Positions 1 to 64,000 of a stretch of DNA of 64,000 bases are shown in pieces. The notes under the pieces are model-generated. The model saw nothing but the letters and a program-made list of their open reading frames with translations. It was not told the DNA's origin and ran no database searches. The stretch lies in the NCBI GenBank assembly GCA_024137785.1, contig JAHRHZ010000099.1, positions 11,925,872-11,989,871 of the forward strand, written 5' to 3'. A program made the translations under genes and the position numbers. The stretch is from Ginglymostoma cirratum (lineage: Eukaryota). Position 1 is the first letter of the stretch. Each line of letters begins with the position of its first letter.

Positions 1-1755
1 TCCACAGGCAGGAAGGGAATGGGTGACCACCACTTGGAGCAGGAAGGCTAAGCAGGCAGTGCAGTAATGTCCGAGATAACAAGCATGGGGCTGGATGAAC
101 ACAGCAGGTCAAGCAGCATCATAGGAGCAGGAAAACTTGACGTTTCGGGCCTAAACCCTTCAGTACCTTTTATCTCTGGCGCAGTAATGTCCTGTGGCTA
201 TTCCCCTGCAAAACAGATATACCGTTTTGGATACTGTTGAGGGGAATAGCCTCTCAGGGGATAACAGCAGCAGCCAAATTCATGGCATAATGGTTGGCTC
301 TGCTGCAGAGGGAGAGAGAAATATGCATAGAAATGCTATAGTTATAGGGTATTCAATCATAAGGGGAACAGATAGGGGCTTCTGTGCCCACAAACAAGGA
401 TCCAGGATGGTGTGTTGCCTGTCTGGTGCTGGGGTCCTGGATGTCTCGGAGCAGTTGCAAATACTTCTAGAGGGAGAGGGTGAACAGCCAGTGGTCATGG
501 TACACGTTGGTACTAACGACATGTGTTAAAAAAGGGATGAAGTCCCAAAAGCAGAATATAGAAAACTAGGAAGAAAGTTGAAATGTAGGACTTCAAAGGT
601 AGTTATCTCAGGATTACTACTGGTGCCATGAGCTAGTCAGAGTAGAAATAGTGGGATATATAGGGTGAATACCTAGCTGAACCAGATGGTGTGCGGGGAG
701 GGTTTCAGAATCGTGGGACATTAGGACCGGTTCTGGGGAAGGTGGGGCCTGTACAAACTGAATGTGTTACACCTGGGCAGGGCCAGGACTGATGTCCTTG
801 GGGGAGGTGGGGTGGTGGTACTTGGTAGAGTGTCTGGGGAGGGTTTAAACTAGTGTGGCAGGGGGAATGGGAACCAGAGGAGTAGGGCAGTACATGCTGA
901 CATTGAGGGAGAGGTAAAAACCAAGGCAGACATGATGAAGGACAAGAAAAGGCAGGGAAACGCTGCTGAAAAGAACAGGGGAGATGGTCTGAAATGCATG
1001 TGTTTCAATGCGAGAAGTATTATAGGCAAGGTGGATGAACTTGGAGCATTGGTTAGGACTTGGAACTATGACATCATTGCAATTACAGAGACTAGGCTGA
1101 AAGACGAACAGGATTGGCACTAAATGTCCCAGATTTACATGTTTCGGGTGTGATAGAAAGGGAAGTTAAAGGGCTGGGTGAGTTGCATTACTGATAAAGG
1201 AGTATCTCACATCTGTCATGAAGGAGGATACATCAGAGGACTCATGCAGCGAGGCAATATGGGTAGAATTCAGAAATAGGAAAGATGAAATCACAATGTT
1301 AGGGATATACAACGGGCCTTCCAACAGCCAGTGGGAGATAGAGGACAGACTATGTAGACAGATTTTGGAAAGATGTAAAAACAGCAGGGTTATTGCGGTG
1401 GATGATTTTAACTTGCCCTGTATTAACTGGGACTTACTTTGTGCTTAGGACTTGAATGGGGCAGAATTTGTACAGACCATTCAGGAGGGTTTCTTGACAC
1501 AGCATGTAAATAGTCCAACCAGGGAAGGGGTTATACTAGACTGGGTTTTGGGAAATGAACCCAACCAGGTGAGTGAAGCATCAGTGGGGGAGCATTCAGG
1601 GGTAGTGACCGTGATGCTGAGTTTTAAGATAGTCATGAATAGAAAGGGAATACAGGGACTCAGATCCTGTAACTGAAGACAGTTTGAGTGTGGAAGGGCA
1701 AAATGTGTCAGGGTAGAAACGTCTGTTCCTGTGCTGTATTGTTCTATGTTCTTTG
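1..1755 (+). mobile_element. decayed CR1-type LINE: ORF1 esterase (SGNH-like), ORF2 APE endonuclease, and 3' tail, with the RT region deleted
   Basis: IVIGYSIIRGTDRGFC...VVMVHVGTND (ORF1 esterase); LKCMCFNARSI...DIIAITET, EAIWVE, DFNLPCINW and PTREGVILDWVLGNEP (APE). Many stops and frameshifts. Jumps to the tail ...ctgttcctgtgctgtattgttctatgttct at ~1720-1752. Confidence 0.88.
73..180 (-). mobile_element. short Penelope-derived insertion with degenerate hammerhead core, nested in the CR1
   Basis: 12-bp duplication GCAGTAATGTCC at 61-72 and 181-192. Minus strand reads CTGAAGGGTTTAGGCCCGAAACGTCA. Confidence 0.75.
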
Positions 1756-1881
1756 TCTGAGGTACAAATTAACGTTGCCATTAAAACAGAATTTGATTTC
1801 CTCCACAGTTACATGTGGATAGAAATTAAAGGATAATTCTTATCAAGAAACAGCAGCTAAAGAAAAGTCAATCTTTCTTAA

Positions 1882-2042
1882 GAGATAACAAGGTGTGGAG
1901 CTGGATGAACACAACAGGACAAGCAGCATCATAGGAGCAGGAAAACTTGACGTTTCGGGCCTAGACCAAAACATCAAGCTTTCCTGCTCCTATGATGCTG
2001 CTTGGCCTGCTGTGTTCATTCAGCCCCACACCTTGTTATCTC
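1882..2042. mobile_element. 161-bp palindromic Penelope-derived insertion (same family as 73-180)
   Basis: GAGATAACAAGGTGTGG...CCACACCTTGTTATCTC inverted arms; 12-bp TSD AATCTTTCTTAA at 1870-1881 and 2043-2054. Confidence 0.85.
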
Positions 2043-2249
2043 AATCTTTCTTAATATACAGTAGAATATCTGAACAATATATGTCTCCTCCTAACTAAGA
2101 TGGGAGTGGGTCTGTTCAGAAATAATGTGACTGGTTAACTGTCAACCCTCTATCTTGTACATGCTGTAGTATCCAGTATCTGTAGTTCATGTAGGTGATG
2201 GATGATCTATATAGTGTCAATTTTAACTGCATTTTAGCTTATCAGTTTT

Positions 2250-2745
2250 CAGAATACCACTTCAACACATCACCATGTTCCTACTCCAATATTTTTGTTG
2301 CAGGCCAGCTGCAGTGTTCCAGCAAGACTCAGTGCAAGCTCATTTTCCACCTAGGGACCCTGCAGCCTTTAGGATTCCATCATTAAGTTTAATACCTTTA
2401 AAGACTGATTCCATCTTTCCATGTTTTCTACCCATCCCAACACCCAGTCCTGTCATGACATGGATTGCATTCAGCACAGCCCACCCACTCTCTCCAACTC
2501 TTAGTTCTCATTACCACCTTTACAACTTCTCTTCTGTCCTGGCCTGCTATCAATAATTACTGCCCACTTCTCCCTTACACCACCAAACCACCCCCACACC
2601 GTTGCCTGCCTTGCCTTCAGCATAAATATTGCTTATTTTACTAGCTGCTATTCGTTCTCATGAAGAGTTATCGAACTCAAAATATTGTCTCTGCTTACTG
2701 CGAGATCTGCTGCGTTTTGCCAGTAATTTCTGTTTTTGTCTCAGA
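2250..2745 (+). mobile_element. Penelope-like retroelement 3' remnant (GIY-YIG endonuclease C-terminus, pyrimidine-rich UTR, degenerate hammerhead repeat)
   Basis: HFNTSPCSYSNIFVAGQLQCSSKTQCKLIFHLGTLQPLG resembles the PLE endonuclease end (HFN..H...L...GL..C.....R...E..LIF.LGTL.P.G.N). CTCATGA-A-GAGT-tatcga-ACTC-AAAA starts at 2657. Confidence 0.75.
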
Positions 2746-3104
2746 ATAGCATCTATTGTTACTGAATACCTGTCTGCACTGCAATTTGATTTTCAACAGT
2801 TAAAATCACCAGGTCATATAAGGCCATAAGGAAAAGGAGCAGAGGGAGGCCATACAGCCCATTGACCCATGCAGTGAAAGTCTCAGGTAAATGGACAATT
2901 GGTCTAGGAAGGCAACCGTATGAATATCCCATCAGTTATTCTAGAAAGTTTTTGATTGAGCTCAGAACTGAACATTGAAGTGACTTCAATTCTTTTAACA
3001 AATGGCTGCAATCTTAATAGACAATTCTGAAATTGTATGAATGCATGTTATTTCATGCTGAGAAAGTTCCATGAGTGCTGTGAGATCAATCTAAAGAAAA
3101 CAAA

Positions 3105-3310
3105 AGACAGAACTTGTAATTATACAGTACATTTCACAATCTCAGGACACTCTAAAATGTTCTGCATCCAATTCAGTCAGTGTGTAATGAAGAAAACGCA
3201 ACAGCACCACAAGCTCCCACAAGTGGCAAGAGGGCAATACAGAGAATTTTTTTTTAGTGATGTTTGAGACATAAATTTTGGAAAGGATACAGGGTGATCT
3301 CCTCTGCATT
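3105..3310 (-). mobile_element. old SINE/L2-type 3' tail, decayed
   Basis: aacttgtaattatacagtacatttcacaatctcaggacactctaaa resembles the reverse L2-derived tail; similar fragments occur at ~26930-27000 and ~32270-32345. Confidence 0.45.
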
Positions 3311-3589
3311 TTATTTAATTTAGAATCAGAAAATCTTGACTGTGGTGAGGTTTGTGTCGGAGATATCCCTCTACAGGGCCTTGTAGAGCAGCCTAGTGAA
3401 AACTCCAGTCAGTCTTCATTACTTTTCCTTTACAAAGTTCTTAATGGGTTTAGTTACCTATCCATCTCATAAAGGTTGATGGCCTTGCTGGTTCCCAAGC
3501 TTATATTTATCAAAATATCTGCCATCAAGGACAGGGTCAGGAAACTGGCACAGCAGCAGATCTTTTCATTTTCCATGCTTGACTATGAC

Positions 3590-3895
3590 AGGAACGTAGG
3601 AATTAAGAGCAGGAGTAAGGAATTCAGCCCTTCGAACCATGATCATGTCTGATCTTATCCTGGTCTCAATTCCACTTCCCTGCCTGCTCCCCAAAACTCT
3701 TTATCCTGCTTTTCATCAGAAACATATCTGCTTCCTTTTTGAATCTGTTGATTGAATCTGCCATCAATGCATTCCAGGCAGCGAGTTCCAAAGATTCACA
3801 ACCCTCACAAGAAATAGTTTCTCCTTATCTGGATTTCGAATCTGACTCCTTTCACTCTATATCAATGTCCTCTTGTTTGAGACTGGCCCACAAGG
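3590..3895 (-). mobile_element. CR1 3' end fragment
   Basis: Reverse of the CR1 tail (gagcaggagta...attcagccc...catgatcatg.ctgatct) plus ...gagttccaaagattcacaaccctc (RVVNLWNSLP on the minus strand). Confidence 0.7.
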
Positions 3896-4997
3896 GCCTG
3901 ACCATTCAGCCCAAAATGTCTGATGCCTGAAATTGTACCTGAAAATGCCCTATTGTCATTACAGTTGAGGGTGTTTCAGAATAACTTAATAGGCATTCCA
4001 AGAACTTTTTCTAAATTGTATTCAGTCATTGTTTTGCGTCCACATTTCATGGCTTCTTCTTTCTCGCCACCAAGTAGCTATGGGTCTATTTTATGCACTT
4101 GTGCTCACTTTCCTTGTTGAACCTACTGTGGAACCAACCATTACTAGCTAAAAGTTGGAGTAGAATCCTCTCACCAATCCTTCTTTCTGTACTGGGTCTA
4201 AGAAACAGTTTGGTTAACAATGGTAGAAGGTGAACCACTTCTGGGTCTTAACAAGAAGATGAATTTGTTTTAACAACAGAATATAGTTTATTGCATATTA
4301 GCAATAGATCCAATTTTATTGGCCAGTTAGACACAATTATCAAGTAGCCAGGGTGATACATTTGACTATAACAAGATCTCATTCTGGGCTCTTCTTTACC
4401 CCAACCAGGTCTGTATGCCATCATCAGATTGTATGGAGCTAAATGCAGTCTGCAACATTAACCCTTTCAGAACCTTGTAGAACATTTCCTCTCAACTGGA
4501 TGATGTTAAACTGCTGAATTCCTTTCACGGAGGAACTCTTTCTTGCTAACTCAGGTTGTTCCCTACAGACAACTGAGGGAGTCTTAATCTCATGAATGCT
4601 CATCAAGGAAGATGGCTGCTCCAATGAGACATACTTTCTACCTTGCACTTTCCTAATTTTCAGATCAAACAGTTTCTTCTTTTTGACTGTGTACTGAATC
4701 TGTGGATATTGATCTGGCTTCCAAGGAGTCACATGCAGCTCATTTCTATTTCATTCAAGAAGTTGTCATTCCCAAACTGCTGATATATCTGTGTTGAAGT
4801 ACGTAACCTTTTTACCTGAACTTCTTCATTCACCCTCTGTGGATGTTTTGTCAGTGAACTAGACATTTTCACACCTACGGTCATGAATCCAGTGGATTGC
4901 TATTTATTTAGCAATATCTCTATCATTGGTATTGATAATCCTTCACTGAAAGACAAAGGATTGAAATGTTGCTTTAGAGCTTATGTCATTTCATCAT

Positions 4998-5203
4998 ATT
5001 GTAGAGGTGCCAGCATTGGACTGGGGTGGGCAAGGTCAGAAGTCACACAACGCAAGGTTATAATCCAACAGATTTATTTGAATCGCAAGCTTTCCGAGTA
5101 CTGCTCCTTCATCAGGTGAAGTACTGACGAAGGAACAGTGCTCCGAAAGCTTGCGATTTCAAATAAACCTGTTGGACTATAACCTGGAGTCATGTGACTT
5201 TTG
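4998..5203. mobile_element. inverted (back-to-back) Penelope-derived repeat with two hammerhead cores
   Basis: Arms ~5037-5115 and ~5124-5203 are inverted. Minus CTGATGA-A-GGAGCAGTACTCG-GAAAGCTT; plus CTGACGA-A-GGAACAGTGCTCC-GAAAGCTT. ATTTCATCAT is duplicated at 4988-4997 and 5204-5213. Confidence 0.8.
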
Positions 5204-5214
5204 ATTTCATCATG

Positions 5215-5720
5215 TGTCACCAAAAGTCCAATTTGTTGTAACAGTTTGTTCATTAGACTGCTTTGCTGACGGAACAACTTCACCTTAAGATTCCTCAATA
5301 ACATCAAGTGAGTTGTACTGCTCGCTCCTGCAATTCACAAATGCTTCTGGCACCACAGCATCCTTTATGCAGCCTGTGAAATTTCACATATGTCAGCCAA
5401 GGTGCCTTGGAAATATTCAGGATGAAAGATTGACTGGAGAGTCACCTTGAGACCCTCTGACATGCAGTTCCCACAAAATATCTGTGGGTCATGATTCTGG
5501 ATCCCATATATCTCAATGATTGTCTCCTGGAAGAACATTACCAATTCTGCTATAGCTTCTCTGAAAGTTGCAAGCGGTTGGTCCTCACCGTAAAGACATG
5601 GTGACATGCCAGTGCCCGTCTCTAAAGATGTCTTCCCAGATGTCTGCCTCTTGGTCAGTCTCATCTTCTGGTGTTGCCTGCTGCTGGCCTTGTGACCCTT
5701 GTTGTTAACCAATGACAAAC
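5215..5720 (-). mobile_element. PIF/Harbinger transposase fossil
   Basis: ORF 5365-5718 ends LKVTLQSIFHPEYFQGTLADICEISQAA, similar to HARBI1-like KVT.AL.F.ASGSFQ...GD.CGISQ. Confidence 0.65.
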
Positions 5721-6319
5721 TTCTTTTGCTGTATCTTCCCCTCCTGTTCCTGAAATTGCAAGAATATTGGGTGTGTCATGCCCTAAGTGAATCCAGCAAA
5801 TGAAATATATGAAAAAAGCAGACAATGATATCTGTGTTCATGGTTTTCACCCGTGCAGCTGCTGAGCAATGAGATGTTCAAATCCTCCCATGACTCAGAT
5901 TCAATATTGCTCCCACTTTCCCTTTTCCCCACAGTGGTGGCCTTCCACTTGGACTCGGACTGCTGTGCACATAATTGAGAGTTTGGAGCAATGATCAGCG
6001 CGGAAACTGAATCACCCTCAATCTGAATCCATTATCATTATCGTCCCTCCATCATCTCAGAGCTTGAGACCATTATTCTTGACCATCCAAGTGTTACTGT
6101 GCATCTTCTTCCTTTCACCCACAAAACCTCACCACTATCGGTGTTCCTGTGACAGTGGCAGTGTACATCCCAATTCTCTGCTTTAACGTTACCTCCTCAT
6201 TGTAGACATTCCTCCTTTGACCCTATGCCCTCCCTCCCTCATAGTTGATGTGTCTTTGCCCTTGACTCACCCTCTGAGACATTCTATTATCCCTATTTCC
6301 AACTGGATCACCCCGATTT

Positions 6320-7040
6320 AATAAGGTGTGGTCGATCTGATTGGAATCTCAAATCCACATTCTTGTCTACCCCTCATAACATTTCACCCTTTACATCCAA
6401 AAATTCTATCCTCTCTCCTAAAGGTATTCAAGGATACTGCTACCACCACTATTTTAGGAAGACCATTCTTAAGACGCTGTGAGAAAAAAAACTTTCACCT
6501 CATCACTGTTTTAAATTGGCAATCTGGTATTTTAAGCAGCGACCCCTAATTCCAGATTTTCTAATGAGAGGAAACATCATCTCTAGATCCACACTTTCAA
6601 GATACCATAGGAGTTTACACATTTCAATCAAGTCACCTCTTAATCTTCTAAATTTCAGTGGTTACAAACTTAATCTGTCCAACTTTTTCATACAAGACAG
6701 CTAGCCCATTCCAGGTATCAATCTGGTAAATCTCCACTCTACTGCCTCCAATGCATTTGCACCCTTCCTTAAATAAGAAGACCAATACTGTATGTAGTAT
6801 GCCAGATGTGGACTCACCAATGCTTGTACAACTGAAGCATAATATCCCTACTTTTGTACGAAATTCCCCTTGCAATAAATTATAACACGCTATTAGTTTT
6901 CCTAATTACTTGCTACGCCTGCATAGTAGCCTTTTGTGATTTAAGTACTAAACCACTGAAATCCCTCTGTATCTCAGATGTCTGTAATCTCTCACCATTT
7001 AGATAATATGTTTTCTTTTTCATTTTTCCTGCCAACATTA
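6320..7040 (-). mobile_element. CR1 ORF2 C-terminal fragment and 3' region
   Basis: YYLNGERLQTSEIQRD..LV.KSQKATMQ; minus strand MLQLYK/VSPHLAYYIQYWS.YLRK with a frameshift. Confidence 0.85.
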
Positions 7041-7224
7041 TGAAATGTAATAAATTTTTGCTCAGCATTATGAAGTTATTTTGGCTGAAGGTCGTTGCAA
7101 ATGGTTCAGCCTTTCTTTTGCACTCACTGCCAAGCTCTTTCATCACTGAGGATCAGAATATTCAAGCAGTCTCCGCCTCCTGTTAGTTGTCCAAATGCCC
7201 TTCCAAAAATGGTGCCAGCTGGTA

Positions 7225-7640
7225 TATGTATGCGAGTTAGATGGCAAACCTGTCATCACTATTATAGAGTTTTCGGTAAAGTGCCACATCAAAGCTTATT
7301 GTGGAAAGTAAAAGCATATGGTACAAAGGATAGCATATTCATATGGATAGAAGATTGGCTGACTAATAGGAAGCAGACAGTAGAGTAAATGCTTTTTGTC
7401 AGGTTGGCAAGTTATAACAAGTGTTGTGCCACAGATATGAGGTGTTGGGACCTCAACTGTTTAAAATGTATATAAATAACTTGGATGAAGCAATGAACAG
7501 TATAGTTGCCAAAGATAGTTAGGGAAATAAATTCTGAAGAGGATATAAGTAAGCCAAAAAGTGATGTAGGTACATTCAGTGAGTGGACAAAGACCTGAAG
7601 AATGCAGTATAATGTGGGAAAATGTAAAGTTGCCTACTTT
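7225..7640 (+). mobile_element. CR1 reverse-transcriptase fragment
   Basis: FGKVPHQSLLWKVKAYG...WIEDWLTNRKQTV; MQYNVGKCKVAYF. Confidence 0.85.
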
Positions 7641-7649
7641 GAAATGCTA

Positions 7650-8440
7650 ACTACTTCCCAACTTACTCCTCAAAGCTTTTCCACCATCCAGAGGGGACAA
7701 GTCAGGAATGTTTGTCAGTTTGTCACCACTTGCTCAGATGAGTGTGGCATCAGCAACACTCAAAAAGCTCAACACCATCCAGGTCAAAGCAGGCACTAAA
7801 TCAATTCCCTTCTACCACCTCAACATTCACCACTGATACACAGAGGCGACACTGCAGATCACCTAAAAACACAATGCAAGAACACACCAAGGCTGCTTCA
7901 ACAATAATAAAAACCAAAAGAACTGCGGATGCTGTAAATCAGGAACAAAAGCAAAGTTGCTGGAAAAGCTCAGCAGGTCTGGCAGTATTTGTGGAGGAGA
8001 AAACAGAGTTAACGTTCGGGTCCGGTGACTGCTTCTGAGGAAGGGTCACCGGACCCGAAACTTTAACTCTGTTTTCTCCTCCACAGATGCTGCCAGACCT
8101 GCTGAGCTTTTCCCACAACTTTGTTTTTGCTTCAACAGTATTTCCCAGGCCCATTACTTTTACCACCTGGGAAGAATGAATATGACATATAGGATCACCA
8201 TCACCTGCAAACTGCCCTCATGTTACACCATCCTGATTTGGAACTATGTCATCATTCCTTCACTTCATTCCCTCCAAAATCCTGGAACTGCCTCCCTAGC
8301 AATAATGTATGCATTTACAACCCATAGACTGTGACAGTTCAATTATGCAGCTCATGTCCACCTTTTCAAGAACAACAAAAAGTCAGCAATACTAATGCTC
8401 TTGTCAATGATGCCCATATCCCATGAATCAATTAATAAAT
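7650..8440 (+). mobile_element. non-LTR retrotransposon 3' end, interrupted by the 7904-8127 hairpin insertion
   Basis: LTPQSFSTI..GQVR-like coding remnant, ...aaaatcctggaactgcctccct..., tail gatgcccatatcccatgaat. Confidence 0.65.
7904..8127. mobile_element. palindromic Penelope-derived insertion with hammerhead core
   Basis: ~85-bp inverted arms; CTGAGGA-A-GGGTC-accg-GACCC-GAAA-CTTT-AACTCTG at 8035-8071; TGCTTCAACA duplicated at 7894-7903 and 8128-8137. Confidence 0.85.
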
Positions 8441-9929
8441 ATTATCCGCATAGAACATTTTGAGGTAAGAGTCTTTATTTATTTCTTTCTCGACAGGTGA
8501 ATTGTACTTGTTTCTTTGCCCATTCAGGATTTTTTTTAAAAATATATGAATACAGACATTCACATAATCCTTTTCACCACCAAATTATTTTGAAATTTCC
8601 GTTTTTCTCATTCTCTCACTTCCTTTTCTGGTTTTATATCTGATACCTAAATATGCTGTAAATAAAAAACAAAATAGATGAGTCTTATATTTATGATTGT
8701 ATTGTGTTATGTTCTTCGGTTTCTTTTTGAGCCATATTAAACAAAAGCAAAACTTATGACAATACGTGTAGAGTTGCTTGGAAAATTTCAGGAGCAAAAC
8801 ATCCTAGTAGGGAAAATACTGAGGTGAAAATAATCTGAAAAAGTAGTAAGTTAAGGTCTTCTAAGCAACAGTCAATGGCATCAGATGGGCTCATATTTGC
8901 TAGAAACTAGATCAACAAATAAATGGACTCAACATCACTTCTGATATTAGAGTCAATGATACATTTGAACATCCTTTTTCAAGCATTATTAGTTACTAAG
9001 ACATTTTCCTTTTGACTGGTCAAATCTGTTAACCAGTTTAGCAGCCATTGAATGGCATGTACATCTGACAATCCAGCAACTCTTTCAATACAACAAGCAT
9101 CAGTTTTGTATTATTACCCAATGAAAGGAATTTGGAACAGCAACTTCAAAACTCCACATTGAAACTGAAAGTTCTATGATAAACAAAATTATCTATGGAA
9201 TTAATCTGCTTTTTTTTATAAATCCGCTCTCGCTTTATGAATCATCTGAACATGAAGGCCTGGGGACTGGTTTGGCATAAGTCCATTCAATTTTGAGACA
9301 AGCACTTGAAAAGACCCTGAACTATTGTGCAAGTCAAGTGAAATTGTTATATTTTTGCAGCCTGTGTTCTGAGCTCTGTTGTATAACAAATACCACACAT
9401 GGGATTTTTTCAGTTCAAATTTCTAAAATTGAAATATTGTACTTAACAATAATTTTGGGGTAATTTTTGCAGCAAGGTAGATTAGAAACTAACAATTAAT
9501 TAATGTTTGAAAGTTTCAATTTATGCATTATTTTACAAATGCTTTATTCTTTCCCTCCCTCGGACTGACATTTAAACTTCAGCTGAAACTCCACTACAGA
9601 AGCATTACTTTGTGGTTATATTACCCTTTTGTTACATGAAATGCACACACAAAGTAGCAAGCATTAACTTGCAAATATATTTAAATTGGTTTATTCCATA
9701 TAATTTTAAAAACTTTATTCAACATAGAGTGATGTTGATGGTTATCACAATTACATTATTTATGTTGTACAGCAAGTTACAACTCTAAATTAGACTGGCT
9801 AATGAAATTTATATTTTTGTTGCAGAATATGTTATAAAATTAGCTTTGTGTATTAGCAAATTGGCAATACATATGCCAAACTGACAAAGCATTGTCTTGT
9901 TGATTTACTTACAAACTTCACATATTTTG

Positions 9930-10175
9930 GGGAGTGCATTTTGACGCATCCTTTTACCTATATTTCTTATCTTCTAACTTATACAATGAATCACTGCAAC
10001 GTAATGTAACTTTATTTTCTTTATTTCTCTATTTTGCATCTAAGATTTGTACCTAGGTACTTTGTACCTAAGATGGGGCCGTGAATGACAACATTGTAAA
10101 CTTTTCACTGTACTCCAGTATTTCTGTACTTGAGTACATGTGACAATAAAAATAATTTGAATTCGAATTCTAATG
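9930..10175 (+). mobile_element. LINE 3' UTR/tail fragment
   Basis: ...cttttcactgtac...gagtacatgtgacaataaa followed by a degenerate (GAATTC/T)n tail, typical of non-LTR 3' ends. Confidence 0.5.
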
Positions 10176-10805
10176 ATTCTTTAAGTTTCACCCAGTTTTC
10201 ATCTCTGAAGGTAATAAGAGCTCATGCTGAGACATGATTTCCTAGACATCAACAAACGTTGAGAGCTTCACTCAAATGACTTCACATTCATAGACAGTGA
10301 TAGTTATCAAGTTCATTGACCTTTGGAGCATTAGAACCGAACCTGATCTTATCCCTGCCTGAAATCCACACATACATGCTATGTATGGCAGGAATATGTT
10401 GGCAGGAATTAGTGGCTATTGGGGGATCTCTCAGCAGGTTATTCTCTCTCTGATTCCAAAAGCAGATGATTTTCAGTGAACAAAATACTTGAGGAAATCA
10501 GTAAGCAAAGGGAAAAAAAAGATGCTGACAGTCATCAAATATCCAATTCCAATGGAATCCTGGAACAGGAATCCACCAGGATCAGTTGGAACATTGCTTC
10601 ACACCCTGTCCAGTATTGCTCCCTGTACATATCAGTGGGAGTAAATTCAGGCGACATATAAAATCAATGTTGCACATGATCTTTTCAGTTTTCTGACAGT
10701 CAAGGTCATTAACATTGCTCCTAAAACGGCCCATATTAATGTTTCCAACGCTATCTAGACAGGGATTAACCAATTCATGGTAAAACAGAAATGAAACTGT
10801 TGTAA

Positions 10806-10945
10806 ATAGTTATAAATATTGAAGAAGGGTCCCGATCCAAAACGTCAACTTCCCTGCTCCTCTGATGCTGCCTGGCCTGCTGTGCTCCTCCAGTTCCACA
10901 CTGTGTTATCTCTGACTCCAGCATCGGCAGTTCTTACTATCTCTG
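10806..10945 (+). mobile_element. single-arm Penelope-derived insertion with degenerate hammerhead
   Basis: TTGAAGA-A-GGGTCCCGATCC-AAAA-CGTC; 16-bp TSD AATGAAACTGTTGTAA at 10790-10805 and 10946-10961. Confidence 0.8.
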
Positions 10946-11779
10946 AATGAAACTGTTGTAATATGTGAGGGTCAGTGATCCATGATTTATCATTGGAGCA
11001 TTCCTGAAAGAGGAGAGAATTAAACCTATAATACAAAAAATGTTAACCTCCTCAGAATGGTTGTAACTGTTAATTCAACGTTGATGAAATTTGCAAACAG
11101 AACTTGGAAGCTCTTGAGCTCCAGGCAAACATTGCCAGACTGTAGGTTAAATCTCTTGGTGGGCTAACGCTCTGGAGAGGACAGACCAAAGGATAATATT
11201 CAGGACAGCAGATATCTCCTTCCAAGCAGTGGAAACAGGGCAATGTGCAGTAACAATTGTTTAACAAATAACTGATTTAAATAGCAATTATCTAGTTTTA
11301 TTTTCAAGGCACAGGAACAGGCTTCAGGCCTTTAACATTTGAACTGATAATTCCTTTCCACTTAGCAACACAAATCAAGTTGTGCAACATTATCTACCTC
11401 AAGAAATGTCTTTATTACAAATTTGTTTGCATGCACAAAATGAAAGAAACAAAGAAGGCTAAGTTCAATCGTGTCTCAAAATGGGGGATCATGTTGTGTG
11501 AATAGCCTGCTCTCATGGAACGTAATGCGGGCAACATGCCAATTACATGGTGGCTGCAGTTCTAAAGGGTTTCAGCATCAAACAAGCGCGAACAGTACAT
11601 TGGATGCTAAGCTGAGGCAAGATTATGAGCAGTTAGGACCACTGTTCATTAACCTGCACCTCTTAAAGGGACAGTGAATTGTTGCTGAAGCAGGTGCAAG
11701 CGGCCATGCAGGAAGTGGAACCTGGATCTTTGCAACATCGAGTATCAACATGAACTGGGGGTTGGGGTGGAGGTTTGAG

Positions 11780-12400
11780 GGGCAGAGGGAGCACAGGTTC
11801 CCAGATTATCAGATGTTACTGGATGCTGACTGGAGACTTTGATTGAGGTAGTACAAGGTAAGAGAGATATCCTGTATGGACTGACATGGAGATCAATGTC
11901 AAGGATCAAATCCTGAGAACTTGGATGCCATGCAGAAAGAGGTTAAATGACCTCACGTGAGCAGTCAGTGAGTGAATATATCTTCAAAAGCAATATCCCA
12001 CCGACTGCATCGTTACCTTCATAGGCAACTCAGTTTACCACACTCCCATCATTCATCTACCAATAACCACTATCAATCGGGACTCATACCTACATTTATA
12101 TGCTCCACTGCAGCCTCACATGTTTGGAATTGCTACAAGCCTCATACCCACACTTCACAAATTATAAACACTATCAACCATCCAACTACAGGAGCCGAAT
12201 CATACTCACTTGCAGACATTCCACTCTCATGCAGAACAAGGTGGTGCACACCGTTAGGCGACAGAAGCTAACCAAAAGAGGATCGATATATCTCATGTTT
12301 TGATAGCCACGGTGAAGTCTATGCTAACCATTACTGGGATATCCATTGCACAGACCATGGCTGACAGAACAGCTAAAACCGTTGAAGATGGTGATATTCT
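11780..12400 (+). mobile_element. PIF/Harbinger Myb/SANT-like gene fossil
   Basis: Pieces read ..PR../DAD/ETLIEVVQGKRDILY and CRKRLNDL, with a second exon-like QNKVVHTVRRQKLTKRG at ~12230. Confidence 0.55.
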
Positions 12401-12489
12401 CAAACCTAATTCTTCTTTTCACATCAACATGTCACATTTGCTCAGTTTAGGTCTTCCTTCTCTGAAATGGTCATCAGTCTATTGAATTC

Positions 12490-12695
12490 ACTTCCACAAA
12501 GTGCAATGGAAGCCAGGATGTTGAACGCATTTTAGGAGGAGACAGACTTTTAATTCTTAATGGCTTAAAGGGTTATGGAGAGGGGGCAGGATAGTGGTGA
12601 GAAGGCCCAGATGAGATCAGCCATGATCATATTAAATGATGCATCAGGCTTGAGGGGCTGAATTGTCTACTCCAACTTCTAATTCTTATGTTCTT
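12490..12695 (+). mobile_element. CR1 3' end fragment
   Basis: ...aagggttatggagag...gatcagccatgatcatattaaatg...gaggggctgaattgtctactcc...ttcttatgttct. Confidence 0.8.
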
Positions 12696-12729
12696 GCCAT
12701 GACCAAGTGCTATTTTTATTTTGAAGGAC

Positions 12730-13025
12730 TAACCACATACACCTTCCTTACGTGATAACGGACAGTGATCTGCCAGAGGTGGAAAATATCTCCAGTTCCA
12801 GCTGAAACAAGCAAGGGATAGAAAGCTCTGCCACCAAGGTCACCTGCATAGACAACGGCAATTTGTTCTTCATCCTTTTTTCTGAAGTAGCAGTTGTGGT
12901 TCGCAGCAGGTAGCAGATTTTAGTGAGGATGCCTTACTGAAGTACGATCAGTAGATGTATTATTCCTCACTGATGGTCATCTGAAGATCATTGCTTTCTT
13001 TTTGAATACCCTGGGAGAATATGAT
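12730..13025 (-). mobile_element. PIF/Harbinger transposase fossil, convergent with the Myb/SANT fossil
   Basis: Frameshifted minus-strand pieces YSPRVF, ISEE, LTKICYLL, LPLSMQVT and AGTGDIFHLWQITVRYHVRKV resemble the HARBI1-like N-terminus. Confidence 0.6.
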
Positions 13026-15489
13026 TCCTCTGACAATCTTTCTCATTCTTCTCATACTTTCTCTTCCTGCTCTGTGCAACCTCTACGTATTTCCAAATTA
13101 TGTTGCATTCTGAAGGAAATGGCAAGTATTGCACCCATTTGTAGGAACAACTGATTTGTACAGAAAGTTCAAAGTCAGCAATATGTTCCTCAACATCAAC
13201 TGCCCCATTCTCTATGGATTGTTATCACATCAACAGCTATAGAAAACACCACTCATAGTATCAGTCAAAGCAACAGCCTTACAAATATCAAACAGCAACC
13301 AACTTATAGTCAGGTGATGACTTTTGTGCTGGCGCAAAGGGTCCTTCCTGCTGCAGGACATGTGCTCAGCAGTATCAAGTTAAGAGAGGTCATTAGCTTG
13401 GAAATTCAGCTATAAAGTGGCACTGCTGGAGTACAGTTGGCTTTTCTGCAAATTGATGTTATAACCTGCCTGCTCTGCATATTTCTGTTTATGGGTTAAT
13501 GTCCTCATTGATGTCTTAACTCATCCCAAAAGTGTTTGTGCATGTTGCAAACACTAGTTGGGTCTCCACGTGTCATCATTTCAAAAGAATGGACACTATT
13601 GATCCTAATTTTTAAAACTTATCTTTCACATTTCAAGTAGAATGTAGACTTCCTTTTAAATGCCTCATTCATATTTCATAGGGTGGTCAAAAGACAGCAT
13701 GCCCAGAAGAAAGACTCCATGGAAAACATCTTCAGTGATTTACATTTGGCTAGAAGCTGTTTTGCAATATTCTTCATTGTTTTATTCTTTGCATTCTATG
13801 TTCTCTTCCCGACAAAACACCCACTCAGTCTTAGTTTGAATGTAGTCAAGTGCTCAGGCTTAACTCTTTACTGGTACTATGCAAGTCACAATGCAATAGC
13901 TAAACATCCCTATACTAAACTAGTAGCTAACAGAGCTAGTAGATTTGGGTTGATTTTTATAATTGGATTAAGTAAATTAGCTCTCCCTTAAAAATAAATG
14001 CTCAAACCAGTGCATAAATTTAAATAATCCAAAGTATATTGTCTGATCACCTAATCAGTGAAATCAAGTAAAGCAAAACAAAAGACAAACTTTAATACAT
14101 GCCACTGCACTATTCCAAAATAGAAAGCTGAGATAACAATGTTAGAAGATTGTTGCTCAATTGAATAATCTCAACTATCCAACAGGTAGATCTTTCATTG
14201 TTCTTGCCCTTTTAAATTTGGGAAGTAATCTTCTAATTAAGGCTAGCATTATGTACAGGTATTGGCAGCTATCTTTAAATTTTACTAGCTTCTTCCACAT
14301 TGCGATAATTATTTAATGTAATGATATTTTGACCCAATTCTTGAACAATACACAGGAATTACCTTCCCTTTAAACTTTTTGATAAATTTTCTCCCTTTAA
14401 TGTTGACTGTATGCCTTTACAGGGGTTCGGATTTGAAGGGCTGAATGGGCTACTCCTGCTCTATTCCTTTTGTTACATTCTTACGTAAGTGCAAAATAAG
14501 AATTCTCTTTTGTTTTCTGTCTCCCTTTCTGTCATAGACTCCCTGTCTTTGTGTCTCCTGCAAAATAATCTATTATTCATATGGAATTATTTATGGCTAT
14601 ATCAAAGATTATTAATGGAAAGATAATTATAAAATGTAGATCTAGAATTTTCTATAGATTTTGCTGTCTCTGGAGCATTTTGCTGGCTCTTTCCAAGCTT
14701 CCAACTAGGTAGTTGCCCAAGCAGGATCAATATCTTCTTTCTTTAACTCCCTAATGATACCTGTGGATTGAAAAAAGCAAAGAGCAAATTCCTTGGCATG
14801 AGTTCATTTCATCGTAAATGTATATTTAGCATTTGTTGGGGGTATAATCTTTCAATGGTCTGATTGTCTACAAACGTCGTTGATTGATATCTGAAATGTT
14901 GTAAACTGGTAGAGAGTCTTGAATGTGTGCTGTCAAAGCAAAGGAATAAAGCAACAAACATGATCAAATTATATATCAGACTACAATGGATTGATCTGCT
15001 CCCAACAACTTCTGACTGGTTGGGTTAGGTTTAAATTACCATTATGTGGTAGGGAGATGATTATATGTGGCATCAAATAACTATCAATAGATCTGTTCAA
15101 CTATTCATAAACACTCCAAGGATTGAAATATCTATCCAGTTATGTATCAGTTGGCACAAAACAAGGGCCACCACAGAAGGTAACAAATGGACATTGTTTT
15201 GAGATCAGACACTGTATTTTGGGTTTTGGTAAAGTTGCACTCAGTTTTAATTTCCCTTTCATTTTATATTTAAAATAGACAAATGGGTTATGAGACACAG
15301 TTTTTATGGAATTTTCATTTCAGTTAAATTGATCTGCACATTTGAGTGAAGGTACAACAAAATGTGCATTTACATTATGGATCTAAAATTATTCAGCAGT
15401 TTGATTCAAACCAATTCCTTCAGCAAACTTATTATCAAAGTACAATGCTCAGGTAAATTCATTCAGATATCTCAAGTTAATATTGAAAT

Positions 15490-16225
15490 CCATTTGGAGG
15501 ATAACTCAAGTTATTGACTTTTGCACGAATGATGAAGAGAGACAATGCAAACAAACTGAGATGATCTTAAAGGCAGCCCTGAAACAGGAAAAACCTGGAG
15601 GCTTATCTTTGAATGTGGCAGAACAAATTTAAAAGGCTTTTAAAATGGTATGTGGGATGGTTGGCTTTGTAAATAAAACACAGGGTACAAAAACAAGGAA
15701 GTTAGATGTTTGTGAAATTTTCGTAAAACCCTGGTTATTACCCAGATGTGGTATGACGGATGATGCTACAGCACTTCAGGAAGCATGCCAAGACCTCAGA
15801 GAGTTTGCAGAGGAGATTTACTGGAATGGGATTTAGATGAAGCTCCTCAGTTATGTGGCAAGACTGGAGAAACTGTAGCAGAAAACATCAAGGGGATTTG
15901 GTGGAGATAGACAACATCACGAAGGGTTCTGATAAAGTAAATAGAAGAGTAAGTAGGAGAAACTCTTTCCAGAAAGGGATCAGAGGACAAAGTTTTACAG
16001 TGATTGGCTAAAATAATCAGATGCAAAAATATTTTATATGTAGCAGATGATAAAAAAATTGAAATGCACTTTCTGAAAGGGTGATGGAAGGAGATCTAAT
16101 TATCTTTTTCAAACACAAAGTGAATATTTAAAAAGCTTTTGGCTTTGTGGAGTGAGAGAAATTCAATAATCCTTTCAAAGAGCCATCACATGCCTGGTTC
16201 TGTGCTGCATCACTCCATGATTCCA
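15490..16225 (+). mobile_element. heavily decayed CR1 ORF2 C-terminus and tail
   Basis: GMVGFVNK.QG.K.R.....F.K.W pattern, gttatgtggcaagactggagaaactg, tail cctggttctgtgctgcatcactccatgattcc. Confidence 0.6.
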
Positions 16226-17479
16226 TGAACTTATTTGGTTCAATATTACAGGGGTTTGAGCAAGTGGGCCATGGTGACAATTATGGCAGAATTGGGGGTG
16301 AAGGCTGGTGAGCCCTACCTCTAAATTCAGAGCTTCTCATGCCATCTTTCATACTTTCAGACATGGCATGGTGAGATTCGCATGAGTAGGGGTGAGTTAC
16401 CAATTATAGGGATTATTGCTTGTTGAACACGTTGCTGAATCAATCTGCCTCATTAATCAGCTTTCTATCTTTCTGAACTTGTCAAAACAAGCTAGAAAAT
16501 GAAAAAAAAACTCAACATGGAAAACAGAGTGGGAACTTCGTGGATTCAGCTCACTGCTCACTCCAAAAGACCTCCGGGTTGTGTTCAAACAGCAACCCAG
16601 GGTATAGTCAGTGGGAAACAGCCATGTGCATCCTTCATCCATAAACAATGACATCTGGCATATGACAACCCTTAACAACCATCACAGAACCTCTTTGATA
16701 CATGGCAGAGTGCTCTGGAAGCACAGACTTACATTGCAGGGTGCATTGACAGCTAACATTGGAAGGCTGTAGAAAGGATACTTTATGTGTATAGGCAGGG
16801 ACCCAGCTCACAGATTGGACAAGGCTGTATCTCAGAGCTGCTCACTTGTTCTGTTAGTGATTGCTCACATAGCACCTACCTGCATTCTCATACCATCCAT
16901 GCCCTGCCTTGCCGTGCCAATTAGCAGTCACACAACCAGGCAGCTTGTCTTGATACTCAGCAGGCCTCAGTCAAGCGAGTGTACGTCTTGCTGTATGGCA
17001 GTGTCTACATCAATCTTACACCCGCACCTTCTGCCAGCAGCTTATATGGCAAACACACTTTGTCTAAAAGTCTTAGGGGAGTACTCCTCTCTAAAATCCA
17101 TGGAAGAACTCATCAGTTAGGGGATCCTGCACAGTAAGTCAATGGCAGCAACCAGGAGTCTGCCCAGAGGATTGGCCACAGTCATGTGATCTGAGTAGGG
17201 GGGTCCATGCCTCTGCAGTCAGGGAAGCGAGCCATGGTCAGTGCTATAGTTCAGATGATATCCAGTCCAGAAGGTGGAGCTAACACAGTTGGGCAGATGT
17301 ACCAGTCAAGGGTCTGGGCACAGCTCATCCAGGGCTGTCCACTTATGTCACTCAAGGGAGTGAGTCATAGTCAGTCCATCAGCTCTGTTCACTGAAACCA
17401 GGGGAAAGGGGGTTGGGGGAGGTCACATGATGGGATTCAGCAAGAAAAGATTTGGCAAGTTTAACAGGAAAAGATAAAG

Positions 17480-17810
17480 ATAAAGATAAACTATTTCCAG
17501 TGAATCAGGTTTCAAAAATTATGGGCGATCGCCTGAGAATTAGGGCCAGACTGTTCAGGAGAGATGTTAGGAAACACTTCTACACACAAAGAATGGTAGA
17601 TGTTTGGAACTGTCTTCCAGAAATGGAAGTGGATGGAGGATCAGTTGTTAATTTTATATCTGATTTAGATAATATTTGTTAAGAAAAGGTATGAAGGGAC
17701 ATTGGTCAAAGACAGATGTATGGAGTTGGGCCACAGATCAGCCATGATCTCAGTGAATGGTGGAACAAGCTTGATTCGCTGAGTGGTCTACTCTTGTTCT
17801 TGTGTTTCTA
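17480..17810 (+). mobile_element. CR1 3' end fragment
   Basis: KLFPV...GDRLRIRARLFRRDVRKHFYTQRMVDVWNCLP followed by the gatcagccatgatctc tail. Confidence 0.85.
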
Positions 17811-20189
17811 ACTTAGGCTTTGAGACTGTGAGCTGCAGGCTGGTGGAAACGGTAGATAAAGTTTGTAAATGGGGAGCAAGGATATCTGCAAGCAAGGGTA
17901 CGGTAAAGCATGTCTGAGAAGGGGCTAGAAGGGAGGTTTTAATAATGATCAGGAGCACTGGTTTCAAGGAAGGATCACTAAATGACCACTTATGCCAAGG
18001 ATTGAGTGGGAACAGTGGGCAGGTGCATGCACACACAGATGGGTTGGGTGGGGACCTGGGGAGGTATGAAGCTTATAGGAAGGGTTATCAGGAAGGGGAT
18101 CTGGACTTACATGGGCTCATCAACACATTGTGATGAAGGCTGCAAGCCACTGGCCAAAGAGCACTTCAGCCTTCCACCATGCTGGGCATTGAAAATGTGC
18201 AATGGAGGAAGAAAATGGCTATGTCTGCACTCATAGTGGGCAAGGTAAGTAACTCAACCTGTGAGAAAGGAGGCTGCAGCACCCACCAGTGTTCGGGCTT
18301 TTCAAGAAAAACAACATTGCACATGGACCTATGCACTGTGCATGACAGTGATCTCTGGGTCCCTATTTCCTGGCCACCCGAACATATTTGCCCTTTCTGT
18401 ATGATGTAAGTCTCTGTCACAGATACTACTGGGACAATGAATTGACAGTTATACTTTTGGACTTAAAGGCTGTGAAATGATGGCTATAACGTATGAGGAG
18501 GGCCAAAGATATCAGCCTGACGCAATATCATGGATAAGAAAGGCCCTGTTATCCAAATCTCAAGTATCCAGAATTCTCATGCAATTGACATCTGAGATTC
18601 AAATGGGGAATTCCAGATGTTTGAGATGCTGACAGCAGGAACTTTACTGTATTAGCAAGAAGCAACTATCACAATAGGGAACACCGGTGTTTAATGAGTG
18701 ATCCTGGCTGCTTGTTTTTAAAATGTGCGTTCATCTTGTGACAGCGAAAAGTCGAGTTCTCCCAGGCACCATCTCCAGATCCCCTTCCTGATAGCCCTTC
18801 CCATATGCTTCACACCTCCCCAGGTCCCCTATCTGCATATGCATGCATCTGCCTACTGTTCCCACATGCCACTCAGAAATTCAGGTAACGGACACTGCTG
18901 CATTCCTCCTGTGTGCTGGAGACCAGAATGATAACTGAATGTAGATTATTCTAGATGATGCAGCAAGCTCTCAGCACAGATTTCCATCATGCTGTCATCA
19001 AGCCCCACATATAAAGACTAACAGACAGACATAATGCTTAAAACGATGGCCTTTCTATAAAAGTACTAAATTAATTACAACCCATGGTCACCCATCTTAC
19101 CAAAGTGCCTTCAATTTGTTTTCTATCTCCTCTACCTTCCACTACATCTTGGTGAACTCCTTGGTTCTGCAGCTGTGTTGGAGGGTCCCTGCTCAGCAGT
19201 GGAGCCCATTGATCCTGCAGCTTTGGCCAGCCAACCCAGGGGCACTTGTGCCTTGATGAGTCAGACATTCTGAGTGGCTAAGTTGACCCCCTTGTTGTGA
19301 AGTTTCAATGGTCAGAGGGCAGCAGGCAGGGGAGAGGTGGAGGCCACCCCTGGAGTATCCTGAGAGGAGTCTTCTGAAGGGTCTGCGTGTGATCACTGCT
19401 CCAGCTGCCTGCCTCCAGGCACCATCCTGTCTCGATGTGAGGAGGTGATCTGGAGCATGCATTAGGTTTCCCACAACTCAGTCATCATTTGTTCAGCCCC
19501 AAGGACCAGTGGCTGGGGCAACAGAGTGCAGATATGTGACTTTCTCTCCAGCAGACCCTGAGGGTGCTGAGTCTAGCTCTCCAGGCACTGCCAACCTCTC
19601 CATAGACCCAGACAGACAGTCACATAACTCACTACATTGCTACAGCTTCTGGGCAATGAGGACCACTATCTCACACATCCCTGTCTGCTGCTCCTGATCC
19701 CCACTGTGTACGTAGATGAAGTATCTGATTGCTGACTTCACAGGGTCCTTTCCTGTCTGGGGCTGAGCAGGTGCCTGGTCTCTTGCTGCCCTCCAAGCTC
19801 CAGCAGCCTGGAGGGCTTCTTCCTTAGCCAGCTGCACGGCTGTCACTGTGAGGTGCTCACCAGACTGTGGTGTCACACTCTCAATGCACAATATTCCCAT
19901 TGAGGTGTCAATATCTGGTCAGGTGGCAGCCTTGCTGATGCACCCTCTAAGGCCTCTGTACTCTCATCCAAAGAGATCTAGAGCTTCTGGAGGAGCTGGG
20001 CATTTCTCTGGAGAGGTAGTGGAGATGTTGGCTGTGTCTGAAAGACAAAAGAGAGAAGAGTCACCAGAGCTTACAGGTGATGTGCAATGAATGGCACTGA
20101 CAGCAAGATTAATGTGAGAGTAGCTGTGGAGTAAAGAGTGGTAATTATTCCAGAGTCGGGTGGATGGGGGGGAGCGAGTGTGGGTTGGT

Positions 20190-20722
20190 GAGAATCCAAA
20201 TGTTGTTCAGCTTTCCACAGCTCTGTGCTGCAGTGGGCTGTGTTCTCCTGTTATATGAGAAAGGGGGGAAGGGAGTGAGGTGAAAGTGATGGTGTGGGAG
20301 CCAGGCCTAGTGCATGTTGTGGAAAGATGGTGTTACAAGGAAGGCAGTGCAGAGGGCAGGCAGGATTTATGGGAGTTTGGGAGGGAGAGAGTGAGTGAAG
20401 GAAGATGTTGCAGCCAATAGTGAGAGTTGTAGAGAACGAGTCTTGGTCGAAGATCTGTGCAAAAGCAGATGCAGAATGCACATACATTAGGGTAGCGGAG
20501 AAGGTCATTGTATCTATTGAGGAATTGCTGGCTGTTTCTTTAGCTCATGGAGGTGGCACTGACCAGAATGGTGATCTCAGATCAGAATGGTATGATCTGG
20601 TGGTGTGGTCTCCTTTGCCTGTCCTCTGGAAAGTTGACAGCTCTCCTTTAGACCATCAGCTTAACCAGGACCTTGAGGTCCCTGCTGGAGAATTGCAGTG
20701 CCATCTTCTCCTTTTCTGACAT
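20190..20722 (-). mobile_element. PIF/Harbinger Myb/SANT-like gene fossil (exon 1 ~20486-20722, exon 2 ~20190-20250)
   Basis: Minus strand from ATG at 20722: MSEKEKMALQFSSRDLKVLVKLMV*RRAVNFPEDRQRRPHHQIIPF*SEITILVSATSMS*RNSQQFLNRYNDLLR, a Myb/SANT-like DNA-binding pattern with 3 stops. The element probably extends to ~16.3 kb (QG/ID-like and RKGY-like pieces at ~16735-16790 on +). Confidence 0.65.
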
Positions 20723-20775
20723 CTTTCAGAAGTGGCCTTGAGTGAGCAGATCAGCTTCAGAATGCCAGTGCTTGT

Positions 20776-20905
20776 CTGGGTGGAGGCACATGAGATGCCA
20801 GTCTTTTGGCAGATTTCCATTGATTGATTAGTTGTTCTGATAAAAGTACGTGGTAAGATGGAATCAGATGAAACAGATGCCATGGGTGGAGTAGGTAGTT
20901 GATGA
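20776..20905 (+). repeat. 130-bp direct repeat, copy 1
   Basis: Matches 21919-22048 with 6 mismatches. Confidence 0.95.
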
Positions 20906-21149
20906 AGCAAGTTCGGGAAGGTACAGCAACAGAACTCACTAGGCCTTGTTACCACTATCCAATGATTTCAAAACCTCTGATGAGTCCTTTCCTAGATTGG
21001 AAAAATATCGAGACTTGTAACAAACTATAGCAATAAACTAAATTACTTAATAAGTTTACTTTCTTGCTCCCATTAAGTTATATTCAACTGAATTTTATAA
21101 TTTTGGGCAAAGTGCAGGTAATTTTGAGTTTGATGGAGTGATTTCTGGC

Positions 21150-21300
21150 TCATTGCATTATGGGCAAGAACCACATCTGTTTGTGTGTCATCTTACCACA
21201 CGCCCTTCCTGGAGCAACTTGCCACTCATTGGACATCCCAGAATTACTTGTCTCATCGCTGGCGCTGGTGCCACATTTGAAACACCATTGTGTGCTGGGA
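21150..21300 (-). mobile_element. possible LTR-retrotransposon gag zinc-knuckle remnant
   Basis: WCFKCG...APGRACGKMTH resembles a degraded double CCHC knuckle. Confidence 0.3.
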
Positions 21301-21918
21301 CAAGCACCATTGGTCTGGAGCTGCCTTGCATGGTTCCGACCATTTACCCCAGGCATGCAGGACAGGGAGCAAATGGAGTGCCTCCTTCTAGATTTACTTT
21401 TTTCGATGCATATTAAGCTATTTCTAACTCAATAAATTATGATCTGCATATTAAGCTATTTAAGCTAACTTACTGCCTGAAAAGTAGTTCTTGGGGCTAG
21501 TCTGGTGAAATTCTAAAAGTAGGCACTAAATGTCTGTTGAAATATGTCTTTACAGACATTTCAGTCCTCATAACCCATCACATGAATTTGCCTGTAGGTA
21601 CTTAAACAAAATACGTAGGGGTTTAACAGTCAAGCGTTGATTAACCACTATTTTCATGGAGCAGTTCACATGGTTCCATATTGTCATTTCAACTGAAGAT
21701 GTGGAAAATGCTGAATTCACACAGCTGCAAATTTCAGAATTTCTACAAAAACTGCACAATTCTCAACAGAATTATGAAAGGACTCAGATTTATTTTATTC
21801 TTCTTTCACATAATATTAATTTAAAAATGATAACACCATTAAGGAATATTCTTCATGAAACCTTGACAGATCCAATGGACTCCAGGTTGTAATACATACA
21901 GGAAGATTTGACCAGGAC

Positions 21919-22048
21919 CTGGGTGGAGGCACATGAGATGTCAGTCTTTTGGCAGATTTCCATTGATTGATTAGTTGCTCTGATAAAAGCATATGGTAAG
22001 ATGGAATCAGATGAAACAGATGCCATGGGTGGAGTAGGTAGTTAATGA
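21919..22048 (+). repeat. 130-bp direct repeat, copy 2
   Basis: Offset 1143 bp from copy 1. Confidence 0.95.
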
Positions 22049-22933
22049 CTGGAAGGTTTTACTTATGTAAAATGGAATCATTTCTACGTGTCTGCAATTG
22101 GCAATTCTGGCTCAGTTTGCACCCAGAATTGTGCTTGTTTTGAGAAAAGACTCTCTCCCCTCAAGTTTCATTTCTAACTAATTTGCATACTGTTTGACAC
22201 AAAGTCTATCCTGAACAAACACTATTGAGAGCAAACTTCAGTTCATAATCCTTCAAGCTGAATTAATATTTTGATTTCAATGTTTCAAAAAAAATACATT
22301 TTTAAATGATCAGTGAAACGGGGCAATGAAACACATATTTTGAATATTTTTACAAAGGCTTATTCAGACTTGTATATTTGAAATTTATATAATTTGAATG
22401 TTGGTTGTATGTTTCATCTCCTTTTTCACTGTTAAGAGTTTCCTGAAACACGTCAAACTGATGTCAACCAGAACTAGGAAATGAACAAGTGATCCATGAA
22501 GAATTTGACTAGAGAAAAGCCCATCTGCTCCATTTATATGTATTCCTATTCCCAGAGAGACTCTTGTAGTATTATTGTGATCTGTTTTCAGTCCTAATGC
22601 CAAACATTATTTTGAATTCATAAAACTGAACACTTCAACTCAGGGCTGTAGAGAATGTCAGGATGTCAAGTCAGCAGAGAGACTGGGCAATCTAATTATT
22701 ATTGACATTCGTGTTTAAGTATTTTGTTGCATTTAACTGCTGGGGTACATATTTCCATTTTACTTATTCCCACAAGACCTCACAAAATAAGTTCTTGTTC
22801 AGGAATTGTCAGCATAATTTTGTCTAATTAAATGTTATTTTATTAGAAAATAGAAACCTGCTATGTGTGACTTTTGCTGTTTTTAAACCAAGTTGTACAG
22901 CTGAAGCCAAATATTTGTCACGACTTCTGACTT

Positions 22934-23098
22934 GGTAGATAAACAAGAGGCTGGAAGAACACAAGTCAGGCAGTATTTGGAGGATGGACAGTAATACCCA
23001 AAACGTTCACTTCTCCTTTCCTCCAGATGCTGCCTGTCTTGCTGTGTCCTTCCAGCCTCCTGTTTATCTACCTTCCAACCCAGCACCTGCAGTCTCTA
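22934..23098. mobile_element. palindromic Penelope-derived insertion (another subfamily)
   Basis: GGTAGATAAACAAGAGGCTGGAAG...CTTCCAGCCTCCTGTTTATCTACC inverted arms; central taatacccAAAACGTT is a decayed GAAACGTT. Confidence 0.7.
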
Positions 23099-23470
23099 AC
23101 CTTGTCAGTTTGTTAAACAGTCCTGCTGATGAATCCAGAAGGGGGTCTGAGGTATCAGCCTTTTGCTGTGAACTCAGGAGAAGGAAGAGAGAGAGGTGAC
23201 GTAAAAATGACCAGTCACCAAGCTGGGAACATGACATTATCTGAAGAAAAATGTTATCTTTTTCCGGGGTTGCTCAAAGTATAAAGCTGACTAGGATAAT
23301 TATGCTATAGTTTTACTTGGTTTCTTGATTTTGAGTAGGATATGGCAGATAAAGTGAAAAATGTAAATTCACTTGCTGCCTATGAAATGAAACAGCTCAG
23401 TGATTTGGATCTGGCCTCTCACTATTAAAAGATCAGTGAACGGTGCATGTGAAGAGGTGTGAAAGACACA

Positions 23471-24039
23471 GGACAGGATTTTTTTCAGATCTACAGGGTT
23501 TCCTGGATTAAGGACTGGCATGATTAGCAATCATGCATGACTGCTAATCATGCCAGTCCCACATCCAGATGATGGCTCATTCAGTGTTAAGTGGCTGGAG
23601 ATTGGGCTTCCAGGCCTCACTCTGACCAAAATCCTGCCTTATGGAGCTGTCAATAATCTGATCGACTGGCAGCTCCACAATCCAAGCTGAGCCTGTGGCA
23701 GCAATGACCAGCGCCGAGGCGACAAAGAGCCCCTAGGTCACAATTCCCAGAGTCAAAAGCCGGGTAGATGTGGGTGGTTTCTCAGCACGGAGAATAGGTG
23801 AGGCCCAGTGGAGATAGGGAAACATGGGGTGAGGATCTTAATGGAGTGACTGGGCAGGAACAACATTTAAGTTACACTTAAGGGCATCCACAAGGGCAAG
23901 GGGAAAAAGGCTTCATCTGCCTTCAGTAAAATTGCAGCCAGGTTGGGGGTGTATAAGAGGGCAATTTCAAGGCCAACTGAGAAATTTTTACGGGACCCTG
24001 ACTGCAAACTCACTGAATGGAAAGCATAAAATTCTGCCC
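23471..24039. mobile_element. probable non-autonomous DNA transposon (Harbinger-like MITE)
   Basis: Imperfect terminal inverted repeats GGACAGGATTTT (23471) and AAAATTCTGCCC (24028-24039); GC-richer interior. Confidence 0.4.
23512..23559. repeat. 48-bp palindrome
   Basis: GGACTGGCATGATTAGCAATCATG|CATGACTGCTAATCATGCCAGTCC, 1 mismatched pair, no spacer. Confidence 0.95.
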
Positions 24040-27000
24040 ATAATGTCTAGTTCCAATCACAGGGAGTTCTAATATTCACATATATTAGTGTCAATTCCCA
24101 GTATATTGTCTATTATGTCCTTAATGCAAACAATCAGAACAGATCAGAATTAAACTGCTGTCAGACAATATTAAAAGTAGGGTAAAAGTCTGAAACAGTG
24201 AAACTATTTAATATTTTATATATGCTTCATATATTTGTAATAACACCTCAAAGCTCAATATTTTAGCTAACGGTACATTAAACAAGTTATCCCACTTAAA
24301 ATAATGACAGAATAATATAAACATATTCAGAGTCCAGCTGCTAATTTCACAGTAATAGCTTATTTGATGCTTAACTCTATCTGACAATGACCCCACTGAT
24401 ATGCCCAGAAGTGTGATCATGCTGAAATAATGTATTGAGTTGTAATATTTATAAATTAAGGGGGGTAGAATCTGGTTCCAGTCTAATTATATCTGTGCAG
24501 AAAACAAAGTTTTTGGATACTTCTTCCTTGTAATTGTATTCTCAATTTACTAAATTATGGGAGAGTGTTCACCGTAAATCAAAAATCAATCTATCATTTT
24601 GTTCCTGGAAGAGCTCTTGAAATGCAATAAAAGGATGGCAAAATATTGCATAAAAACACAAAATTAAGGGCATCCAGTTTTATTCACATTCAAAGGCTGT
24701 GGGCTAAACCATAATCTATACACAGTATTTTCAACGTGCTAAACGTGTGAGTTTCAGTTTCTGCTGCACAAGTGCTTGCTATCAGAAGGACAGTTCATTG
24801 GGTATTGCACGAGTTTAAGTGTGCATATAATTGATATATAATTTACTGAAATAATGTTGATTTAAATGACTTAATGATCTATCCTATTTCAGATCACGTT
24901 TTCTTTTTTTTTTGTAGAAGGCTGTAGCTATAGCAAGCATTGAGAAATTAGAGGTTTGGCTGGTCCAGTGAAACAGATTCTGTTGTCTTTGTCAGTAGGT
25001 AATACAGAATCTGAGTGAGACATTGGGTGCTAATCTATTTTTTTCTTGACTTGGGAATAATCTATCTTCATCAATAGACCAGGCTGCTCTTGCTCTTAAT
25101 ATGCCACAATATATTTAAGACTGTCATTATAAGAAGAAAATATGTTGCATTTCTAATGGCTGAACCATTAGATTTAGCCTTATGCATAAGAACGGACCAC
25201 TGTGTTAGAATAAACATCCTATGATTGAAGCAAGTGCAAGTGTGCAAGGCATTTCTACCAAAATGAACATATCATCTCGTTTTCTTTTCAAATTTAGAAG
25301 GACAGTTCTTTAGAAAGATGCTGCCTAAATGAGAGAATAACTATACTTAGTGCCCCAGAATTTGGAATTCACATGATGGTGAAACTATCATACTCATCAT
25401 AATTACAGTATAAAACTGACAGCAACTTCTAGCATTCACACACGTGTAACTAAAGATGAAAATACAGACATTGCTGTTGGTGATACTGTGCTTGACTACA
25501 GATGCCCTGTTGCAGCTTTTGTGAACAGAGCTAATAAAATGAAATCAACTACAATTTTTTACAGACTATTCTTGCCATGAACATTCAGCCTTACTGGATA
25601 AGGTGTAATTTAATTTTTAATTACTTGTGAACCATCTCTCTGACCTTGAAAGGTTAATTTTACAAGCATAGAGTGGACCCTCTTCAAAACATTTAAAAAC
25701 TGCTTGATTTAAAAAGAAAATAACTTTAAAACTTTTCCTTATTTTAAAGGCATAGATATTACATTACAATTTCTATTATAATGCAATGTCAATTTCCAAC
25801 TCTTTGTTTCAATCCCTATGAAATTATTAAAAAGTGTGCTACAATCCATCATTTTTATCTTCTATATTGTTAACTGGGAAAATCTTTCAAACTAATTGGT
25901 AGACCAGTCTATCTAACGACCATTGACTACTGCCATAAAGCACGGGTCTCCTGTAGATGACACCAGATTCAAATTCACATCAGAATAGAGGAAATCGATG
26001 CCCTGGAGGCTGCTAAATCTTTATGGGTTGCTTTTATCAAGTTCAGTTGTGCACATTGCCCATTGGCTGTTGCCTGCAACATCCAGACTATGAATTTATC
26101 AACAGTTTCTTAGTTTTGCTCATAGAGTTCTAACGCATATATATAGCTTACTGTGGTAGATAAAATCTGTGAGCAAAACGATATACATTTATTAAAGATA
26201 CACCTCAAGATTTTGATGGTTTGGTCTGAGGAAAGTAGTTTAAGTAACAATTATGATTAAGACTATTTTAATCTGCTGATTTTTTCCAGTTTCTGCACGT
26301 CTTCCTTTCAATTAAATGCAATTTTATATGTTATAGTCTGACCTTCGAACGTGAAGTTTTCTAGTGAACTAGAGAGGCAGAGGAGAACCTGATAGATGGG
26401 TCTTTTTTTTTAATGATACTTTGGCTAATCGGAAGGGTTCATTGACCGCACTACAGCAATGACAACCCAGATATTTGATGTATCTGCTTGTTTAAAATTA
26501 AGGGTGTACGGAAGCGGCTGTGGAAGCGGAGTTTGGCGGTGACCATTACACGAACGTACGGGAAAGAAACTGATTTAAAACTAAGAATTGCAAGCTACTA
26601 TAATCGTATCAATTGTTTATGATTTGCACAGTGCCCAGTTGTTTTAAATTAACTTTAGAATAATTCACAAGGTACTTAAAGAAATGTGATAGCCAAGTCG
26701 AAGACTTCAGCTTGAATTTCCTCCTCAGCATCTTAGCTGCTCATCCGCCCTAAACCACCATTGTCTTGTTTCATGACCGCATTAAAAGACTTCCTGGAAA
26801 GGCTATTATTTCATAATATGCATTTCTACTGCAGACGATGGTGTATGATGTGAGCCATCCAGCAGTGATAGTTCATAAATAGTCTGAGATATTGAATGTG
26901 ACGACAGACTGCTCAAATATTAATTACAGCAACAATAACTTACATTTAAGCAGCGCCTTTAACATAGTAAAATATCCCAACGCGTTTCAGACAAGACTTA

Positions 27001-29469
27001 TAGGTCAGAATTGATTCGAGGCTCCTGCATTTGGACATGCTCGCCTAAACTTACACTTTCATAAATCTTATCTGTTAGCTCACAACTGAGCCCAAACATC
27101 ACCTATTTTCTTAGATACAACTCTTGTTGATCTGTCACTGCATAGTTCATAAAGATTATCTGTTGAATGTTTGTTCCTGCAGCAATTCTTCTACTTGTTT
27201 CCCACTGTCGATTTTTCTGCTCATTAGTTTCATTGTTTGTTCTTCATTCTTCTTTTCATCTTACGGACTTTCACACCAATGTTTATGTCTCTGTTTCTGA
27301 TTTTTTTCCCTTTTCTTTTCTTCTCCTTTTCCATAAACAAGAGGGCTTTCCCGCATTGAAATAATGAGAGTTACAAGGCAATGCAATTTATTTCAATGAA
27401 GGCTTTTTTTGCAATCGCCAAGTGCACCCAGATATCCGCAAGTGTTGGAAAACCCTGATCGTTTCCTAAGAGTTTTCTCTTAAGATTTGGCCGGCAGAGT
27501 TCACTACCAATCGACTAGAGCCCTCGTGTTAATCAATGTCAAACTCCTTCGTCGACGCTAGCTTGTCTCCCTACACAAAAAAACTCAATCACCAATATTT
27601 CTCGAACTTTCGTGCCTTACTAATAGCAATATGTTCTCTGAATTATTGAAAAATGAGACTGACTTATTGCTAGTGATTCTGTGTGTATCAAAATATCTAA
27701 TTTGCTTCTGTTGATCGACGAACACAACCTCTTTCGTCCTTTCAAGAGAGTTCCTCTCAGAACATCACTGTATATGGCGTAACCAATTTCTAATGTTGTA
27801 GACTGTAGCTTTGTTTTGAGGATCATATTACCTGGATCTCATAATTAGTTGTTTATGCGTAACGTTCACAAAGTTCTGAGCTGGAAGCAAAAAAAAACAT
27901 TTTGATATGTAGTAATCTTGGAGCTGAAGAAAAACAATTTAACCTGTCTTTATAAATAATACCATCGTTTTTATATCTTTGCCATTATGCTAAACAACAT
28001 AGCAGTTTTTCCCTTACATTTGGTTGGAAGAAGTTAATATTTATTGCCAATTCGCAATGGGCATCTGTCGTCGCTGATATATGGTGTAAGGATACAAATG
28101 GCACGCAACCTACACATTCTGCAGTAAGATAAAGTAGCGAATATTCTTGGTTAGGTAGGATTTCAATTGTGCAAGCATTTGAAACAGATTTAACCAGAGC
28201 GTAGATTGGCCTATGTTCTGGTATAACATTAATTCTAAGATCATTTCGACGACTCGTTGCGAGGTCAACTGGTGGGAACCTAAAAGATTATCAGGCATTA
28301 AATTTGCGCAAGTAAACCAATATTCGGAATTCAGTCAAAAAGTGAAAGCGTCAATTCTATATAAATGTATATAAATATTGATTTTAAATAACATATACAT
28401 TTGACATATGGGTATCCTATTTGTTTAATAATTACTATTTCACGATGCCAAGCTTACAGTACGGCCTCAGGAAGTGCCATGATGTGAACATTCTTGGTAA
28501 ATTTCCAGATTCTACCCGCGGTTCGCGGGGGCAATGTTGTTGTGACTAAGTCTGAGCTCGCCATGGAAACTTCAGCGAAGATGTACTGTCGTCGGAGACT
28601 TTCGTTGTTAGCTTCATCAGTGTACCTAAATGATCTAGCAAATACGTCACGCTGGTTATGATTTAATAGACACGTATTGAAATGAACGTTCCTGCGGACA
28701 TGGAATATAGCTAAAATTATTATGTTGTGCTGATGAGATAGTACATGTCAAAGCGTGAGAGTGCCAAGAGTTTCTTGTAACTACTGGGAAGAGAAGATTT
28801 CTGATCGGTATACGTTAGGTGAATTGTCGAGAGGGGAGTATCCTGGAAGTGATTTGGAATTGAGCTGGGTTTCGGTGGTGCACAATATCTTCTCAAATAG
28901 ATTTAGCAAAGGTCGGAATAGAGAGTGAGCCGTGCGTCAGTTCTGCTTGCGGTGTTTATCCATAAACAATGCTGACACCTGAGACTGCGCTGCATAACAA
29001 AACTGTTGGCTAGCATCTTACATGGCAGAAGCCAGGCTGGAGATGGAATGCATTTTTTAAAAAATTGTTTTAGCGAACTTGCATCACTGTTTGACTTTCA
29101 AACGCGTTAAAGTCAATACAATTAAAATAATTACACAGTGAAATACTCATAGATTGTTGAGGGTGCTGTCAACAAAAATAAATGCAGATTTCTTATCCAT
29201 ATGCACTCAGGCCAATAACCTTTTACAACGAATTATTTGGCGTCATGATCTACACCTGGACGACATGAGGAGTGCGGGTTATGAAGTTATGAGTGTGCAT
29301 ATATATTGTATGTAGTCTATATATTTGTTAATTATATTCATATATATTTATATATATTCATGTTTGCCATGTCCTCCGTCCGTTTGCTCGAAGACACGAA
29401 CAACTTACATGAAAAATTGAACTTGCAGATCCCGAGGCGCCCGACAAGAGACCCAATCAAAAGAAGTGA

Positions 29470-29630
29470 AGCCAGAGCCAAACAAGGAGGATGGAGGAGT
29501 CATGGTCGGTGGCATAGCCAAAACAGGAGGAGTTAAAGGAAGCTTTTAAAGGAAGAGAGAGAGGGGAAAGGAACAGAGGCGCTTAGAGACGGAAGCCCAA
29601 AACATGAGGCCCAGGTGGCTGAAAATAAGG
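29470..29630 (-). mobile_element. L2-type LINE 3' fragment, old
   Basis: Reverse of the ttcagc..cctgggcc....tgg..ttcc.tc.ctaa.c.ctct...tcctttaa pattern. Confidence 0.45.
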
Positions 29631-31197
29631 CTAAGATTCTCAGAAATTAAGATCTAAGGGCGTGGCTTCTAGGTTTGGGTGAATTCCTCGAGATAGGGAG
29701 CAGCCAACCCATCTATAATCCATGTTAATGAAATAACCAGTGATGCTTAAAGCCATTTCTGTCTCTCAGTTAAATAGAGCTCCGGTGAATATTTTCTAAC
29801 TCTGCGCCTTTTCTGTGAGGATGAATATTCAATTTGAAACTACCTCCAGAACTGTTCTGGAGAATGTTTTAACAGAATGTTATAATCCCAAGTTTTATTT
29901 TTAACTGTTATTTTAAAACACGCGCACGTCAACTGTCGATGAACTGGGCAGGGATTAGAAATAGCAGTTTTTAATGACCACCTTGTGTAAAGACTGAGTT
30001 CGGACAGGTTACCTACGAAACGTTCTTATGCCCACGTCTATCCCAGAATAAGAAAGGATTTTCACTTTGAATGACCTTATTGAGAGTTTATTGATGGCGG
30101 TGAAATGAGGTCTGCATTTTTTCACTGTCAGACCCGGGTAAGATATGCTTACGATCAAAGGCTACAATTTGGCGTGTAAATTTATCGCAGTCGAGAGAAA
30201 CAATACCTGACATTATCCCCGAGGAAATACAATGCCCAGGAAGAAACCGAAATGCCAGGAAACTATTTTTGGATTGAAAAATACTCCTTGACCGATTTGC
30301 AAAAAAAAGTTATCGGAGGATAGAAATGCCATTGCTCGTGGAGATTAGTATCTATATGATCAAACTAGCCGCCAGACCAAAACGAATGGAGTTGCCTTTC
30401 TATTAAGTAATCAGTAACTGAAGGGGAACAAACACTGTAGCAGGTACATTTATACAAGCAAGAAAGGGCATTTCTATTAAAGTAAAAGCGGAGACCGCCA
30501 GTCTGTTACATGACTACCGCAATAGTTGATTAAATAATGCCAATAACTGAATAGGTATAAATAACGATTTGCTCAACAACGGATTGTAAAGTCAATTTGT
30601 AGAATGCTTGTTACAATAGCAAGACACGAGCTCCAAGGCAGGGAATGTCCTCTCTGCAGCATCAGCCCCAATATTACCATCGACTGAAACTCTCCAGAAG
30701 TTGCCCTGGTGATCAATCATCGGTTTAAATCACTAATGAAAAGCGAAAAATGAGCTTTATTCGGCGCCTAAATTGAACTAATTAGTGGTTTCCAGGAATA
30801 GATTAGTTGCTTTGAGGTTTAAAATATATACTGCGTGAAATAAAACAGGTATCACGAAAGAACCTATCAAAGCGTAAGCGACTTTCAACGTTCAGAAACA
30901 AATGAAATCCTTAAGAGATCAAATCGCGTAAGTGACTCTCGCGAGTCAATAGCTGGACTTAACGGGTTATAAAGGCACTATTAGGTAATAGGGTTAAAGG
31001 AATAATGCCTTTACAATCTAATAACGAAGCGTTCACTTGCAAGGAAATCCCACAAGCAACTCGGGATTATTATGATGGCTCACATTCAGGTTTTCCAGAC
31101 TTGTCCGGATCCTGATTGACCTGCTGTAAAATAGGACTTGTGGGATTGCACGTATTCCTACCTGTTTGCACCTCACTTGCTTCTATTTACTGATTCG

Positions 31198-31440
31198 TAT
31201 AAAAGCAAAATACGGCAGACGCTGGAGATCTGAAATAAAAACAGAAATTGCTGGAGAAACTTAGCAGATCTGGCAGCCTCTCTGGTAGGAGACAGAAGCT
31301 ACTATTTCCAGCCCGGAACGTTCAGCTCGGGAGGGGAATCATAACCGACCGGAAACGTTAACTTCTTTTACCTGTCTGTACAGATACTGTCTGACGGGTT
31401 ATGAGCTTTTTTTCAGCAGTTACCTGCGTGATATTTTTGT
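31198..31440. mobile_element. old palindromic Penelope-derived insertion
   Basis: aaagcaaaatacggcagacgctggagatctgaaataaaaacagaaattgctggagaaac... is the same arm as 7904-8127; the opposite arm has GAAACGTTAACT at ~31352. Confidence 0.7.
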
Positions 31441-32365
31441 CCTATATCGTTTTGTAAGGGGTGTAATATATGTTCCGGGTGGTGTTGTTCTAAAATGAGC
31501 ATGATAAAATCTTCCGCATTGTGTCTAAATCCGCCACACCTTCCTTTCCCCACCCTGTAATAATTGCAGGCATTGTGAACGCAGTGTTCTTCCTGTGACA
31601 ATTTTAATGCGAACCTCTTGGCACGGATTAGGTTCGAGCTTAACTTCGAATTACTTTTGTTAACAATTTGTTCTTGGTTACAATTTTCCAGCCGTTTTTG
31701 CTATTCAGTAGTCAGAAACAGTTGTGATTGTATTTGGGAAAGACTTTAATTGTTAATTAGAGCCCAGTAACTTGGGAACTAATTACATAACTTCAAGGCA
31801 GTTTGTCACATTTTTGTTAATGTTTCTCCATTTCACGGGATGCTGCCTTGTTCAATACACCTCAAACATTCGTGCCACACTGTTATCACTGACCAGGCGC
31901 TTGGCAGGAGGGAAAGCACCTACACACTGGGCTTGATCGCCCAAACCAAGCGCACGGTGGATTCGTACTCGAGGGACCAGGAAATTTGCAGCATTGGCAA
32001 CAGATTCAACAATAGATAGAAACCCGTGTCAAAAATCCAGCGTATATAGGAAACCGCTAGAAACCCAGCTCATAATGCTAGTGTGTTGAAAACAGCGAAA
32101 AGTTTCTAAAATATGCAGAAGAAAAAACTTTTCAAACCAAGTTTGTGAAGTTGATTGTCTGGTTCTCCAGCATTAGAGGCTAGTGCTTTCTTTCCTCCTG
32201 TATATATTGACGCTTCTTTACCAAATCTCATCTTCCATGGGTTTGATATTGTCTTGCTATTTTAAGAGTGTTGGGGCCTTTCATCTCTCAGGACGACCCA
32301 AAATACTTGAAAGTCTATTGAGTGTTTTGGAAGCGCTGTAATATTGAAAATGTCCATAAAATGAT

Positions 32366-32399
32366 TGCAATCCTTAATTGTGGCCGCTAGATGTTGCTG
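32366..32399 (+). promoter_or_regulatory. CTCF-like motif with upstream module
   Basis: TGCAATCC-ttaattg-TGGCCGCTAGATGTTGCTG: core with 2 mismatches plus a TGCA(G/A)T upstream module at plausible spacing. Confidence 0.4.
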
Positions 32400-35300
32400 C
32401 TAGGAGTTATCTGTCAATGGTAGTACAAAGGTGTCCTGAAATGCCCACCTTGAAAACACCCAGTCATCTGAACAGAACTACAGATAACCCAACTTGCGCA
32501 AAATTAGTCTAAACATATGCAGGGAATATCAAAGGAAAAAATGGACAAGCAGAATGTTAAACATTGAAAAAATGTCAGAAAAATCAAAAGGAATATCGGA
32601 CATACGCGAAAGATGGCAAATATAACGAAAATGCAGACAAAAGTAAAGCCAGCGGCAGGGCACACCGTCTAAAAATCAATACTCTCTTTCAATTTCCTGA
32701 CTAATAAGTCTAGAGTTTAAAAGCAGACAATGCAAGTGAGTGGAGCACCAGCAACTTGGTAATCAGCAATCCAGAAATAGAAAATGCAAGACAGCAACTT
32801 TGTGGGAGGACTGTTAGAATGGTTCCAGTTTTGTTTTCCAACTAGCTGTTCGCAAACTACATAATAGTACAAACATATTTAAATAATTTCAAATTCTTAA
32901 ACTGTCCTTGCCATCTTCACGCATTTGGTAGCTTCAAGCGATTTTTTTTATATTTAGAACGGACGAAACAATATTTCAAATGATGATTTGGATTTATGGG
33001 TACCTAATGGGAGATAATAAGAAACGGGGTGCATAACAAGAATATAAACATACGCAGCCTAATCAATTAATCATTTATGATGAGGAACATTAAGAGGCAT
33101 TTGCTGGCACATGGAAGGTAGAGACATAGCTGCCCTTGAGGGTGATGTAGCAGTACCGGGAGTTAATGATCAAAAGGTAGGCTTATTCTAATGAATAAAT
33201 CTATTCGGCCTAATTTGCAACCCAAAAGTTCAGGGGCGGAATTTTAATTTCTTTGGGTGCTAACAGGACTCATTTCAGTGCATTAGTTTTCACAGATCTT
33301 GATATAAGCGTGTTGTCATCCGGTTAACAGAGAAATTGTTGCTTGAGTTCGCACATTATTGAGAGAAACTTTAATATACTTCGGGCAAATATCTGAATTC
33401 ACTCGCATTGATAACTTTTGTACTCTTCTACCATATTTTACACGCAAGTCCAATCGTAACTATTCCTTATGATAATCCGTTGTAAACTATGGACTACTGA
33501 TGTGACACTTCTCAACAGTATCACTACAGCCACTTTTTCCCCTGTTTTGAGTTGATTCACCACAGTAAAACATAACATGCCGTAAGTTCAGCACGTACCT
33601 ACCACCTGTCGCACGTCAACAAACGATCAGTGTGGTAGGCTCTTCAGTTAGAGTTGCAGTCAAATAAACTGCGAACTGCTGCATAAATATTGCAATTTGG
33701 TCAAGTTTATGGGAAAAGATTTGCAATCCAAGCAATTAACTTACTGAGATTTAGTTACGTGTCTTCTCTTGACAGATTAAAGATACCGCAAGCACAGAGA
33801 CTAGCCGTATAATTACTGTCTGCATTTTTGAGCGAAGGCTAATTAATTTGTAAGGTGCATTAATTAAATGCATCCAATCACACAACAGTCCAACTATACA
33901 AGAAATATTTCTGGGTTGACAGTTTACCCCAGTATATGTAGTACTTGGTGAGTATATCCAGAAGCACAGGATAATTATCGTGCTAACAGTAGTATCCTAG
34001 GGGACAGAATACTATTTCCCCAAAGCCTGATTTCATCATTTTTGTTAGATCTGGACTTTTATGCACACACTGTTCATTTTCGTACATGGTAATTTTGATT
34101 TTAATTACATCGGAACCGAAAACGGCCAAAGCCTATCCGCTTTGACAACTTTCAGATCAAAAGGTATGAACACCAATATGTGTTGTAAGCTCTTGCTCAA
34201 TTGAGCGTGATTTGTGCGTCTCTCCTAGACAGTAAGCAGTGTCACATGAAAATATTTGTAATGCGCTCCACGAAGCATTTACTCTCTGACACCAACCCCT
34301 GACTGAAAGAAGTGATGGTTTCACACTTTTCTCCAGGCGCTTTCCATTCTTGTACAAATGAGTAAACATCTAACCCTCTCAACCCCAAGCAGCCCAACCC
34401 TTGGGAAAATAACCATCTTCGGGCCATAGTGTTACTCCGGGAAGAAAATGAACTTTTGACCCCCATACCTGAAATATTTCACTTTTCACGTTCAGTAATC
34501 TGTTGGTGCTTGTTTGTACGGGTGACTGTTGTTACGGATTTACTCCAGATCACAGATATACATCCTCAATATGTATTTTTAAATCACCCGCCAGCAAACC
34601 AAGGAACTTTACGATGCAGGGATCATTTGGTGAGATGGCTCCCGAGGCTTTGCTGTGTTTAGCCTCAGGGGGAAATACACTTGGGAAGGATGCCTCGGTT
34701 TTGTATTTGTTGTAGTGGCAATATTTACAATTCCGCTACAAATTACGAACAAAGAAATCTTCCATCGGCATATTTAGCATGTGGCCACATCCAACTACAG
34801 AAAAATCCATTCCTTTTACAGTGGCTGACCTTACATTGAAACACACAAGCACTGTCTGGTGCTATAACTTTTTCGTTGTTTCTGACCGAAAGGATTTCCG
34901 CCTTAATTTCTAAGCACAACAGCAATGGATTTTAACTCGGGGAGATGCAGCAAGTTCACTGTTGTGTTTACATACCCTTGTGCTGCTAATAGGTATTCAC
35001 CACAAGATAAGGGTTCCATCAGCACCCCGGTACAGTAATGAAACGCTTGGTTCAATTGTACAGCAAACTGTGAGCCCAAACCCTGAACTAAAAGTCCACA
35101 TTCCCCACTGATGATTTAGAGGTATCATCGTTTTAAGGATGGTACGTATATGTGTAATTATTGAAATCTGAAACCTCTGGTTTCAAGTTTAGTTGCTTGC
35201 AAGCGTGCAAGGATCCAGATAGTGGCCGCCATCCAAGTACAGGTTTCTGGCTGATCCAGTGCCTGGTTAAGTCAACAGAGGTGCTATTCGGTTTACTGCC

Positions 35301-37239
35301 AACACAGTGGAGCTGTGACTTCACACAGCTTCGCATTTTGCCACGGTTTGCTCATTCCTACCCCGCTACCTACCCTACCCCCTCCAATCCAGCACCAGCA
35401 CAGCGATCAAGTCTGTCTGGCGGCTGACAGCAACTCGATTTTTTGCTAAATTTGCGGGGGCTGACCAGCGTCATGTTTCACAGAAGTACGCATCAGTCAT
35501 ATCGCTAAAGCATGACGGACACAGAGGGGGCACAGCGTGGCAGTGGGAGGACGGATGGAAGGTATTACATGACTAAGAAACTCCCAACAGTTGGTGCTGT
35601 CGGCTGCAACTCACTCGACGTGCGAATGTGTGACCTCTGTTTTACATCCCTGTCGCGGATGATCAAAAGTGACTGATGTGACCCCCGAGTCCACGTTTCC
35701 CCTTTTGCTCTTAACTCTGCCCTCAGTGAGGCTGCTCACGGCAGGAGCAGGTTTAACTTGAAACGACCGGTGCAGTTTGGCGCACTGCAGCCAACTTTGG
35801 GGATCCTGTGTGTGTGTTTCATTGTGTGTGTGTTTTGGTCGATTTATGTCTTATTTAAAGATTGAAGGGTGTCGATATATCAGCGATTACAAGCAAGCAT
35901 CTCATTGTACATCGGAGAAAAGGAATGCGTATCTTTGATAGTTAACAAAAACAACATTCACTGCAAATGACAAATCAAATACGCAATGTCTAAAAATTAC
36001 AATGTCTAGCATTCGATAAAGGATGCTACGCAGAACTGGCTTTGAAAGGAATGCGCACTAATGTACATGTCTGTTAAAAGGTGCGGTCTTATTGATCAAT
36101 AAGTGGTATGCAACTTTGCAACAGTTGCCTCCCTGAAAAACTAGATGGAAGCCAATTAATCAATGTAATCGTGGCATCTGATTGCATGGTTGGTCACCTC
36201 TCTGATATTCTATTCCCATCCCCGATGACTGGAACATGATTAATATTCACCAGAAGTTTCTTTTTCTACGTAGCACCGCCAGTTGTTATAGAAACAAATC
36301 ATAAATTTGCGATCCGGGGATCAATTTGCAGGCGCGGTTACAAACTGATCATAATCGGGTTCTGCAGCCTGACAATGTCAACGACAACTGGTCAAAATGC
36401 CCCTGATATAACGTGACCATTGCCTTTGCAGTGATCAGCCACGGAATGTGCCTGTGTGACATGATAGCGAATGCCAAAGTCAAATCCCCAAGTGCAAAAA
36501 CCATGGCAAGCACGTTTCCATCTTTCAGCCCGTGCTTAATGTAACAACAATGTCGGGACCATCCGTTCTTAAATTACAGCATTGACTGCATCTTCCTGCT
36601 TCCCACAAAAATAGTGGCAAGTGTATATAATACATGGGACCAGTGGTGGGTGTACGGTCCAGCGTCATATTCAGTTTGCGCCTTCCTGGAATATGGGGAG
36701 GAGAGTGGATTCCACGGTGGGACTTGTGTAGCCAGCATGGAATGAGCTGTCATTCTGATCCAATATTTTCCAGCACTACTGACACAGGAGACTGGGGAGG
36801 CATCACACAAATAGGACATCCGAGCCAATCCGCTAGTTAATAATTGATTGGGAAGCAGGGACATTTTGGAGCCATGAATTCCTGCCTAGAATGGCTGCAC
36901 GCAGACAACTTCGCGACATTCAAAGCAGTCAAATTCCTTCCTATCCCTCTTTTGACGCCCCCTCCCCCCACCACTCCACCCCGTCTGTGACCCTGTCTCT
37001 TGGTCCGCCTCGCCTTTTCTTACAGGAGGCAGAAGAGGCAAGCGATGGGAGGGTGACAAAGGTCAACTAACTTATTGTTGTCGCTTCTGTACCCGTTAAA
37101 TCTGTGCTAGGTTCAACAGTGATCTGAATGCTTACCAGATATTAGATGACAGAGGGGACATGTGATTACTCAAAGCAAGTGAACACCAACTGTATAGATC
37201 TAGAATTTGTTTTAACCTATGAAGCATAACATATGCATG

Positions 37240-37340
37240 TGATTCCGAGGAAGGATCATTCGACTCCTAACACCAACTCTGCCTTTCTCTCTACAGATGC
37301 TACCAACTTGCCGCGTTTCTCCAGCACTTTAACGTTTTTT
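37240..37340 (+). mobile_element. old single-arm Penelope-derived repeat
   Basis: tccgaggaaggatcattcgact...aactctgcctttctctctacagatgct...tttctccagcac. Confidence 0.6.
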
Positions 37341-40300
37341 TGTATACTCTCCTGCCCAGAGTTCAGTTGTTTATCTTCATGGGACACATGAATACGTGAT
37401 AATAGATAACACTTCCTAACATATTGTTCGTTAAGGTCGAGATATTATTTCTTTTTGAGTTGAATAGAGGGATCATGAAATCCATAACACAATGTGCAAT
37501 ATATCCGATCCGAAATGTATTTTTAAAGGTTTTTTCTAAATTCAGCAACGTGCTACAGAAAGATGCCTGGCTGTGGCCATCCGAGCAATACAAGAAGTTA
37601 AATTTTAAAGTGTAAAACACTGAACAACACAAAGCCAGAAAGGGGATACTTTCCGGTTCCAAAAGTCAAATGATTGCGTTGTAGTGCGTGTCGTTGTCGG
37701 TTGTTGCTTCGAGTGCACAGAATGCAGGGCACCAGGAACTGAAGCCAAATGCTGTTTCCAGGAGAAAGGGAAATGTGCCGTCTAATAATTCTAAGCATGA
37801 TGTTTCGTTGTTAATAGGCTTAGTGATTATTGGTTGGTTACAACTGGAAACACCGTTTGTGGGGCTGTAGCTTAGAATAAGCAGACAAGTAATTTCATTT
37901 TTCTAGATCTACCCTATGCATTCCCCAATTTCTCCATGCAATGTGTGTGTTGGGAGGAGGGGGGCGGCGGGCTGCCTGTGAAGATCTGTTTCTCTCCCAG
38001 GTGAAGTCTATAACAAATCAAATGAGATGATCTTCCTATTTGGTGCTCAGAGTAAATTGGCCTCGCCAGCCAGTCATTACTCTGCGCAGTTCCAATCAGC
38101 GGCATTCGCGTTCAGTTCTGTGCTTTCTTTGTTCCCCTTCAGTTCCATGATGTAGGTGTATTTCCATCTGAGAAGGGTTTATTTCCTTCTATAATTTTCC
38201 TAGATGAATATGCATCCTGCTTGGATACTTTGCGGAAGATACACTGAAAATGTGTCACCTCGCTCCCCCACTCTCCCCCCCCCACCCCACCCCAAAACCC
38301 TCCCAAGCCTCCCTGTTCACAATGTGGCCTGCTTTCGCAGTGTGGAGCTCAGTATGGTCACCTGCATAGTTCACACATGAAAAGTGACCTGTTTGCGTAG
38401 ACTCTTCCGAGACGCTGCGCAGCATGTGGGATTAGCATGTGGCATGTGCATAACAAGCACAATTGTATGTTCACTGATTTGAAAGTGGAAACCGTAAAAC
38501 GCCGAAAGATAAAAGCGACACAAATTATTGATGGAAGTATGAAACTCGAATTTTTCCTCCTGGCTTTTCTGCAGTCAAGTTTTCTAAGCCATCTTAGAGA
38601 GGTACTGGTCTGTCCTTTTACAGTCAAGCATTGAAACAAACGTATAGAGATATTATTATCAAAACAAAAATGAAATGCTCACGCCTACTAAATAATGAAT
38701 TTCAAAGCTTCGCTTTAACAATGTCCTCTCACAATAACATGTAGGATTTATTCATCTGTTGTGTTCTTTACATATCTGAGTTATTTATGAACAAAGAACA
38801 AAGACAATATGCTCTCCTGAGCTTTGATTTTCCTATAAGTCAGTGAAATTATTATGCTAGTTAATAAGTTTTTGATTAAATGGCTCTACTTTAATTTCTT
38901 CTGTCTTTTAGAAATGCCTTATCATGTTCCAAACTGCGGAGATTTGTGTCCAGATCCCTCCCACATATTACCCCAAATAAAAGTCGCTTTATCTAGTGGA
39001 ACAGTGTGAAACGTGCGTTCAATCGCACACTGGCATTCTCTTATCTTTACAGCAAGTGTCTGTCCCAAGTTTCCCTACCGGACGCGTGAAAAGAGGGGGC
39101 AGCAGTTAAAGAGAGAAATCCTTTTAACAAAAATATGCCTTTTTTTGTTAACTGTTTATCCAACTTTTGAAATAACATGAACCCAAATAATGATCATGCG
39201 GAATTAGCCACCTTTATCTTCCCAGAAACAACTTATCCGAACATGAACTGAATATTTGCTAAGACTGAAAAAAAATCGTGTCCCGACGACGTTTTGGAAG
39301 GCAAACAAATGGCCAAAAATACAGCACTTGATCTTAAACAAAATACAACAATAGTTTTTGCCCCAATTCTTCCCATGAACTTGCTCTATCTAACGTTAGA
39401 TGCAGCTGTCTGAAAACCATGAGGCAAGCACGCCTTATAGCTTGGGACGAAAAAAAGTACAGCCCATGCTGACTCCATTGCAAACTAGCAGTACATTGCA
39501 TTTAAGCAGCAACATGCTGAAATATGGATTTTTCCCCCGACAGGAATGAAATGACCTAAATCTTTTAACTCCTAAGCAGTTAATCAATTTTTGATTGTTA
39601 TGAAAATTCATAATCTTCAAAACTGTCTCCATGAAATTAAGAGCGCTGTCAGCTTTGACACATTTGGCCCGACTGAAATGTTTCGAGCAACTTTCACATA
39701 GTCTTGGTGTCAGTGCATGTACATGCATAATAAATGTTGCAAGAGGGTTCTCTATGGCTGGATCACAGATGAATAAACTATGGCTGAAGAGTTATGTTTT
39801 ACACACAGGTATAATCTCTACTTGCCAGTAACTATGCATTAAGAAGGTCTGTAATTATTCTGGGAAAAATAGTGGAATTTTCAAAATCCAACAATATAAA
39901 CAGACTGAAACAGCTGGGCACTTACATCATTCGTGCTATTAAGGAACAAAGTAGACGATTAGTAACGGGCTGCATTTTTTTGGAGATTGCCACGAATGTG
40001 ATCATTTTCATGAGCTATGACATTCTCTTCATTTTCTGTGTTATAGATCTTGATTGCGAGTGTGGTGTAATTAAATCCATTATATTGCGAGAGGAAGAGA
40101 ACTCCATCCGGACCGCAGCAACAGCGGTTCATGTTAAGGCTGCTTCCACTCTTTTTATTAAGCATTCAAACGCTGAAAATAGTTGTCTTTCTTTTTCAAA
40201 AAGGCTAGAAATTAATGTTTAGCAGACAAAATACTGCTGGAGTGTAAACAACAATAAATGATTCTTGCAGGGAAACAGTAATTTTAAACGTTAACATTTC

Positions 40301-43300
40301 TTTGCCAAATAAAAGCTGCATCGCTGTAAATCAATCTAGGCTTCTTTGGATTATTAGGAACGTCGGGAAGGTAACAAAATACTATTACTTTTAATTTTTG
40401 CAATAATTAACATTTTGATATCTCGCTTATCATTGCGCAAGTTTAAACTAATTTCACTTGTAAATGTTATTGCAAAGATTTAGAAATACTTAATTTAAAC
40501 GTGCCCTAATGTGTCTATTGACTAATAAAAACGGAGATATGATTTCAAATTAAATAGATCCAGACGCACAGGGTTCCTAGATTAAAAATAAAAGCATAGT
40601 TTACAGTCATGGTAAGATCGCTAATTATTTCATCGATAATATGTAATATAACCTGTAATATGCTGAAAACATTACCCACTCTTTTAAAAATGAACGCTTG
40701 CATGAAAATAACAATAACTTAATGTCAACTCAAGTTTAACACTAGGAGTCAGAATGTAGAACTAAACGAGTAGAACTTTCTTGAAAGAATGGTAGAGAAT
40801 TGTAAATAGCAACAGATCTTGCCTCTTGTAGTCGAACAATAAATTCTGAAGTACTTTTTCGTGGATATATCAGACATTGTAGATGTAAATCACAAAATGA
40901 TATCTGTCTAGCTGTTTTGTTTGTAAGAATATTCTCTCATGTTTAGACGCAGAGATAGCACGAACGTTGAATGAACCTGCAGTGTGTTCTTTTTCACGAC
41001 CGGTAGTGATTCGTCCTTTTTTAATTGTACATTTTCTTCAGTAGAATTAGTTATTGTTAAATTGTGACTGCCTTACGTTTTACCAATTAATTCATGAATT
41101 GACATTTACTACAGTATGACTCAAATTAATCACCATGACTAATGTGCAACTTGCTGCTGTGTTTTTCATCTATCCTTGAAAGTTGAGTGTTTAGTGGCCT
41201 ACAATCAGACAAGTGCTGATGGTCCTGTATATAGTACCCTGACCTAAACAAAAAAAGCTCTAGCATAAGAATCATGCTGTATAGTGATCAATCAATGGAT
41301 ACATATATGTGTTTTCTTAGACAGAACGAAAAAAAATACCAGACCTAATATTTCTAATAAAAAAATGAGGGCTTTAATACAACAAAGCTTCAAAGAAGAT
41401 TAAGTTGCGCCTTGTTCCCGGAGGTGCTAATAATTATTTTGATATGAGTGTGGAAGTTTTGTAAAATGAGCTTCAAGAAAGCTGAACAAAACTTGAAACA
41501 TTTCTCAAATGATTAGTTCAAAATCGAAGACGTAAAGTATGTGTTACACTAGAAATTGCCGATGACTTAGACACTAACAAAACGGTTATAGTTCCACAAC
41601 AGTAAACTAAAGAAGTTGAATCCGTTGGTAAAGTATTGAAGAACATGTGTCAATAAGTGTAGTCAGATAAATATAAAGTGCTTTATGGGATTAGACTTAG
41701 TCTGGCTGGGCCCGACAAAAATGTCTGGTGAAGGACAGTGTTGGGATGATGTTTCCCTACAATCTTTAAATGACGGTGACGGTGGGGCATTAGTTTATCG
41801 AGCCTCTTATGTGCTCACTGATCCAGAACGGTTTGGTCTGGCTTAATGGAATCATTAGGCTACCTGTGTGTGAATACGGTGGCTGAGTGGCCTGGCTCCA
41901 CTTTGACCAATATGATGAATGTTTTCAACAACCGTATAGGATGGCAACAGGCCCTGCGAATTGGTAGTGTGTTCGCCGTTCACAACAGATGCGACGAGTT
42001 GGAAAAGAAGGGCTTGCAGTTGAACAAGATTCCTTTGGCGTCTGGTTAATATCTGTCACTGAAATGTCTATTGGGTGGGACATTTGGGTGATTGTGTAAG
42101 GGTTATTTGTTTGGGGTAACTTTAACATAGATCATTAATGGTGCTGTCAGGCCAAACTCCCTTTCATGACAATAATAGCTCAGTTACACCCCTTCAGCAA
42201 TCAAGACCTATAACAAGAGAACAACAATTATGATAGTTATTTAAAAATAAATATTTGTCTTCTCTTCACTGTTGTGGTTTCTGATGATAAAACGATACGT
42301 ATGTTATTAGAATGTTCGCATCGTCTTGTTCATTTAAAGTTACAAAATATGCCTGATGAGTCCCAGACAGACTGGCACCAGTGGTCATCTCTGTAGGCAA
42401 TACGTCTGTCAGTTTAAGCCATAGGACAGGTGTAAATCTCGTTGACATTCCACATTTCTCTTACCTGAAGCTAAACTCATTTATTACTTGGAACCAAATC
42501 AACCATATTTCTTTTAACACGCTGATCACAAGTAACACCCAGCTTCACGCGCGATGATGAAGTCCAGATTCGTGATAATGAAGTTACTGCCAGTATGTTA
42601 AAGGCAACATTGCCGAGTGCTCAATTTATACAGCCTGAAACATGGGTTCAGCAACAGGTTCGTCTAGAGTTGTCAGGCAATAAAATAAACCTGTAATATT
42701 CCCGCTTCACTGTGTAACGTGAAATTTCGTGTTGCTTTTGCTATTTCTTTTTTAAATAGCCTTGAGCAAATCATACATATGAGAAGAACTCAGTACGGGA
42801 AAGCCAACATTTCTGTGCTTTCAAAAGTTGGCAGTCCACATTAAAAGAGTTAATTCCATAAAGTGCTAGGAACTAGTAGATCCTTTAAGAGATTTCATCC
42901 AATATACTGACCCGTTTCCTCTCTTTTTTTACAGGGCAGTATCATCGCGCTGAAATGAACTAAATACCCAATTAGAGTGTTCAGTACTTTTATTTGGTAA
43001 AGATACTGCTGGAGATTTCATATTATTGTTGGGTTTGAAGCCAACCAGTGGCCTGGAAAGTACTAATCTCGTTTTAACTTTAGATTCTGCCAATTTTATT
43101 TTAATTTCTAGCATTTAAACATTCGAGTGCATGGATACAATTACCAACACCAAATAACTATCGAATGATACAGTGTTGCATGGCTATTCATCGCTCCAAA
43201 GTTTATTTAAAAGATCATGTTATTAATATAATAGTGATCAATTTCCCCTTCGATAGATTCTCCGTTAGTTAACTCTTGTTGTTAACTCATTGTTATTAAA

Positions 43301-45761
43301 CTCCTTTCACTGGATTTTAAAGCGATCAGTTTTCACACTTAAAATCCTCGCGTCTTTGTCTTCTTTATATGCACACTTCCCACCAACTTTTAGAACACAA
43401 ACAGGCTGTTCAAACACCGGGATCACGTTTGGCACATCAACAAGTAGAAGAATCATTTGTTAGTTGCTAAACTGGCGGCCTTCGTGTTGGTTAAACCGGT
43501 GCCTGTTTTAGCAACCGAATTCTTCCCCGTCTCGATCCTCTACGACTACTGACCGCACCCTTTCGCCCGCCCCCAATACATACACACAAACACACTGCGT
43601 TAGATGTCGAACTGGAACTAGTCCCTCTCACGTGTGTTGTTTAACTGAAACTTCTCAGAACACATCTGCATTTTCTGCAGCCATTGCCTGCTGTAACAGT
43701 GAAAGAAGCGCTGTTTCAGTGCATCGCAGGCAATACATTACTAACAAGAGTCTAATTAGAGCTGCGAGATAAACACTTCACATTTATAAGGACAGCAAGT
43801 CCCTAAATACGTAAGAAGTCTATAACAGCATTATAATTGAAATCCCTGTTTGAAGTTCTATATATCAGAAGTTCTTTAAAAGGACAGGTTATACGCAATA
43901 AAAGTAAAAGGAAACAAATCATCACGTGTACTCTGAGCTGCAAGAAGAACTATTACCATGGGTCCAAGCACAGAGTGCCCATGTTGATTATGAATTGTTC
44001 CCAAAGATGTGCTCAGACATGAGATAATGAGGGCTGTGATCGCCCAGATCCCTTTACCTTTTCCCAGGATTGAAGCTGTCGCCAGGGCACAAAACGACAG
44101 TGTAACAGCGCACCACGCTACTCACATCCAATTTGTTCTGTACAAAAGCTGATCTCTAAATCCGCACTAACAAAGCGGTACTCGGAGACAAATCATATAA
44201 TGTTCAATTTTATTCATTTTTCGACTAATTAACTGGAATCCCACCTTTTCTCATACAGTGTCCAATTAATTTGCAATGTATGTCAGAGGTCGTTAGACTT
44301 GCAGTGAACCTTTGTTAAGATTTTGTCTTTCTCTATATATTGATCTTATTAAGGCATTTCGTCTTCGTGCAAAAGTTCGCGTGGATTTTTTTTACTGCTC
44401 TGGTCTTTAACTTGAAGCGTTGATAATAGGATTCGTGTCTGGGCTCAAAGTTTAAAGCGATGTCGCCGTTTGTAGGGCAGGTCAAAATACAGCGCTGTGG
44501 AGTAATGCAGCGGTCAGATAATATCCGGGACAGCCAAACAACTCTGATTTGTAGAAAATCTAATTAACACGTGGATAATTTAGATAGGCCCCTGCAAATG
44601 AAATCTAACATTCTAGAAATGCCTTATAAACACAAATTGCTAATAATGTTAATTAGCATAAATAGATAGTGGTACACAATTTGAAACCAGATTCGCCATG
44701 AATACTGTGTAGTTCTCTAATTAAACTAGGGACTGAGAGCTCGCCTCCACTGTACGTACCAGCGATGAAGGCTACATAAGCGAGTACCAAACAAAATTAT
44801 TTGAGGCTGCATAATGAGGCAGAAAGTACTCTACAAACTTTAACAGAAATACAAACTGTCATTTAGTAATACAGAACTTCAGTAGTGTCTTTTTTTCAGT
44901 AAGACAAAAATTGCACCAATTGAAATAAGAATGAACGTCACTCATTAAAAAAAAACTGATCAAGTTGGATGTAACAATAAAATCGACTTCTACTGACAAT
45001 ATCGATTTCAGCTTGCTGCCCTATGACCTTCAGATTGATTTGGTCCAACCTGGTGCGAACGTCATAGAAGAGGTCAGTCTGTGAATTTTGTTTGTTATCC
45101 AAAAAGGGAAGCACCAAAAGAAAAGCATGCCAGGACTTTAAAATAAGGCCAATGCTTTAATCAGTGGAAACGACCTGAGTCGAATCAAAGCCAAATTTGA
45201 GGATTTTGTTTGAAGGTCTGGCCTGACAGAATTCCAAATTGTAAAATCCATGCAGGGTTTCATTAGCATGTTATAATTTAAGATATTGAGATTACCAACC
45301 TCCATTTTTAACAGTTCAATTGGAACAGTTGAAAACTACTGTATATTAATCAGTTTGATTGACGTCCATATATCATCAGTGCAACTAAATAGCTGCATGG
45401 AAATTATGGTCACACTGGCAAAGGGTGAACCTACAACAGAGAAACTGAACTTCGGATGAACTTTTTGCATTAAATGGCCTTTTGCAATAAAGCTGAAACC
45501 CGCAGAAGACACAGTATGTTTAATGCAAAGAGAATTCACAAGACAGTGGCTGGAGGAGAAAGCTGATTTGCGCTTCCTCATGCGATTGACAATTTGATTT
45601 TAAAAATAAACTAACGTAATCATAAAAGTCCACTGTTAAATGCACAACCTTTCGTTGATTAGAATGACGGTTCTTCCAGAGAAATAAAAGTAACGGAAGA
45701 GGTAAAACTTGCCCATAACGTTGTTAAATCTTGGGTTGAAAAAGCAGAGGCAACCCAAAGA

Positions 45762-45778
45762 CAGCGCCATCTAGCGAG
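45762..45778 (-). promoter_or_regulatory. CTCF-like motif (reverse orientation)
   Basis: Minus strand CTCGCTAGATGGCGCTG matches the CTCF core CCASYAGRKGGCRS closely. Confidence 0.6.
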
Positions 45779-46378
45779 AGATGGTTGCTATTTCTCCTGG
45801 GAACTATTTAGCCTATGCTGGTCAGAGAGACACCACAGGGCATTTTAACGCTGTTACAGTCAGAGATATGTACATTTTCGACAGTTACTTTATAGTCAAC
45901 GTGTCTGAACTAGTTTAGTAATATTTTCTACAAGATGTTTGTTTTTTTGTATTTTCATAATGGAATATACTATTATAAAAGTTACCGGTTGATATTTCCA
46001 TTCTTTAAACATTAAGGTCCAATTGCCTAAGCATTTCAAATATGACAATTATATGATTTGCTCCCTCTACAACTAGCACAACTGCATTCATGGTTTTAAC
46101 TGATTTTATATATATATACTCTTGCTTGTTCCACGTAAGAAGAATACTGCCGTACATGTCACAGACCTAAACGACCGATATTTACACCTGCGGAGTGATG
46201 ATGGACCTAAGTACATTGCAATTAACTGAATTGTAAATCTTTTCCTTATGTTTTAAAAAAACACAAGGATCATCTGTCTTTAATAAATGCTAACAACACG
46301 CTCTGCTGCACACGATGTGGCAGCGCACCGACCTGTTTTTTTTTAAAACACAATTTGCGCAAAGCAGTTTTTGCAAAA

Positions 46379-46394
46379 GTACCAGAGGGCGGTG
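46379..46394 (+). promoter_or_regulatory. CTCF-like motif (forward orientation)
   Basis: GTACCAGAGGGCGGTG is a partial match to the core. Confidence 0.4.
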
Positions 46395-47903
46395 GATTAA
46401 AAGGAAACAAAGTATGAGTTTTCGTACATTTCAAACTTGCTTACGATGGAAACGGGTGTGCGAACATTTGATATGACATTTCCCAAAAAAATCTTTGAAA
46501 AATGACTACGACATAACAACATTAACTGCCTTTGATAACAGCTGAATCACTCGCAACTGCATCTTTCTAAACACATTTGACACTACCATGAAAGAGAAAA
46601 GCTGCTAGTACAAATAGTTCCGTAGGTTATTGTTAGACTTTATAACTTTAAAAAATGGCACTTGTATGTTCGGCACGTGAGCTAATTTGTTCTGGGTATC
46701 AGCAGTTAATGGTCACTGAAGGTACGTAAACGTTACCTTAGCCTGTTTACGTGAAGCGCCTGAACGCTTACATGCCGTGTCAACTTTCAGATCTGCTTCT
46801 CGAGATTAATTTGTACTATTCTTGGTCATTTACTTTAATATTTTCAACAAGCACGTGAAATGCTGCCTTATTTATGATCTCCGTTTCATATCGTTCTGAG
46901 CTGCATGGCGGGGTGGACTCAAAATTATGTTAAAAGTATACTGCACTTCAATTTGCGGTAACTGACAAACAGCATATCAGTCAGCAACGGACAACCACAT
47001 GATGCACTGTATTCGTGTTTAGTACGAGATCCGCAACAGGTCTTGAACGTCAGTATCTATCATTCCAACAAAAGCAGGAATGTTCTAACTTAAGTGATTA
47101 GATATTACTATTACTATTGGTCTCATTATTTAGTGTTTTTAAAATGTGATTTCATATCTGATTATCAAGTTTTGGTCGCATTAATAAAGAATATGCATTA
47201 AGGCTTTCTATTAACCTCTAAAATGGTTTGAAATAAAGCAGTGACTATCAGATTGATATATAAATCAGTTATCTAAACAGTTAAGCTCGGTGTACACCCC
47301 AGCATTACCTCCACCGTTAAAAAAACTCCAATTTTAATGATGAATTTCTTGCTACAAGTTTTGTTTTATAAATTTTACTTATCATGCCAATTTACTTATC
47401 AAGCATTCTGTTTCAAAGTAAACATATTAATTAAACTCAGTATTATAAACACTAAGAAGTGCACAACCTAAAGCTTCCATTTCTCATTTTAGTGGTGTTC
47501 TGAAAAGGAATGTGACTTTCATGTTAAAGATGTGAATTCATCTATGCATGCAAAGAAAATAAATCGTACAATAATAATATATGTTGCTTAAAAACACAAG
47601 AACCTGTGGATAATTTGATCTTAAATACTATTTTATTTTTTAAAAAGTGCACTGGTTCAATTTTATCTTCATGGATCATGGATTGCAGTGAGTATTATTT
47701 TTCTATGACAGTGCAATTATTCTGCCTCAGTTTCATAACTAAAAATATCTTCTCTCTTAAGTTATTTGGATGGTTGGTTTTGCTGTTGCCCATCAATTAA
47801 TAGGCAAAGCACCCCAACCAGTATTTCAGTAATCCAATGCTGTAATTGAATTTATCCCTGGGACATGAGAATAACTAACCCAAAAGTCAACATTTTTTTT
47901 AGA

Positions 47904-47906
<3 letters not shown>

Positions 47907-47942
<36 letters not shown>
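47907..47942 (+). repeat. (GATA)9 microsatellite
   Basis: Perfect tetranucleotide run. Confidence 0.97.
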
Positions 47943-50900
47943 CTTTAATTTGGTTATATCATCTGACAAATAAGATAACAAAGCAGCCCTAAACATATCC
48001 ATTTGAAACTAGAGTTCCAAGTTTACCAAGTTCATATATTTCTTAAATAAAATTTATTTTATTACAGTTTGTATGCAACAAATGTCAAATATGAGCAGCA
48101 CAAATCATAGCATTTTTACCAACTAAGTTTTGTCTCAATATTGAACAATGCCTATAGTGGGATATATGCATGTTAAAATCACTGGGACTTAACCAGCAAG
48201 GCTTTAAATTGTTCACTATGTAAACATTTTGTAAAGCAGCTAAATATGACAGTTCAATTGAGAATAATAAAGATTTCATAATGGTGAGGCATTTACTGGG
48301 CTTAATTCCTTTAAAGTTGTATAAACAAGGCAGGAGGTGCTGGTTGATTCAATGATAAAATATGCATTCTGTTTGTGCAAAAGAATTACACTGCAAATTT
48401 GAGCTACATGAAGGATCATCCATTGATGCCCTCAGCACACATTTTTTAAACTATTATTTCTTGTGCTTTCAGGGGATATTGATTAGGTATCTCATAGTTA
48501 GAGCACAGTTAATAAGCCCCTTCAAAAAGATGGGTCAGATGTGGATATGTAGCCAGCTTGTTTATAATCAATGCCAACAAAGGTATACATCAGAATCATG
48601 ATTACCTAGTATCTGGAGAGGAAAAATAAATATCTGAGCTCAAAGGTGGCTGCTGTTTAAAGAAAGGGCAATACAGATATTATATAAAGCTAGTGTGTGC
48701 TTTGTGTGTGGCGGGGGGGGGGGGGGCTGGAGGTGGATGAGGTTGTGGAGTACATCAGTTATTTGTATTTACAGACATGCACTAGTCACCAGGAGATTGG
48801 TCTTTCACTATTTGCGATGTGTAATTGCTGAAGGGTTTGAGAAAAGCTACACAAAACTATTGCAGGCTGCTCTAAAATTCAGAAAAAAATCTTTAAAGAA
48901 CTTGGTAGAGTAATATTGTCTGCAAACTACACACCATACAGTAGAATTGGAAAACATACAGACTTGCACTTCACAAAGTATTATGTGTACTCATTAAGTA
49001 AAATTAACAACTTTAAATTTGCCAGTTTAAAAAGCACATTTATTTGTAGAAAATCTCCAGAAAACATTAGTAAGTGCTGTTATTCTCACCTATGTTAAAA
49101 ATAAGTCTACAAGTCATGAAGGCAACGTGCATTGAATGCCTGAAATCTATATAACATCTGCTTAAAATTTTCTTAGGGCAAAAAGAAATCACGAATAATT
49201 GCTGTCAATTCTCAACGACGAAAAGTCTGCAAAGCCACGTGTACTTTGGGGTTGTAATAATGCACATAAGCACTAAAGCCCTAGCAAATTCACTAAGGTT
49301 TATTTAATTATATCATATCATAGTTTTTCTTCTGGGAAATATTATAATAACGAGTTACAATATTCCTGCTACTTACCTTCAACAACTATCTGAAAATTTC
49401 AGCTCAGACTGACTGACATAACTATTAAACACAATATGATGATAAAATGTGATGTATGTACATATATATATATAAGTCACCTTGCAGTTTCATGTGGTGT
49501 GGCCTGTCAGACTCGATCTGCAGGAAGTGCATCACCAATAACGTTGTTGGCAGTTCTTAATGTACACGTTTATTCTTTGTACGGCGTTCCTGGAGCAAAA
49601 CAAAAGACACAAAGAAAGCATTGATACAGTAGTTAGCTACCTAGAATAAGTTACCCACGGAAACTCCAATTAGTTTAATTCCACAAGAAAAAATATTTTC
49701 GACTGACATCTCATTGCAAAGTCCAAATCATTATTTGGATAAAAATGTAATTAGAACTGTTGGTCTTAGATACATGGAAGTTGGTCATTATCTGAAGACT
49801 ACTTAGCTATTTTGCTAGAAACATGTTTCTAAATGAAAATTGACAAACGGATGACCACATACAACGCACGGAATTTTGTGAATAGTATAAACTGGCTGGC
49901 GCCAATGTCGGTCTATAGCCTAAAAATAATGCCGTCTGGAAGGACATAACTTTTGACGGCCAACACAAAATCCGTCCTACGGCACTTCAAGAGTTGACCG
50001 ATAAATGCAGTACCTGTCAAGAGAACAGCGCTGAGACCACAGGCTTTATTAACTCGCTTTGTTTTATGAATTTGAACAGGACACCAATTATAAAAGTTAG
50101 GAGTTAATTTGATGAACTTTGTCACAAGAGTGTTATCTTTATATGCGAGGAACACAGATGAAGGAAGCCATTATTAGTGTAATTTCAGAGCCATTTTAAA
50201 TCTTAACGTTTTGGAGGAATTATGTGGTCACAAGCGCAATGAGAGAAGTTGTTTTGATAAAGGGAACGAATGGTGAAAAGCGCAACAACTTTATAAAAAA
50301 GACAACCAGATGAATGGTCTGAAGGCAGAAAGTGGAGGGTGGGATACAATAAAATGATATTCAAACATGAAGGCCAAATCTGAGATGCACACAAACTACA
50401 GCCTACGATCACTGCACCTTTCTAATACAGGAAGGCACAATTTGAAAGTGCTGCTAGCAGCTACAGTCATTGCCTATACTTGCCAGAAGAACATAAATAT
50501 GAGCATTTAAAAGTATTGTTATTTCCGATGATAAACTGAGGGAATATCCACAATAAATTACTACTGACAGTTGCCACAATATAGTATAAACATGTATTTT
50601 GATTATATCGTTTAGTTGCCTTGCACCACGATTTCCGATACTTGAAGACTACATGGCGCACACACATTGATTAGATCTACCCATCTGGCCGATAGATCAT
50701 CCGTTTCACACAAACTTTACAATAGATACTGTAATACCTAAACTGAGCTGTGTTACGTGTAGACCCATTCATATTTTAATATTTAGATCATTATAATGCT
50801 ATTCTATCACCCATGATTGATAAAAGATCAGATCTAGAGGTTGCTTTCTTGCGGTTGATCATGTTCAGAATGAGATAGGTACTACAGCATAAAATTAGAC

Positions 50901-51867
50901 GAGCATTTAATCACACTTTTGGTTAAATTGGAAATGGCTCGCGAATGTGGCTGAACGTTCAGGAAGGACTAACATGTAATCGGCACTGGCTGGACCTCAC
51001 ACATGCTAAGAGAATACAGTATTTACACGAAACTTGCCAATGTAAACGTGCCCGCCTCCTTCAGATAAACAGTAATCAACAAACCTCTATCATTTCGAGC
51101 TACAGCTCTGTCTGCTTATAGCTAATGAAGTGAGGTATCTGGTTGCAGAGGCACTACAGAACGGCTCGGTGCTGGCGCAAATGCTTTCAAAGCCATTTTA
51201 ATTTTCACATCAGTGCACTTACTGGGTTTTAAAGCTCTGACGGCTAACAAGTAGCTTGCGGTATTGGCGAATGTTTAACTAAGATGGCTAGCCATCAATT
51301 CCCTTTTGTTTGCTTGCAAATTAATCATCCTATACGTAGTTGGCGCCAGTGTAGATTTATCACACACAGGAGGGTGAATGAGTCGGGCGAGGAGAGACAA
51401 AGAGAGTTCGCACCTTCCTGCTTTTGATCCTAGATTAGTGCACCCTCCCTTCATAATACGAGTCTCTAGGGTGCTTAGCCTGGGAGGTCAGTCATAATTG
51501 GCGGAAGTTAATGCAATATTTCGAGACGTTACATTAAATCACATAATTCGAAATATTACAGCATGTGGTGATTATTTTATATAGACAATATCAGAACACG
51601 ATCCGATCATTTGCTTCTCTTTTGGCGAGACAGAAAACAAACTACTTATACAGGGATGCTTAAAGCGATAGTTAGTATTTATAGCAAACATCTGACCAGG
51701 ATCTTGCTTTGTCTAGATTCCAAACAAAAATGTACATATATAGGTTCAAGGAAACTCGCCTTGGAGTGAATCTGACAGTTTCCAAATCTCCACACAGGTC
51801 AGAAAAGCGCCGTGCTGTTTTAACATCCCTGGATTTAAAGACAGGGATCAAGGACTCCCAACACGAC

Positions 51868-51892
51868 AGAGAGAGAGAGAGAGAGAGAGAGA
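51868..51892 (+). repeat. (GA)n microsatellite upstream of tbx3
   Basis: About 12 dinucleotide units. Confidence 0.9.
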
Positions 51893-53600
51893 CCCGGGAA
51901 TCAAATGGAACGTCGTCAGATCGCAAGCTCCAGCGGCGGAGACTGGTGGTGCTCAGAGCGACTTTTTCTCGTCAGGATATACTCACAGATCAGAGAGGCG
52001 ATATTACGGTTAAAAAAAACCGAAAAGTGATACGAGACGCTAGTTACAGCTCGACGTCAGCAGCCTGGCGCCAAGCGCCCTTAAACATGTGCGTCAAAAA
52101 TGCAATGTTACAAGAGCTAATCACTTTAGATGTTCCGCTCCTATCTCCGTGCATTTAGCCGATGTGATTGCTTCTCAGTTCAACTTTTTTTTTATCCCCC
52201 AGCGCTCTCAGAAAGGGAGAGAGAAGGGAGAAGGCACCGTCCTTTCCACTTGAAACTGCAGCAGCCCTTTAGGCGCCATGTCCTCATAATTAAATCACCT
52301 CGTTAAAATGAAGCTTTTCTTTACAAAAAATGTTGTTGAAAGCATTGCCAAGAAACAAATAAAATGAAGACACTGGACATCTCAAGGCTTTGTCCTTTTC
52401 TTCTGCCACCCCCTCCCCCCACCAACAACCCAAATTAAAATGCAGAGATGGTTTATCCTCTGCAGGCCGGGGAAGGGGTGGGGTGTAGAGTGGAGGACGA
52501 GACGGGGGAAAGTCTCGATACACTGACCACCCCCACCCCCGCGCGAATCAACAATGAATGTACATGAATGCTCATCGCTGGCATTGGAAGGCGGCAGATC
52601 AGTGTGAAGGGAGGAGTGATGTGGCGGAGATTGCATATAACGGCGAGAATGAGACAGATTGGGCTGAGACTCAGCTTGCCTCTGGACACACGCATGATCT
52701 TTCCTCCGTCTGGTTTCCTGGGGGTCGATGGTGGCTGAAGCCACCTGAGGCGGGCCCTGCGCCTTTCCATTGGCTGGTGTTCCCACCCCCACCCCGCCAA
52801 CCACATTAGTAACTCCCACCCCCTCCCTCTCTAATGATGTTGACATATTCACACGGCTGAAGCAGTGATCCTCGCTGTACGTTACCGTTTCCGACACCTT
52901 CTTTTTATAACTCATCTATCCCCGGCTTTACTTGTCAAAACCACGCCTATGGAGCCACACAATTGGTCCGAAAGCGTCAAATAGCCAATCAACAGTGCTC
53001 AGCTATTCGCAATACGCACACATACACACACACATACAGAAAGATCGGACTTGACTGTTTGGGGAGATGCGTCTCTGCTGTGCCACCTCCAGCCAGTCTT
53101 ACTTTCAGTTTATCTGAAAAGCGAAGAACACAATAATATTAATAATGATGCGCTTGTAAGCGGCAGTGCGACAGAGATCCGGGGAGTGGATGAATTTACC
53201 GATGAGAGAGCCAGTTATTCCGGGGACAAGCATGGCTTATCATCCGTTCTTACCTCACCGGGCACCGGACTTTGCGATGAGTGCTGTGCTGGGACAGCAG
53301 CCTCCTTTCTTCCCGGCTCTGGCCCTGCCTCCGACCGGCTCGGCCGCTCTCAGTCTCTCCGCCGGACTAGGCAAGCCCGTTATGGATCAGCTTGTAGGCG
53401 CAGGTGAGGCCGGAATCGCTCTGTCTGCAATGGGCCACCAGCCCTCGCATCTGAGGCCTCTTAAGACTCTGGAGCCCGAGGAAGAAGTGGAAGACGATCC
53501 GAAAGTTATACTCGAAGCGAAAGATTTGTGGGATCAGTTTCACAAGTGTGGCACTGAAATGGTTATCACCAAATCTGGAAGGTACAGTGAATTTTTCCCT
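51880..53600. promoter_or_regulatory. CpG-rich promoter / 5' UTR region of tbx3
   Basis: High CpG and GC content directly upstream of and over exon 1. CCAAT/ATTGG boxes at 52658, 52769, 52962 and 52985; CACCC/GC boxes at 52470-52540 and 52785-52825. The TSS cannot be fixed from sequence alone. Confidence 0.7.
53190..53581 (+). CDS. tbx3: tbx3 coding exon 1 (N-terminus and start of T-box, ...[23 protein letters not shown])
   Basis: ATG at 53190; donor AG|GTACAG with GT at 53582; phase 2. Confidence 0.94.
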
Positions 53601-54646
53601 GCAAGATGCAAATGCCTGCCTCACTGATTAGAAAACATTCGAGCCTTTTTGATATCCAACCTTGATTAGCTTTGACAACACGATAAATATATATTTTAGC
53701 AGGTTGTAGGATCAAATAGGCAAAATAGATTTATTTGAAAATAGCGGCCAGATATATTCGCGTGTGATCTGTCAATGGTTCTTTTTTTAAATAACATGCC
53801 CATTTTGCTGAAATAGTTTTTCTCCATAAATACAGTCACTTGTTCAGTGAAATAGCACACCGTCTTCAAACCTTTTATTCTCTTCCTTGCTTTCTAAGAT
53901 GAGACATCGCCAGACTAACAAGGGCACAAGCTCGATCAAATATTTGGCTTTAATAAGTACTAATGATATTAGTCGAAATAGCTTATTCTTTATGAGAGGG
54001 GAGGTCACATGGGATCGGTAGAGGGCCGGTTGATGAAACTGACTTAGTTGGAAGTTTTATTCATCCATTCATTTGATCTGAGTAACGACAGGAGAACACT
54101 CAGTCGCCTTACATATAAGATGTACCGACTGCAGAGTTTAAGGTTCCAAACCACTACATAAGATTGAAGGGTCGACTGTGCGTGTGTACCGGGGGTGGGG
54201 GCCTTGCAAATATTCGCGGGCTGAGGGGTAACGCACAGTAGATTATTTTCACGACACCTGCGATGGTAGTATTTTAATTCACGCAGATTTTTTTTTTCAA
54301 TTGCACCCTATTGTTGTTTATAAATCGTAAACGTTGAGTTAGCCGCGGCCTTATCCAGGTAATCATTGCATATAATGCCTTCGGCAAGGGTTGAATCATC
54401 CTTGTCAGAATTTTGAAACGTTGAAGTATAAGCTAAAATGTCTCCAGTTAGATGTTACTGTGTCACTAGTTTAGGCCTGCATTATTTAAAAAAAGTAGAG
54501 CTTTTAAAAAAAAATGCAAACATTAACTACTTCTAACAAGGAACATTGTTGCTGCTTTACAACACTTCAATAGCCTACCAGAGACTGAAATGTTTCATGC
54601 ACCAAATGCCTGGGAATCAGAGGCTCCAGTCTCAGAAATAGTATAG

Positions 54647-55033
<387 letters not shown>

Positions 55034-55719
55034 TAATATACAATTCTTTCAATGATTTAAAAACAATATATAGGAAGCACGGCGATATATGTTTACTTTA
55101 GCCGCGGTCGGCTAAAATAATATTTTCTCCATCAGAAGTTAAAAGATATAGCACCAAATCCTGTTGCCATGAGGATTTTTCCGCTTTGTTTTGTATTTTC
55201 TGTGGATCATGACTTGTATTCTGCTAACCTGAGGTATTGTGTAGATCGGCCATTTTAAGTATCTGGAATTGCAAGTATTTGATCGTTTGGATCATATTTT
55301 TACAATTTTCTACGGCATTGAAAATGATAAAGCCTTAATCACATGTCAACTTTCTCTCTCAATTTTCAGTTTGTAAATTTCGCAGTAATGTCCAATGGCT
55401 TGTAGTGGAAAATATTTGCAAACTAACACACTTTGGCAAATCTGCAATGTATATGTATCATGCTCGCTGGAGAGAAAAAAATGCAGCCACTGTGATAACA
55501 ATGACCATTGCAGTTGCTCCGTTAGTTAAAGCATTTTAATATGGCATTCAAAAGCAGTATACTAAATAAATGAAAATTATTTATACTTATTTACTAGTCA
55601 CTTGCTACTTGTGACTGCATTTTCAGTTAAAATCAGGCATGTCAGTATTTGAATTATCTTGCCGGTTTGATTAATACATATATTTCTGGGGAAGAATTAC
55701 AGACATATTTCTAGATATA

Positions 55720-55747
55720 ATATATATATAGATAGATAGATAGATAG
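55720..55747 (+). repeat. compound (TA)n(GATA)n microsatellite in intron 2
   Basis: atatatatatagatagatagatagatag. Confidence 0.85.
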
Positions 55748-56062
55748 GCATTATATATTTCCAAATCAGGTGGCATTAACTTTCTAAGTCTTCAAGCAGT
55801 AGGCGAGGCCATAGTGCAAATCTTATCACACTGTCAGCTGTTCACACTCCTTCTGAACTCTTGTCCTTTCATGGGGGATCTTCTCCACTGGATATTAGTT
55901 TATATTATTGCTGGTCAACTATTAATATGTAGCGTGCGATTAAGAAGTAAAATTATACAATACTGACATTAGCAGGAACCTGGCTAAGTTAGGAAGAGTC
56001 ATATCATCTGCGCAACTGCACTCGCGTTGTTGAGTTGTAATTCCTTGATTTATTCTTTTTAG

Positions 56063-56209
56063 ACTATTTTAAACTCCATGCACAAGTATCAGCCCAGATT
56101 TCACATTGTTCGTGCGAACGACATTTTGAAACTTCCTTACAGTACTTTCAGAACATATGTGTTCCCTGAAACAGAGTTCATTGCGGTCACCGCATATCAA
56201 AATGATAAG
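56063..56209 (+). CDS. tbx3: tbx3 coding exon 3 (T-box, [16 protein letters not shown]...TAYQNDK)
   Basis: Acceptor ttctttttag|; donor AAG|GTGAGT; 147 nt; phase 0/0. Confidence 0.97.
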
Positions 56210-57682
56210 GTGAGTAAGAAAAAAGTAACTTCTTTATTTGCAGCAAAGCAGTGTGTCTTACACGGATTTTGATCTATCTACAGATGTACTGTAGTTATTG
56301 TCATTAGAGTCAAAACTTGAAGCCTTGGTGAAACTTCCTTTATTGTTTGTAGGCCACTTCTTTAGTTCATTCTGATCAAGCCTATTTTAATTGGAAATTT
56401 CACTTAATCTGCAAGAAAGTTTGTTGAATATTCGGCACATCCTGGAGCTCATATAGATTTTATGGTTTGTGTTGGACTGTTGGTTTTGGCATGAGCTCGC
56501 TTATGCGGCACCTCTCCTGTACTCATATTTGTATAGGTTGTGGGTTTATGCCAGATGTGTTCTGCCAGGTAATAGGATTTAATCGATCCTGAACCTGTCA
56601 TTAAATTAGACATTTTTTAAAAAATCAAACAAGGCTTTTCGCACCGTTTACAGAAAATACAAGCTGTGGACGAGACTTTAAGTCACAATGTGTTACATGA
56701 GAGTATTTGGCTTAGTACAGGTATCAAAAGCCTCTGACGATGATCAGTTAATTATTGGTGATGGTTTCACGCAAATAGTTTTAAAGAACTCTTTTTGTGG
56801 GCATTTAACGCCTCATCAGACTTCTAGCTAGTCGGCTAACGTTATTGATAACAGCTAAGTCCACTGTCTGCAGTAAACTGATAATTTTTGGTTGGCGCAC
56901 AGTTGATCATGACGAGTCTCAGACAGAATAAAAACTGATTACTAAAAGGGTGTTAACATGATAAGTGAGATGGCGTTAACATTCTGGGTGTCTTGATGTT
57001 TCTTTGGTCTATTTCTATATCTTCCGTTACAATTGCACTGTTATCTTCAGTTCATTATTTAAATGACAATGGTTTCAGTCTCATTAAATTCTCGATTGAA
57101 GAGAAGACGAAAGCGGGCAATAAAGTTACTGTTGACTCACTGTCAACAGAGGGCAAGTTACAATGTTGACGCCAGACCAGTTTCACCCCCCACCCATGAA
57201 GTGCCTGCCTGTCTAACAGTCGCTCACACGCGGGTTAGCATGACACGGAGGTGCTTTATGCGGGGGCAAATCACTGGTTTTGAACTTTACATTCTCACAT
57301 GTAATAAAAGAAATACATTTGAGTCAAATACAGTAAAACCAAACCGTATATTTTTGCAATGTGTCTGTGTGCAATGGTGGCTTGAATTTTAATACGATAG
57401 AATTATAGCGAAAGAAATATAAGAAGTGCGGATCACAGTGAAGAATAATGGACCGTACTGAAGTATATAGTGCGGTGGCTGCTTTAACATAGTTTGACAT
57501 TTTATGCTGTAAATAACAATCAGAGATAATAGTATATTAGAAATCTAAATTCAGTGGTCACTGATTTCCGTCAGTGACTTGCGGCAGCGCAGTGTTCACC
57601 CCGCGAACTTCCTGTAAACATTATACTTGATGTTGTGTCGCAGAGCGATGAATATGATCAGACTTGCTATCTTCCCATCTAG

Positions 57683-57759
57683 ATAACCCAGTTAAAGATC
57701 GACAACAATCCATTCGCTAAAGGCTTTCGCGACACAGGAAATGGGAGAAGAGAGAAGAG
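57683..57759 (+). CDS. tbx3: tbx3 coding exon 4 (end of T-box, ITQLKIDNNPFAKGFRDTGNGRREK)
   Basis: Too short for the ORF track and translated by hand. Acceptor cttcccatctag|; donor AG|GTAAGT; 77 nt. Confidence 0.97.
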
Positions 57760-58168
57760 GTAAGTTTCAGTTCAACTTGAGTCTATTTGTCAATCGGGGC
57801 CTGGTTACGCTCATGATCCTAATCACCTTCTTGATGTGGACGCTGTCAAACTCTTGGTAACACGCAAAAAAGAGAAAATGAGGACTGCTTGTTGTTTGCT
57901 TGTTGCACTTTGCCACCGTGCAGTATCTTTCGTTTTATGTTTGATGTTCTGCCTGTTATTTTTAGAAAATGGGAAAAGGCTATCAGATTGTGAGCATGCC
58001 CACAGAGTAGTGCGGCTCAAATCATCACCTGATCCAACTTGAATAGTCTGGCTTCGCTTTGCTAGGGTGAAAGAAAACGGAAAATGACAAGGGCAGTTAT
58101 TTGATCGTCTTTTTAAAATAAAAACGCAAGTCATTGTCCTTCCCTTTTCTCCTTGTTGTTAAAAACAG

Positions 58169-58332
58169 AAAACAGTTAGCGATTCAATCGCTACGAGTCT
58201 ACGAGGAACAGCAGAAGGGGTCGAAAGAGAATGGGACATCGGACGATTCATCAAGCGAACAGCCGGCTTTCAAATGCTTCGGTCAATCCACGTCCCCCGC
58301 TGTCTCCACACCAGGAACCGCGAATCTAAAAG
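58169..58332 (+). CDS. tbx3: tbx3 coding exon 5 ([13 protein letters not shown]...[12 protein letters not shown]...TANLK)
   Basis: Acceptor aaacag| ends at 58168; donor AAG|GTTATT is weak; 164 nt keeps the frame into exon 6 and completes the RREKRK NLS-like stretch. Confidence 0.9.
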
Positions 58333-58744
58333 GTTATTATTTTGTTACCTACACAAGGGGCTTGTTTGTTCTTTTATATATAAGGCGTGACTAGGTTTGT
58401 GCCCATTAATTGGGTGTCTGTCTTGAAGATCCTTATCACCTCCCTCTGAGCCGAATAACTCAGGACAAGATAACACACTTTAGTTTCTACAGTCTCCCCA
58501 GTAGAACCGGGTGACCTAAAACCATGGCCACTTGTTTGATGCGTGCTGGATATTGTGTCGAATTTAATAGGTTTTAAATATCTTTAGGATTGGAAATTTC
58601 TCTGATCAGTGAAACAGTTTCTTACAGATCGGCGTCTTCCTTTTGTGTTTTTAAGGTACATGAATCAAAAAGCAGCCCCTCCCCTACCCCAAGAAAAATT
58701 AAGCGTTTTGATTTCTTGCAGCTAAATGATCATTGTCACTGTTA

Positions 58745-58839
58745 CAAAGATAGAAATTGCTGAAAGTACTCAGTAGGTCTGGCAGCATCTGTGGGGAGAA
58801 ATCAGAGTTAATGTTTCAGTTGAGTGACCCTTCCTCAGA
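58745..58839 (-). mobile_element. Penelope-derived hammerhead-like insertion in tbx3 intron 5 (antisense)
   Basis: 13-bp TSD ATTGTCACTGTTA at 58732-58744 and 58840-58852; minus strand CTGAGGA-A-GGGTCACTCAACT-GAAA-CATT-AACTCTG. Confidence 0.85.
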
Positions 58840-58988
58840 ATTGTCACTGTTAATGTTGCTGTAATCAGATTGATTAAAAAAAACTGGCAATTGCTATTTG
58901 GTTACCAGAAGTGCCACCATATTTATGCTGTTTCTTCTACATTTCAACAAATAAAGTAAAACAAAATAAAAAATGTACTGCTTTCCAG

Positions 58989-59653
58989 GTGCTCTACACA
59001 GTGATTATGAAGAGAGCGACCTCGATAGTAAAGATGAGCCCATCCAGGAGGGCGCTGACTGCGGGAAATTATCGGCCAGTAGCGAAGAGCGAAAGGAGGA
59101 AGCCACTTCTGCCAAATCTCACCCGCGCTCATTGGAAACTGTGAGTAGGATGAGAGAACAGGAAAACTCCAGGACTGAGAAGAACTCCAGGGAACCCCAG
59201 CGGAGCCCGACAAACCCATCGGCAAGCTCCCGAACCGTTAACGGAGAGAGCCCCGAGGTTAAAAGCCCGGCTAGAGACCACCAGCAGAAAGTGGAAGAAT
59301 CCAATGGGTTAAACAAGGAGTCCTATTCGCCGCTGACGGTGCAGACTGATGGGGTGTCGCACCTAAACCACGGACACTTACAAAACCTCGCCTTTTCTCA
59401 CAACTTATCGGGCCAGCACTTCTTCACCCCCGTGGGCGCAGGGCACCCTCTACTCTTGCACCCCAGCCAGTTTGCTATGGGTGGGGCATTTCCCAATATG
59501 GCAGCTGGGATGGGCCATTTGTTAGCCTCAATGTCCGGCTCGGCAAGCGGCATCAGTGGCCTGGACACGCTTGTTTCCTCACAGCAAGGACTACCCGCTG
59601 GGTCAGCGGCAACTCTCCCATTTCACCTCCAACAACATGTCCTGGCCTCTCAG
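58989..59653 (+). CDS. tbx3: tbx3 coding exon 6 (...SPLTVQTD...HPLLLHPSQFAMGGAF...LPFHLQQHVLASQ)
   Basis: Acceptor ctttccag|; donor CAG|GTACAA; 665 nt; contains motifs conserved in Tbx2/3. Confidence 0.93.
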
Positions 59654-60334
59654 GTACAACTCCATTCATCCTCCTCTTATTTACTGAGTTCTATAGAGGT
59701 CCTAATTCCGGTGTGACTAATACACGGTGGAAACTGGGGGGGTTACCTTTGTTTTATGTACTGATGTTTGCTGAAGAGAGAAAAAAAGTTAGAAACCAGG
59801 CTTCACCAACACAGAATGCACGAGTCACCTTTCCATTTAATGTAAAGGTTCAAACTTATTTCTTTTTTAAAACTGACAATGATTGTAAACGCCTGGCGAA
59901 TTAATACTTTAAAAATGCTTTTAGAAGTTCACTTTCAATGCAAAATTGAATCTTTTCGATCAGTTTAAAGTTCCCATTGATGGGAATCACTCCCACCTGA
60001 CTTTTGTCTCACTTCTCACATTTGTCTGAGCGAGATATTCTGCATTTCCAGTTGTAGTTACACTGCGTTATTTTGGCTGTCGGAAGCCACGCTATTTGAG
60101 TCCCCCAAAGTGTTTCTTTAACAGAAGTTGAGCGTGTTCTAAGGTGTCCTGTTATGATTTTGACTTTTTGATGGTGGTAAATCTTATACACGCCCTTGCA
60201 TTAGTCTGATCTTTGCTGGGCTACAATTTTATTGGACGCGGGAGTTCAGACAAATCAATCCATCACTTTTTTAAAATCGGTTACTGACGTGAGTTGTTGA
60301 AAACATAAACTGTCTTTTCTTGTTATTTTGACAG

Positions 60335-60784
60335 GGCCTTGCGATGTCACCTTTTGGTAGCCTGTTCCCCTACCCTTATACATACATGGCTGCTGCAGCC
60401 GCCGCCTCTATGCCCGGTGCAGTCCCATCATCAGTCGCGTCCTCTGCACATCGCCACCCGTTCCTCAGCGCAGTCAGACCTCGCTTGAGGTATAGCCCTT
60501 ACACGTTCCCCGTGCCCGGTATGGACAGTAGCAACTTGCTGACCACCGCCGTGCCTAGTCTGTCCAACCCCAGCGAGGCGAAGGTGAACGGTATGGCAAC
60601 CAGCCCGGTGTCAGCGGGCCTGGACTCCGGGTCGGAGGTAAACAGCAGGTCCTCGGGATCGGTCTCCGTGTCGCCGAAACAGTGCTCCGAGAAAGAAGCG
60701 CCCAACCAGCTCCAGAACATTCAACGCCTGGTCAGTGGACTAGAGAGCAAACAAGATCGGTCAACCCGGGGCAGCTCCCCTTGA
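60335..60784 (+). CDS. tbx3: tbx3 coding exon 7 ([25 protein letters not shown]...RPRLRYSPY...LVSGLE; repression domain region)
   Basis: Acceptor ttttgacag| ends at 60334; stop TGA at 60782-60784. Confidence 0.96.
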
Positions 60785-61600
60785 TGGGAAGGTGATATAG
60801 AAAGGCCACAAAGGGCTTTGCATGTCACCCGCCTACATGCAGTCTTTTTTTTTAATGCTAGTGTAGAGCCTTGGTATTATCGAATTTCCCAAACTTAAAC
60901 AAACAATGAAAAGAAAAGTAGCCGTGAAGTGGAAGGGTTGCTGCAGATTCCTGGCACCAACAGTAGTTCTGGGTTGTAGATGTCAAATCTGCTTTTTACA
61001 TTTATGCAATAACAGAAAGAAACGGAGACTATTATAAAGTATTTATGTAATTATTTGATAACGTGTAAATATACTGAAATTAGAATACTCGAAATTATAC
61101 TTTAATTTATTGTTGTTGTACATACATCTGTATATAAGGCTCCAAGCCTTTCTTTGTTGGTTCAAACGCTTTTCAATACAACTTCTATTAACCAGAGTGC
61201 CGACACCGTTACTACTACTTTGCCCAGCAATGTGTTACCACGCTACTACATTTTAAAAAAATCCTTGTAGACCTGAGTACAAGATGTGCCATTTTTTTAA
61301 AGCTTTTCTCATTGTTTCAGTGTTAAAGTGCTACTGTCTTTACAGTTTAGAGTGGGGGGGGGGAACAACTCACCAGTTGCTTGAGAAGTAATGAAGACAC
61401 TTTCGGGGATTTCTTTCGTGTGTACAAATGAATGGAAATTTTATGCTTACAGCTTGAAAGTGTCGAGAGTTAAAAAAATAAATGAAGGTATATTTTGTGT
61501 TATAAAATGTTGAAAGTTCTTGGTTTTCTTGTACTATTTTTGTTTCGCTTTGAAGTTCTCAAAAATTTCAATAAATTTGTATCGAAGCCTTTGGTGCCAG
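60785..61600 (+). other. tbx3 3' UTR (approximate end)
   Basis: AU-rich and repeat-free; AATAAA at 61477-61482 and 61570-61575, the second followed by GT-rich sequence. Confidence 0.65.
61570..61575 (+). terminator. candidate polyadenylation signal AATAAA (alternative at 61477-61482)
   Basis: caATAAAtttg followed by U/GU-rich downstream sequence. Confidence 0.55.
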
Positions 61601-61839
61601 TTATTCCAGTCACGTTTCCAGTCTGTTGCACAGAGTCAGCGAAAGATAAGGTTGGCGTGGTCACTGTGCTTTTTGACAATTAATCAGGCCCTTTTATTGT
61701 TCACCAATATTGTTTCTACATGAAAATTCTCACGAGTGCTTTAATTAACCTGCCTGGCATCCTGCCCAAAGGTAATGCTGTTGTCACCTATCCTATTCTG
61801 ACATCGTCTCCCCATTATGACACGTTTTCTCCCTTCCTC

Positions 61840-62075
61840 CCCACTGTGTTAACCTGCTTCCCACTGTGTTACATAGCCTAATTCGCCAGTGTGTTATATA
61901 TCCTTCCCATTGTGTTAACCTTTTTCTCCACTGTTATGTGTCAATCCCCACTGTTATATAGCCCAATTCCGCAGTGCGTCTTACACTGCTTCCACTGTGT
62001 TACACACTTCGGCCCCTCCAGTGTTATATGCCTCAATTATTCCAATGTTAATTTCACTCCAATGTTACATAGCAT
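61840..62075 (+). repeat. degenerate minisatellite, ~20-24 bp unit with core CCA(C/G/T)TG(TG)TTA
   Basis: About 10 recurrences of ccactgtgtta / ccagtgtta / ccaatgtta just downstream of the 3' UTR. Confidence 0.8.
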
Positions 62076-62964
62076 TTATCCCTCCGTGTCAGAGATTGTT
62101 CGTCCCTCCAACACATTGCCGTAGAGAAAAACTTGTCAGCAGCACTAACCGATATATAATTTCTGCTCAGAAACTGGAACCCTTGATCCTCAACCCAATT
62201 TCTTCAGATGGTGAAAAATGTCCAATTGTGTTTTGAGAAAATAATATGTAAATGATGTTAATATTTCTAGCTGTACTTGGGTGATTTTTTTCCTCTATTT
62301 GGCGCCCTATAGTACTAGAAAGTCAAATAGCAAACACACACCTCCGGACACACCTCTATTTCCTGCTTTACAAAAAAATGAGATGCATACAACATTTTCG
62401 ATGCAACGCTTCTGCAATGGCAAAGTAGTTTGTCACCTAAAAGGAAGAAGGGTCGTTTCAAAATACAGTGGTCATATAGGAAATGCAAACATATGTAATG
62501 TCAGCCTCATGGAGAGAAGGGAAATCAGTGAAGCCAAAGGGCAGCCGGTCTGCGCTGTGCGTTGATTGTTTTCTTATTTATGATATGTAATTCACGCCGC
62601 AATTGGTTTCATTTGCAAACCAATTAAGGATCGTAACCTACGAGTGTTCAAGGAAACAGACGAAAACTAAGCCTACTGAGCAGAGATTCCCCTCCCCTTT
62701 CAAAAGGACAGGCTGCAGGAAAGGGGGAAAAATCAGAAATTAGCAGAACGTGAAGTGGAAATAATGTCTGCTGACCTGTTTACAGCGACGTTAATAAATA
62801 ACCAGCGCGGCGCTTGTGGATCAGTGTAAACAATGCAATACTACTTGGATTATCCTACCATATCACTCACCTGGCGCCTCCGCTGATCTGATCTGTGATT
62901 TCAGGAGTTGCAATCCAACCACCGCAGAGATGAATGATTACTCAGGATCCCTTCCCTGGTGACA

Positions 62965-62980
62965 GAGCGCCATCTAGGGG
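62965..62980 (-). promoter_or_regulatory. CTCF-like motif downstream of tbx3 (reverse orientation)
   Basis: Minus strand CCCCTAGATGGCGCTC. Confidence 0.6.
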
Positions 62981-64000
62981 TTAGCAAGCTGAAATAATCC
63001 CAGTGACCCGGGCAGAGTGTAAAGGTCACTTCTTGGCCAGTCTGAGTAAAATTCATTACAGATTTGCCTGTCTGGTTGTGTAATTGAGAAATCGTTTCAT
63101 TAAGCTGCAGCTTTTTCTCTTTGTAGGAGAGTTCTGGATGTTTGGTTCAGTCGTGGGGCATAATCATTGTATTTCTACACCAATATCCCCCTCGATTTGA
63201 CCAGGTGCTTGCATATGAAGCATTATTCGTAAATTTAAATGTAAAAACATTTGCTTTCTTCTGGAACAATACATATCTATGTTACTGATTTATAAACTAA
63301 CACGCGATTGAAAATACATTGCAATGTTGGAATCTGGCCTTCTCATTTAAAGAAAAAGCCAAATAACTCACTTTATTCGCATATAATAAAACTTGAAAAT
63401 GTGAATATCTTCATGGTCTGGACAAACTGAAATACATACTGTGCCGTCCCGCTTGATATCTCGATTTGTAGTTCCTGAATGTTCCAGAGGAGCTAAACTG
63501 AACTGAAACCATTCAACATCCCGAAAGTCTAATGAGAGCTATTGATTAAAGTAACTCCAATCGGTGCTGTCAGGATACTAGACCATTTACCGCTTCCCTT
63601 ACTGATTTACCTTGTTGCTTTTCAAATACAGATTTATACAAAACAGCACAACGCACGCAAAACCGAACTTGGATTACCGCTGGGTCATTGTCTATATTAC
63701 CCACAAAAAACCCGACAATTCGAATACACGTTCTAAACAATTGTGTCGGGTAAAGCATAAACTAAACGAGAAAAGTTGAACAAAATTTTCAGAAATAATC
63801 CATTCGCCAGGAAGTATTTGCCAAAGTTGATTGAAGTCTAATATTACGGCAGAGGCCGATTAAGTTTTAGAAATGGATCTATAATCGAGCACACACGACA
63901 ATTTTGAAGCCCACGAGTGGTTAGTACATGTTGGTGGCGTGTTCTCCTTAAGTCGTGATCTGTCAACTCAAGAACTGGGTCGGCAGATTTTTTTGTGTGA

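Follow-up and report, generated by a model that had tools for sequence, protein, structure and literature searches.

Truncated and inverted pseudo-LTR ends of Penelope-like elements with minimal hammerhead cores in a genomic window of Ginglymostoma cirratum

Ten short insertions dispersed through a 64-kb stretch of the Ginglymostoma cirratum genome (64,000 nucleotides of contig JAHRHZ010000099.1, hereafter the window) are pseudo-LTR (pLTR) ends of Penelope-like elements (PLEs) that carry the known minimal type I hammerhead (min-HHR). They are most probably 5′-truncated and inverted pLTR copies derived from at least two families of endonuclease-positive PLEs in a cartilaginous fish, one of which, family A, probably belongs to the Neptune clade. 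Such elements are ordinary: minimal hammerheads within truncated or opposite-strand PLE copies have been in print since 2014, and both solo and opposite-strand min-HHRs have been ascribed to truncated PLEs (PMC4209133). Penelope is also on record in the whale shark genome, and cartilaginous fish are absent from the rows of Table S1 and Fig. S3 considered here (PMC4209133).

All ten loci listed as elements in a preliminary description of this DNA proved to be homologous repeats. Profiles derived from these arms, searched against the window, retrieved 13 arms of family A and two of family B and no further copy beyond the ten (next-best E-values, 4.3 and 0.71); together the insertions cover 3.0% of the window. 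Six of them, at 73, 1882, 4998, 7904, 10806 and 58745, are flanked by exact duplications (TSDs) of 10–16 bp, as previously claimed, and a TSD of at least 10 bp is reached by only 8 of 3000 random placements. When one TSD with a mismatch is counted, 7/10 insertions have duplications, with lengths of 10, 10, 11, 12, 12, 13 and 16 bp, and this variation upholds the earlier view of target-primed insertion rather than of a MITE. No TSD was found for 22934, 31198 and 37240 in a search permitting two mismatches in 11. The TSDs tend weakly toward A+T (58/84, compared with 60% for the window).

The insertion at 2260–2740 (+) is a 5′-truncated copy of a coding PLE, consisting of an ORF C-terminus, a 3′ UTR, a decayed hammerhead and a pLTR end. 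Its TSD, 11 bp with one mismatch (2249–2259/2741–2751), arises by chance in 49/1500 trials with wide zones and in 3/1500 with tight zones. The ORF remnant (2258–2408, +; stop codon at 2406–2408) comprises about 50 codons with a five-codon deletion and one frameshift, and the core at 2657–2686 (+), with G5 and G12 changed but a fully paired 5-bp helix II, sits about 250 nt past the stop at 2408. The presence of ORF end, core and pLTR end within one TSD supports the Penelope-derived reading given previously. An element had been placed at ~2640; it is real, but its true extent of about 480 bp, with the ORF remnant and the TSD, had been overlooked. The description of the elements as non-coding and non-autonomous is unproven: one copy runs on from an ORF end, and the differing junctions of the inverted copies fit independent truncation, but the tight clustering of 5′ ends leaves room for a short non-autonomous RNA.

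The ORF remnant looks like the end of a Neptune/Naiad GIY-YIG endonuclease. By eye, it can be likened to Neptune/Naiad GIY-YIG endonuclease ends (Fig. S2, PMC8557442), with which it shares an HF…S segment and an I..L.T..P.G segment, and a short endonuclease-end motif, composed after the peptide was seen, has one match in the window compared with five in 300 shuffles. The remnant is identical at 27/41 positions to a whale-shark predicted protein, and among ten candidate long relatives of that match, one was obtained, again a gene model containing the fragment. Because both protein matches are such gene models, the Neptune GIY-YIG label rests on the by-eye comparison and the motif. Pfam and Atlas give the remnant no label, protein searches returned no full-length PLE protein for it, and a word-indexed search with the 2240–2377 peptide yielded no accepted match among five candidates; tblastn against phage sequences, of little information here, had no match either. 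Neptune is favored over Naiad because in Naiads the endonuclease is N-terminal and canonical hammerheads are missing, whereas in canonical PLEs, as in 2260–2740, the C-terminal endonuclease is followed by the UTR and the hammerhead. Unlike a complete Neptune element, the window holds the endonuclease end only, without RT, CX2-5CxxC linker or full endonuclease, and it contains no full-length copy that would display the direct pLTR-ORF-pLTR partial tandem of PLEs. Only 1/10 copies reaches an ORF; tblastn of both matched proteins found no second remnant in the window, and no ORF is linked to family B. A splice acceptor just ahead of the core, as in Drosophila Penelope, was also considered and is unsupported, with no AG there in the one long copy.

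The other family-A insertions vary in architecture. Single arms are found at 10806–10945 (+), with a 33-nt tail, 13 bases of no assignment at the 5′ junction and a 16-bp TSD (10790–10805/10946–10961); at 37243–37345 (+), a decayed copy that begins 2 nt ahead of the core and has no detected TSD; and at 58745–58839 (−), which lies antisense within a TBX2/3-family gene, between exons, with its 5′ end adjoining a 13-bp TSD (58732–58744/58840–58852) 1–2 nt ahead of the core. The element at 73–180 (−), within a LINE-like remnant, has a long arm (73–163) and an inverted arm of about 14 nt (165–178), flanked by an exact 12-bp TSD (61–72/181–192); its core has a 3-nt deletion inside CUGANGA, and together with one TSD copy it amounts to 120 nt, the flanks sharing one reading frame. 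The remaining family-A copies are head-to-head and occupy both strands. In 1882–2042 (TSD 1870–1881/2043–2054), the arms are joined inside helix II at a common CC (1966–1967) and both stop at the short 3′ site. In 7904–8127 (TSD 7894–7903/8128–8137), the minus arm has a 42-nt tail and the plus arm, beginning about 2 nt ahead of the core, stops at the short site; the core at 8035–8064 (+) has a perfect 5-bp helix II, and one substitution breaks its helix III palindrome. In 22934–23105, the plus arm has a 33-nt tail, and neither CUGANGA nor a TSD was detected. The copy at 31198–31430 is old and decayed, with a 35-nt tail on the minus arm, an approximate right end and no detected TSD. Family B is represented by one head-to-head copy, 4998–5203 (TSD 4988–4997/5204–5213), with a minus arm at 4998–5119 bearing a 38-nt tail and a plus arm at 5124–5203.

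Thus, 6/10 insertions are head-to-head, namely five long palindromes and the copy at 73, and 4/10 are single-armed. Tails of 33, 33, 42, 35 and 38 nt are present on five arms. All four tails of family A resemble one another, five of their six pairs being matched by at most 2/1000 shuffles and the sixth by 35, and in 4/5 long inverted copies the tail is confined to one arm. Similar arrangements have been described: inverted pLTRs, one of them bearing a 31-bp tail, with TSDs of 8–10 bp (PMC3846280), and a 30–40 bp tail with an inverted truncated copy (PMC8557442). The inversion junction is different in each inverted copy, which fits independent truncation events. At 7904, the junction loop is carried by the shorter arm, and a single folded-back cDNA could not yield the tailed arm because the loop-bearing arm is the shorter one. 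Fold-back of a single cDNA as the sole inversion mechanism is thereby ruled out for 7904, and it is possible for 1882, 4998 and 22934. The copy at 31198 is too decayed for firm support of dual priming.

From these features and the literature, a route of formation can be proposed. The unit corresponds to a coding PLE's 3′ end, in which ORF end, 3′ UTR, min-HHR, about 80–95 nt and an optional tail of 33–42 nt follow one another. According to the literature, the RT/GIY-YIG protein would cut both strands of AT-rich DNA, and reverse transcription would begin at either of two internal sites, giving the optional tail; two-site internal priming and both-strand extension have been reported, with uncleaved RNA serving as the main substrate (PMC11167929). 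Because the present copies read through the cleavage site, their template was probably uncleaved RNA as well. Synthesis may usually stop at the 5′ edge of the core, either because the enzyme runs off the end of the RNA or because it stalls on helix II. In head-to-head copies, both nicked strands would be extended and the cDNAs then joined, presumably by 2–3 nt of microhomology inside the small palindromes of the ribozyme itself, and fold-back may account for some of them. Going by the literature, ribozyme activity would reside in the source element, in a weak dimer or a protein-assisted form. Among the closest systems are Poseidon PAc of Anolis (Frangieh et al., 2024, PMC11167929) and Adineta Penelope (Arkhipova et al., 2013, PMC3846280), in which 3′ ends lie about 80–140 nt past the hammerhead, two alternative 3′ ends (the tail) and inverted pLTRs occur, TSDs are about 10 bp and the template is uncleaved. 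In contrast to both, 9/10 copies here are pLTR-only. PAc differs further in that its ORF begins at helix II, whereas no consistent open frame runs from there across the present arms; the open frame of arm 10806 gave no accepted match among four candidates in a protein search.

In consensus, the hammerhead cores agree with the published min-HHRs (PMC4209133), which have CUGANGA, one extra base, a helix II closed by G-C, GAAA, a palindromic 15.2/16.2, UH and a short helix I, and which occur as widespread solo copies. The ACGU/AGCU palindrome matches that consensus, as does the extra base that follows A9 (PMC4209133). The minimal type I hammerhead with palindromic helix III recognized in the preliminary description is supported, and the cores quoted there at 5124 and 8035 are present as given. 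Published opposite-strand pairs are 100–700 bp apart, whereas opposite-strand cores directly abut or overlap in these copies. Most cores are degraded. The elements do not all converge on the motif, as had been stated: both boxes are exact in just 4/15 arms, that is, in 3/10 elements, and CUGANGA is absent from both arms of 1882 and of 22934. All core nucleotides, G10.1–C11.1, a base after A9 and the palindromic 15.2/16.2 are combined only in the plus arm at 5124, the remaining arms being decayed or truncated. This core (5124–5152, +), the sole intact one of the window, lost helix I at the inversion junction; the full min-HHR descriptor finds it alone among 15 arms (0 bp of helix I), and gives one match in 60 shuffled windows. 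The bare motif is not enriched across the window (10 matches compared with 6.7 expected; 16/100 shuffles reached 10), and there is no hammerhead family among 11 Rfam matches at E ≤ 10.

Because helix II fell out of register when families A and B were aligned jointly, pair counting was limited to 8/13 family-A arms (omitting the 1882 plus arm and both arms of 22934 and 31198). In these arms, 91% of helix II cells are paired and double changes occur at 2/5 pairs, but covariation over the whole structure, previously suggested as a check, is not significant (44/500 shuffles) and is suggestive only. Between the families, compensatory differences are found at helix II pairs 3 and 4. Three consecutive helix I pairs exist in no arm, the best case being 3/4 pairs in 4/7 scored arms, and the 5′ strand of helix I is mostly gone through truncation. 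The expectation that the boxes are better conserved than the flanks holds between families, the core boxes being the sole sequence that A and B have in common, but not within family A, where a downstream block (235/286 letters, 82%) exceeds the GAAA box (40/52, 77%). CpG-type changes affect C11.1–G12 in 5/10 and 15.2–16.2 in 4/10 scored family-A arms. For two palindromes that were folded, adopting a structure compatible with the ribozyme costs 37.4 and 30.5 kcal/mol. These data bear out in part the view that the genomic copies are fossils, with decay at both core CpGs and, when inverted, a core held in a long hairpin.

The 5′ ends pile up near the core. Relative to core base C3, the longest arm ends within −8 to +1 in 7/10 insertions and within −8 to +17 in 9/10; under best-case exponential truncation, such clustering in an interval picked post hoc has P of about 5e-5 or less, and simple random truncation does not account for it. 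Possibly, though we think it rather unlikely, most short copies form a true non-autonomous family, based on an RNA of about 95–140 nt that begins just ahead of the core, is transcribed from solo pLTRs and relies on the PLE protein for mobilization in trans. Such a family, which amounts to the preliminary proposal minus its retrozyme label, would be compatible with the truncated-PLE explanation. Besides the clustering at the first bases of the core, a subgroup of three copies (7904 plus arm, 37240 and 58745) begins at about −2, PLE promoters have been located in the pLTR (PMC2377424), and pLTR-forming non-autonomous PLE derivatives are known in Chlamys. However, RT stalling would give the same clustering, as would a full-length transcript primed at its 5′ pLTR, 2260–2740 shows that longer coding templates occur, no junction is common to copies, and the elements have no tRNA-derived head. 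As a speculation to which we give somewhat more room, the pile-up might mark the true 5′ end of a template RNA of about 100–140 nt, defining a very abundant SINE-like class (PLE ribozyme plus priming signal) in shark genomes; head-to-head copies, each with a tailed and an untailed arm, might then record the in vivo action of a dimeric PLE protein that primed both nicked target strands at the two initiation sites seen in vitro, and the ribozyme might serve as a boundary or joining element and not as a cutter.

The retrozyme-like character proposed earlier fared worse. Non-LTR retrozymes, whose monomers are freed by double self-cleavage, circularized and reinserted, resemble these copies in their type I hammerhead, PLE kinship, small size and long TSDs (PMC7229834; bioRxiv 10.64898/2026.07.22.740005), and monomeric retrozyme derivatives have been reported, as have retrozymes in one chondrichthyan (bioRxiv 10.64898/2026.07.22.740005). 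But retrozymes form head-to-tail tandems with mostly canonical hammerheads and circular RNA expression, whereas the present copies are solo or head-to-head, their cores minimal and decayed. No head-to-tail tandem unit is present, the longest tandem period in the window being 20 nt (15 rows); the cleavage site is the start or end of 0/16 arms; head-to-head cores on opposite strands make a cis dimer impossible; and the tail is a PLE signature. Within the window, this reading is largely refuted and very improbable. Least credible of all is an origin as MITEs or as some other palindromic derivative of a DNA transposon, with ribozyme boxes by chance, a reading that the five long palindromes, the unenriched bare motif and the Rfam result might favor but that is refuted by the 10–16 bp variation in TSD length and by 2260–2740, which runs into an ORF end, with further objections in the unequal arms, the four single-armed copies, and the fact that families A and B, unrelated in their downstream sequence, have core boxes and a palindromic helix III in common.

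As pLTR fragments of PLEs with minimal hammerheads are known, the annotation value of these copies is small; their useful side is mechanistic. The shark genome may supply a large set of PLE junctions that could address PLE integration, namely the origin of head-to-head pLTRs and of the one-sided tail, as well as template cleavage and the purpose of the hammerhead. The remaining lead is that nine of the ten insertions stop so close to the first base of the core and none begins at the cleavage site. Furthermore, the palindromic copies, with fold z-scores of −13.7 and −22.6, would be predicted to form long double-stranded RNA if transcribed; the Rfam matches to mir-3202 and MIR528 are such palindromes folding on themselves.

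The elements in this window are truncated and inverted pseudo-LTRs (pLTRs, the hammerhead-bearing terminal repeats) of Penelope-like elements (PLEs), and represent a new host example of largely known biology. All ten loci of the preliminary description, starting at 73, 1882, 2260, 4998, 7904, 10806, 22934, 31198, 37240, and 58745, were recovered by self-comparison and profile searches as 15 arms (pLTR-derived halves or wholes of insertions) in two sequence families; profile searches assign 13 arms to family A and two to family B. The two approaches detected no further PLE copy in the window, and none was found between 37345 and 58745. Element 73 also holds a sixteenth arm of 14 nt. Flanking duplications of 10–16 bp had been claimed for six insertions and are indeed exact in 6/10, while random placement yielded 10 bp in 8 of 3000 trials. 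Together with one copy of its duplication, element 73 amounts to 120 nt, and its two flanks share one reading frame, as expected of a clean insertion.

The claimed Penelope origin holds, since an ORF remnant, head-to-head pLTRs and tails are all PLE signatures. The head-to-head arrangement is found in six of the ten insertions. Five arms carry a 3′ tail of 33–42 nt, the family-A tails being mutually homologous, and in four of the five long inverted copies (1882, 4998, 7904, 22934, and 31198) the tail is on one arm only. Likewise, for Adineta Penelope, inverted pLTRs flanked by duplications of 8–10 bp are described, one of them carrying a 31-bp tail (PMC3846280); an inverted truncated copy and a 30–40 bp tail appear in PMC8557442, and solo minimal type I hammerheads and opposite-strand pairs, tied to truncated PLEs, in PMC4209133. 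The label “retrozyme-like,” by contrast, had to be dropped: retrozymes are defined as tandem units in PMC7229834, and no tandem units occur in the window. Tandem retrozymes are reported in one chondrichthyan in a 2026 preprint (bioRxiv 10.64898/2026.07.22.740005). Penelope is listed among whale shark repeats; our literature search on Penelope in sharks and other elasmobranchs listed no study dealing specifically with PLE hammerheads of sharks, and repeat databases probably hold families A and B.

The decisive copy, placed at ~2640 in the preliminary description, lies at 2260-2740. Upstream of its hammerhead is an open frame with 27/41 residues identical to a whale-shark gene model (E 8.7e-7 library-wide), the sole library-wide match of any window peptide, which makes a cartilaginous fish the most likely host; after one frameshift, the frame stops at 2406-2408. 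By eye, the ORF end resembles the C-terminal segment of Neptune/Naiad GIY-YIG endonucleases (Fig. S2 of PMC8557442). A short motif from the rows of that figure, composed with the ORF-end peptide already known, has a single window match, at 2339, and shuffles gave 5 matches in 300. Protein and domain searches returned neither a domain label nor a full-length relative for the remnant, and its assignment as a Neptune/Naiad-like GIY-YIG C-terminus, drawn from sequence resemblance, is likely rather than formal. The order is ORF end, ~250 nt UTR, hammerhead and pLTR end, and an 11-bp duplication with one mismatch flanks the start of the homology and the short 3′ end (chance occurrence, 49/1500 in wide and 3/1500 in tight zones). 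Because the duplication brackets both the ORF homology and the 3′ end, the copy is a single insertion of a 5′-truncated coding PLE. Two EukProt gene models, P0001 and P0002, have the same ORF-end fragment joined to unrelated sequence, with a PF00084 domain in one; they are probably repeat fragments taken into gene predictions.

The hammerhead stands as a trait of the families but not copy by copy, most arms being without an exact core: both core boxes (CUGANGA and GAAA) are exact in 4/15 arms, and CUGANGA is absent from elements 1882 and 22934. In the window, Rfam did not pick up the motif, which in its bare form shows no enrichment either; a descriptor modelled on the 2014 consensus found a single intact core, which lies at 5124 and lacks helix I (shuffles, 1 match in 60). 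Helix II, scored on eight family-A arms, is 91% paired with two pairs doubly changed, but 44 of 500 shuffles equalled this, so that the predicted covariation is suggestive but not significant. Downstream, families A and B have no detectable similarity (137–290 of 500 shuffles scored equally high). Nevertheless, the two boxes and the extra base occur in each, together with a helix II of five pairs and a four-base palindrome replacing helix III, and their helices II differ by compensatory pairs; we take these shared features to be the strongest argument for a genuine motif. Boxes exceed flanks in conservation between the families, which share the core only; counting against the motif, this does not hold within family A, where a downstream block (82%) surpasses the GAAA box (77%) and positions 15.2–17 are 63% conserved. 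This lower core conservation may be because CpG-type changes hit both core CpGs (5/10 and 4/10 scored arms). In predicted folds of palindrome transcripts, a hairpin encloses the core, and adopting a ribozyme-compatible fold costs 30–37 kcal/mol; palindromic copies would therefore be unlikely to self-cleave. The best-conserved part of family A is the block at ~+51 to +81 from C3, the first core base (e.g., 8086-8116). A weak stem is predicted there, in which GCUG pairs with CAGC in 10/11 arms, and the block is a candidate protein-binding or priming signal.

One testable mechanistic lead stands out, namely clustering of 5′ ends at the core. Relative to C3, the longest arms end, in window order, at ~0, +9, -397, -4 to -8, -2, 0, +17, ~-2 (uncertain), -2, and -1, as read by hand. 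Nine of the ten fall within -8 to +17, a range picked post hoc, with P ~5e-5 or less under best-case exponential truncation. Either run-off at the RNA 5′ end or stalling at helix II would account for the clustering. No arm of the 16 starts at the cleavage site; those that bear a core continue through it. As shown in PMC11167929, a Poseidon protein cleaves AT-rich sites and extends the two strands; initiation is internal, at either of two positions separated by the length of the tail, and uncleaved RNA is favoured, the ribozyme requiring the protein. The window data fit this scheme of two-strand cutting, two-site priming and uncleaved RNA.

Junctions lie at 2–3 nt palindromic overlaps inside the ribozyme in 1882 and probably in 7904. 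A possible rival source of inverted junctions is self-priming on an antisense template, the route preferred in PMC3846280. Copies 1882, 4998, and 22934 fit either dual priming or fold-back of a single cDNA. For 7904, a single folded-back cDNA is ruled out, since the junction loop is on the arm that lacks the tail, and both nicked strands would thus have been primed; 31198 resembles it in loop and tail layout, but is decayed.

The window averages 41% G+C. Forward-strand exons of a TBX2/3-family T-box gene, presumably TBX3, occupy 53160-60784, and element 58745 sits between them on the opposite strand. Element 73 is hosted by a decayed forward-strand LINE-like remnant (1-1680), which we take to be CR1, with an ORF1-like frame followed by endonuclease-like frames (weak Pfam endonuclease-family matches, below cut-off). 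An inverted repeat pair at 18006-18105 and 18774-18865, ~670 nt apart with a 56-nt core 93% complementary, is possibly a DNA transposon derivative, and a 130-nt direct repeat (20776-20905 and 21919-22048; 95% identical, 1143 nt apart) is possibly a long duplication around an insertion. A 66-nt palindrome at 23503-23568, with a perfect centre and 88% complementary, has no relation to the PLE arms. A separate short dispersed family (3578-3703, 12566-12707, 14432-14462, and 17735-17793) resembles, as we assume, LINE or SINE 3′ tails, and a degenerate repeat of ~20 nt units is located at 61832-62002.
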